From IMG/VR virus record IMGVR_UViG_2585427751_000008, positions 1 to 22,249 of that record: 22,249 bases of DNA. The stretch is one strand, 5' to 3'. Shown here piece by piece: positions 1-22,249 of this stretch. Numbering within the stretch: position 1 is the stretch's first letter; each line of letters starts with the position of its first letter. Under the pieces are notes generated by a model that saw nothing but the letters and a program-made list of their open reading frames with translations, was not told where the DNA came from and did not search any database. The DNA is from a virus. Taxonomy: Duplodnaviria > Heunggongvirae > Uroviricota > Caudoviricetes. The position numbers were made by a program, and so were the translations under genes.

Positions 1-1083
1 TTACAGCCATGTGATTTCTCCTACCGTCAGCAGCTCACTGTCTCCCGCCTGAACTGACGTCAGCGGACTGCGCACTTCAAAATCCTCCAGATTTTTCACC
101 CCTGCCACCGCCCGCCAGAAAGACGACGGCAGAACCAGACCGCCGGGCCGGGATTCGTTATACAACAGGTCGGTCAGCGCCTGTTTTACGGCCGCCTGAT
201 TCTCCGGTGTTTTCGGGATGATCCTGATGCTGAAGGGCACCGGCTTATTGGTCAGTTTAAACACGGTCACCGTCGGCCCCAGAGGCTGTCCGACAGGCTG
301 GCCGGTCGCCGGATCATCATGACTGCGGATATAATCCGCCACCCGCTGAACATCACCGTCACCGGGGAAAATATCCGGGTTATTATCCTGAACAAACGTT
401 ACCCCCACGCTGCCCGCCTGCGGCCATTCCGGGCGGCACCATGCCCGCGTCACGCCCGGCACTTCACGCGCCCAGCGTTCAAAATCATACTGCGTGCCGC
501 CGGACGGTGGATTCTGCACCCGGAAAACCAGACGGGAAAGCAGCTCCGGCACGGTTTCCACATCCGCACCACCGGTGATCCCCGTTCCGGTCACCGTGGC
601 CGTCTGGTTGATCCCCGCCTGCGGTGTGATAAATGTCAGTTTTGTCCCTGCCGGGGCATTCCCCGCACGACCGGCACTTTCGGCTTCCACACTGACATTC
701 AGCGTACCGGCCTTACCGGTCAGGGAGGTGGTGATACGGTAAACCACGCCATCACTTCGCTGGAGAAGCACACCTTCCTTGATCCCCGCATCCGTGGTCA
801 GCATCAGCTGAACCGGCCCGTCCCCCCGAGAGGCAGGCTTACGCATGACGCCCCAGAATGCACAGTGTTTCAGCAGTTCGGCTTCATCGGCTTCGGTCGG
901 GATGATCTGACGCGCAATCCAGGCCAGATGCTCATGCTCCTGAGCAGATAACCCTGCCTGAGCGTAAGCAATGGCATTCAGGGTGGTTTCATTCACACCC
1001 GGCTGCGAGCCGGGCAGGCGCTGGCTGATATCCTGCTGTGTCTGCGTGATTAACTGTGCCAGCGGTAAAGGCTGATAAGGCAT
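1..1083 (-). CDS. Baseplate J-like protein (Mu gp47 family)
   Basis: Complete 360 aa ORF (stop at 1-3). Translation carries the baseplate-J pattern, e.g. GGTQYDFERWAREVPGVTRAW followed by GSVGVTFV and a C-terminal LED...GEITW segment. Length and position after a gp46-like gene match Mu gp47. Confidence 0.75.
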   Translation of the reverse strand: MPYQPLPLAQLITQTQQDISQRLPGSQPGVNETTLNAIAYAQAGLSAQEHEHLAWIARQIIPTEADEAELLKHCAFWGVMRKPASRGDGPVQLMLTTDAGIKEGVLLQRSDGVVYRITTSLTGKAGTLNVSVEAESAGRAGNAPAGTKLTFITPQAGINQTATVTGTGITGGADVETVPELLSRLVFRVQNPPSGGTQYDFERWAREVPGVTRAWCRPEWPQAGSVGVTFVQDNNPDIFPGDGDVQRVADYIRSHDDPATGQPVGQPLGPTVTVFKLTNKPVPFSIRIIPKTPENQAAVKQALTDLLYNESRPGGLVLPSSFWRAVAGVKNLEDFEVRSPLTSVQAGDSELLTVGEITWL

Positions 1084-1520
1084 TACTCCCCCTTAAGATC
1101 AGCATAAAAAATCATGGGCCTCACTGAACCATCAGGCAGGGTTATGCGCACCGAAAGCACCAGCCGCGCGTGTCCCACACGTTCTGCATGACAGACCACG
1201 GATGACGCCACGCCATCCTGACTGAGCCAGCCCAGCGCCTCATCCGCGTAAGCACGGGCACGGCTTATCACCGAGGCCAGCGTTTTTTCCCGGCTGAGAA
1301 GCCACAGACGGGAGCCAATGGGGCGCGGGCGAAAACTGTCTCCCCACCATCCCCGGCGGTCGCGCGTACCGTCAGGGATTTCATCCGATGCCAGCGCCCG
1401 GCGGTCAGTAAACAGCGAAATCAGAACGGCCGTCAGCAGACTGTCATCCGTCAGCAGGTCGGCACCGTTCAGTTGCAGCGAACCGCATCCCTGATCCCAC
1501 ACAATTGCAATATCAGCCAT
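1083..1520 (-). CDS. Mu gp46-like baseplate protein
   Basis: 145 aa from ATG at 1518-1520 (the longer track ORF overlaps the upstream gene). Contains RRGWWGD and GSRLW motifs recalled from the phage GP46 family. Stop overlaps the start of the J-like gene by 1 nt. Confidence 0.55.
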   Translation of the reverse strand: MADIAIVWDQGCGSLQLNGADLLTDDSLLTAVLISLFTDRRALASDEIPDGTRDRRGWWGDSFRPRPIGSRLWLLSREKTLASVISRARAYADEALGWLSQDGVASSVVCHAERVGHARLVLSVRITLPDGSVRPMIFYADLKGE

Positions 1521-2127
1521 TCTCCGGCACTCCTGTCTTACTGCCTTCGCCGTTATCATGATGCACATGGCCGGAATACCGTATCCCTGCAATAACGGCA
1601 TCCGACATTGTGAACAGTCCCTGAGATTTCCCCGTACCCTCAAGCGCGAAATTACCCTTAACATGCAGGTTCTTATCCACCGTCACATTGCCCGTAAAGG
1701 TGGCTTCCGGCGTATCCACCCGCATCCCCTCGTCGGCGTAAATCTCCAGCATTTTGCATGTCACAATAATGCGGCCATCCTTTGTTAACCGTATCCGGTG
1801 CCCCTCATGGTGATACACCCCCGTATCTCCGGCTGTGAGTCCGGTCGGGCGGCTGCGCCGGTCTTCCACCACAAGCACCACAGTCTGATCCCGCTGTCCG
1901 CCCAGACAGGCAAAAAAGGTTTCCGCACCCGGCAGGGGAACGCTGATCTGCCCGTACTGCTGGGGACGCTCCACATCATCAAAGGTTTCACCATCCATAC
2001 CGGTGATTTGCACATTCTGGATTTTCAGCGTGTCCGTTGTGCCGGTCAGTACACCACGCCCGAACAGCAGACGAACACCCCGCATCACGGGGGCCAGAAG
2101 GCGGCTGATGACTTCGTCATTCATCAT
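1513..2127 (-). CDS. Baseplate assembly/spike protein (Mu gp45 / P2 gpV-like)
   Basis: 204 aa ORF. Size and position between gp44-like and gp46-like genes match the Mu central spike gp45. Start overlaps the upstream gene stop. Confidence 0.5.
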   Translation of the reverse strand: MMNDEVISRLLAPVMRGVRLLFGRGVLTGTTDTLKIQNVQITGMDGETFDDVERPQQYGQISVPLPGAETFFACLGGQRDQTVVLVVEDRRSRPTGLTAGDTGVYHHEGHRIRLTKDGRIIVTCKMLEIYADEGMRVDTPEATFTGNVTVDKNLHVKGNFALEGTGKSQGLFTMSDAVIAGIRYSGHVHHDNGEGSKTGVPENG

Positions 2128-3241
2128 TGAATTTAATCCCCTGTTTTTTCATCTGTGCCCGCACGAAGGCGTCCACGTCACCCGCATTTCCGCTTCCGCT
2201 GTTTCCCGGCTCTGCCGGAACAATAAAGCCGTCACGGGGTGCCAGAATCAGACGGGTGGTTTCGCCGTGATTTGCATCCAGCGAAAACTCCACCTGACAG
2301 ACAAGAAGATCACGCTCTTCCACTCCGGTGCGGGGAGCCGTGACAGCCGTCAGCAGGTTGATATCCCACAACTGGCCGTTCTCCCGAAACCAGTGCCGCA
2401 CGGTGGCTGTCAGGCGCACAGAGCGGGCAACCGCCCGGCGCATTTCCCGGACAGCCCTCTGGCGTGCACCGTCTGCATCAACAGCATGATCCGCCAGCAC
2501 AATTTTCGGTCTGTAACGGTGGATGGCACTGTCTGTCACCGTACCAACGGGTGCGGCCAGCGTTCCGGCTGTCAGTGCATCCCCGGCATGACCACCACCA
2601 CGCCCGTGCCCCCGTACACGGTATTCACTGTGGCGCAGACGGTGATCCACGTTGTGATCCAAATCCAGCAGATTTTCGCCCAGCGTCAGCGTGTCGCCAC
2701 GCTGACTGCAGGCCTGAGTGAAAACCAGTTCACCGGCGGCATTACTGGTTACCAGGACGCCTCTGTGTCTCGCGGCCCGTGTCAGCGCATCTGCCACGGT
2801 TTCTGAGTTTTCCAGTGTGAAGGTGGAAAAGGGCCGGGCTGCCGTTGCATCATTTACCTGCCAGCGCACCGTGACCCCGAACGGAGCACACAAATCTGAA
2901 GCAATGTGCTCCAGCGTGCGGTTCCTCCACTGGCTGCCCGGATGAATGGCTGAACAGTCCACCAGGTCACCGGTTTTATCCCGTCCGCTGAGCGTGATCT
3001 GAAAACGCGTGGCGCTGATGCGCTGCCGGACCTGATCCAGCCAGCCAGTGATCACAGGCTGACCGTCAATGCGCAATTCCAGAGACTGACCGGCACGGAC
3101 GGATGACGGAAGGCGTACACCGGGCATCATTACCCCCAGTTCAAAGGAGCCCGCCAGATGTTCAAGAGAGCGACGAACACTCACCGTCAGCCAGCCGGAA
3201 AAAATCTCACCGCCCAGATACAGTTCAACCCTGCTGCTCAC
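2117..3241 (-). CDS. Baseplate hub protein (Mu gp44 / P2 gpD-like)
   Basis: 374 aa ORF, close to the size of Mu gp44. Position immediately upstream of the gp45-like gene. Assignment is by synteny and size. Confidence 0.5.
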   Translation of the reverse strand: MSSRVELYLGGEIFSGWLTVSVRRSLEHLAGSFELGVMMPGVRLPSSVRAGQSLELRIDGQPVITGWLDQVRQRISATRFQITLSGRDKTGDLVDCSAIHPGSQWRNRTLEHIASDLCAPFGVTVRWQVNDATAARPFSTFTLENSETVADALTRAARHRGVLVTSNAAGELVFTQACSQRGDTLTLGENLLDLDHNVDHRLRHSEYRVRGHGRGGGHAGDALTAGTLAAPVGTVTDSAIHRYRPKIVLADHAVDADGARQRAVREMRRAVARSVRLTATVRHWFRENGQLWDINLLTAVTAPRTGVEERDLLVCQVEFSLDANHGETTRLILAPRDGFIVPAEPGNSGSGNAGDVDAFVRAQMKKQGIKFNDE

Positions 3242-4511
3242 TAATCACCTCCACTGAATGGCCTCCGGGAATGAACAGCGGATCAACAATACCGTTACGG
3301 CGCACAAAACGTTGCCAGCCGGTACTGTTCCCGGTGGCACGGTACAGGGTCACCAGTGCAGGCTCGGTGGTACGTACAGTCACTACTGTTGCACCGGGTA
3401 GCTGAACTCCCCGTGTATTCAGATCCTCTGTCAGTGCCAGTCTGGCATCACGAAGCGTCAGCGCCGTGGCGGTATACCCCTGCCCGGACAGTGTCATCAC
3501 CTGCCGTTCGAGCGCTTCGCTTAAGTCACGGTTAATGCGCTGAAGATCAACTGAACTTTCCAGCCAGACAGGCCAGGTACGGTGGGCTGCGTCACTGTCC
3601 GGCAGGGTTTCCTGACTGAGAACCTGATCCAGCAGTTTTCCCACGGTCTGTGCCTGGGCCACCACGGCAGCACTCTGCATTACCGCCCGTATCAGACGAA
3701 TATTCTTTTGTGCTGCCGGTGTCAGACCGATGAGAGTCTGCGGATTATCCTGCTCATCCAGCACGTAACGCAGGGAAGATAATGTCCTGTACAGTTGCGG
3801 CATTCCCTGAGAGACGGCGGATGTCGTCCGACCGATACTGCCTCCGGGCCGGGTATTCAGGCCTCCTGAAGACAGTGACGGCAGCGATGGCAGGGTGATC
3901 AGGGCACTGAAAAGCCCCGCAAAAGATGAGGCCATGCGGGAAGGTGCTGTCAGTAATGCCGTGGCATTCCCTTTCAGCGCCGTGAACGTGGCAGTAAAGG
4001 CACTGATATCCTGTACAATCCCCATGCCGGAAACGGCATTTTCCAGGGCGGACACCTTATCGCTGATGGTTTCGGTCATTGCCTGGACATCGTGCATTCC
4101 GTCAGAAATCACCGTCCAGCCCGCTTCCAGGGTTTCAAAAACCTTCCCGAGCGCGGTGGTACTCTTCTGCTCCAGAATGGCGGCCGTGTCCTGTGTGACA
4201 GCAGGTGCGGTACCGTCGCTGTCCACCACAATCTGCTTTCCCCACCATCCCAGCTTTTGCAGGCGTGGCGTCAGCGTGCGGATAAATTCTTTCTGTGAAA
4301 TCCCCTCATCAATGGCCCGCTGCACTTCGGCCTGTAATGTGGTCACCACATCCAGCCGTGCCGTTTTTGCTGCCGTGAATGAGCGGGCATGAACATCCGC
4401 GTCTGTTTCGAACCAGTTCCAGCTGATATGCGCCCCTTTGGCGCGGAAGTATGCCACCGTCTCTTTTGAGGGAAGCGTGGCGGCATAACCTAAATCAATC
4501 CCCTGAGCCAT
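3225..4511 (-). CDS. Phage structural protein with Mu F-like N-terminal region; possible fusion product
   Basis: 428 aa ORF without cysteines. The N-terminal ~100 aa (…HARSFTAAKTARLDVV…RAIDEGISQKEFIRTLTPRLQKLGWWGKQ) resembles the N-terminal region of Mu F-type head morphogenesis proteins as I recall them. The rest lacks the downstream F signatures I would expect and is Ala/Ser/Thr-rich. Sits where Mu has gp43. Confidence 0.4.
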   Translation of the reverse strand: MAQGIDLGYAATLPSKETVAYFRAKGAHISWNWFETDADVHARSFTAAKTARLDVVTTLQAEVQRAIDEGISQKEFIRTLTPRLQKLGWWGKQIVVDSDGTAPAVTQDTAAILEQKSTTALGKVFETLEAGWTVISDGMHDVQAMTETISDKVSALENAVSGMGIVQDISAFTATFTALKGNATALLTAPSRMASSFAGLFSALITLPSLPSLSSGGLNTRPGGSIGRTTSAVSQGMPQLYRTLSSLRYVLDEQDNPQTLIGLTPAAQKNIRLIRAVMQSAAVVAQAQTVGKLLDQVLSQETLPDSDAAHRTWPVWLESSVDLQRINRDLSEALERQVMTLSGQGYTATALTLRDARLALTEDLNTRGVQLPGATVVTVRTTEPALVTLYRATGNSTGWQRFVRRNGIVDPLFIPGGHSVEVISEQQG

Positions 4512-5055
4512 CCAGCATCCCCTTCATTTCCGCAGCAAACATGGCATCACTGAGCAGCGTCATCAGGCGGGAATCATCCATTTCACGGTAAAGGGCAGGC
4601 AGGTCTGCCAGCGCATCCGCCAGCCCCCGCGTTCTGATGGCATCAATGACCGGCTCCAGTACCGGGTCGATGGCCTCCTGTAACCGGCGGGCGGGCACCG
4701 CATCGCCCATGTCGTCCAGCTCATCACGCGGCGTGTTTTTCGCTTCCGGCAGTCGGGCTGAAAGCGCCGTCTGTTCTGTCTTTTCCTGTTTTTCCGGTAG
4801 CGTTTCCCTGTCAGGCATGGCCGGTTCATTACTGTTCTGACGGACACGGAATATGGCTTCACCGGGCGTGGGCTGTGGAATACCGGTCTGCTCCCGTACC
4901 CAGGGATCAGGAATATCCATCCCCGCACTGAGTTGCATCACCGCACTGGTTATTTTGGTGATATCCCCCGGTTCTTTGGTCTGGAAACAAATACGCGGCA
5001 GGCGACGGATATCAATGGCGTGGGCGGTGTTCAGGGCATACAGCGGATAGCTCAC
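4495..5055 (-). CDS. Hypothetical phage protein; possible C-terminal remnant of a Mu-type portal gene
   Basis: 186 aa ORF overlapping the downstream gene start by 17 nt. Acidic low-complexity stretch followed by LADLPALYREMDDSRLMTLLSDAMFAAEMKGM, which resembles C-termini of Mu-like portal (DUF935) proteins from memory. Start codon is uncertain (internal ATGs at 4938 and 4920). Confidence 0.3.
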   Translation of the reverse strand: MSYPLYALNTAHAIDIRRLPRICFQTKEPGDITKITSAVMQLSAGMDIPDPWVREQTGIPQPTPGEAIFRVRQNSNEPAMPDRETLPEKQEKTEQTALSARLPEAKNTPRDELDDMGDAVPARRLQEAIDPVLEPVIDAIRTRGLADALADLPALYREMDDSRLMTLLSDAMFAAEMKGMLDGSGD

Positions 5056-5272
5056 CGCGCAGGGTGGTGATTTCGATATTGAGTCTGTTCACCTCCTGCT
5101 GCGTGGGCAGGCCGGAAATCCGGCTCTCCACCCGCTCAACCCGATCGGAGAGTTTTTCAAAGGCCTCGCGGGGGACGAAGGTTTTGCGCATCAGCGCCAT
5201 GAAGATCCCCCCGGCCGTGGCCGTTGCCGACAGGATCGGCACAACATAATCTTTAACGATGCTGACCCACAT
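5012..5272 (-). CDS. Small membrane protein (N-terminal TM helix plus coiled coil), Mu gp25-like by position
   Basis: 86 aa with hydrophobic N-terminus VVPILSATATAGGIFMALM followed by a heptad-like region. Located downstream of the spanins in the lysis cassette. Confidence 0.4.
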   Translation of the reverse strand: MWVSIVKDYVVPILSATATAGGIFMALMRKTFVPREAFEKLSDRVERVESRISGLPTQQEVNRLNIEITTLRGELSAVCPEHRPRH

Positions 5273-5480
5273 GACCGGCCTCCATGATGTTCTGGCAGTT
5301 CACACAACGGATGGCATCCGGCACGGCAACCAGACGGGCAGCCGGAATGTCACCCCCGCAGTCCGCGCATACACGCCTGCCCGGTGTCTCCGCCACCCGG
5401 CGCTTACGTGTCAGCCGGTCACAAAGGGCGCGTTCTGTTGCCCGCTCCATGACAGCCTGAGCACAATCTGAATCATCCAT
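5253..5480 (-). CDS. TraR/DksA-family C4 zinc-finger protein
   Basis: 75 aa from ATG at 5478-5480. Contains CADC, a 17-residue spacer, then CVNC, which is the C-x2-C-x17-C-x2-C arrangement of DksA/TraR zinc fingers. Confidence 0.75.
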   Translation of the reverse strand: MDDSDCAQAVMERATERALCDRLTRKRRVAETPGRRVCADCGGDIPAARLVAVPDAIRCVNCQNIMEAGHVGQHR

Positions 5481-5490
5481 ACCTTTTTCC

Positions 5491-5862
5491 TTACTTCGTC
5501 TTTCCTGCCGGAACAGCAGGCGTTCCGGCCATATCAGTAAATTCATGTTGTCGCCGCGCCTCCAGACGACGAATACTGGCCTTGTCCACGTTGCAGTTCT
5601 TGATCACCGCCAGCAGTTGCAGGTTGTAAGTGACCGATGCCCCAAACGTGAACGGCTCCGGCGCAGGAGGGACCAGGCAGTCAGCCAGCCATTCAGCGGG
5701 GATCGGAACCGGCTGCACAGGCACGTATTTCACAGACGGCCCGGCGCACCCGCTCAGCCACATCATCAGGCACAGGAACAGAGGCCGCAGGCACTGTTGC
5801 CAGCGACCGGCGGACAACGCTCTGCTGCTCCTCGCTGTGCTGAATGTTCTGTTGCTTTTCAT
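5491..5862 (-). CDS. Outer-membrane spanin (o-spanin) lipoprotein
   Basis: Hydrophobic signal region ending in lipobox LSGC, followed by a proline-rich mature region (PVQPVPIPAEW…PPAPEP). Overlaps the 3' part of the i-spanin gene in another frame. Start at ATG 5860-5862 is a choice among alternatives. Confidence 0.55.
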   Translation of the reverse strand: MKSNRTFSTARSSRALSAGRWQQCLRPLFLCLMMWLSGCAGPSVKYVPVQPVPIPAEWLADCLVPPAPEPFTFGASVTYNLQLLAVIKNCNVDKASIRRLEARRQHEFTDMAGTPAVPAGKTK

Positions 5863-6043
5863 TCGTGGCCGCCTTGCTGATTTGTGAAATGAGTTGCAGG
5901 GTGCGTTGCTGGTTTGCCAGCACCAGACGGGCTTCGTCCCGTTCACGCACAAGCACATGATTATTGTCCTCAAGGCGCTGCGTCTTCTGGTGCATTCCCC
6001 ATACCACGGCAGCCAGCACGCTCATCACCCCCAGCGCCGCCAT
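5693..6043 (-). CDS. Inner-membrane spanin (i-spanin, Rz-like)
   Basis: N-terminal hydrophobic segment then a long charged coiled-coil-like region (QKTQRLEDNNHVLVRERDEARLVLANQQ…). ATG at 6041-6043 is preceded by GGAGG; the longer track ORF would overlap the endolysin. Confidence 0.5.
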   Translation of the reverse strand: MAALGVMSVLAAVVWGMHQKTQRLEDNNHVLVRERDEARLVLANQQRTLQLISQISKAATNEKQQNIQHSEEQQSVVRRSLATVPAASVPVPDDVAERVRRAVCEIRACAAGSDPR

Positions 6044-6155
6044 ACAGCCTCCGGCAATCAGGGCCGGTAAGGGATTGTTCACCGCAGCCACAGCACACCC
6101 CGCAGCAGCACAACGGCACACAGCAGCGCAATCATGAGCGGTCGCCAGAAGCGGT

Positions 6156-6656
6156 TCAGACTTTCGGCAAATCGTAACGACATAACCATTCATCCGCCGA
6201 ACGGCGGGCCTCAAGACCGGGGAGTTTTACCCCCTTTGAATAAATCCAGCGGATATACTGCTTACAGGACGCGGGCATCTGCCCGGCATTGATAAGGCGC
6301 AGGAGCGTGGAGTTGCGAAAGTTCGTTTCACCGGCCCAGAAAATCCAGGAGGCCAGCGCCACCGTCTGACCACGGGTAAGCGGCACCTGAACATGACGAT
6401 CGATAGCCGCAAAGGCCCATTTCATGTCCTTTTCCAGCAGCTCCAGACACTCTTCATCAGTTTTTGTCATCCCCGGTTTCACATCCGGGCCGGTATGGCC
6501 GTAACAGATGGTGGGGGTGCCGGTGGGATCAATGTACGTGGTGTTTTCTTTCCCTTCCCAGTAGCCGGTGTAGTGCGTGGCAATAGTGAACGTCCCGGCT
6601 CCGGCCAGAACAAGGGCAATCAGCTTTTTACGCAGTGGCGCGGGGAGTTTTGGCAT
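6156..6656 (-). CDS. SAR endolysin (GH24 lysozyme family, P21 R-like)
   Basis: 166 aa. N-terminal Gly/Ala-rich weakly hydrophobic segment (LIALVLAGAGTFTIATHY) typical of a signal-anchor-release domain. Catalytic region with E…D…T spacing (EGKENTTYIDPTGTPTICYGHTG) and NFRNSTLLRLIN, close to the P21 lysozyme motifs. Confidence 0.85.
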   Translation of the reverse strand: MPKLPAPLRKKLIALVLAGAGTFTIATHYTGYWEGKENTTYIDPTGTPTICYGHTGPDVKPGMTKTDEECLELLEKDMKWAFAAIDRHVQVPLTRGQTVALASWIFWAGETNFRNSTLLRLINAGQMPASCKQYIRWIYSKGVKLPGLEARRSADEWLCRYDLPKV

Positions 6657-6727
6657 TGTTACGCTGTCTCATGGTGTTCTCTGAGCCAGCGTAACCGTGG
6701 AAAAAAGGGGGCAGGATTTGCGGAATA

Positions 6728-7150
6728 TCAGAAAAGCCGGGGCTGCGTGCGCTCCTGATGCAGGCGACGCTGGTTGCGGATAACGGAGTAAATCTGCGTC
6801 TCTGACATCTGGTAATGGCGGCGCAGGGTTTCAATTTTTTCACCCTGGCTCCAGCGGGAAAAAATCTCATTATTGCGCAGTTCGGTGAAAAGGGATTCAC
6901 CGACCGGGAGATAATAACCACGCCCGCCCATGTACCCGGCCTGTGCGGCCGCAACCTTACGGGCAAGCATTCCCGCCTGAGCAGATTCAATCCCCTGACG
7001 GTGCAGTTCAGCACTGATCACATCAACCAGGTCACGCAGCGTGCCGGGCCAGTTCTTTTTCAGCTCATCATCAGGAATATCATCCAGACGGTCAATCAGC
7101 GCGTGCAGCTGTTCGCTGTCACCAAACATGCTCATCTGTGTTTCAGCCAT
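6728..7150 (-). CDS. Mor/C-family transcriptional activator (middle/late gene activator)
   Basis: 140 aa with the C-terminal pattern of Mu Mor/C proteins (GRGYYLP…NNEIFSRW…RHYQMSETQIYSVIR). Located between the GemA-like gene and the endolysin, as mor/C are in Mu. Only one family member is present. Confidence 0.7.
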   Translation of the reverse strand: MAETQMSMFGDSEQLHALIDRLDDIPDDELKKNWPGTLRDLVDVISAELHRQGIESAQAGMLARKVAAAQAGYMGGRGYYLPVGESLFTELRNNEIFSRWSQGEKIETLRRHYQMSETQIYSVIRNQRRLHQERTQPRLF

Positions 7151-7182
7151 ACCCGCCTCCGGTCACCATTACACAGGGCAAG

Positions 7183-7214
7183 TTTAAAATAAAAATCCCG
7201 CGCTGTGGCGGGAT
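7183..7214 (-). terminator. Intrinsic terminator between early operon and Mor/C gene
   Basis: Inverted repeat ATCCCGC (7195-7201) / GCGGGAT (7208-7214) with a 6-nt loop. On the minus strand the stem is followed by a U-rich run (complement of 7183-7194). Confidence 0.5.
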
Positions 7215-7220
7215 TTGGGG

Positions 7221-7730
7221 TTAAAAAGGGGAGGATTCTTCATACAGCCTGCAAACGCGCTCATAACTCATCACTGTACGCACTGACATCCCCAGCACAT
7301 CCAGCATCTTGCGACGGTGCCAGCGTTTGAGACACTCCAGCACATCCGAGGCCAGTGCGGGGTGTTGCTCCAGCCACTGCCAGTTAGCCACACCTTCGCC
7401 ACCGTTCTGCGCGGCCGTCTGCGACTTCACCCAGCGGTTAAGGGCCGTTTCCCCGCCATCAGCGATAAAGCCCTGCCGGTGCATTACCTTCCAGATGGCG
7501 CGAATTTTGGCGGTCACCGTACCCGGTTTTAAGGCCCGGTTAACCGGTTTCTGACGCACTTTAAAACCGCGTTTTTTGAAAACATCCAGCACGCGGGATA
7601 ACTCATCCGGTGACATATCCCGGCAACTGGATTTGCCGGTGGCTGCCAGCAGAACGAATGTATAGGTTTCATCATCCAGGGCAAGCTCGCGCTTTGCCAC
7701 ATGAATGGCGGATATCAGTTTCCCTCTCAT
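7221..7730 (-). CDS. GemA-like early protein (Mu gp16 family, DUF1018)
   Basis: 169 aa. N-terminal MRGKLISAIHVAKRELALDDETY resembles the GemA N-terminus. Immediately upstream of the Mor/C gene as in Mu. Confidence 0.6.
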   Translation of the reverse strand: MRGKLISAIHVAKRELALDDETYTFVLLAATGKSSCRDMSPDELSRVLDVFKKRGFKVRQKPVNRALKPGTVTAKIRAIWKVMHRQGFIADGGETALNRWVKSQTAAQNGGEGVANWQWLEQHPALASDVLECLKRWHRRKMLDVLGMSVRTVMSYERVCRLYEESSPF

Positions 7731-8023
7731 GCTGTATCAACACTCCTGCTGATATGATAGATATTATTTTCCCGATCGAGCTGAACCCGATACTCCGGAG
7801 GAATCACAAAAATATTAAAACCATCAACAGTTTTTATTCTTGAGTAGTATTCCCCCTTATGATATCTGGCAAGTGCATTAATCAGAGAAGCCGCCGCCAG
7901 CCCAATCAGGTATTTTTTATGAAAAATACTGATAACTTTCCGGCACAGCCATCGTGTAATGACGAATGCACCGAAAAACGATGTGATATATAAACACCAG
8001 AACAACTGCGAACTACTGTCCAT
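7727..8023 (-). CDS. Hypothetical membrane-anchored protein (cassette gene 4)
   Basis: 98 aa. N-terminal hydrophobic helix LFWCLYITSFFGAFVITRWL then a soluble domain. ATGA overlap with the GemA-like start. AT-rich codon composition. Confidence 0.4.
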   Translation of the reverse strand: MDSSSQLFWCLYITSFFGAFVITRWLCRKVISIFHKKYLIGLAAASLINALARYHKGEYYSRIKTVDGFNIFVIPPEYRVQLDRENNIYHISRSVDTA

Positions 8024-8210
8024 TATCTTTCTCCTTATTCAGTCTTCTGCGGCATTCGGCACAGTCATCAGGGCTTTCAAATGTATCCGGCTCGCGATTA
8101 TGAGCCAGATATAACCACCGCCCACATATACTGATATTTTCACCTGTTTTAAAAAAATGATGCTTCTTAGCCATCAATGGCCGCGCCCATCCAGCGGGTA
8201 GACTATTCAT
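8013..8210 (-). CDS. Hypothetical small Cys/His-containing protein (cassette gene 3)
   Basis: 65 aa with ICGRW and DDCAEC plus several His residues, so possibly a small metal-binding fold. Overlaps both neighbours. Confidence 0.35.
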   Translation of the reverse strand: MNSLPAGWARPLMAKKHHFFKTGENISICGRWLYLAHNREPDTFESPDDCAECRRRLNKEKDNGQ

Positions 8211-8577
8211 TAGCTTTATCCTCCATGCTGGACAGAATCATATGTATTAATGTCGGGCGTGGAGATATACGCATTTCATTAAGCGTCTGAAGGGCAGCAA
8301 CAGCAGCCATTTTATCGGTGCCTCTGGCAATTTCTGCAAGAGAATGCACAATCCATAACGGACTTAACGCTACGGCTGAATCCAGAATCATGTCATCCAT
8401 AATAATTTCTGGCACATCCCGTTTGTCACATTCTTTATCCATAAAAGAAACGATTTTTTCCGCATCTTCCGGTTTCATACCTCCGGCGATAAGAATTTTA
8501 CGATATTCATAAGACGTTCTTAATTCAATGCTCATATTCATCTCCTGTAACTCTGACAAGGACGTGATTTTTCTCAT
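8203..8577 (-). CDS. Hypothetical soluble acidic protein (cassette gene 2)
   Basis: 124 aa, no recognisable motif. ATGA overlap with the upstream ORF. Confidence 0.4.
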   Translation of the reverse strand: MRKITSLSELQEMNMSIELRTSYEYRKILIAGGMKPEDAEKIVSFMDKECDKRDVPEIIMDDMILDSAVALSPLWIVHSLAEIARGTDKMAAVAALQTLNEMRISPRPTLIHMILSSMEDKANE

Positions 8578-8759
8578 TTACGCCTCCCGGAAATACGAAT
8601 GTATATACCGATGAGAAAATCCATAATAAACAGGAAGAGCGACATCCTGATAAAGAACCAAATGTCAGGCATAATGGACAGGTTTCCTGTAATCGCAAAT
8701 ATAAAACCAGTCCCCCACACTGGAACGATAATTGCGAAAAATACAAGTCTCTTTATCAT
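8574..8759 (-). CDS. Small two-helix membrane protein (cassette gene 1)
   Basis: 61 aa with two hydrophobic segments (LVFFAIIVPVWGTGFIFAI and FFIRMSLFLFIMDFLIGIYI) and a basic C-terminus. ATGA overlap with the upstream ORF. Confidence 0.4.
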   Translation of the reverse strand: MIKRLVFFAIIVPVWGTGFIFAITGNLSIMPDIWFFIRMSLFLFIMDFLIGIYIRISGRRK

Positions 8760-9307
8760 GGCGTTAACTCCCGTAATACAGCGTCCTCGGCGGTCCGTCG
8801 ACGGTAATAAACAGCGTGAGCAGAATGTTCAGATATGCCAAACTTTTCGCCAATTTCCCGGAATGACAGACGGCGAGGGTAATCGGAATCCCGTAGTGCA
8901 CGTATAAGACGAACATCCTCATCAGATATACGTGTGCCGGGGCGTAACTCACCGCACTTTGTTAATCCGGCACCAATCATTCCTGCGCGGCACCTGACAG
9001 AGTCTTTATTACGTCCGAGATAATCCCCCATTTGCTGGCAGGTCATTGTCCGGGCATTTTTTCGGATAAATTTATCTTCATCAGGTGTAAATCGCGGTCG
9101 TTTATATTTCAGCAACTCCGGGTATGTACTGCGCAATACGCCAGTCCGGTTATATACGGCCCAGACACTTCTTTTTATTCTGGCGGCAATATCCTTAACC
9201 GGGGTGGAGGAATAAAGCGCAATCAGCAGCGCATCTTCTTCAGGTGTCCACGGGCGGACATGAGCAGGTGCACGACCTTTTCGCCCCATGGGTTGTAATT
9301 TCATCAT
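8756..9307 (-). CDS. Hypothetical protein with three Myb/SANT-like repeats (putative DNA-binding)
   Basis: 183 aa. Three repeats of a W/F-T/S-P-E/D-E-D pattern (WTPEEDALLIAL…, FTPDEDKFIRKN…, ISDEDVRLIRAL…) about 50 residues apart, each followed by a basic helix-like segment. Confidence 0.45.
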   Translation of the reverse strand: MMKLQPMGRKGRAPAHVRPWTPEEDALLIALYSSTPVKDIAARIKRSVWAVYNRTGVLRSTYPELLKYKRPRFTPDEDKFIRKNARTMTCQQMGDYLGRNKDSVRCRAGMIGAGLTKCGELRPGTRISDEDVRLIRALRDSDYPRRLSFREIGEKFGISEHSAHAVYYRRRTAEDAVLRELTP

Positions 9308-9310
9308 GCA

Positions 9311-9826
9311 TCACCCCCTGACTCGCTTTTCAGCAGCATAAAACTCATCAGACAGAATTTCGGTCATTTTCTGATTTGCGGGTTTTACACCGCACTGAAG
9401 ATAAATCACATCGTCAACGCAGAACCACTCCACAGGGCCATACAGGATTGCTGAGAAATCAATGCCCAGCCAGAACAACAGGGCATCGGTTCTGGCATAC
9501 GTGACGGGCGAATATTCACGCCACAGACTGTTCAGTTCGTCAGAGGCAGTGCGCAGGGCTTTGGGAATGCGCGATGTGCGCGGCGTGCAGCTCCAGCCAT
9601 TCGACGCAGTCGGTTTTCGCCATAAATCACGATGAAAAGGATATTTGTCATTCGTAAAACGCAGCCCCTTAAAACAAAAACCGCTGATACCGGATACAAA
9701 TACCGACCGGCACTCAACATTCAGCACGGCCTCAAGGCGTTTTGCCTCATCCTTAACTTGCTGGCAGTCCTGCTGATATTTTTGCCACGCAGCCAGCGCG
9801 GAAGGGTTCGATGTTTTAAAGAACAT
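9311..9826 (-). CDS. Hypothetical early-region protein
   Basis: 171 aa ORF in the tightly packed early operon (1-nt overlap with the upstream gene). No motif recognised. Confidence 0.4.
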   Translation of the reverse strand: MFFKTSNPSALAAWQKYQQDCQQVKDEAKRLEAVLNVECRSVFVSGISGFCFKGLRFTNDKYPFHRDLWRKPTASNGWSCTPRTSRIPKALRTASDELNSLWREYSPVTYARTDALLFWLGIDFSAILYGPVEWFCVDDVIYLQCGVKPANQKMTEILSDEFYAAEKRVRG

Positions 9827-10359
9827 TACGCCACCTCCGCAGATATCCCGGCAGGCGCTGCCGTCCGGTCAACAATCAGGTAACGCAGAACATGTTCGGT
9901 GATATTCCAGCCGCTTAAACCGCAGATAATGGTCCCCAGGCGAATGTCGATATACGCCATCACAAACTGGGGCACACCTTCTTTCATTGCCTGCTCATCA
10001 ACTTCAGCCACCACATAAACGGTTTCACAGGTCAGAACGCCCTGCGCAAATTCCCACGCCATCGACGGAATATCATGCCCTTCAACCCACGGCAGGGATT
10101 TTCTGAAGCTGCACCACTGAACATCATCAGCCACAGACTCCTGGCGGCATTTGCGACGAACCGGCTGTACCGGGCGGGGACGCGGAATATCATAAAAACC
10201 GTTACATTCTGTCAGCACACCGGCATCAACCGCATCACGCAGAAAATAGACCATCGAGGATGGCGGCATATTCATTCTTTGAGCCAGAACGCCGCAGGTC
10301 AGACGCCCGTAAATGCTCAGCCAGTTTTTAACCCCTTCAAGCACTTTTGCATCTATCAT
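9826..10359 (-). CDS. Hypothetical early-region protein, possible N-terminal winged-helix domain
   Basis: 177 aa. The N-terminal ~50 aa (…LTCGVLAQRMNMPPSSMVYFLRDAVDAGVL) looks like a winged-helix DNA-binding fold. Weak assignment. Confidence 0.35.
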   Translation of the reverse strand: MIDAKVLEGVKNWLSIYGRLTCGVLAQRMNMPPSSMVYFLRDAVDAGVLTECNGFYDIPRPRPVQPVRRKCRQESVADDVQWCSFRKSLPWVEGHDIPSMAWEFAQGVLTCETVYVVAEVDEQAMKEGVPQFVMAYIDIRLGTIICGLSGWNITEHVLRYLIVDRTAAPAGISAEVA

Positions 10360-10362
10360 GAA

Positions 10363-10905
10363 TTATTCCTCCGTCAGCGCCACATATTCAGAATGTTTAA
10401 TTTCCTGACATTCTTCAGGAATACGCCCGTTTATTTCCCTGCCATAAGCACCTACTTTAAACACCACGCACAGGGCATCACGGGAGAGAGACGGGGTCCA
10501 CCAGGAGTCTGTGTTAAACATGGAGGGCATTCTCATTACCCCCAGCTTTTCACAGAGCCAGACAAGGAAATCAGGTCGCTTTCTTAAATCGCGTTCAGCG
10601 GCTTCAACCATTGTGGCAATCGCCGGTCCTTCAGGGCATGACTCATCAGGTCTGGCTATAAAGCACTGTCCGCTACCGATAAAAGCCACATCATCGCGCT
10701 TACGCCAGCCCGCAGGCAGAGCACCGGCAAAATAAAACTCACTGATTCTGTCCATGGCGAACGGCTTTAAGCGCAATCCGGCAGCGCCTGTATTTTTCAG
10801 TAACGTCCGAAGAATACTGTTGCGTAGCGGTAAAACAGTCTGTTGATATTTGGTGAAATATTTATTTGTCTGTGCTCTGTCTAATTTGAAATAAAAATAT
10901 GCCAT
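10363..10905 (-). CDS. Hypothetical early-region protein
   Basis: 180 aa ORF directly downstream of gam in the early operon. No motif recognised. Confidence 0.4.
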   Translation of the reverse strand: MAYFYFKLDRAQTNKYFTKYQQTVLPLRNSILRTLLKNTGAAGLRLKPFAMDRISEFYFAGALPAGWRKRDDVAFIGSGQCFIARPDESCPEGPAIATMVEAAERDLRKRPDFLVWLCEKLGVMRMPSMFNTDSWWTPSLSRDALCVVFKVGAYGREINGRIPEECQEIKHSEYVALTEE

Positions 10906-11002
10906 ATTTCCTGTTCCTTATTTTCAGTTTACAGGCGCAAGCAGCCCTCTGACGCGAGCGCCATAATTAAAACAATGTGATATCTAAAGATTTAATGCGG
11001 TG

Positions 11003-11533
11003 TTATTTATTCAGTCCGGCGTCCTGTTCAAAAGGCTCGACAGAAAAACTTTCAGCGCCTTTATTCACCTTAATACCGGCAATACCCTTTACCGCATCCG
11101 GTTCCGCCAGAATGGCTTGCTTATTCACTTCCTCTTTCGTGCGGATGAAACGCTCAAGCCCCATACGGCGCAGCATTTCAATCACACCTTCCACATCACG
11201 GCTGACGCTGCATGATGGCTTTTCCAGCCGCCATGACACCGTTCCGGTTGTCAGATTGGCAGTTTTGGTTTCGCCACCGTTCGTCAGCTCATCGCGGTTG
11301 GTTTTGCACCAGTCATGAATCCCCTTAAAAAGCACTTTGATTTCTTTTTTAAGGTTTTCAATCTGCGGCGTATAACGGGCGGTGATTTCTGCCACTTCAT
11401 CATTCATTGCCGTTTCCAGGCGCAGCGCCTCTCGCTGCATATCCCCAAAGCGACGGATATCGCGACTGACTTCTTCCCGGGTCTGCGGTGCCGCCTCGGC
11501 TGCGGCCTTTAATTTTGTAACGCGTTTAGCCAT
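11003..11533 (-). CDS. gam: Host-nuclease inhibitor Gam (Mu Gam family)
   Basis: 176 aa. Close match to recalled Mu Gam sequence, e.g. GDMQREALRLETAMNDEVAEI, NRDELTNGGETKTANLTTGTVSWR, LERFIRTKEEVNKQAIL, SVEPFEQDAG. Confidence 0.9.
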   Translation of the reverse strand: MAKRVTKLKAAAEAAPQTREEVSRDIRRFGDMQREALRLETAMNDEVAEITARYTPQIENLKKEIKVLFKGIHDWCKTNRDELTNGGETKTANLTTGTVSWRLEKPSCSVSRDVEGVIEMLRRMGLERFIRTKEEVNKQAILAEPDAVKGIAGIKVNKGAESFSVEPFEQDAGLNK

Positions 11534-11544
11534 TTTGTTTTTCC

Positions 11545-11838
11545 TTATTGCAGTGTGCCTGATGCTTTATGCACGCGGTGGCGTTTAATGATGGCATCCG
11601 CCCCAAAAGCCTGTACAGATGCCTGAAATTCCGCTGAGAGAAACTGAATAATTGCAGGACTGTGATACTGGAGAATACTTGCATAAACGTCACAGAGTGA
11701 CGTCGGGCTGTTATCCGTATCACGTTCTGTTTTCACATCCACTCCAATCTTTTCATGCACTTCAACACAGTCATTGCCTGCCAACTTTTCGTCATGCGAA
11801 ACATGATTAAATTCAAAAATAACGCGTACTTTGCTCAT
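11545..11838 (-). CDS. Hypothetical small protein, paralogue of the adjacent upstream ORF
   Basis: 97 aa from ATG at 11836-11838. N-terminus MSKVRVIFEFNHV parallels MSKVVRIIFEYKEHV of the neighbour. Confidence 0.4.
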   Translation of the reverse strand: MSKVRVIFEFNHVSHDEKLAGNDCVEVHEKIGVDVKTERDTDNSPTSLCDVYASILQYHSPAIIQFLSAEFQASVQAFGADAIIKRHRVHKASGTLQ

Positions 11839-11842
11839 GGAA

Positions 11843-12115
11843 TTACCCCTGCTGATTAAATTCATTACCTTTAATAACCCCGGAACGCATGCTCATATCT
11901 TTCATGAGCGCACTGGCTTTCATTGCCACAAGTTCAGCAAAGTCTCTGCTTTCCGCGAGCATAACCACCCCAAAAATCATGGCGGGTCCATCACCTTTCT
12001 GCTTTATCCCGGTTGAACGTATGTCCAGACTTACCCCCATGCGCACTGTTCCATCAGGGTTTTTATGGATAACGTGCTCCTTGTATTCGAAAATAATGCG
12101 TACGACTTTACTCAT
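11843..12115 (-). CDS. Hypothetical small protein, paralogue of the adjacent downstream ORF
   Basis: 90 aa. N-terminal similarity to the neighbouring ORF indicates a tandem duplication. Confidence 0.4.
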   Translation of the reverse strand: MSKVVRIIFEYKEHVIHKNPDGTVRMGVSLDIRSTGIKQKGDGPAMIFGVVMLAESRDFAELVAMKASALMKDMSMRSGVIKGNEFNQQG

Positions 12116-12363
12116 CCTCTGGTCCTCGTTCTGTTTGGATAACTGACCCGGCGTCTGACCTCACGGCAGAACCGAATCATGGCATTAAAGGCTTCTTCCT
12201 CCGTCACCGCTTCCGGTATCACCATTCGTGTGCGGTCATTAAATTCAAAAAGTAAATCGCCACATTCTTTATTTTCGGCCAGTGAAATCACCTTCACGTT
12301 ATCGAAATTAACCAGGTAAAAGCGTCCGTAAATATCAGGAATATTAAATACCGCCATAATCAC
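12112..12363 (-). CDS. Hypothetical small protein immediately downstream of B
   Basis: 83 aa ORF whose start overlaps the B stop codon. Position corresponds to the kil region of Mu, but no sequence similarity is claimed. Confidence 0.35.
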   Translation of the reverse strand: MIMAVFNIPDIYGRFYLVNFDNVKVISLAENKECGDLLFEFNDRTRMVIPEAVTEEEAFNAMIRFCREVRRRVSYPNRTRTRG

Positions 12364-13292
12364 ACCTGTGAGAGTAATTCAGGGTTGGTATAAACCTCTT
12401 TAAAGGCCGCATTAATATGTTTTTCTGTCAGCGCCGCGCCTTCACCGCTGGCGGTGAGCCACGCCTGGTTAAGCGTATGTGTCAGAACGCGTAACGCTCC
12501 CGGTTTTTCAGCGATAGCCTGCATGACGGCCAGCTCGGCCTCACCACTGATACCCCATGCCCTGGCAATGGCCAGCACATCCGCCTTTTTAGCCTTGCGA
12601 AGTTGTTTTGTACGGGCAAGACGACTGAACAGGCGCGATAAGTCATCAACGGCGCGGCGTCCACCCTTAAACAGTCCGCGCGGGTTACCAATAAGCACCA
12701 TCCCGATCCCCGTGGCGTCCTGGATTGCACGCAGTTGTTCCAGACCGTCAATACCCAGATGATCCGCCTCATCCACAATCACCAGTCCACGCGTTCCCGT
12801 CAGGCGACGGCGGATGGCGCGGGATAACGCCCCCTTGTTCGCGCGGGTGTAATCAATCCCCAGCGCATCGGCCAGCTCCAGCAGACACTCCGTGACGCTG
12901 GAGTGCGCGGGTGACAGGGTGATCATCCAGGTGTTTGGTTGCTCCTGGCAGTAATTACGGGCGGTGGCCGTTTTACCCACACCCGGTACGCCCACAATGA
13001 CGTTAATACAGCCCATCAGGCGAACCGCCTGAAACAGTGCGCGCAGCTCCTGGACTGTCTGCGTTTCCACAAACTGCGGCGGTTCCGGCAGTGCGCTTTG
13101 TTTATTCCAGTTCTCATACCAGGAACGCAGGGAAGCAGCCACAGCGGCGTTATCGCCTTTATATTTCCCCTTGCGGAAAGCCGATAATGTGCCGTCGGAA
13201 ATTCCCGCCTCTCTGGCGATGGCATACTGCGTCAGTACGCCGCCATCAATAAGTTCATCAATGGTCTTGATTACATCGTTAATATCAGTCAT
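12360..13292 (-). CDS. B: Transposition ATPase B (MuB-like AAA+ protein)
   Basis: 310 aa. N-terminal HTH-like region, Walker A GVPGVGKT, Walker B LVIVDEAD. Size and position downstream of A match MuB. Confidence 0.9.
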   Translation of the reverse strand: MTDINDVIKTIDELIDGGVLTQYAIAREAGISDGTLSAFRKGKYKGDNAAVAASLRSWYENWNKQSALPEPPQFVETQTVQELRALFQAVRLMGCINVIVGVPGVGKTATARNYCQEQPNTWMITLSPAHSSVTECLLELADALGIDYTRANKGALSRAIRRRLTGTRGLVIVDEADHLGIDGLEQLRAIQDATGIGMVLIGNPRGLFKGGRRAVDDLSRLFSRLARTKQLRKAKKADVLAIARAWGISGEAELAVMQAIAEKPGALRVLTHTLNQAWLTASGEGAALTEKHINAAFKEVYTNPELLSQV

Positions 13293-13327
13293 ATTATTAA
13301 CCTCTCATTTGATACCTTGTTTAATCA

Positions 13328-13364
13328 AATAACCTGAGTCGCCGCTCGGGTTATTTTTTTATTT
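13328..13364 (+). terminator. Intrinsic-terminator-like hairpin in the A-B intergenic region, oriented antisense to the transposase operon
   Basis: Stem AATAACCTGAG (13328-13338) pairs with CTCGGGTTATT (13345-13355), 6-nt loop, then a T-run on the plus strand (13356-13364). The minus-strand downstream sequence is not U-rich. Confidence 0.35.
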
Positions 13365-15454
13365 CAGGCCAGTGGATCACTTTCTTTTAATTTTGCTTCG
13401 AGCAGTTGCAATCCCCGCTGGAAATTACGCTCGTATTCTTCATCAGGTTCATCGTCAGCGACCGGTTGCTGAACGGTCACCGTATTACCCACAGGGCGGT
13501 ATATGTTTTCCAGCCATGGCTCCTGCGGCTTGTGCTCCAGCACGTTGACAACCTCATCCTCGGCATCACGGATTTTTTCCTCTGCGCGTTTACGCATACC
13601 TTTAAGGCGCTGTTGCTGTTTGTAGTATTCCGCGCTGACCGGGAAGGCTTCGCGTTTATTGCCGTCCCATACCGCCTCGCAAATCACGCTGCCATCCGGG
13701 CGACGAACGGTAATTCGTTCGGCATCATGAATGTCATAGCTGATAAGCACCTTGCGGCCATGCTCATCACGCAGCTCGGGCGCGTAGTAAATATTATTCA
13801 GCCAGCGTATTTCACAGCGTCTTACAGGGCGCTCCACCATCGGCCGGAACATGTCCCGCAATTCCACATCGGACAGCCATTCAATTTCCGTATCCTCTTC
13901 TGCCAGGCGTTTTTTTCTGAACTCCGCCGGGCTGTAATGCTTGCCGTTCGGCTTCACCGGTAATTCATCGTGCGGCCGGTTGTTGTACCACTCAACACCG
14001 TCACGAATGGCATCAATCAGTTCAGACCAGGACGGTAAATCACGCATCGCTGACTGCTGCCGGGCGTTCAGCCGTTTGCCCTGTTGCAGGGCAGTAAATG
14101 CCGAGCGTAAATCGCGGTTGGTTTTACGTAACGTCTCGCGATCTGCACCTTTCCCGAAATAGGTGCGGTATCTGCGGGCTATGCGCATCGGTAATGTGCG
14201 GTTAAGCCGTTCGATAATGCCCCGTCCCTGCGGGTTACCGGCAATTCCGGTCGGGTGATTAATCCCCAGTCGCGGCAGTATCCCCACAATCTCTTTATCC
14301 AGGATGTCGGCCGTTTCCCCGGAGCCGTTATCCGAGTAATACAGAAACGGTTTGCCGTGATAGCGAATACCGTGCTGTATGGCGCCGGCTACGGCGAAAA
14401 CATTTTCAGCCAGGTCAAGGCTCCAGCCCACCACAAAGCGCGTGCCACCGTCGATAACAAAGGTCACTTCCGGTGCAAATGGCCGCCCGTGAACCGGGTG
14501 CCTGCATTTCAGCTTCATGCCGTGACCGTCACCAATCCAGACATAATTAACCGGCATTTTTGACCAGTCGCGGCGCGTGAATCCCTCAAGCTGGCGGTAT
14601 TCACTGCCGGTCACCCGGCCTTTTTGTTTCACCACTTCCGGCAATTTTTTCATTGCGCGGCGAATAGTGTCATAAGAGGGCATGATATCGAGCATATAAG
14701 GCTCATCAGCGTGCCGGTGCTGCCATTCGGCGACAAAATCCTCGTAAGCCTCGGTCATTGGTCGGCCGTTTGACTGGCGATACTGCGCCAGAAATTCGGG
14801 CAGCCAGTTAATATCTTCGGCTTTTATTTCCTGGCGTTTACCCGGTGCCAGTAAAAGCAGGCGTTCAGCGGCGTTCTGTGCCTTGTTAAAGGCCGCAATC
14901 CAGCGTTTCAGCGTGATTTCACTCAACGCGCGGCGGTTTCCCTTTTTGGCGTTCGCTGTCTCAACCATTGCCACAATGCGCTCGTCCAGTTGTGAGCGTG
15001 ACAGACGGTCAACAATAAACCGGATAGCTTTAGCGCAGCTGAAACCGGGTTGTTGCGCGAATTTCAGCACCTCGCTGACAATCGCGATTCGTGCATCAGC
15101 CACCTGCCGCTGGTTTTCAGTCAGGGCATTGAGGCGTTCGACCATCAGTTGTGGTGAACCGCGATATGCCTCCACCACATCAACCACGTCAGGTGAGCGT
15201 CTGGCCTTTGTCACCACCGGAGCCGGTGATTCGTCGGCTTTTTGCGTCATCAGTTGCAGGGCGTAGCGTTCACGCAATGCCTGCTGCGTCACTTCAGGTA
15301 AACAGTCGATGCTGTATTCAGTTGCTTTAGAGCCTGAGCGACGACGGGAACAACAGCTTTTCCCTTGTGCGTAACGTTGTAATGCCTGGCGAATACCTTT
15401 TGTTGTAGCAGGCATTCCGGGCGCGCCAATCAGTTCTTTTGCAATGACATACAT
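13364..15454 (-). CDS. A: DDE transposase A (MuA family)
   Basis: 696 aa. Catalytic-core motifs in MuA-like order and spacing: WIGDGH, YYSDNGS, NPQGRGIIERLNRT. Followed by B and preceded by a Ner-like gene. Confidence 0.9.
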   Translation of the reverse strand: MYVIAKELIGAPGMPATTKGIRQALQRYAQGKSCCSRRRSGSKATEYSIDCLPEVTQQALRERYALQLMTQKADESPAPVVTKARRSPDVVDVVEAYRGSPQLMVERLNALTENQRQVADARIAIVSEVLKFAQQPGFSCAKAIRFIVDRLSRSQLDERIVAMVETANAKKGNRRALSEITLKRWIAAFNKAQNAAERLLLLAPGKRQEIKAEDINWLPEFLAQYRQSNGRPMTEAYEDFVAEWQHRHADEPYMLDIMPSYDTIRRAMKKLPEVVKQKGRVTGSEYRQLEGFTRRDWSKMPVNYVWIGDGHGMKLKCRHPVHGRPFAPEVTFVIDGGTRFVVGWSLDLAENVFAVAGAIQHGIRYHGKPFLYYSDNGSGETADILDKEIVGILPRLGINHPTGIAGNPQGRGIIERLNRTLPMRIARRYRTYFGKGADRETLRKTNRDLRSAFTALQQGKRLNARQQSAMRDLPSWSELIDAIRDGVEWYNNRPHDELPVKPNGKHYSPAEFRKKRLAEEDTEIEWLSDVELRDMFRPMVERPVRRCEIRWLNNIYYAPELRDEHGRKVLISYDIHDAERITVRRPDGSVICEAVWDGNKREAFPVSAEYYKQQQRLKGMRKRAEEKIRDAEDEVVNVLEHKPQEPWLENIYRPVGNTVTVQQPVADDEPDEEYERNFQRGLQLLEAKLKESDPLA

Positions 15455-15455
15455 A

Positions 15456-15704
15456 TCATGACGCCTTTCTCATATAGCTCTTAACCTGGTATCTACTGGG
15501 CCAGATTTCTTCAGGCGATACCCCAAGAGCATCAGCAATTATTTGCTGATACGGGCGGCAAGGAGTACGTAATACGCTTTTCAGCGAGTCCCTGCTGTAA
15601 CCAGCCTTTAAAGATAAAGAGCGCAGTGATAAGCCAGCCATGTGTAGGCGCGCCTTGATGATTTCTGGCGGCCAATCGTGATCTGAAACTTCTCTTCTAC
15701 TCAT
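15456..15704 (-). CDS. ner: Ner-like DNA-binding regulator (Ner/Nlp family)
   Basis: 82 aa with the Ner/Nlp signature (…LSLRSLSLKAGYSRDSLKSVL…QQIIADALGVSPEEIWPSRY). Immediately upstream of A and divergent from the repressor. Confidence 0.8.
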   Translation of the reverse strand: MSRREVSDHDWPPEIIKARLHMAGLSLRSLSLKAGYSRDSLKSVLRTPCRPYQQIIADALGVSPEEIWPSRYQVKSYMRKAS

Positions 15705-15724
15705 ACTTCCTCTATCCTAAAAAG

Positions 15725-15810
15725 TTACCCGCGCGGATATTCGTACGGATATCTGTACGGGTAAATAATGCATCACTAAAAATACCAAATCAAGGTATTT
15801 TTGGTATTTT
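15725..15810. promoter_or_regulatory. Divergent promoter/operator region between ner and the repressor gene
   Basis: 7-bp inverted repeat TTACCCG (15725-15731) / CGGGTAA (15758-15764) enclosing tandem GGATATTCGTACGG (15735-15748) and GATATCTGTACGG (15748-15760). A second inverted repeat AAAATACCAAA (15779-15789) / TTTGGTATTTT (15800-15810). Confidence 0.45.
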
Positions 15811-15893
15811 CCTTGTTTTTTCTTTTATCCTTATTTTTCAATTGGATACACAGAAAGAAACCTTTCATTAGAAAAGCACCAAGAGGTATCTTT

Positions 15894-16424
15894 ATGTCGC
15901 AGGGAAAAGAACCTGTTATTGAACGTATTGGGATGCTTACAAAACGCTATCCTTCAAGAAGTGCAGCTGCCAGAGCGTGGGGAATTAATATCAACACATT
16001 AAACAGCTATTTCAAGGGAGGGCAAACACAACCAGCCCCAAGAGAAAGCATTCTTATACGAATTTCTAAAAGTGAAGGTGTTAGTCTTGAGTGGCTTAAA
16101 GAGGGCAAGGGAGAATCACCAAAAGACATTGGTATTTCTGGTGATTTTGGTTGTTCTGGTGATAAGGGAGATCAGCTTACACAGATGCTTTCATTCCTCA
16201 CGAAAGACGAACGAGAACAACTAACCAATCTCCTTGCTCGCAAAGGTGTAGAGACTGTTCTGACACTACTGGATAAAGAAAACCAGGATTTATTACAACT
16301 AGAGGGCAGGAAGCGCCTGGCTGCTTTGATGATTGTGGATATGCCTGACGATAGTGTCAGAGAGATTTTGGAAAAAACCGAGACAAGTAGGCAATCAAAT
16401 CCGGTAGAATCTAAAGCGGGTTAG
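15894..16424 (+). CDS. Phage repressor (c-type, HTH DNA-binding domain plus coiled-coil C-terminus)
   Basis: 176 aa from ATG at 15894, preceded by AAGAGG at 15881-15886. The track ORF starting at 15801 adds an implausible hydrophobic extension. HTH-like segment SRSAAARAWGININTLNSYF…VSLEWLKEGKG. Transcribed toward the phage end, divergent from ner. Confidence 0.65.
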   Translation: MSQGKEPVIERIGMLTKRYPSRSAAARAWGININTLNSYFKGGQTQPAPRESILIRISKSEGVSLEWLKEGKGESPKDIGISGDFGCSGDKGDQLTQMLSFLTKDEREQLTNLLARKGVETVLTLLDKENQDLLQLEGRKRLAALMIVDMPDDSVREILEKTETSRQSNPVESKAG

Positions 16425-16501
16425 TTTGGCGAGACTGGCCCGTATTTTAGTTACCATATAGATTTAATGAAGTTTTAAACGCTTTAAAAGGTTTAGATCA
16501 C

Positions 16502-16669
16502 AGTATCAAAAGTTTTGCCGATTTTAGAATAAACGATTAATTATTGCACAATCGGTATCAAATAGACTTTTCGCGCCCAGATTGAAATCACCTGTTTTAT
16601 TTCAGTATCTTACAGGTGATTTCACCTCCTTTCACTAAAACCCTTGTCGGTATCAAATGATTCACCTGG
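16502..16669. repeat. Terminal repeats of the prophage end (candidate transposase-binding sites)
   Basis: Perfect 12-bp direct repeat TCGGTATCAAAT at 16552-16563 and 16647-16658, with a related AGTATCAAAAG at 16502-16512. Motif TGATT(T)CACCT at 16617-16627 and 16658-16668, with an inverted copy GAAATCACCTG at 16584-16594. Resembles the Mu end-site consensus with its TTCAC core. Confidence 0.5.
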
Positions 16670-16675
16670 TTATAA

Positions 16676-17179
16676 GTGCTGAAGAAATATGGTTACACCG
16701 GTAAAGACGATAAAGTTTATTTGCAATGTTTTGATGCTGATGAGCTGAAGCGTATTAAGAATGAGCTGGAACCCAAAATGGGCATGGAGCTCAATCTGGT
16801 ACAGCTGATTGCCTATACCGACTGGAATGAAACGCAGCAGAAACAGCCGGATGGAAGCTGGGTTAATTACAACTACGACTGGATGTTTAAGCCGGGTGCC
16901 ATGAAACAGGTGGCGGAATATGCAGATGGTATTGGTCCGGATTACCATATGTTGATTGAGGAGACATCGCAGCCGGGTAATATCAAACTCACTGGCATGG
17001 TGCAAGATGCTCAGCAGAATAAACTGGTAGTGCATCCTTATACCGTGCGGTCAGATAAACTGCCTGAATACACTCCTGATGTGAATCAGTTATATGATGC
17101 TCTGTATAACAAAGCGGGTGTAAATGGGCTGTTTACTGATTTCCCTGATAAGGCAGTAAAATTTCTTAATAAAGAGTAA
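16676..17179 (+). pseudogene. glpQ: glpQ 3' fragment (glycerophosphodiester phosphodiesterase, C-terminal ~167 codons) truncated by prophage insertion
   Basis: Translation (V)LKKYGYTGKDDKVYLQCFDADELKRIKNELEPKMGMELNLVQLIAYTDW…FPDKAVKFLNKE matches the C-terminal half of E. coli GlpQ as recalled. An in-frame TAA at 16673-16675 and prophage end repeats lie immediately upstream; there is no signal peptide or N-terminal half. Confidence 0.85.
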
Positions 17180-17186
17180 TGTTACT

Positions 17187-17213
17187 GCAGGATGGCGTTC
17201 ATGCGCCATCCTG
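17187..17213 (+). terminator. Stem-loop downstream of glpQ (probable terminator)
   Basis: Inverted repeat CAGGATGGCG (17188-17197) / CGCCATCCTG (17204-17213) with a 6-nt loop, 8 nt after the glpQ stop. The downstream T-run is weak. Confidence 0.4.
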
Positions 17214-17220
17214 TCTCATA

Positions 17221-17466
17221 TCAAATTTTTCCAATCGCCACTAATTGTTCCATGCACATTTGTAGTAAAAACAGTGGACTGCCTTCTACCGGCTTTTCTT
17301 TAGCCAGCAACGAAATCTGTCGATAGAAAGTTGGTTCGAGAGGAACGGAACACAATTCACCTGCAATGCTTTTCAGCGTTAACTCTGGTTGTAAGGCGAT
17401 GCCTAATCCCTGTCGAATAAAATTTATCGCTGTATCCGCCTGATTAAATTCACATTTTATCTGCTG
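17221..17466 (-). pseudogene. LysR-family regulator C-terminal fragment (yfaH-like pseudogene)
   Basis: Minus-strand translation reads …QQIKCEFNQADTAINFIRQGLGIALQPELTLKSIAGELCSVPLEPTFYRQISLLAKEKPVEGSPLFLLQMCMEQLVAIGKI-stop. This is LysR effector-domain-like, with no start codon or N-terminal HTH. Confidence 0.45.
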
Positions 17467-17641
17467 GGCGCACTATTAGTGGTAGTGGCTGGTGGAATCT
17501 ATGCGCTGCAAATGAAGGGTAAAAGCGGTGTCAAGCTAGTAGTGGCAAAAGAAATTCATTAATACGACACGTTTCATTAAGATTTTCCTCAGGTAACCAC
17601 CTATAGTCATTGTCGTTAATAAAAATGACAGGCGATAGGGT

Positions 17642-18292
17642 ATGGCAGTTTCAGCAAAGTACGACGAATTTAATCACTGGTGGGCAACAGAGGGCGACTG
17701 GGTTGAAGAGCCTAACTATCGCCGTAATGGTATGAGCGGGGTGCAATGCGTCGAGCGCAACGGCAAAAAGCTGTATGTAAAGCGCATGACGCATCATCTG
17801 TTTCATTCCGTACGTTATCCGTTCGGCCGACCAACGATTGTCCGTGAGGTTGCGGTAATTAAAGAACTGGAACGGGCCGGTGTCATCGTGCCGAAGATCG
17901 TTTTTGGTGAAGCGGTGAAAATTGAGGGTGAATGGCGAGCGTTGCTGGTGACTGAAGATATGGCGGGGGTCATCAGCATTGCTGACTGGTATGCCCAGCA
18001 TGCAGTATCGCCTTATTCTGACGAAGTACGGCAAGCCATGTTGAAAGCAGTGGCGCTGGCGTTTAAGAAAATGCATAGCATTAATCGTCAGCATGGCTGT
18101 TGTTATGTTCGCCATATCTATGTGAAAACAGAAGGTAATGCAGAAGCTGGTTTTCTTGACCTGGAGAAGAGTCGTCGCCGCTTGCGTCGCGATAAAGCGA
18201 TTAATCATGACTTCCGCCAGCTGGAAAAATATCTGGAGCCAATCCCCAAAGCGGACTGGGAGCAGGTGAAAGCGTATTACTACGCCATGTAA
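17642..18292 (+). CDS. inaA: InaA (acid-inducible Kdo/WaaP-family kinase-like protein)
   Basis: 216 aa ORF. Translation matches E. coli InaA as recalled; conserved neighbourhood with yfaE, nrdB and nrdA. Confidence 0.85.
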   Translation: MAVSAKYDEFNHWWATEGDWVEEPNYRRNGMSGVQCVERNGKKLYVKRMTHHLFHSVRYPFGRPTIVREVAVIKELERAGVIVPKIVFGEAVKIEGEWRALLVTEDMAGVISIADWYAQHAVSPYSDEVRQAMLKAVALAFKKMHSINRQHGCCYVRHIYVKTEGNAEAGFLDLEKSRRRLRRDKAINHDFRQLEKYLEPIPKADWEQVKAYYYAM

Positions 18293-18295
18293 TCG

Positions 18296-18333
18296 TTGTA
18301 GGCCAGATAAGACGCATAAGCGTTGTATCTGGC
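18296..18333. repeat. REP-like palindromic element between convergent inaA and yfaE
   Basis: GCCAGATA (18302-18309) and TATCTGGC (18326-18333) form an inverted repeat. The sequence resembles a diverged copy of the REP units seen at 19780-19950. Confidence 0.4.
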
Positions 18334-18345
18334 ACTACAACCAAT

Positions 18346-18600
18346 TCACATCTCGATTTCAATATCGCCTTTTGCCCGGCAACAACAGGGCAAAATTTCC
18401 CCCGGCTGAATAAAGGCTAACGGTTCGGCAATCCAGTCAACTTGACCTGCAACCAGGCGTGTGCGACAGGAGCCGCAGTAACCTTCGCGACACTGGTACT
18501 CAACCGCCACATTGTGGGATTCCAGCGCCGCCAGAAGGGAAGGGTGTTCATCCTGGCACAGCAGTTGTGTGCCAGTGATGCGCAGGGTAACGCGGGCCAT
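18346..18600 (-). CDS. yfaE: YfaE 2Fe-2S ferredoxin (ribonucleotide reductase cofactor maintenance)
   Basis: 84 aa with the Cys pattern of plant-type ferredoxins (CREGYCGSC … CCC). Start codon overlaps the nrdB stop by 1 nt. Confidence 0.9.
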   Translation of the reverse strand: MARVTLRITGTQLLCQDEHPSLLAALESHNVAVEYQCREGYCGSCRTRLVAGQVDWIAEPLAFIQPGEILPCCCRAKGDIEIEM

Positions 18601-19730
18601 CAGAGCTGGAAGTTACTCAAATCGTCGGTGTCCACTTCCGAGTCAATCTGCCCGACCAGATAAGAACTGACTTCCACTTCCTGCGGAGCAACCTGCACGT
18701 TATCAGACACCAGCCAAGTGTTGATCCACGGGATCGGGTTGGAGCGCGTCTGGAACGGCAGATCCAAACCGACTGCCTGCATACGGATATTGGTGATGTA
18801 TTCAACGTACTGGCAGAGAATGTCTTTATTCAGACCAATCATCGAACCGTCGCGGAACAGATAATCCGCCCAGTCTTTCTCCTGTTGAGCTGCCTGAACA
18901 AACAGGTCATAGCACTCCTGCTTACACTCTTCGGCAATTTCCGCCATCTCAGGATCGTCCGCGCCGCTGCGCAGCAGATTCAGCATATGCTGGGTGCCGG
19001 TCAGGTGCAGGGCTTCGTCGCGGGCAATCAGGCGAATAATTTTGGCGTTGCCTTCCATCAATTCGCGTTCTGCAAATGCGAAGGAACAAGCAAAGCTGAC
19101 GTAGAAACGAATCGCTTCCAGCGCGTTAACGCTCATCAGGCAGAGATACAGTTTTTTCTTCAGCTCGCGCAGGCTAACGGTCACAGTTTTACCGTTAACG
19201 GTGTGGGTACCTTCGCCCAGCAGATGCCAGTAGCTGGTCATTTCGATCAGCTCATCGTAATAGCTGGAGATCCCTTCCGCACGTTTCTGGATCTGCTCGT
19301 TGGTGACGATATCGTCAAACACAACAGACGGATCGTTAACGATATTACGAATGATATGAGTATAGGAACGGGAATGAATCGTTTCTGAGAACGCCCAGGT
19401 TTCGACCCAGGTTTCCAGTTCCGGAATAGAAATAAGCGGCAATAGCGCCACGTTCGGGCTACGACCCTGAATGGAATCCAGCAGCGTCTGATATTTCAGG
19501 TTGCTGATAAAGATGTGTTTTTCGTGCTCCGGCAGCGCCTGGTAATCTATACGGTCGCGGGAGACGTCAACTTCTTCCGGACGCCAGAAGAAAGAGAGCT
19601 GCTTTTCGATCAGCTTTTCGAAGATGTCATATTTTTGCTGATCGTAGCGAGCCACGTTGACCGGCTGACCAAAGAACATCGGTTCTTTGAGCTGATCATT
19701 TTTCGTCTGTGAAAAGGTGGTATATGCCAT
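18600..19730 (-). CDS. nrdB: Ribonucleoside-diphosphate reductase 1, beta subunit
   Basis: 376 aa from ATG at 19728-19730 ([22 protein letters not shown]…). The first 77 residues of the longer track ORF run through REP repeats and are not part of the gene. Confidence 0.95.
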
Positions 19731-19744
19731 GAGTGTGTCCTGTT

Positions 19745-19960
<216 letters not shown>

Positions 19961-19963
19961 ATA

Positions 19964-22249
19964 TCAGATCTTACATGCGCCGCTTTCGCAGCCATCGTCC
20001 TGGATTGACGGCACCAGATCGTCTTGTGCGTCTTCAGCGCCGTCACGGGTGTTCTGATAATACAGTGTTTTGACCCCGAATTTGTAGGCGGTGAGCAGGT
20101 CTTTCAGCAACTGCTGCATCGGCACTTTTCCTGACGGGAAGCGTGACGGATCGTAGTTGGTGTTGGCAGAGATCGACTGATCGATAAATTTCTGCATGAT
20201 ACCCACCAGTTGCAGATAACCATCGTTACCCGGCATTTCCCACAGCAGCTCATAGGCGTCGTGCAGGTGCTCGTAGTCCGGCACCACCTGGCGCAAAATA
20301 CCGTCTTTCGACGCTTTGATGCTGACGTAACCGCGCGGCGGTTCAATACCGTTAGTGGCGTTAGAGATCTGCGAAGAAGTCTCGGACGGCATCAGAGCAG
20401 AAAGCGTGGAGTTACGCAGACCGTGCGTTTTGATTGACTCACGCAGAGCTTTCCAGTCGTAATGCAGCGGCTCATTAGCGATGGTATCCAGATCTTTCTT
20501 ATAGGTATCGATCGGCAGGATCCCTTTCGCGTAAGTGGTTTCGTTAAACCACGGGCACGCGCCTTGCTCTTTCGCCAGCTCATTAGAGGCTTTCAGCAGG
20601 TAATACTGAATGGCTTCGAAGGTTTTATGCGTCAGGTTGTTGGCGCTGCCGTCGGAGTAGCGTTTACCGTGCTTCGCCAGGTAGTAAGCGAAGTTGATCA
20701 CACCAATACCCAGCGTACGACGACCCATCGCTCCACGTTTGGCGGCCGGGATCGGGTAATCCTGATAATCCAGCAGCGCGTCAAGTGCACGAACCGCCAG
20801 AATTGCCAGCTCTTCCAGTTCATCCAGGTTATTAATTGCGCCCAGGTTGAAAGCAGACAGCGTACACAGCGCGATTTCACCGTTCTCGTCGTTGACGTCG
20901 TTCAGCGGTTTGGTCGGCAGGGCTATCTCCAGGCACAGGTTAGACTGACGCACTGGCGCGATGGCCGGATCAAACGGGCTATGGGTATTGCAGTGGTCAA
21001 CGTTCTGAATATAGATACGACCGGTAGACGCACGTTCCTGCATCATCAGCGAGAACAGCTCAACGGCTTTCACACGCTGCTTGCGGATGCTGTCGTCTTT
21101 CTCATATTTGGTATACAGACGTTCAAACTCTTCCTGATCGGCGAAGAACGCGTCGTACAGCCCCGGTACGTCGGACGGGCTGAACAGGGTGATATCTTCA
21201 CCTTTCAGCAGACGGGTATACATCAGTTTGTTGATTTGTACCCCGTAGTCCATATGACGCACGCGGTTGCCTTCCACACCACGGTTGTTTTTCAACACCA
21301 GCAGGCTTTCCACTTCCAGATGCCACATCGGGTAGAACAGCGTTGCCGCACCGCCGCGCACACCGCCCTGAGAGCAGGATTTCACCGCTGTCTGGAAATG
21401 TTTGTAGAACGGAATGCAGCCGGTATGGAACGCTTCACCACCGCGAATCGGGCTACCCAGCGCACGAATACGCCCGGCGTTGATGCCGATCCCGGCACGC
21501 TGGGAAACGTATTTAACAATCGCGCTGGAGGTGGCGTTGATGGAATCCAGGCTGTCACCGCACTCGATCAGTACGCAGGAGCTGAACTGACGAGTCGGGG
21601 TACGCACGCCGGACATGATTGGCGTCGGCAGCGAAATTTTAAATGTGGAAACCGCGTCGTAAAAACGCTTCACATATTGCAGGCGCGTTTCACGCGGGTA
21701 GTTCGAGAACAAGCACGCGGCAACTAGAATATAAAGGAACTGGGCGCTCTCATAGATTTCGCCGGTCACGCGGTTCTGTACCAGATATTTGCCTTCCAGC
21801 TGCTTAACGGCAGCATAAGAGAAGGTCATATCACGGTCGTGATCGATAAAGGTGTCCATCTGCTTGAACTCTTCTTCCGTGTAGTCTTCCAGCAGATGAT
21901 TATCGTATTTGCCCATCTCGACCATTTTCACCACGTGGTCGTACAGCGCAGGCGGCTCAAACTGGCCGTAGGCTTTTTTACGCAGGTGGAAGATCGCCAG
22001 GCGCGCGGCGAGATACTGATAATCCGGCGCATCACGGGAGATCAGGTCTGCGGCAGCCTTGATAATGGTTTCGTGGATGTCAGAGGTCTTGATACCGTCA
22101 TAAAACTGAATGTGGGAGCGCAGCTCGACCTGGGAAATCGAAACGTTATGCAGTCCTTCTGCCGCCCAATCCAGAACGCGATGGATTTTGTCGAGATTGA
22201 TGCGCTCTGTGCTACCGTCGCGCTTTGTCACCAGCAGATTCTGATTCAT
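19964..22249 (-). CDS. nrdA: Ribonucleoside-diphosphate reductase 1, alpha subunit
   Basis: Complete 761 aa ORF whose start codon is the last three bases of the window. Translation matches E. coli NrdA ([33 protein letters not shown]… with C-terminal CESGACKI). Confidence 0.95.

Follow-up and report, generated by a model that had tools for sequence, protein, structure and literature searches.

Does the DNA analysed here (22,249 nt in all, the window) hold a Mu-like transposable prophage within glpQ, and is that prophage intact? Positions 1-16674 constitute the left (repressor-side) part of such a prophage, which adjoins Escherichia coli glpQ at codon 192 and is followed by inaA-yfaE-nrdB-nrdA (Table 1). 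Very probably, an Sp18-type Mu-like phage transposed into glpQ in a single E. coli lineage, and this copy carries internal deletions. The source is draft genome GCA_000714025.1, among the "4-203-08" isolates; the window is a 100% match to positions 35-22283 of draft contig JOQJ01000005.1.

Table 1. Features of the window (relatives, annotation of related prophages; contig, Pfam match on the identical contig)
Feature	Position	Strand	Basis
Baseplate J/Mu gp47-like gene, 360 aa	1-1083	-	Pfam Baseplate_J; identical proteins in AST198, TOE17
GP46 baseplate gene	1083-1520	-	Pfam GP46, contig; relatives
Mu gp45-like V	1513-2127	-	Pfam Phage_Mu_Gp45, contig; relatives
gpP/gp44-like baseplate gene	2117-3241	-	Pfam GpP-like, contig; relatives
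In-frame fusion ORF, 428 aa (product of deletion 1)	3225-4511	-	PHROGs, BLAST breakpoints
Deletion 1 junction	4207-4220		BLAST against FORC_069 and AST198
DUF935/Mu portal C-terminal remnant, 186 aa	4495-5055	-	PHROGs portal, 5.6e-39
Truncated DUF2730	5012-5272	-	Pfam, contig; relatives
Deletion 2 junction, ~3.9 kb	5048-5049		BLAST against relatives, gene table
TraR/DksA zinc-finger	5253-5546	-	Pfam, contig; relatives
LysC/Rz1-like	5491-5733	-	Pfam, contig; relatives
DUF2570	5693-6091	-	Pfam, contig; relatives
Lysozyme	6156-6656	-	Pfam, contig; relatives
Mor late-transcription activator, 140 aa	6728-7150	-	PF08765 (precomputed, contig); phrog_532, 2.6e-44
GemA/Mu gp16 family, 169 aa	7221-7730	-	PF06252 (precomputed, contig); "gp16 family protein" in relatives
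Semi-essential early region (small ORFs, 180-aa ORF)	7727-10905	-	Pfam, PHROGs, relatives
SANT/Myb-like DNA-binding protein (semi-essential region)	8756-9307	-	
Mu gp12-like (semi-essential region)	9311-9826	-	
Gp11_C (semi-essential region)	9826-10359	-	
Gam host-nuclease inhibitor, 176 aa	11003-11533	-	PF07352, 4.2e-40
Three small early ORFs (deletion 3 inside)	11545-12357	-	Pfam; gene tables of relatives
Deletion 3 junction, ~0.5 kb	within 12210-12223		Two small genes of relatives gone
B, MuB-type AAA+ transposition protein, 310 aa, full length	12360-13292	-	Phage-MuB_C 2.5e-25; AAA_22
A transposase, 696 aa, full length	13364-15454	-	Mu-transpos_C 2e-17; HTH_Tnp_Mu_1 1e-6; phrog_310 4.5e-212
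Ner-like early repressor, 82 aa	15456-15704	-	PF13693 HTH_35, E 2.5e-19; phrog_769
Divergent c/ner control region	15705-15893		Palindrome, inverted repeat
Immunity repressor, 176 aa	15894-16424	+	phrog_3037, 8.8e-62
Left (c-side) phage end, ends ...CACCTGGTTATA	16425-16674		Motif and inverted-repeat search
Target-site duplication, right-hand copy AGTG	16675-16678		Empty site against both junctions
glpQ 3' fragment, codons 192-358 and stop	16676-17179	+	PF03009 positions 132-244 only

The junction was located via alignment to 5,426 complete E. coli genomes, in which host homology begins at 16674/16675, and to related prophages, in which phage homology stops at 16672-16674. The last phage base is placed at 16674, at most 2 nt from the end at 16672 given by the initial annotation. 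In a comparison set beforehand as a possible refutation, the DNA left of ~16674 aligned to Sp18-type prophages and not to the chromosome. No full-length glpQ is contiguous with the fragment, as homology in the window starts only at codon 192. Gene set, phage terminus and the point at which glpQ homology begins thus confirm the Mu-like prophage inside glpQ that had been proposed. The remnant is 100% identical to intact alleles, including AST198 glpQ, but has neither promoter nor signal peptide, and the N-terminal half of its GDPD domain is missing. The periplasmic phosphodiesterase activity of GlpQ would be lost; since glpTQ ends with glpQ, glpT is not affected.

The source sequence was assembled as a draft from short reads, and its contig stops just 34 nt left of the window, which suggests a repeat elsewhere in the genome and might point to an assembly chimera at a repeat, with glpQ really intact. 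This is extremely improbable, as the junction recurs in an independent assembly (JOQI01000030.1) with 28 sequence differences over 15.6 kb and lies exactly at a conserved phage terminus common to AST198, TOE17, FORC_069, O157 ECP19-798 and Sakai Sp18. The reciprocal junction, in which the phage mom end follows glpQ codons 1-192, was also found at the exact predicted base on a separate scaffold of an unrelated metagenome assembly (ERZ28622921), whose DNA shows the junction behind the predicted 228-aa GlpQ(1-192)-mom-end fusion. The identical nucleotide position suggests the same insertion event, even if in another sample. The window itself stops inside the prophage, and the mom end and glpQ 5' half are known only from that scaffold; the expectation that the 5' half lies beyond the other prophage end was thus borne out to the nucleotide, but in a different sample only.

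Terminal repeat motifs, as noticed initially, are present at the left (c-side) phage end. YRGTATCAAA occurs three times in the same orientation in the final 175 bp of the prophage (16501-16510, 16553-16562 and 16648-16657), against a chance expectation of 1.34 matches over the whole 22-kb window, and these copies are putative A-binding sites. A perfect 13-nt inverted repeat (16583-16595/16612-16624) lies at the same end. When the empty glpQ site, CGCTGGAAGTGCTGAAG (sequence L001), is compared with the left junction ...GGAAGTG/TATAGCG (sequence L022) and the right junction ...GGTTATA/AGTGCTG (window), the target duplication is 4 bp (AGTG). The same length was found in five relatives, two of them checked against empty sites (a 300-nt composite aligns to 296 nt) and three read directly. 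The 5-bp duplication that had been expected is therefore not what the Sp18-type family gives in these six insertions. Base 16674 (A) fits phage terminus and host alike, and a 5-bp duplication, AAGTG, may be compatible with the glpQ insertion taken alone. In the proposed mechanism A, aided by the B ATPase, would attach both ends of the phage to glpQ at cuts staggered by 4 nt, which would duplicate AGTG and split glpQ after codon 192.

Each gene of the Ner-A-B-Gam-GemA-Mor set was found through Pfam and PHROGs. The A protein is as long as in intact relatives and falls in the same 90% cluster as the O157 Sp18 transposase. Its rve Pfam match is below the cut-off, Pfam gave no DDE_2 or HTH_Tnp_Mu_2 match, and among solved structures it matches retroviral integrase cores only, not MuA. 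It aligns from residue 1 with a Mu-type A at 22% identity. On these comparisons, the divergent part of A is its integrase-like catalytic core and the N-terminus is Mu-like. The initial annotation was correct in describing a 696-aa MuA-type protein, but the "different N-terminus" did not hold, as this part matches the Mu end-binding domain and it is the core that diverges.

The divergent repressor was found as described, opposite ner, with an ATG start rather than that of a 207-aa TTG ORF. Its N-terminal residues 20-79 match further repressor PHROGs, and these profiles, together with sub-threshold Pfam matches to HTH_3 (E 0.067) and Phage_CI_repr (E 0.13), hint at the CI-like HTH that had been assigned to it. 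Pfam detected no HTH_Tnp_Mu_1 in it, unlike in the Mu-type c of another assembly (L020), to which it has no pairwise similarity; these comparisons place the repressor outside the Mu c type. Between c and ner lie two candidate operators, a 20-nt imperfect palindrome (15725-15764) and an inverted repeat (15775-15805).

On sequence grounds, the element belongs to the Sp18 family, which has already been described. Positions 1-16672 are collinear with Sakai Sp18 of E. coli O157:H7 in four blocks of 89.6-96.3% nucleotide identity. With the Sp18 type it shares the terminal sequences (TATAGCGCGG... and ...CACCTGGTTA(Y)A), a transposase in the 696-aa cluster and the gene order c-ner-A-B-...-Gam-...-GemA-Mor-lysis; the c-side terminus is TA as in TOE17 and FORC_069, whereas Sakai has CA. 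Unlike the Sp18 type, the glpQ copy is a mosaic, in which 1-12220 is nearest to the AST198 copy (98-99.9% identity to positions 1-16672) and 12210-16674 (B, A and immunity region) to the FORC_069 copy (92-98.6%).

Relatives occur in about 249 of the 5,426 complete genomes, and no two of the copies examined share a locus (yghD/gspM, citD/citE, elfC, a sulfatase gene, sorM). A published copy lies at prpD-prpE (PMC7430833), and others lie inside Stx phages (PMC10132054). Insertion sites vary among strains (PMC7430833, PMC10132054, PMC2669165) and are strain-specific, as here (PMC7430833, PMC10132054). The phage-glpQ junction was found in none of the complete genomes, which sets this site apart from the Sp18 type. 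With each relative at its own locus and this junction in no complete genome, random, lineage-specific transposition, as first proposed, is therefore supported.

A different, true Mu-type phage does lie in glpQ, 141 bp upstream, in the L020 assembly (its A has 660 aa and DDE_2, Kil is present, and its c protein carries the Mu DNA-binding domain), and glpQ could on this basis be a hot spot or specific site that Mu-like phages prefer, instead of one struck at random. We regard this as highly unlikely. The two insertions, from very many genomes, hit different nucleotides and involve different phages; in the 5,426 complete genomes no Sp18-type copy occupies glpQ, whereas relatives lie at many other loci; and the gene is dispensable, so that insertions in it are simply tolerated. 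The glpQ insertion is an ordinary event, except that the family to which the phage belongs duplicates 4 bp of target rather than 5 bp.

Mu and D108 share the layout of a divergent repressor and ner at the left end followed by A and B, the semi-essential genes with Gam and GemA, Mor, lysis, Mu-type baseplate genes, the end-binding domain of A and three repeated motifs at the left end. The B protein is 44% identical to a Mu-type B. The differences lie in A and the repressor, as described above, in the mom-side terminus (TA here, not CA) and in the target duplication, which is 5 bp in Mu. Searched by megablast, the deposited phage records yielded no match to Mu at the DNA level.

Compared with its relatives, the glpQ prophage is a defective copy with three internal deletions (~10.4, ~3.9 and ~0.5 kb), which show short microhomologies. 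Deletion 1 (~10.4 kb against full-length FORC_069, 8.2 kb against AST198; 6-14 bp of junction microhomology) took the virion morphogenesis, protease/scaffold, major head, sheath, tube and tape-measure genes. It fused ~100 N-terminal residues of a head-morphogenesis (Mu F-like) protein to ~329 C-terminal residues of a DNA-circularisation/baseplate-hub protein (PHROGs: residues 3-94, minor head protein; 98-425, baseplate hub). Deletion 2 took the DUF2730 C-terminal part, VpaChn25_0724, a gp27-like gene, a small ORF, the large terminase and the N-terminal two-thirds of the portal, whose remnant clusters with DUF935 proteins of 529-554 aa. Repressor, Ner, A, B, Gam, GemA, Mor, lysis genes, in-window baseplate genes and the left end were retained. 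With terminase, capsid, sheath, tube and tape-measure genes and most of the portal gone, the element therefore cannot form virions unaided.

The intact prophage implied by "recent" integration is thus not what the window holds. An intact, inducible prophage whose late region looks short merely from the early end of the window would fit the full-length c, ner, A and B, the complete left end, and Sakai Sp18, which is predicted intact and has its DNA packaged (PMC2669165). It is nevertheless very improbable, as ~14.9 kb of full-length FORC_069, packaging, head and tail genes, is absent inside the window, and two fusion ORFs lie at the breakpoints, with identical junctions in several independent assemblies.

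The deletions may have come after or before the insertion. The element may have reached glpQ already deleted, as a natural "mini-Mu" with a full-length Sp18-type helper, instead of decaying in place, and this is possible though rather unlikely. It would fit the retention of A, B, c, ner and the left end, the presence of at least two Sp18-type copies (possible helpers) in some genomes such as TOE17, and another sample (L008) in which deletion 1 is present and the portal and terminase region intact, so that deleted forms have their own history. Against it, the deleted element is seen at glpQ only, short deletion-bearing contigs stopping before the element ends, and none of the 5,426 complete genomes spans the deletion 1 or 2 junction.

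Whether it decayed in place or not, the glpQ copy might still be able to transpose or be helper-packaged. Engineered mini-Mu elements transpose or are packaged with helper phage. The glpQ copy differs from these in its natural origin, its putative mobility and its lysis and in-window baseplate genes. Much as they do, it has lost internal DNA while keeping c, ner, A and B together with, at a minimum, its left end, and could in principle transpose without forming particles.

The window falls into two parts unlike in composition and origin, a phage part and ordinary E. coli chromosome (see the table). The last phage base, 16674, is followed by AGTGCTGAAG, and the empty site, the locus without prophage, reads CGCTGGAAGTGCTGAAG. 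The chromosomal part was matched by all 5,426 complete E. coli genomes searched, the match always starting at window base 16674, and three of these genomes were 100% identical over the queried part of the flank. Gene order downstream of the glpQ junction is that of intact genomes. The window glpQ is a 3' fragment that lacks the N-terminal 191 codons, and its GDPD domain covers only profile positions 132-244 of 244. The overall finding of the initial annotation, a Mu-like transposable prophage inserted within glpQ, is correct and well delimited, yet ordinary, as this is a decayed new instance of a described prophage family. The insertion is of the transposition type, with a short duplication at a non-recurrent site. 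GlpQ activity is presumably lost because the prophage parts the two halves of glpQ, each with a partial GDPD domain, and leaves the 3' fragment without signal peptide or promoter. As glpQ is the distal gene of the operon, glpT was probably spared.

Positions 35-22283 of contig JOQJ01000005.1 (GCA_000714025.1) match the window at 100% identity, and the window proteins carry names from the E. coli isolates "4-203-08_S3_C1" and "4-203-08_S4_C3". That contig begins 34 nt to the left of the window, so the other prophage end lies outside both. For a simple insertion, the left junction in the source strain is expected to read ...CGCTGGAAGTG/TATAGCGCGGCG, and the reciprocal junction was predicted to place TATAGCG... 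after glpQ codons 1-192, giving a 228-aa fusion protein. An exact look-up of this protein with a tail of the type found in E. coli AST198 gave no match, and a homology search with the same fusion returned only ordinary or truncated GlpQ proteins. When sequence variants were looked up, one variant of the predicted 228-aa fusion was present in the protein collection. Its DNA is a 1,205-bp metagenome scaffold (ENA ERZ28622921) reading ...CGCTGGAAGTG/TATAGCGCGGCGATTTTTTTGATACCG..., with the glpT 3' end upstream. The scaffold is from another sample; in it, glpQ codons upstream of the insertion, its 5' half, do lie beyond the other prophage end, as the initial annotation had anticipated. We attribute the scaffold and window junctions to what is probably the same insertion event because their position and orientation are identical.

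By its sequence, the window prophage is a member of the Sp18 group, named after a Mu-like prophage of E. coli O157:H7 Sakai. Its phage part aligns to Sakai Sp18 in four collinear blocks of 89.6-96.3% identity, and the c-side (repressor-side) terminal sequence is shared. Sp18, whose DNA is packaged, is a predicted intact prophage (PMC2669165), and Sp18-like phages occupy strain-specific sites (PMC7430833, PMC10132054). The closest relative differs by segment, as the AST198 copy is 98.1-99.9% identical to window positions 1-15288, while the full-length FORC_069 copy (39,244 bp) is 98.6% identical to positions 12210-16674 and 92-96% identical to the rest of the phage part; the window copy is therefore a mosaic of known variants. 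Relatives are present in 249 of the 5,426 complete E. coli genomes. At most 74% of the element is covered by any deposited phage record, and the records with the best coverage are those of Stx phages that contain an inserted Mu-like phage.

Each examined copy sits at a different locus, with further copies inside Stx phages. The five relatives compared lie in or at yghD/gspM (AST198, target duplication CCCG), citD/citE (TOE17, CATG), elfC (FORC_069, CTAA), a sulfatase gene (O157 ECP19-798, TATA) and sorM (Sakai, TTTA). Together with the window these are six unrelated sites, each flanked by a 4-bp duplication. For TOE17 and FORC_069 the two flanks were joined as a 300-nt query and searched against uninterrupted genomes; each composite aligned end to end to 296 nt, and therefore exactly four host bases were duplicated. 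A 5-bp duplication had been expected for the window. A model that reaches this length by shifting the definition of the phage ends by one base was rejected, as in no case do the T and A next to the repeats agree with the empty sites. The window duplication is AGTG; the A at 16674 belongs to the phage terminus and equally to the host sequence, so AAGTG also fits this single case. The five relatives have 4 bp, two of them verified against empty sites.

The gene set named in the initial annotation was confirmed with its coordinates by Pfam, by the Pfam matches stored for the identical public contig and by PHROGs. The left end is complete, and the genes for A, B, Ner and the repressor retain their full length.

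Features of the phage and chromosomal parts of the window, with their positions
Feature	Position	Size	Evidence or content
Phage part	1-16674		
Deletion 1, junction	within 4207-4220	10,441 bp	against FORC_069
Deletion 2, junction	5048/5049	3,911 bp	against FORC_069
Mor	6728-7150		Pfam matches stored for identical public contig
GemA	7221-7730		Pfam matches stored for identical public contig
Gam	11003-11533		Pfam
Deletion 3, junction	within 12210-12223	512 bp	against FORC_069
MuB-type ATPase B	12360-13292		Pfam PF09077 (88.6 bits) and AAA_22
Transposase A	13364-15454	696 aa	Pfam Mu end-binding and Mu-transposase C-terminal domains
Ner	15456-15704		Pfam PF13693
c/ner intergenic region	15725-15805		20-nt imperfect palindrome with tandem repeat CGGATATTCGTA/CGGATATCTGTA; 12-nt inverted repeat
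Repressor (divergent)	15894-16424	176 aa	phrog_3037
Perfect inverted repeat	16583-16624	13 nt	TGAAATCACCTGT ... ACAGGTGATTTCA, 16-nt spacer; between second and first end motifs
Lysozyme, Mu gp11, gp12, gp45, gp46, baseplate J			Pfam matches stored for identical public contig
Ordinary E. coli chromosome	16675-22249		glpQ last 167 codons, yfaH/LysR pseudogene remnant, inaA, yfaE, nrdB, nrdA
REP-like short repeats	19778-19955		self-matches near naRNA4; normal in E. coli
naRNA4 (CssrE)	19837-19907 (+)		Rfam, 76.4 bits; REP-derived nucleoid-associated RNA between nrdB and nrdA

Features broadly characteristic of Mu-like phages are present, namely the A domains, a MuB-type AAA+ gene directly downstream of A, a repressor/Ner switch with end motifs, and varied insertion sites with a short duplication. 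Transposase A matches PF02316 with 29.3 bits (cut-off 23.3; residues 6-142), PF09299 with 63.3 bits (cut-off 21.7; residues 533-593) and the transposase family phrog_310 (4.5e-212). B shares 44% identity with its counterpart in a genuine Mu-type phage. The description of the prophage as a relative of Mu rather than Mu itself is borne out by A, which shares 22% identity with Mu-type A and lacks the Pfam DDE_2 and HTH_Tnp_Mu_2 matches that are both found in A of the true Mu-type phage in assembly L020. Among solved structures, A matched retroviral integrase cores only and no MuA chain. The different N-terminus ascribed to the transposase was wrong, as the Mu end-binding domain is present and the alignment to Mu-type A starts from residue 1.

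The repressor likewise lacks the Mu DNA-binding domain; PF02316 was not matched at any E value up to 10, against 2.8e-8 for the Mu-type c of L020, and the two proteins have no pairwise similarity. The CI-like HTH that had been proposed for it is weakly supported. Its N-terminus matches the repressor PHROGs 4, 2328 and 8 at 1e-4 to 4e-6, while HTH_3 (13.7 bits, cut-off 23) and Phage_CI_repr (13.1 bits, cut-off 22) both remain sub-threshold and S24 gave no match. A search of the repressor sequence against solved structures returned chance antibody matches only. A 207-aa ORF with a TTG start was considered as the repressor and rejected as over-extended, relatives annotating a 531-nt gene. The palindrome and the 12-nt inverted repeat between c and ner are candidate operators.

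Three direct motifs lie within 175 bp of the left end, beside the divergent repressor/Ner switch, and these terminal motifs are putative A-binding sites. The c-side terminus ...TCAAATGATTCACCTGGTTA(Y)A is common to all relatives and the opposite, mom-side terminus reads TATAGCGCGGCGATTTTTTTGATACCG...; the TTTGATACCG motif occupies positions 18-27 of both ends, each written inward from TATA (TGTA if the c-side Y is C). Every copy examined has TA as its mom-side terminus. The last two bases on the c side are polymorphic: the window, TOE17 and FORC_069 have TA, and AST198, O157 ECP19-798 and Sakai have CA. In the Sakai record, the annotated boundaries of Sp18 differ from these ends, by 1 nt at the c-side end and by 5 nt at the mom-side end. 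The 13-nt inverted repeat near the left end is kept in AST198 and TOE17 and could be a host-factor or transposase site.

Compared with FORC_069, against which they were defined, and with AST198, the window copy has three deletions; gene losses were read from the FORC_069 gene table. At its edges, deletion 1 cuts into two genes, leaving head-morphogenesis without its C-terminal three-quarters and DNA-circularisation without its 5' quarter; it also takes the virion-morphogenesis, protease/scaffold, major-head, sheath, tube, tail-assembly, tape-measure and several small genes. Deletion 2 takes the large terminase, a gp27-like gene and two-thirds of the portal gene. The deletion 1 breakpoint is spanned by a 428-aa ORF, an in-frame fusion of head-morphogenesis and baseplate-hub genes, and a portal remnant ORF of 186 aa marks the other breakpoint. 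These fusion ORFs were also seen in several Logan assemblies, in sibling assemblies and in one metagenome, and ERR14941884 is among the Logan and ENA samples with the deleted element. One contig (L008) has deletion 1 and keeps the portal and terminase region. Therefore, the deletions are real and arose stepwise. Neither the deletion 1 nor the deletion 2 junction was found in any complete E. coli genome searched. With terminase, major head, protease, sheath, tube and tape-measure genes absent and the portal truncated, the window prophage is, judged from sequence, a defective derivative and presumably no longer able to form particles. The element would measure about 24.4 kb if its unseen right part is like that of FORC_069.

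In TOE17 (L003), the copy in the cit operon is independently deleted (15225-15688), a DNA-circularisation remnant being joined to VpaChn25_0724, and a second Sp18-type copy elsewhere in that genome has an intact portal region; internal loss of the morphogenesis block seems to be recurrent among these prophages. Full-length relatives carry an annotated "tRNA-OTHER" (L002, 20321-20400; L004, 19013-19092; L021, 18255-18334) between the head-morphogenesis and virion-morphogenesis genes, inside deletion 1. It is absent from the window, where a tRNA scan found no tRNA. Contig L013 (JOQI01000030.1), from a sibling assembly, shares the glpQ junction and shows 28 mismatches and 1 gap against the window over 15.6 kb; its transposase is called as two ORFs of 274 and 424 aa (locus positions 6690-8779). 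The split may reflect true decay of A, or else noise that another Sp18-type copy introduced into the assembly.

Mu proper makes a 5-bp target duplication, in contrast to the 4 bp of the Sp18-type relatives. In the searchable literature, no stated duplication length for Sp18-type phages and no mention of a TA terminus were found. The consistent 4-bp duplication and TA terminus of the family are the one mildly unexpected result. Mini-Mu elements are packaged by a helper, and the retained c-ner-A-B-end set makes the window element a candidate natural mini-Mu. A tentative reading, which we entertain while leaning against it, is that Sp18-type transposases use a 4-nt target stagger instead of the 5-nt stagger of Mu on ends finishing in TA, that these traits go with a catalytic core resembling retroviral or IS3-type integrases more than MuA, and that the window copy is a natural mini-Mu moved by a helper. 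If this reading is true and so far undocumented, the Sp18 family would form a branch of transposable phages set apart by its mechanism. For the most part the importance of the insertion is small, as it is one more strain-specific insertion of a described family, disabling a dispensable gene. It is a clean, fully resolved case of a Mu-like phage inactivating a gene, followed by stepwise decay of the prophage, and a duplication of 4 bp rather than 5 bp in six insertions bears on how such prophages are delimited and their transpososome is modelled.

On the chromosomal side, an ORF at 16670-17035 on the minus strand had no family match and was treated as spurious. The 167-aa GlpQ C-terminal ORF was rejected as an insertion marker, as most contigs with this ORF have a glpQ frameshift or IS1. 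It is called in many assemblies (L011, L014, L016, L017 and others), in which either IS1 splits glpQ or a 1-nt gap among the final codons of its 5' half makes an apparent frameshift; after either event, the next start codon is the GTG of codon 192. Assembly L020 (GCA_902844505.1, CADGWA010000066.1) carries another, genuine Mu-type prophage in glpQ. It is inserted 141 bp upstream of the window site (junction near locus position 9862) in the same orientation, the repressor end adjoining the glpQ 3' part. This phage encodes Kil, a 660-aa A that has both DDE_2 and HTH_Tnp_Mu_2, and a c protein bearing the Mu DNA-binding domain. A second Mu-like insertion in glpQ is probably a coincidence in a dispensable gene.

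What the first reader, a model, noticed from the sequence alone, without database searches (positions are those of the whole stretch)
3225..6156. Virion genes are missing between the lysis cassette and the baseplate cluster: likely an internally deleted, defective Mu-like prophage
In Mu the lysis genes are followed by roughly 20 kb encoding terminase, portal, F, protease/scaffold, capsid, sheath, tube, tape measure and gp43 before the gp44-gp47 baseplate genes. Here the endolysin ends at 6156 and the gp44-like gene begins at 3241. The 2.9 kb between holds only spanins, a TraR-like gene, a small membrane protein, a 186 aa ORF and a 428 aa ORF. No ORF in the window is large enough or has the motifs for a terminase, portal, major capsid, sheath or tape-measure protein. 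The 186 aa ORF resembles a portal C-terminus and the 428 aa ORF begins like a Mu F protein but then diverges, which would fit two deletions that left remnant or fusion ORFs. The transposition genes, ends, lysis genes and baseplate genes look intact, so the element may still transpose or lyse without forming particles.
Basis: partly seen in the sequence, partly recalled or inferred. Interest (0 to 1): 0.7.

Follow-up and report, generated by a model that had tools for sequence, protein, structure and literature searches.

The report
Internally deleted defective Mu-like prophage
This is an E. coli Mu-like (Sakai Sp18-type) prophage that has lost about 15 kb, including all its head, packaging and tail-shaft genes, through three clean internal deletions, so it is an ordinary decaying prophage that cannot build virus particles on its own.

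Summary
The window is E. coli chromosome (glpQ'-inaA-yfaE-nrdBA). It carries a Mu-like prophage of the Sakai Sp18 family, inserted in glpQ. I aligned it to an intact relative, E. coli 102651, and to a 99.8%-identical relative, AST198. This shows three sharp breakpoints with 2-4 bp microhomology.

- **D1** (TA at 4211-4212) removes 10,451 bp, from the gp43 N-terminus through the C-terminal part of F. That covers tape measure, tube, sheath, connector genes, major capsid, protease and G.
- **D2** (TA at 5048-5049) removes 3,913 bp: the N-terminal 345 aa of portal, both terminase subunits, a gp26-like gene and the last 28 aa of the DUF2730 releasin homologue.
- **D3** (TATC at 12217-12220) removes 526 bp, including kil.

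The 428-aa ORF is an in-frame fusion of F(1-100) to gp43(121-449). The 186-aa ORF is portal residues 346-529.

The same junctions occur in independent isolate and metagenome assemblies, so they are real. Carriers with readable flanks sit at the same glpQ site.

- There are three deletions, not two.
- The lysis cassette is not fully intact.
- The region homologous to Mu's gyrase-site interval is lost.
- Only the left end lies in the window.

The kind is well known, so interest is low.

The parts
1..1083 (-). gp47-like baseplate J protein (360 aa), intact. The prophage continues to the left beyond the window and the contig.
   Evidence: PF04865 E 2.8e-62; 53% identical to Mu gp47 end to end; 99.8% ungapped DNA identity to AST198
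1083..1520 (-). gp46-like baseplate protein (145 aa)
   Evidence: PF07409 GP46 on the called gene; 58% identical to Mu gp46
1513..2127 (-). gp45-like baseplate spike (204 aa)
   Evidence: PF06890 E 5e-25; 52% identical to Mu gp45
2117..3241 (-). gp44-like baseplate hub (374 aa)
   Evidence: PF22255, PF21683, PF21929; phrog_177 E 1e-150; 47% identical to Mu gp44
3225..4511 (-). In-frame fusion ORF (428 aa): F minor head protein residues 1-100 joined to gp43 (DNA circularization / baseplate hub) residues 121-449. It keeps F's native start and gp43's native overlap with gp44.
   Evidence: phrog_220 on aa 3-94 and phrog_184 on aa 98-425, profile positions 123-411 of 411. No Pfam hit, because the parents' Phage_Mu_F domain (58-187) is cut and DNA_circ_N (7-92) is deleted. 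102/105 identical to AST198 F 1-105 and 330/331 identical to gp43 119-449.
4207..4220 (.). Deletion junction D1. Crossover at TA (4211-4212) inside a 10/14 imperfect microhomology. 10,451 bp are missing relative to intact relative L003.
   Evidence: blastn breakpoints; three-way sequence comparison
4495..5055 (-). Portal remnant (186-aa ORF): portal residues 346-529. The GTG 'start' lies across the junction in DUF2730 sequence and I see no Shine-Dalgarno match, so it is probably not a real gene.
   Evidence: 184/184 identical to AST198 portal 346-529; phrog_113 E 6e-39; Pfam Portal_Mu 284-336 of 336 at 16.7 bits, below the 23.9 cutoff; Mu gp29 346-511 at 39%; upstream sequence read
5047..5050 (.). 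Deletion junction D2. Crossover at TA (5048-5049). 3,913 bp are missing.
5012..5272 (-). Truncated DUF2730 protein (homologue of the Mu gp25 releasin): native residues 1-75, then 11 out-of-frame residues. 28 C-terminal residues are lost.
   Evidence: PF10805 E 3.5e-15; alignment to the 103-aa AST198 protein; function of the family from PMC9239132
5253..5546 (-). TraR/DksA zinc-finger protein
   Evidence: PF01258 E 1.3e-11
5491..5733 (-). o-spanin (LysC/Rz1-like, 80 aa), embedded in and overlapping the i-spanin gene
   Evidence: PF23793 E 2.6e-17; gene call in L004
5693..6091 (-). i-spanin (132 aa)
   Evidence: phrog_214 E 2.5e-30; DUF2570, weak
6156..6656 (-). Endolysin (166 aa) with a SAR-type N-terminus: R9-K10-K11 followed by a Gly/Ala-rich weak transmembrane segment, and the E-8-D-5-T catalytic motif
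   Evidence: PF00959 E 1e-36; 40% identical to Mu gp22; N-terminus read from the translation
6728..7150 (-). Mor/C-family late transcription activator (140 aa)
   Evidence: PF08765 on the called gene
12112..12357 (-). Early-region fusion ORF (81 aa) left by deletion D3: residues 1-47 of a 73-aa protein joined to residues 59-93 of a 93-aa protein. The 84-aa kil gene between them is gone.
   Evidence: the deleted gene is phrog_2679 'Kil protein for bacterial septation inhibition', E 7e-46, and PF26843 in precomputed hits
12217..12220 (.). Deletion junction D3. Crossover in TATC. 526 bp are missing.
   Evidence: Of 232 complete E. coli genomes that match a 401-bp query across this junction, 218 hold at least 80% of it; in all 15 listed the two halves are separated by the extra 526 bp.
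12360..13292 (-). MuB-like AAA+ transposition ATPase (310 aa), intact
   Evidence: PF09077 and PF13401; the exact protein is listed in 683 blocks of the public collection
13364..15454 (-). MuA-like DDE transposase (696 aa), full length as in intact relatives
   Evidence: PF09299 and PF02316; same 696-aa length in L003, L010, L014 and others
15456..15704 (-). Ner-like early regulator (82 aa)
   Evidence: PF13693 E 2.5e-19
15894..16424 (+). Repressor (176 aa), full length
   Evidence: phrog_3037 E 9e-62 covering 12-188 of 189; region 100% identical to L010 and L013
16500..16674 (-). Left (c-proximal) prophage end, reading T-A-TAACCAGGTGAATCATTTGATACC... on the minus strand. The boundary with host DNA falls at 16672-16674.
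   Evidence: Conserved end sequence at 12 or more different insertion sites; the K-12 match starts at 16674
16676..17179 (+). Remnant of the host gene glpQ (167 aa, GDPD domain), interrupted by the prophage insertion
   Evidence: 99.9% match to the K-12 glpQ-inaA-yfaE-nrdB-nrdA region; PF03009 on the called gene in L020

Best explanation
The window holds a defective derivative of a Mu-like transposable prophage of the E. coli O157 Sakai 'Sp18' family, inserted in the chromosomal gene glpQ.

Three internal deletions removed 14,890 bp relative to an intact relative. Each junction shows only 2-4 bp of perfect microhomology, which fits illegitimate recombination by replication slippage or microhomology end-joining. 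That mechanism is inferred.

- **D1** fused the first 100 codons of the F minor head gene in frame to codon 121 of gp43. It removed G, protease/scaffold, major capsid, three connector/terminator genes, DUF2635, sheath, tube, tail chaperone and tape measure. It also removed the G-I intergenic region.
- **D2** removed the last 28 codons of the DUF2730 releasin homologue, a gp26-like gene, the small and large terminase genes, an 82-aa gene and the first 345 codons of portal.
- **D3** removed kil.

Shown: the element lacks every gene needed for DNA packaging, capsid and tail shaft.

Inferred: it therefore cannot produce particles by itself.

Still full length: repressor, Ner, MuA, MuB, Gam, GemA, the Mor/C-type activator, SAR endolysin, both spanins and baseplate genes gp44-gp47. 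The left end is also intact.

Inferred: derepression would probably still give transposase expression and some replicative transposition, as laboratory mini-Mu elements do. It would likely be slowed by loss of the region homologous to Mu's central gyrase-site interval. Lysis would probably be delayed or weakened because the releasin homologue is truncated.

All carriers whose flank can be read sit at the same glpQ site. The element therefore behaves as a vertically inherited, progressively decaying prophage.
For: - **Family and host.** MuA, MuB, Ner, Gam, GemA, Mor, lysozyme and gp44-47 domains are present. The host flank is 99.9% identical to K-12 glpQ-nrdA. The late region of the family matches Sakai 'prophage Sp18, Mu-like phage'.
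- **Breakpoints.** Window 1-4220, 4207-5049 and 5048-12223 align ungapped at 99.7-99.9% to AST198 positions 2819-7038, 15247-16089 and 20001-27176. They align to intact relative L003 at 589-4808, 15246-16088 and 20001 onward.
- **Missing genes.** The annotated intact relative carries terminase, portal, F, G, protease, gpT, connectors, sheath, tube, chaperone, tape measure and gp43 in the gaps.
- **Fusion and remnant ORFs.** These are mapped residue by residue. tblastn finds none of the other late proteins in the window.
- **Not an assembly artefact.** The exact 428-aa fusion protein is on 20 contigs and the exact 81-aa D3 fusion is on 24 contigs. These come from separate isolates, sequencing runs and metagenomes, with identical junction DNA.
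- **Derived and rare state.** 226 of 258 family-bearing complete E. coli genomes keep at least 80% of the 21-kb late region. None has the window's junction arrangement.
- **Same insertion site.** L020 and L024 show the same glpQ insertion.
- **Functional context.** The releasin role of DUF2730 is from PMC9239132. Mini-Mu replication, the gyrase site near G/I and its function in the Sakai prophage are from PMC10052514.
Against: - Nothing contradicts the deletion origin.
- The functional statements are untested. No induction, transposition or lysis data exist.
- The right end, the tail-fibre genes and the 5-bp target duplication are outside the window and the contig.
- The terminal dinucleotide of the left end reads TA rather than Mu's TG. 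The same variant occurs at five or more independent insertion sites in relatives, so it is evidently compatible with transposition.
- The order 'D1 before D2' rests on one metagenome contig (L007). That contig could be a chimeric assembly through the 843-bp segment shared with an intact relative.
Confidence: 0.93

Rival explanations
1. A different but complete module order: the head and tail-shaft genes are not lost but lie elsewhere, for example to the left of the baseplate and fibre genes. On this view the 428-aa protein would be a normal single-family protein.
For: The window stops at gp47, so the DNA further left cannot be read.
Against: - The 428-aa ORF is chimeric, with F on aa 1-100 and gp43 on aa 98-428, and has no Pfam domain.
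- The 186-aa ORF is a portal C-terminal fragment.
- Relatives 99.8% identical across the flanks have the genes in Mu order exactly at the breakpoints.
- In relatives the DNA to the left of gp47 holds gp48, fibre genes, an invertase and Com/Mom, not head genes.
Confidence: 0.01
2. Assembly artefact: the junctions come from mis-joined short-read contigs in a genome that carries an intact prophage.
For: - The source is a draft assembly whose contig ends inside the prophage.
- Several carrier contigs break at the same places, window 1960 and 13831.
- MuA shows clustered SNPs in sister assemblies.
- Together these hint at a second related sequence in these samples.
Against: - The three junctions are spanned by single contigs in many independent data sets: NCBI GCA_000714025.1, GCA_000714015.1 and GCA_000700725.1, several Logan runs and ENA metagenomes. 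Their sequence is identical.
- The parental sequences share only 2-4 bp at each junction, far too little to mislead an assembler.
Confidence: 0.02
3. A natural 'mini-Mu' that is still mobile. It would depend on a co-resident or superinfecting intact Sp18-type phage for heads and tails. Being about 15 kb short, it would be packaged by headful with extra host DNA, so it would act as a satellite-like transducing element rather than as inert debris.
For: - It keeps the repressor, A, B and the left end. Laboratory mini-Mus with these plus the right end replicate on induction (PMC10052514).
- Contig breaks and mosaic MuA sequence in carriers hint at a second Mu-like copy in the same samples.
- kil is lost, which could make carriage cheaper.
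Against: - Every carrier with a readable flank is at the same glpQ site: the window, L020 and L024. There is therefore no sign of movement after the deletions.
- Sister copies show further decay: a 1-bp frameshift in MuA in L020 and a deletion removing Gam in L024.
- The region homologous to Mu's gyrase-site interval is deleted.
- The right end has not been seen.
Confidence: 0.08
4. A domesticated remnant kept by selection for a host benefit, such as superinfection immunity from the repressor or functions of early-region genes. The toxic or costly parts (kil, virion genes, part of the lysis control) would have been selectively removed.
For: - The deletions remove kil and truncate the releasin homologue, while the repressor, Ner, A, B and most of the early region stay full length.
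- Four other independent deletions in the family also remove late genes and keep the early region: AST198, TOE17, L013 and L010.
Against: - The endolysin and spanins are retained.
- The carriers are nearly identical, with 0-1 SNP over 8-12 kb outside MuA. That leaves no time depth to detect selection.
- Further loss-of-function changes occur in sister copies.
- Most family members are full length.
Confidence: 0.1

Closest known systems
Prophage Sp18 of E. coli O157:H7 Sakai and its relatives in about 5% of complete E. coli genomes (for example the intact copy in strain 102651, NZ_CP189662)
   Same: Same gene set and order, with 90-99.9% DNA identity in every retained segment. It shares the same MuA/MuB/Ner/repressor organisation, the same left-end sequence and apparently random insertion sites.
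   Different: It lacks 14.9 kb: the whole packaging, head and tail-shaft region, kil, and the G-I intergenic region. It carries fusion and remnant ORFs at the junctions. Sp18 itself was judged intact in silico (PMC2669165).
Bacteriophage Mu (AF083977)
   Same: Same overall architecture. Protein homology runs from 24% (A) to 58% (F N-terminus, gp46). It has the SAR endolysin, spanins and DUF2730 lysis cassette, and the baseplate genes gp44-47.
   Different: Much higher GC in the late region and a single Mor/C-type activator gene upstream of the endolysin (Mu has Mor and C). Genes equivalent to Mu 26-42 and kil are missing.
Laboratory mini-Mu elements (internal deletion derivatives of Mu)
   Same: Internal deletions that keep the repressor, A, B and, as far as can be seen, the termini. 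Such elements replicate by transposition on induction and need a helper for packaging (PMC10052514).
   Different: It arose naturally, in three steps. It keeps the lysis and baseplate genes. Its right end is unverified, and no mobility has been shown.
Other independently deleted members of the same family (AST198, TOE17, GCA_965179715.1, GCA_047853765.1)
   Same: Internal deletions that remove head and/or tail genes and spare the early region.
   Different: Different breakpoints and a single deletion each. None shares D1, D2 or D3.

Membership tests
Mu-like transposable phage (Sp18-type, relative of Muvirus) | MuA-type DDE transposase with a Mu DNA-binding N-terminus and the Mu-transpos_C domain | tested here: met
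   696-aa ORF at 13364-15454 with PF09299 (E 2e-17) and PF02316 (E 1e-6). Same length as in intact relatives.
Mu-like transposable phage (Sp18-type, relative of Muvirus) | MuB-type AAA+ target-capture ATPase directly downstream of the transposase | tested here: met
   PF09077 E 2.5e-25 and PF13401; 49% identical to Mu B
Mu-like transposable phage (Sp18-type, relative of Muvirus) | Divergent repressor and Ner genes next to the left end | tested here: met
   Ner PF13693; repressor phrog_3037 E 9e-62
Mu-like transposable phage (Sp18-type, relative of Muvirus) | Conserved terminal sequences at both ends, flanked by a 5-bp target duplication | tested here: inconclusive
   The left end is conserved with 12 or more independent insertions and abuts glpQ at 16672-16674. 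Its terminal dinucleotide is TA here, versus TG in about half the relatives. The right end and the duplication are not in the window or contig.
Mu-like transposable phage (Sp18-type, relative of Muvirus) | Insertion at many unrelated chromosomal sites rather than at one attachment site | tested here: met
   Relatives sit in yghD/pitB, citC-citD, motA/lafU, near kdp, in a lambdoid tail region and elsewhere. This copy is in glpQ.
Mu-like transposable phage (Sp18-type, relative of Muvirus) | Complete late region in Mu order: lysis, terminase, portal, F, G, protease, capsid, sheath, tube, tape measure, gp43-gp48 | tested here: not met
   Only the lysis genes, a portal fragment, the F'-'gp43 fusion and gp44-47 are present. 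The element belongs to the family by descent but is not a complete phage.
Defective prophage formed by internal deletion | Sharp breakpoints against a near-identical intact relative, with truncated or fused ORFs at the junctions | tested here: met
   Three junctions resolved to 2-4 bp; fusion and remnant ORFs mapped
Defective prophage formed by internal deletion | Inability to form infectious particles | not testable with these tools
   Inferred from the absence of terminase, full portal, capsid, sheath, tube and tape measure. Confirmation needs induction with electron microscopy and a plaque assay.
Mini-Mu-like transposition-competent deletion derivative | Repressor, A, B and both termini retained, with replication on induction | tested here: inconclusive
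   The repressor, A, B and the left end are present and full length. The right end is unseen. The G-I intergenic region homologous to Mu's gyrase-site region is deleted. No sign of movement: three carriers are at the same site.
Pfam Phage_Mu_F (PF04233), DNA_circ_N (PF07157) and Portal_Mu (PF06074), tested on the two ORFs | Score above the family's gathering threshold | tested here: not met
   The 428-aa ORF hits no Pfam family. The 186-aa ORF hits Portal_Mu at 16.7 bits, below the 23.9 cutoff, on the last 53 profile positions only. The full-length parental proteins pass: F 104.9 bits, gp43 88.7 bits, portal 313.6 bits. The ORFs are fragments of these families, not members in their own right.

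The most novel reading that the evidence does not exclude
The element is a naturally arisen mini-Mu that is still mobilisable. With the repressor, A, B and its ends it could replicate by transposition when derepressed, and an intact Sp18-type helper in the same cell could package it. Contig breaks and mosaic MuA sequence hint at a second copy in carrier samples. Because it is about 15 kb short, headful packaging would carry a correspondingly longer stretch of adjacent host DNA, which would make it a high-frequency transducing vehicle. Loss of kil and truncation of the releasin homologue would reduce its cost to the host.
Probability: 0.07. Interest if true: 0.5.

Novelty: new member of a known kind. 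Interest (0 to 1): 0.22.

Why it matters
Mainly for annotation and bookkeeping. The 428-aa and 186-aa ORFs should be labelled as a fusion and a remnant pseudogene, not as hypothetical proteins. The element should be scored as a defective prophage unable to make particles.

It is also a tidy worked example of stepwise prophage decay in a transposable phage:
- the breakpoints are known exactly;
- there is a possible intermediate with D1 only;
- sister copies show later decay (a MuA frameshift and loss of Gam);
- four further independent late-region deletions occur in the same family.

The particular losses (kil, the C-terminus of the releasin homologue, and the region homologous to Mu's gyrase-site interval) make simple testable predictions about induction, replication timing and lysis. 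None of this would surprise a phage biologist.

Tried and rejected
- **Pfam on the two ORFs.** The deletions cut or remove the Pfam domains. PHROGs and direct alignment to relatives gave the answer.
- **Phage collection.** It gave only two Stx-phage records carrying an inserted Mu-like phage, and these matched the lysis side alone.
- **The same junctions in complete E. coli genomes.** None was found.
- **Post-deletion transposition.** I looked up the exact fusion proteins in public assemblies. All readable flanks are the same glpQ site.
- **The 'tRNA-OTHER' annotated between F and G in relatives.** ARAGORN finds nothing and Rfam gives a sub-threshold tRNA match at 27.8 bits against a 29-bit cutoff. 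It lies inside the D1 interval, so it is irrelevant to the window.
- **RNA scans of the window.** The Rfam scan found only a host REP-type naRNA4 between nrdA and nrdB. ARAGORN found no tRNAs.
- **A second, intact Mu-like prophage in the source genome.** I considered testing for one but could not. The look-up tools cannot be restricted to one assembly.

Full report
**What the window is.** Genes run mostly on the minus strand. From 16674 to the right end the DNA is 99.9% identical to E. coli K-12 across glpQ (partial), inaA, yfaE, nrdB and nrdA. To the left of that lies a Mu-like prophage:
- repressor (phrog_3037);
- Ner, a 696-aa MuA-type transposase and a 310-aa MuB;
- an early region with Gam, gp11- and gp12-like genes, GemA and a Mor/C-family activator;
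- a lysozyme, two spanins, a TraR/DksA protein and a DUF2730 protein;
- the two ORFs in question, then gp44, gp45, gp46 and gp47 baseplate genes.

The window is 100% identical to contig JOQJ01000005.1 of assembly GCA_000714025.1. That contig ends 34 bp to the left of window position 1. The tail-fibre genes and the right prophage end are therefore unavailable.

**Checking the observation.** I ran tblastn with the late proteins of an intact relative against all six frames of the window. Only three hit: portal residues 346-529, F residues 1-105 and gp43 residues 119-449. The gp27-family protein, large terminase, G, protease, major capsid, three connector proteins, DUF2635, sheath, tube, chaperone and tape measure give nothing. 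The same is true for phage Mu's own proteins.

**What the two ORFs are.** PHROG profiles split the 428-aa protein into two parts. Residues 3-94 match the minor head protein family. Residues 98-425 match positions 123-411 of 411 of the gp43-type baseplate hub family. The 186-aa protein matches the C-terminal part of the portal family.

Pfam finds nothing in the 428-aa protein and only a sub-threshold Portal_Mu match in the 186-aa protein. The parental proteins explain this. In the near-identical relative AST198, F carries Phage_Mu_F at residues 58-187, gp43 carries DNA_circ_N at residues 7-92, and portal carries Portal_Mu at residues 62-402. The deletions cut the first, remove the second and leave only the tail of the third.

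Residue-level alignment gives:
- 428-aa ORF: F 1-100 joined to gp43 121-449, in frame;
- 186-aa ORF: portal 346-529 (184/184 identical), preceded by two residues from a fortuitous GTG that lies across the junction.

I see no Shine-Dalgarno match upstream of that GTG (sequence). The 186-aa ORF is best treated as a pseudogene fragment.

**The breakpoints.** A megablast search of complete E. coli genomes found 231 genomes with related prophages. I took AST198 (L001) and strain 102651 (L003, fully intact late region) as references.

| Window segment | AST198 (L001) | Identity |
|---|---|---|
| 1-4220 | 2819-7038 | 99.83% |
| 4207-5049 | 15247-16089 | 99.88% |
| 5048-12223 | 20001-27176 | 99.71% |
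| 12217-15328 | 27696-30807 | 97.65% |

All four alignments are ungapped. The same pattern is seen against L003. Three-way sequence comparison places the crossovers as follows:
- D1 at TA, 4211-4212, within a 10/14 imperfect match;
- D2 at TA, 5048-5049;
- D3 at TATC, 12217-12220.

Relative to L003 the missing DNA is 10,451 bp, 3,913 bp and 526 bp, which totals 14,890 bp.

**What was lost.**
- **D1:** gp43 residues 1-120, tape measure, tail chaperone, tube, sheath, DUF2635, DUF1834, gp436-family, HI1506-related, major capsid gpT, protease, G and the C-terminal three-quarters of F. It also removes the G-protease intergenic region.
- **D2:** the last 28 residues of the DUF2730 protein, the VpaChn25_0724/gp26-like gene, the gp27-family small terminase, an 82-aa gene, the 554-aa large terminase and portal residues 1-345.
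- **D3:** it fuses residues 1-47 of a 73-aa protein to residues 59-93 of a 93-aa protein. It removes the 84-aa gene between them, which is Kil (phrog_2679, E 7e-46; PF26843).

**Is it real and how common is it?** The exact 428-aa fusion protein is encoded on 20 public contigs and the exact 81-aa D3 fusion on 24. The sources include two further NCBI isolates, several independent sequencing runs and metagenome assemblies. Junction DNA is identical, with 0-1 SNP outside MuA. Parental sequences share only 2-4 bp at each junction. Mis-assembly is therefore excluded.

The state is derived and rare:
- 258 of 5,426 complete E. coli genomes carry the family, and Sakai's 'prophage Sp18, Mu-like phage' is among them;
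- 226 of those keep at least 80% of the 21-kb late region in one place;
- no complete genome has the window's arrangement;
- of 232 genomes that match a query spanning the D3 junction, 218 hold at least 80% of it, and in all 15 listed the two halves are separated by the extra 526 bp.

**History.** One metagenome contig (L007) carries the D1 junction next to a full-length portal and terminase. This suggests D1 came before D2. However, a chimeric assembly through the 843-bp shared segment cannot be excluded.

Two other carriers with readable flanks (L020, L024) have the same glpQ insertion. They also show further decay: a 1-bp frameshift in MuA in L020 and a deletion that removes Gam in L024. 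I found no copy at a second site, so there is no evidence of transposition after the deletions.

**What probably still works.**
- *Shown:* the repressor, Ner, MuA, MuB, the Mor/C activator, endolysin, spanins and gp44-47 are full length. The left end is 100% identical to that of relatives inserted elsewhere.
- *Inferred, particles:* none can be made.
- *Inferred, transposition:* laboratory mini-Mus that keep the repressor, A, B and both ends replicate on induction (PMC10052514), so some transposition is plausible. In Mu, however, the strong gyrase site lies between G and I. Deleting it delays replication by about 100 minutes, and the site from the Sakai Mu-like prophage is the only foreign one reported to substitute (PMC10052514). 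The homologous intergenic region has a conserved block shared with Mu and lies inside D1.
- *Inferred, lysis:* the endolysin has a SAR-type N-terminus with basic residues R9-K10-K11. Mu's SAR endolysin depends on the DUF2730 protein gp25, the 'releasin', and the whole length of gp25 constitutes the family (PMC9239132). Here that protein is cut at residue 75 of 103, so lysis may be delayed.
- *Inferred, baseplate expression:* Mu's late promoter for the baseplate operon lies inside the 3' part of gene 43. The corresponding part of gp43 is retained, so baseplate genes might still be transcribed. I did not test whether that promoter is conserved.

**Comparison with what is known.** By descent this is a member of the Sp18-type Mu-like prophage family. 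It fails the test of being a complete phage, and it resembles a laboratory mini-Mu in architecture. Four other independent deletions in the family also remove late genes and spare the early region:
- AST198 lacks 2.2 kb, including the major capsid gene;
- TOE17 lacks 15.6 kb;
- GCA_965179715.1 lacks 16.8 kb;
- GCA_047853765.1 lacks everything from Mor to the fibre genes.

This is the usual picture of prophage decay.

**Verdict.** The kind is well known, so interest is low.

Noticed in passing
window 12112-12357 (junction at 12217-12220): A third deletion of 526 bp in the early region removes the kil gene (septation inhibitor) and fuses its two neighbours into an 81-aa ORF. The exact fusion protein also occurs on a contig (L029) whose neighbouring DNA is about 4% divergent, which suggests the kil-less allele has moved by recombination.
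   Followed up: yes
window 16660-16674; L001-L019 left ends: The left end of this prophage family reads T(G/A)TAACCAGGTGAATCA. The window and at least five independently inserted relatives have TA rather than the canonical Mu TG as the terminal dinucleotide.
   Followed up: partly
L001 12230-13447; L002 12426-12605; L013 19726-19839; L010 16599-16894: There are four other independent internal deletions in the same prophage family (AST198, TOE17, GCA_965179715.1, GCA_047853765.1). L019 has an IS insertion in the lysozyme gene. All spare the early region.
   Followed up: partly
L020 6905-8994; L024 2012-4351; window 13236-14935: Sister copies of the same deleted element carry clustered SNPs confined to MuA. 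L020 also has a 1-bp frameshift there. Many short-read contigs of carriers break at window 1960 and 13831. This may reflect a second Mu-like prophage in these genomes, or gene conversion or consensus mixing.
   Followed up: partly
L024 5600-5886: One metagenome copy of the element at the same glpQ site has a further deletion removing Gam and neighbouring small genes, which is continued decay.
   Followed up: no
L003 14138-14225 (the equivalent region is deleted from the window): RefSeq annotates a 'tRNA-OTHER' on the opposite strand between F and G in intact relatives. ARAGORN finds nothing and Rfam tRNA scores 27.8 bits, just under its 29-bit threshold.
   Followed up: partly
window 7500-9300: A low-GC (about 44%) stretch in the early region holds small ORFs of unknown function (phrog_17269, phrog_2358, phrog_1988) and a Myb/AsnC-like regulator. 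This segment varies between relatives.
   Followed up: no
window 19837-19907 (+): A host REP-derived naRNA4 (RF02564, 76 bits) lies between nrdA and nrdB. It is an ordinary E. coli feature.
   Followed up: no

Follow-up and report, generated by a model that had tools for sequence, protein, structure and literature searches.

A variable slot of small genes upstream of GemA in an Escherichia coli Mu-like prophage

Introduction

Phages encode small early proteins, such as Mu Kil and Gam, DMS3 Aqs1 and D3112 Tip, whose binding partners are proteins of the host, and the small early genes of Mu-like phages are still largely uncharacterised. The question we address here is whether four such genes, found side by side in an Escherichia coli Mu-like prophage, make up one system or are independent genes that share a position. 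They were noticed in a 22,249-nucleotide stretch of viral DNA (IMG/VR record IMGVR_UViG_2585427751_000008, referred to here as the window), where a sequence-only reading had proposed an AT-rich four-gene cassette at positions 7727–8759 with two small membrane proteins, possibly a superinfection exclusion, abortive infection or host-takeover module.

Several published systems provide context for this locus. Small accessory ORFs of Pseudomonas Mu-like phages occupy plasticity regions at fixed positions, the majority of them in the left arm, and are often accompanied by G+C deviations (PMC4378225), and gene 10 in the early operon of the Mu-like beetrevirus Fc02 has exclusion activity (PMC9936078). 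The small membrane peptide YIP, encoded in the early region of a Pbunavirus, binds host YfiN (PMC8085984), and ORF14 (gp14) of SfMu has been called unique and of unknown function (PMC4406740).

The locus and its boundaries

The four small, coupled ORFs between a Myb-like gene and a GemA-like gene are present exactly as first described (Table 1). The sequence at the junctions between the Myb-like gene stop and the w61 start, the w61 stop and the start of the 124-amino acid (aa) ORF, and the w98 stop and the GemA start is in each case ATGA, the 124-aa ORF overlaps w65 by 8 nt and w65 overlaps w98 by 11 nt, and a GGAG-type Shine–Dalgarno sequence lies upstream of every start.

Table 1. Features of the slot and its surroundings in the window.
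Feature	Position	Strand	Remarks
w61	8574–8759	minus	ORF, 61 aa
Second ORF	8203–8577 (124 aa); w110 form 8203–8535	minus	Conserved product 110 aa
w65	8013–8210	minus	ORF, 65 aa
w98	7727–8023	minus	ORF, 98 aa
D5-like/Myb-like HTH gene, 183 aa	8756–9307	minus	Upstream boundary of slot
GemA (Mu gp16 family)	7221–7730	minus	Downstream boundary; Pfam GemA match
Mu gp12 homologue	9311–9826	minus	53% identity; conserved core gene upstream of slot
Terminator-like hairpin	7193–7216	minus	9-bp stem then T-run, directly after GemA; pattern match

GemA was identified by its Pfam match (E = 3.6e-29) and shares 46% identity with Mu gp16. The gene at the other boundary is named SANT/Myb-like by PGAP and matches PHROG 323 (D5-like, E = 2.5e-53), with a Pfam Myb match slightly under the gathering score, and is itself allelic, with 71–74% or 94–100% identity among relatives. 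The prophage keeps the homologues of MuA, MuB, Gam, gp11, gp12, GemA and Mor in the Mu order, and on the basis of the gp12 homologue and the GemA match the slot is positionally equivalent to the semi-essential region gp13–gp15 of Mu. In all of the E. coli relatives examined it has the gp12 homologue and the Myb-like gene on one side and GemA on the other, a place where Mu and SfMu carry non-homologous genes.

The two regions are alike in their position, in encoding small proteins and in their lowered G+C, and one of the Mu products, gp13, is likewise small and Cys-rich. However, the window proteins show no detectable similarity to those of Mu (BLASTP: w65 and gp13, E = 0.70; the 124-aa form and gp14, E = 0.26; w98 and gp15, no alignment). 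Unlike the window genes, Mu gp15 lies on the opposite strand, the Mu slot is without the predicted membrane proteins found here, and the window has an additional D5/Myb-like gene before the slot.

Base composition and selection

The sequence-only reading had put the G+C content at about 41%, clearly under that of the flanking phage genes, and our measurement agrees with this: G+C is 0.409 for 7727–8759 compared with a mean of 0.538 (sd 0.049) for the prophage. When 1033-nt windows were taken in 10-nt steps across the prophage part of the window only, every sampled window was above this value, making the slot the lowest-GC stretch of about 1 kb. The difference is also seen in GC3, which is 0.35–0.47 in the four genes and about 0.60–0.62 in GemA, Mor and MuB. 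It should be noted that Mu gp13–gp15 also have a lower G+C than their neighbours (0.46–0.48 vs 0.53–0.55).

All four ORFs are under purifying selection, with dN/dS values of 0.05–0.33 in those comparisons having enough substitutions, a range like that of GemA, gp12 and the Myb-like gene, and on this ground we regard them as genuine genes. An antisense gene like Mu gp15 was considered for the plus-strand ORFs (e.g. 8599–8907) and rejected, as the substitutions fit the minus-strand frames, and no Rfam or ARAGORN match to an RNA element or tRNA was found in the AT-rich stretch.

The four predicted proteins

Searches covering all four proteins returned nothing significant in Pfam or NCBIfam, and no PADLOC-DB 2.0 family at E ≤ 1 for these or the Myb-like protein. 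No Pfam or NCBIfam match to known exclusion proteins of the T4 Imm, HK97 gp15 or P22 SieA type was obtained, the matching PHROGs are of unannotated function, and PDB sequence and profile searches gave only weak leads (w65 with the RNF4 RING and w110 with the RIPK2 CARD). A functional study of the four proteins was not found in the literature by RefSeq accession or by topic. The original descriptions of the products as membrane, acidic, Cys/His and anchored types agree with our analysis, but the 124 aa given for the second needs to be corrected as its conserved form is 110 aa.

w61 contains two hydrophobic 19-mers (Kyte–Doolittle values of 2.4 and 2.0) and is very basic (pI 11.5), from which a two-helix membrane peptide is predicted, with positive termini that would favour an N-in/C-in hairpin. 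It has no match in Pfam, PHROG, NCBIfam or PADLOC, and the sole match in the phage collection is within the Mu-like insert of LC727881. We found w61 only in E. coli and Shigella Mu-like prophages, in which its presence is polymorphic, and its dN/dS is 0.13–0.33.

The second protein is a member of PHROG 1988, the SfMu gp14 family (E = 1.9e-43), with the alignment beginning at residue 15 of the 124-aa ORF. PGAP calls the 110-aa form with a start at 8535, a common E. coli recombination breakpoint falls at window position 8548 between M1 and M15 of the longer ORF, relatives without w61 upstream start the protein at MS or MMS, and in one lineage the 14-aa extension is frameshifted with the 110-aa ORF intact. 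Taken together, these observations and the PHROG 1988 start indicate that the conserved second product is 110 aa, referred to here as w110; the 14-aa N-terminal extension (start 8577) is optional and arises where w61 is directly upstream.

w110 has no transmembrane segment by hydropathy, and is predicted to be all-helical with six helices and to carry the conserved motif SPxWI...G.DK.AAVAAL. Alignment with SfMu gp14 and IMG/VR homologues identified L57, S58, W61, I62, D74, V79, A81 and L82 as invariant. The homologues in SfMu and in Yersinia Mu-like phages share 33–36% identity with w110, the motif (as LSPxWI...G.DK.AAVAAL) and the slot upstream of GemA; SfMu gp14 differs in being flanked by Mu gp13 and gp14 homologues rather than by w61 and w65. 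The family is small, with just eight cluster representatives among 1.84 billion proteins, and its dN/dS is 0.06–0.19. An AlphaFold2 model produced from the family alignment (pLDDT 52.7) gave no Foldseek match to PDB at E ≤ 0.001, and this model, like that of w65, is of too low quality to support structural conclusions. We rejected a death-fold or CARD assignment, since the RIPK2 CARD match (E = 0.39) was gone with a broader family profile and Foldseek gave no support, and also rejected a paralogous relationship with the N-terminus of GemA, proposed because of a shared Y-R-x-x-L...G motif (hhalign probability 1%).

The N-terminal part of w98 contains a single segment of moderate hydrophobicity (residues 7–23), and positive charges come directly after it; the protein is accordingly predicted to be membrane-anchored at its N-terminus, with its C-terminal domain in the cytoplasm. 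It matches PHROG 17269 (E = 8.5e-66) and forms only six clusters, of which all source-named ones are from E. coli; we found it only in E. coli and Shigella. Two deep alleles of equal length occur in E. coli, and these are 83% identical over residues 1–36 and only 32% over residues 37–98, with a between-allele dN/dS of 0.13–0.19 at saturated dS.

The distributions of w110 and w98 bear on the reading in which the four genes are lineage-specific, quasi-core helpers of Mu-type replication or regulation, with w110 for example working with GemA. Members of the w110 family occur in Mu-like phages only (40/40 IMG/VR loci), always 0–2 genes upstream of GemA, and in E. coli the translational coupling of w98 to GemA is constant, as might be expected of such helpers. 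However, neither Mu nor the M18 prophage has w110, no D108 homologue is reported in the SfMu paper (PMC4406740), the profile comparison of w110 with GemA noted above was negative, and the w98 alleles are not linked to the GemA alleles, and we therefore regard this reading as extremely unlikely.

w65 has three Cys and three His residues and is a member of PHROG 2358, a broad phage early-gene family (E = 4.7e-34). H18, C29, C50 and C53 are invariant in an alignment extending from E. coli to ORF85 of Pseudomonas phage 14-1, giving the conserved ligand pattern H-x10-C-x20-C-x2-C, and these four residues are a candidate zinc site. We considered a zinc ribbon or treble-clef mini-protein, with the ligands on a beta-hairpin knuckle and at the N-terminus of a helix; the AlphaFold2 model has strands followed by a helix starting near C50, at a pLDDT of only 58.8, and no Foldseek match to PDB at E ≤ 0.001, and a Pfam DUF6011 match was not significant (E = 0.15). 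The C-terminal CxxC helix resembled the last RING knuckle of RNF4, but this lead was weak, its E = 0.006 having been obtained with a construct of tandem domains, and values for single RING domains being approximately 0.7–1.1.

Among the genera with w65 homologues are Salmonella, Citrobacter and Buttiauxella. Phages of Klebsiella and Pantoea have others, as do 54 Pseudomonas phage records, of which we inspected one (Pbunavirus 14-1 ORF85), and the dN/dS of w65 is 0.05–0.25. Most of the contexts are not Mu-like and some are in strictly virulent phages. No homologue of 16 other window-prophage proteins used as probes was found at 37 of the 52 w65 IMG/VR loci, and the five of these that were inspected are lambdoid nin/ea-like regions with w65 beside O/P, DnaB, Ead/Ea22, DUF551 and Lar.

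Another reading is that w110 and/or w65 is an individual early lytic inhibitor of a defence or host factor (an immune system or nuclease), with the other genes being unrelated neighbours. Both proteins are small and early and w110 is acidic (pI 4.9); the w65 family is strongly conserved (about 60–70% identical across the Enterobacteriaceae) with its invariant His/Cys3 residues, and is encoded beside Lar, DNA methyltransferases and dATP/dGTP pyrophosphohydrolase, in temperate as well as virulent phages, within their early or accessory regions. The slot also shares its operon with Gam, a known nuclease inhibitor, and anti-CRISPR genes have been found in the accessory regions of Pseudomonas Mu-like phages (PMC4378225). 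Set against this, there is no likeness to known anti-defence proteins in Pfam, NCBIfam or PDB, and the neighbours of w65 are simply what the variable early region of any given phage type contains. On balance we consider this explanation possible but unlikely.

Mosaicism among related prophages

The content of the slot varies even between close relatives: prophages with core genes about 90% identical show at least six architectures. The order w61–w110–w65–w98a of the window is shared with L001, and in L009 the last gene is replaced by the other allele (w61–w110–w65–w98b). L008 and L010 are without w61 and have F103–F116–w110–w65 followed by w98a or w98b, and in L004 three other genes separate w61 and w110 (w61–F75–F103–F130–w110–w65–w98b). 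L011 has F109–F122 and a w65 remnant before w98a, and L076–84 have a variant of w110 and neither w65 nor w98; w61 is missing from L011 and L076–84 as well. The full arrangement of the window was found in only 4/40 E. coli records sampled at even spacing from the 222 that matched.

Within this variation, w110 and w65 are adjacent in all of the E. coli architectures having w65, and can be deleted in relatives as a pair, and may possibly be a two-gene functional pair.

These architectures bear directly on the view that the four genes, or the membrane pair and its soluble partners, constitute one system, such as an exclusion or abortive infection system protecting the lysogen. This would fit well with the tight translational coupling of the genes, with the combination of two membrane and two soluble products, and with the exact four-protein set being common (each exact sequence is found on more than 600 contigs). 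In the distant Mu-like phage L089, a small two-helix membrane protein overlaps the start of the w110 homologue, an arrangement which could hint at a partnership between a membrane peptide and w110. However, the L089 protein has 70 aa, the opposite charge topology and no sequence similarity to w61, and as this was the only comparable case we rejected a conserved pairing. The four genes assort independently in close relatives and differ in phyletic range, with w65 found alone in lambdoid and virulent phages and w110 occurring in other Mu-like phages in which w61, w65 and w98 are all missing, no PADLOC model matches them, and the set is not repeated in unrelated prophages or defence islands. With the additional evidence of their location in a repressed early operon with no promoter excess (see below), we consider a single system to be very unlikely, and the four-gene defence or exclusion cassette of the sequence-only reading appears to have been a false lead, replaced here by the map of a recombination-prone accessory slot.

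The accessory nature of the slot, in comparison, is upheld by our results. It is unlike Mu gp13–gp15, varies in content in close relatives and is deviant in composition, and the four proteins did not prove to be conserved core early proteins with a base composition similar to that of their neighbours.

Expression context

Within the slot we identified six promoter-like sites where 5.2 were expected, none of them placed upstream of the block, using a crude consensus search which weak constitutive expression in lysogens could escape. There is no terminator-like excess within the slot either, and the only strong hairpin is the one after GemA, which from its sequence is the probable 3' end of an early transcript carrying the four genes. 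By this pattern scan, the block does not look like a classical lambdoid moron with its own promoter and terminator, given also the ATGA overlaps with the neighbouring genes and the lack of a promoter-like site upstream of it.

The position of the genes deep in a repressor-controlled early operon with no promoter excess weakens the earlier suggestion of a lysogen-protecting function such as superinfection exclusion or abortive infection, as does the occurrence of the w65 family in strictly virulent phages. A role in host takeover or anti-defence during lytic growth is possible.

A probable accessory slot for lytic-phase genes

We conclude that 7727–8759 is probably a variable accessory slot, or plasticity region, in which the repressed early operon holds, at its 3' end, independent genes for host interaction in the lytic phase. 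The four genes are exchanged as at least three independent modules, w61, w110 with w65, and w98. Their transcription would most likely occur only after release from the c repressor, in the last part of an early transcript ending at the post-GemA hairpin, with translation coupled from gene to gene. Acting alone during transposition and lytic growth, each product would bind or modulate some component of the host or of a competitor and be dispensable; the site of action would be the inner membrane for w61 and w98 and the cytoplasm for the other two.

The slot most resembles the plasticity regions of the Pseudomonas D3112/DMS3/PaMx73 group of Mu-like phages (PMC4378225). In both cases a fixed position between core genes in the early (left) arm is occupied by small ORFs (about 60–110 codons) of deviant G+C which are present, absent or replaced in close relatives, and most of which are restricted to the phage group with a few shared more widely. 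The slot described here differs in belonging to an E. coli prophage and in having no sequence in common with the Pseudomonas accessory ORFs. It can also be likened to the wider class of hyperplastic or moron regions of temperate phages, but differs from the lambdoid moron in that the genes are embedded and translationally coupled in the early operon, with no sign of a promoter or terminator of their own.

By analogy, we infer that the mode of action may be akin to that of Mu Kil and Gam, DMS3 Aqs1, D3112 Tip and Pbunavirus YIP. Like these and Fc02 gene 10, the slot genes are small, ORFan-like and located in an early operon, and YIP is also a membrane peptide; they differ in having no sequence similarity, and are comparable only in their kind and in where they are encoded.

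About 4% of complete E. coli genomes carry a prophage of the type having this slot, many STEC and O157 strains among them. The two w98 alleles and the on/off pattern of w61 provide natural isogenic contrasts for investigating the lytic-phase host interactions of Mu-like phages. Because of the breadth of its family, which is common to temperate and virulent phages of two bacterial orders, w65 is a sensible candidate for functional screens of early proteins.

A more speculative and rather improbable proposal is that PHROG 2358 represents a widespread His/Cys3 zinc mini-protein used early against one conserved host target or defence, to which, in this prophage, the polymorphic membrane proteins w61 and w98 would contribute exclusion or envelope modification in the lytic phase, with the w98 alleles reflecting an arms race with a variable partner. 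The phages included in this proposal are the Mu-like and lambdoid temperate phages of the Enterobacteriaceae and the virulent Pbunaviruses of Pseudomonas.

The slot holds four real genes of low G+C content

The window covers the early (left) end of a Mu-like prophage of Escherichia coli together with host flank, and all early genes lie on the minus strand in the same order as in Mu. The four overlapping ORFs of 61, 124, 65 and 98 aa described in the sequence-only reading occupy the slot between the D5/Myb-like gene and GemA, and we confirmed their lengths and overlaps (ATGA, ATGA, 8 nt and 11 nt, then ATGA into GemA), with a GGAG-type ribosome-binding site at each start. The low G+C content was also borne out: the slot has a G+C of 0.409, compared with a mean of 0.538 (sd 0.049) for the prophage part of the window, where it is the lowest 1033-nt stretch, and the GC3 of the four genes is 0.35–0.47 versus approximately 0.60–0.62 in GemA, Mor and MuB. 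All four coding frames are real, with dN/dS of 0.05–0.33 against five related prophages wherever substitutions suffice, the same range as for GemA, gp12 and Myb. Low G+C also marks two ORFs of 106 and 90 aa located between MuB and Gam (0.43–0.45), as well as w180 (0.47), and therefore the early operon may hold further accessory slots.

Positions of features in the window and in related Mu-like prophage or phage loci (L numbers)
Feature	Position	Strand	Remark
Mor-family activator	6728–7150	−	followed by lysozyme gene
Hairpin	7193–7216	−	directly after GemA
GemA	7221–7730	−
Slot, four ORFs	7727–8759	−	between D5/Myb-like gene and GemA
w98 (allele w98a)	7727–8023	−
w65	8013–8210	−
w110	8203–8535	−	124-aa ORF from 8577
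w61	8574–8759	−
D5/Myb-like gene	8756–9307	−
gp12 homologue	9311–9826	−	53% identity to Mu gp12
gp11 homologue	9826–10359	−
w180	10363–10905	−
Gam	11003–11533	−
106-aa and 90-aa ORFs	11545–12115	−
MuB	12360–13292	−
MuA	13364–15454	−
Host flank	16400–22249
InaA-like Kdo/WaaP-family kinase	17642–18292	+	host flank
nrdB	18600–19961	−	host flank
naRNA4/CssrE Rfam match	19837–19907	+	nrdA–nrdB junction, host flank; 76 bits, above gathering score
nrdA	19964–22249	−	host flank
w98 allele, L004	3501–3797
w98 allele, L009	2813–3109
Alternative slot genes, L004	2073–2973
Alternative slot genes, L008	3825–4501
Alternative slot genes, L011	3313–4007
136-aa gene, L080	4271–4681	−
70-aa protein gene, L089	3799–4011

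Slot content varies among close relatives

Several complete E. coli chromosomes, among them those of the FORC_029/043/069 strains and NCCP15648, match window positions 7600–8900 at 100% identity, and of 5,426 complete genomes of this species, 221 carry parts of the cassette. The NCCP15648 prophage is inserted in a fimbrial usher gene next to elfG, unlike that of the window, and shares only 92–96% identity with the latter in its gp11, gp12 and w180 proteins; the same cassette is therefore carried by mosaic prophages inserted at different places.

The proposal of one undescribed four-gene system was not upheld, as relatives with core genes approximately 90% identical have at least six arrangements between the Myb-like gene and GemA, and the complete window arrangement was found in only 4/40 of an even-spaced sample from 222 matching E. 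coli records. Gene boundaries and w98 codon 36 are recurrent breakpoints, w61 variants combine with either w98 allele, and different GemA alleles accompany the w98 alleles. To judge from these comparisons, the four genes each have their own history and are not one cassette, while the suggestion that they are accessory and horizontally exchanged is supported by the variable content and low G+C.

Slot arrangements (F numbers, alternative slot genes named by aa length)
Arrangement	Source
w61–w110–w65–w98a	window, L001
w61–w110–w65–w98b	L009
F103–F116–w110–w65–w98a or w98b	L008, L010
w61–F75–F103–F130–w110–w65–w98b	L004, Mu-like insert in Stx2c phage
F109–F122–(w65 remnant)–w98a	L011, strain M18
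F103–F130–(w110 variant)–(reverse-strand 136-aa gene)	L076–L084

In many Mu-like prophages of E. coli the alternative genes F75, F103/109 and F116/122/130 take the place of w61 or stand inserted behind it; none of them has a match in Pfam or PADLOC, and F103 is also 83–84% conserved in more distant Mu-like phages (L085–L088).

The four protein families

The product types hold as described (w61 with two hydrophobic segments, w110 acidic, w65 rich in Cys/His and w98 with an N-terminal hydrophobic segment). Searches of the four proteins against Pfam, NCBIfam and PADLOC profiles gave no significant match, and those against PHROG gave three families, each of unknown function.

The second ORF is present, but its conserved form is a 110-aa protein starting at 8535 (w110, as annotated by PGAP) rather than the 124-aa one. 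The PHROG 1988 alignment begins at residue 15 of the longer ORF, a common recombination breakpoint lies between the two candidate starts, relatives with another upstream gene start w110 at MS/MMS, and in one lineage the 14-codon extension is frameshifted with the 110-aa ORF intact. The family is small (a search of 1.84 billion proteins gave eight cluster representatives) and all 40/40 IMG/VR loci are Mu-like phages with w110 0–2 genes upstream of GemA. A homologue with 33% identity is SfMu gp14, which had been reported as present in SfMu alone (PMC4406740). The AlphaFold2 model from a shallow alignment is of low confidence (pLDDT 52.7), usable only as a secondary structure of six helices, and Foldseek found no match in the PDB at E<=0.001. 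Weak sequence leads to the RIPK2 CARD and the GemA N-terminus did not survive. A 211-aa protein from the representative search (P0041, no Pfam match) has three tandem copies of the w110 N-terminal motif EYRKxLIxxGLxPxDxDRI, so that this motif may be a short repeat unit in its own right.

In contrast, w65 (PHROG 2358) has the opposite distribution, with 37/52 IMG/VR loci having no homologue of 16 other window-prophage proteins used as probes. The five of these examined in detail are lambdoid nin/ea-like regions with O/P or DnaB, Ead/Ea22, DUF551, DUF1627, dATP/dGTP pyrophosphohydrolase and Lar as neighbours. A Salmonella homologue stands alone before GemA and a Citrobacter one lies within a lambdoid-type (Cro/Q) early operon; phages of Klebsiella and Pantoea have others, as do 54 Pseudomonas phage records, of which one was inspected (ORF85 of Pbunavirus 14-1, among small hypothetical genes). 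Amongst the three Cys and three His of w65, H18, C29, C50 and C53 are invariant in all these homologues, which points to a candidate zinc site. The AlphaFold2 model (shallow alignment, pLDDT 58.8, low confidence) is usable only as strands followed by a C-terminal helix, with no Foldseek match in the PDB at E<=0.001. We consider this broadly distributed His/Cys3 family the part most deserving follow-up, with the natural variation in w61 and w98 in second place.

The w61 gene was found only in Mu-like prophages of E. coli/Shigella, and its product has basic termini and two segments of strong hydrophobicity. In w98, a single N-terminal segment of moderate hydrophobicity precedes a +5 stretch. The positive-inside rule alone would place both ends of a w61 hairpin in the cytoplasm and give w98 an N-out/C-in orientation, with its domain on the cytoplasmic side. 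A search of 5.8 billion sequences gave six w98 clusters, those with a named source all from E. coli. The two alleles are of equal length, with residues 1–36 (including the membrane anchor) 83% identical and residues 37–98 only 32% identical on either side of the breakpoint near codon 36, and w98b is about twice as common as w98a in the even-spaced E. coli sample. In the distant Mu-like phage L089, the w110 homologue starts within the last 11 nt of a gene for a 70-aa protein with two transmembrane helices; this protein has no sequence similarity to w61 and the opposite charge distribution.

Expression and possible role

In a pattern scan, sites resembling promoters or terminators were not in excess in the slot block, the slot genes are chained through overlapping stops and starts, and the first strong hairpin (a terminator-like 9-bp stem with T-run) directly follows GemA. 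Most economically, the slot genes would lie in the 3' part of the early transcript and be expressed only once repression is lifted, with products acting in transposition and lytic growth. With this hairpin and a single Mor/C-family activator between GemA and the lysozyme gene, where Mu has Mor, gp18–20 and then C, the middle/late switch seems to have a simpler layout than that of Mu.

An exclusion or abortive-infection system protecting the lysogen is argued against by this probable timing and by the occurrence of w65 homologues in strictly virulent phages, both of which fit small early phage proteins that bind single host or competitor targets, such as Kil and Gam of Mu, Aqs1 of DMS3 and Tip of D3112. 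Further examples are the Pbunavirus membrane peptide YIP, which binds YfiN (PMC8085984), and Fc02 gene 10, from a Mu-like phage, which excludes other phages despite its early-operon location (PMC9936078).

Comparison with known slots

The sequence-only observation holds. The closest described phenomenon to the slot is the "regions of genomic plasticity" of Pseudomonas Mu-like phages, fixed sites mostly in the left arm with small horizontally acquired accessory ORFs, where according to the authors GC deviations often accompany the variable inserts; some of these ORFs later turned out to be anti-CRISPRs (PMC4378225); the window slot agrees with these in every descriptive respect. It falls outside the definition of a classical moron, which requires its own promoter and terminator, and Mu gp13–15 have the same position but are not homologous. 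In L076–L084, where w65 and w98 are absent, the 136-aa gene that separates the w110 variant from GemA has a DUF2513 match below threshold (E=6.6e-5). It echoes the reverse-strand Mu gp15 at the same position, and such a gene could be expressed in the lysogen.

Follow-up and report, generated by a model that had tools for sequence, protein, structure and literature searches.

The best described counterpart of the locus analyzed here is the semi-essential early (SE) region of phage Mu. In Mu, gam is followed directly by Mup11 (Mu coordinates 6424 to 6954) and Mup12 (6954 to 7484). Their products, gp11 (NP_050615; formerly E10/E11/E12) and gp12 (NP_050616; formerly E13), are 176 aa each, the stop codon of the first gene overlaps the start codon of the second, and gp12 is in turn followed by gp13 and gp14. 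One classical SE-region function, arm (amplified replication of Mu), was mapped to the right of gam by the genetics of the 1980s and has never been assigned to a gene. In lysogens, the repressor keeps the Mu early operon off. Of the 14 ORFs in the SE region, most are unassigned; the region as a whole is deletable and encodes functions that are harmful to the host (PMC3325207). One of its accessory genes, Mup07 (E6, also called gnarl2), was shown to act on host barriers (LPS/O-antigen), according to a published accessory-gene screen.

A second point of comparison is phage SfMu, in which a protein annotated in RefSeq as a "DUF5420 family protein" (YP_009152197) is encoded between gam and a gene of the Mu gp11 family. 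This protein also carries the name gp11, as does its DUF5420/phrog_2260 relative in Mannheimia phage 3927AP2; below, "gp11" without a phage name refers to Mu gp11 and its orthologues.

Results

The window, by which we mean the whole 22,249-nt stretch of DNA that was analyzed (positions 1 to 22,249 of IMG/VR virus record IMGVR_UViG_2585427751_000008), contains the early operon of a Mu-like prophage, coded on the minus strand. Following that strand, we found MuA (13364 to 15454), MuB (12360 to 13292), several small ORFs, and then gam (11003 to 11533), which encodes the host-nuclease inhibitor and was confirmed by its matches to Pfam Phage_Mu_Gam (E 4.2e-40) and phrog_491 (E 1.6e-67). Beyond gam lie the three ORFs studied here, all on the same strand: ORF1 (10363 to 10905; 180 aa), ORF2 (9826 to 10359; 177 aa), and ORF3 (9311 to 9826; 171 aa). 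They are followed by a 183-aa gene (8756 to 9307, minus strand) that matches phrog_323 (E 2.5e-53), has sub-threshold matches to Myb and other helix-turn-helix (HTH) families in Pfam, and is annotated in RefSeq as a "SANT/Myb-like DNA-binding domain-containing protein." Between this gene and gemA (7221 to 7730) is a stretch of variable small ORFs of lower GC content, and mor (6728 to 7150) comes next, again all on the minus strand. An earlier sequence-only reading of this DNA had described three tightly packed ORFs of 171 to 180 aa beside gam in a Mu-type early operon; the lengths, the coordinates, and the placement proved exact. That reading had also put the ORFs directly downstream of gam. 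They are indeed the next genes after it, but a conserved, noncoding spacer of 97 nt (10906 to 11002, minus strand) separates gam from ORF1.

This spacer contains TTCACATTnTTTTAATTATGGCGC...GCGCC and can be aligned to the post-gam spacer of Mu, SfMu, and other Mu-like phages regardless of which gene comes next. It has no match in Rfam, and its predicted RNA stability is ordinary (fold z-score, 0.2). Within the block itself the genes are closely set. The ORF1 stop codon is 3 nt from the ORF2 ATG, ORF2 and ORF3 share 1 nt in TAATG, and 3 nt again separate the ORF3 stop from the start of the Myb-like gene, which belongs to the same translationally packed block. Shine-Dalgarno-like sites (AGGA, GGAGGA, and GGAGG) precede the starts of ORF1, ORF2, and ORF3, respectively, by 5 to 7 nt. 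Gaps of 3 nt and an overlap of 1 nt, together with these ribosome-binding sites, suggest translational coupling across ORF1, ORF2, and ORF3. No tandem repeats were found, and promoter-like and terminator-like sites between 8500 and 11700 were no more frequent than in shuffled sequence, which is consistent with an internal position in a long early transcript. ORF1 to ORF3 would then be part of the Pe transcript made upon infection or induction. We conclude that they are genes of the Mu SE region in an Escherichia coli Mu-like prophage.

Several observations show that the three are genuine genes, not ORFs that arose by chance. Each has homologues that span its full length. Among 5426 complete E. 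coli genomes, 234 carry the 1595-bp block that the three form, and three complete E. coli chromosomes match it at 100% identity. When each ORF was compared with 15 to 25 distinct alleles, the median dN/dS was 0.33 for ORF1, 0.16 for ORF2, and 0.19 for ORF3, against 0.14 for gam, so that purifying selection acts on all three. ORF1 had the highest value of the trio, with some allele pairs above 1.

ORF2 is the counterpart of Mu gp11. The two proteins are 67% identical over 177 residues (BLASTP, E 5e-82), and residues 90 to 167 of ORF2 match the Pfam Gp11_C domain (PF25754) over model positions 1 to 78 of 78 (139.9 bits against a cutoff of 27; E 3.4e-41). This C-terminal domain is common to both proteins and is preceded in ORF2 by an N-terminal part and a linker, at approximately residues 62 to 80, that is the variable part. 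The slot is likewise that of Mu, after gam and before gp12, and the overlapping stop and start codons at the junction with the next gene are shared. The difference in arrangement is that Mu gp11 comes straight after the gam spacer, whereas here ORF1 is inserted between them.

Similarly, ORF3 is 53% identical to Mu gp12 over 169 of 171 residues (BLASTP, E 1e-67) and occupies the same position. A protein identical to ORF3 is listed in RefSeq as a "Mu-Gp12 family protein." Our own Pfam search, run with a model set that did not include the Mu-Gp12 model (PF26885), assigned ORF3 to no family; a precomputed match to PF26885 exists for all 46 database homologues of ORF3. Apart from the next gene downstream, which is the 183-aa Myb-like gene here as opposed to gp13 and gp14 in Mu, we saw no substantial difference between ORF3 and Mu gp12.

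The affiliation of ORF1 is more distant. Mu has no counterpart of this gene, and the match of ORF1 to Pfam DUF5420 (PF17457) falls below the cutoff (12.9 bits against 26; E 0.095). ORF1 is nonetheless 41% identical to the SfMu protein annotated as DUF5420, which sits in the same slot, and it matches phrog_2260 with an E value of 1.2e-71. Searching 1.84 billion representatives by profile recovered 26 relatives. Among the 27 aligned superfamily members, all 27 match phrog_2260 and 18 match the DUF5420 model (best E, 9.3e-28). The superfamily motifs are YFK in an N-terminal strand, PD..EG, and, in a C-terminal helix, EIK(H/K)SE(F/Y)(V/I)ALTEE; the SfMu and Mannheimia 3927AP2 proteins share with ORF1 their length, the YFK N terminus, and the IKHSEYVALTEE C terminus. 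Few proteins are close relatives of ORF1 (14 clusters at 90% identity), and together they form a narrow E. coli branch. On the basis of the profile search and the link to SfMu, ORF1 is placed in the DUF5420/phrog_2260 superfamily, as a divergent member.

We regard the identity and orthology assignments of the three ORFs as close to certain; the PHROG matches, too, extend over the full length. The sequence-only reading had called these proteins unrecognized and had supposed that Mu carries different small host-interaction genes in the equivalent interval. Neither view holds: all three belong to cataloged families (Gp11_C, Mu-Gp12, and DUF5420/phrog_2260), and, given the orthology of ORF2 and ORF3, the Mu interval contains the same two genes, gp11 and gp12.

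ORF1 and ORF3/gp12 resemble each other weakly, in collinear fashion, at either end, which led us to compare the two families profile against profile. With shallow alignments, hhalign gave no significant match between DUF5420 and Mu-Gp12. Once the DUF5420 alignment had been widened by profile search, the two families aligned end to end over 159 collinear columns (E 9e-5), with a score of 34.0 compared to 13.2 ± 2.4 for column shuffles (maximum, 20.0; n = 100) and 15.1 ± 3.0 for block shuffles (maximum, 25.6; n = 100). This comparison of profiles indicates that DUF5420 and Mu-Gp12 are distant homologues within one superfamily, a relationship that is new here and by which the block would contain two paralogues flanking gp11. 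The unrelated control in these comparisons was gp11 itself; it scored 14 to 15 against either family, which is shuffle level, and kinship of gp11 with gp12 or DUF5420 was rejected.

Structure prediction provided a confident AlphaFold2 model for ORF3 (pLDDT, 89; pTM, 0.80). The predicted alpha/beta fold runs from an N-terminal strand through a long helix, a beta hairpin, three helices, and three short strands to a C-terminal helix. Among predicted viral structures, it had full-length matches to unnamed phage proteins of 174 to 194 aa (TM scores of 0.80 and 0.71; E 2.6e-9 and 7e-8). The BFVD hits include A0A7G8Z7V2 and A0A6G5YHC7. Lengths of 174 to 194 aa are also typical of DUF5420 proteins. 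PDB sequence searches with each of the three proteins and with the family profiles returned chance-level matches only, so these searches found no solved relative of the gp12 fold.

The model of ORF2 is of low confidence (pLDDT, 59.5). It suggests two domains, a winged helix-turn-helix (wHTH) followed by a small alpha/beta domain, and residues ~17 to 50 have weak matches to the Pfam HTH_10, HTH_20, and CodY families (E 0.04 to 0.3). At the level of fold, the modeled N terminus resembles winged-helix regulators of the Lrp/AsnC, MarR, and ArsR types, and the two-domain makeup, a wHTH with a small alpha/beta domain, would be shared with Lrp/AsnC. However, the superpositions have root mean square deviations of 7 to 11 Å, the two-domain arrangement fails to superpose, and Pfam revealed no significant sequence similarity to these regulators. 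Because of the low pLDDT, we treat the winged helix at the N terminus of ORF2 as probable and as a suggestion at the fold level only. The possible winged helix that the sequence-only reading had seen in one of the ORFs is thus a reasonable but putative assignment for ORF2.

If the winged helix is real, gp11 could regulate the early transcription of phage or host genes, in a role like that of GemA or Ner, with gp12 and the DUF5420 protein as co- or antiregulators. The predicted two-domain architecture would fit such a role, and the adjoining gene at 8756 to 9307 is also of the HTH/Myb type. Yet sequence matches to regulator families are not significant, the ORF2 model is poor, Zalpha and other nonregulatory wHTH domains match the N terminus equally well, and no target site is known. 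We consider this explanation improbable.

To place the block in a wider context, we scanned 119 loci with profiles of the three families and with the neighboring genes in the window. The trio of DUF5420, gp11, and gp12 occurs in 33 of the 75 distinct gp11 neighborhoods, and the Mu-type pair of gp11 and gp12 occurs in 22. DUF5420 and gp11 are found together in 7 neighborhoods and, in SfMu (1/75), are accompanied by a truncated gp12. In the remaining 12, gp11 has no DUF5420-fold partner. From this makeup it follows that gp11 forms the block's constant core and that the DUF5420-fold genes are optional, which had not been recognized before. Obligate pairing of gp11 with a DUF5420-fold protein was rejected on the same 12 neighborhoods, which also make an obligate complex between such proteins unlikely. 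Where the genes adjoin, their spacing is well kept: DUF5420 and gp11 lie 3 nt apart in 63 of 67 loci, and gp11 and gp12 share 1 nt in 56 of 76.

Comparison of close relatives (gp11 88 to 100%, gp12 90 to 100%, and gam mostly 83 to 100% identical) revealed three states of the ORF1 slot. It holds an allele 82 to 100% identical to ORF1, or a DUF5420 allele of 23 to 24% identity, or it is empty, while the backbone around it is mostly at least 90% identical. In one locus (L046), ORF1 has been removed by an internal deletion that left a 14-codon remnant starting with MKYVY. The ORF1 slot is therefore an exchangeable cassette, another feature first described here, and among the trio it is for ORF1 only that the accessory-gene pattern of presence, absence, and allele swapping is seen. 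By comparison, gp11 and gp12 are conserved and evolve slowly, like gam, and are not obviously engaged in an arms race.

A variable slot of this kind could house prophage genes for defense or superinfection exclusion that protect the lysogen, since such genes are common in prophage accessory slots. Here, however, the genes sit within the Mu early operon, silenced by the repressor in lysogens, with no internal promoter above chance. Moreover, none of the PADLOC defense models matched ORF1 to ORF3 at E ≤ 0.1. Protection of the lysogen is therefore a very improbable role for these genes.

The families also differ in how widely they are spread. Both gp11 and gp12 are confined to Mu-like prophages and phages of enterobacteria, with a single locus (Citrobacter braakii) among 185,579 species-representative genomes, and both are kept across Mu, D108, SfMu, and the Mu-like prophages of Salmonella and Citrobacter. 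DUF5420 reaches further. It is found at the same early-region position, without gp11, in Mu-like phages of Mannheimia and Haemophilus, and also in the early operon of a GC-rich, apparently non-Mu prophage; the Mannheimia phage lacks gp12 as well.

This distribution bears on the idea that ORF1 to ORF3 encode auxiliary replication or transposition factors of the arm type, with gp11 binding Mu or host DNA and gp12 and DUF5420 assisting, such that replicative transposition becomes more efficient. The genes lie in the block of A, B, and gam, to the side of gam where arm was mapped; ORF2 has a predicted wHTH-like N terminus; and gp11 and gp12 are under purifying selection across the same set of enterobacterial phages and prophages. 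A general replication factor would nevertheless be expected to spread more widely than gp11 and gp12 do, and a Mannheimia Mu-like phage carries DUF5420 in the absence of both. In addition, the gene in the ORF1 slot is readily lost or exchanged, and we found no match to a replication-protein family. We regard an arm-type role as rather unlikely, though somewhat less so than a regulatory one.

Our searches for function covered both catalysis and defense. No enzyme family or catalytic motif was found in ORF1 to ORF3 with Pfam, NCBIfam, or PDB, and NCBIfam gave no match of any kind. Homology to anti-defense proteins was likewise absent from Pfam, PHROGs, NCBIfam, and PDB, which are general libraries. 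The net charges at pH 7 are +2.6 for ORF1, -4.4 for ORF2, and +3.5 for ORF3, with pI values of 8.6, 5.2, and 8.7, and acidic DNA mimicry of the Ocr/ArdA type was rejected for all three. Literature searches on DUF5420, on PF25754, PF26885, and PF17457, and on Mup11 and Mup12 yielded nothing relevant, the Mup terms being swamped by the mouse Mup genes, and a search on the amplified replication of Mu also came back empty. The searched supplementary files of the accessory-gene screen include Mup07, and ORF1 to ORF3, Mup11, and Mup12 are all absent from those files. Across these profile, PDB, and literature searches, none of the trio has a characterized function, in agreement with the sequence-only reading.

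Discussion

Taken together, these results lead us to a tentative functional reading, which we hold as a real possibility that falls short of being probable: the block would be an accessory module for host interaction or counter-defense, made up of noncatalytic early proteins. Under this proposal, the phage could dispense with the products of ORF1 to ORF3, which would be accessory early proteins that work by binding and not by catalysis. The gp11 protein would bind nucleic acid through the winged helix predicted at its N terminus. Without enzymatic activity, the two DUF5420-fold proteins would serve as binding partners or adaptors for host or phage factors at an early stage of lytic growth, and ORF1 would be the exchangeable component, specific to the host. 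The preference for binding derives from the lack of any enzyme family or motif in Pfam, NCBIfam, and PDB. The accessory character is suggested by Mu, which does without ORF1, by the variable neighborhoods, by the three-state slot and the internal deletion of ORF1, by the deletability of the SE region, and by the example of Mup07.

That example has limits. Mup07 resembles these genes in its location in the Mu SE region and in its nonessential accessory status. It has no sequence relationship to ORF1 to ORF3, and the gnarl proteins are 40 to 90 aa long, compared to 171 to 180 aa here. Mup07 is thus a precedent for the SE region and not evidence on the function of these three genes.

The counter-defense part of the proposal, which the sequence-only reading had put forward on account of the placement next to gam, does not apply equally to the trio. 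For ORF1, the accessory-gene pattern makes an anti-defense role plausible. Both gp11 and gp12 evolve at a slow rate like that of gam, and for these two such a role is without specific support. We also considered a more specific scenario, namely an undescribed counter-defense or host-takeover module of Mu-like phages, in which a winged-helix gp11 core would work with one or two proteins of the DUF5420/Mu-Gp12 fold and the swappable DUF5420 allele would determine the host factor or defense system to be neutralized. This scenario is speculative, and we judge it unlikely.

In one respect the outcome is modest, because the genes are an ordinary part of the Mu SE early region and their families were already annotated, so that little is added by naming them. 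The by-products of the analysis are the union of DUF5420 and Mu-Gp12, for which there is no solved fold, the recognition of gp11 as the core, and the DUF5420 cassette slot. Decades after the SE region was mapped, its ORFs are still mostly unassigned, and this block offers a small and well-defined target for assigning function there. If the counter-defense role were true, the block would add a new protein fold to those known among anti-defense proteins.

Genes on either side of the gam-to-gp12 block

The stop codon of ORF3, the Mu gp12 orthologue, is followed 3 nt later on the minus strand by the start of a gene encoding a 183-aa protein (8756-9307), which looks like several SANT/Myb-like helix-turn-helix units in tandem. 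Its product was assigned to phrog_323; in the Mu record, the PHROG-derived label phrog_323, "transcriptional regulator, D5-like," is attached to gp9, a protein of 99 aa encoded upstream of gam. Among close relatives, the Myb-like gene falls into two allele classes, with identities of ∼95 to 100% and ∼71 to 75%. Between this gene and gemA lies a minus-strand stretch of small ORFs (7727-8760) with a GC content of ∼0.44, compared to 0.50 to 0.59 in the flanks on both sides. Gene content here differs among prophages that are otherwise near-identical, with ORFs 8574, 8203, 8013, and 7727 present or absent from locus to locus. This is presumably the "cassette region" of the sequence-only reading.

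On the other side of gam, an 83-aa ORF just after MuB (12112-12363, minus strand) matches phrog_1518, "host nuclease inhibitor," at its C terminus (3.7e-8) and may represent a second small nuclease-inhibitor-like gene of the early region, distinct from gam. Two neighboring small minus-strand ORFs upstream of gam (11545-11865 and 11843-12115) share an N-terminal MSKV-R(V/I)IFE(F/Y) motif and align to one another with a BLASTP E value of 0.004; the two could be paralogues arranged in tandem. In the first of the pair, translation probably begins at an internal Met, residue 10. A similar sequence, MAKVIFEFN, was found in further Mu-like loci.

Prophage relatives and a conserved spacer after gam

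In Escherichia coli 23CRST047 (L004), a relative of the window, the gam-to-gp12 block is 100% identical to that of the window, and the early region upstream of gam differs. This prophage copy is defective, because MuA carries a frameshift and ISEc22, an element of the IS66 family, interrupts the sequence just upstream of gam (L004 14607-16942). Other layouts were also recovered. In one Mu-like contig (L033), gp11 is preceded by a tandem pair of DUF5420-superfamily genes (5473-6602), L042 has a 212-aa ORF upstream of its DUF5420 gene, and a Mannheimia Mu-like phage (L120) has an annotated DUF3164 gene in the corresponding part of the early region. A Mu-type gam was not detectable in several loci (L033, L035-L038, and L042).

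The 97-nt noncoding spacer 3′ of gam (10906-11002, minus strand) is common to the window, Mu, SfMu, and other Mu-like phages, and its conservation is independent of whether the next gene is a DUF5420 gene or gp11. After its invariant core, TTTTAATTATGGCGC, comes an inverted repeat rich in GC (GGCGC...GCGCC). An Rfam search of the spacer returned zero matches, and the stability of its RNA was nothing unusual (z 0.2). The spacer may mark a module boundary, or may serve as a regulatory or processing site.
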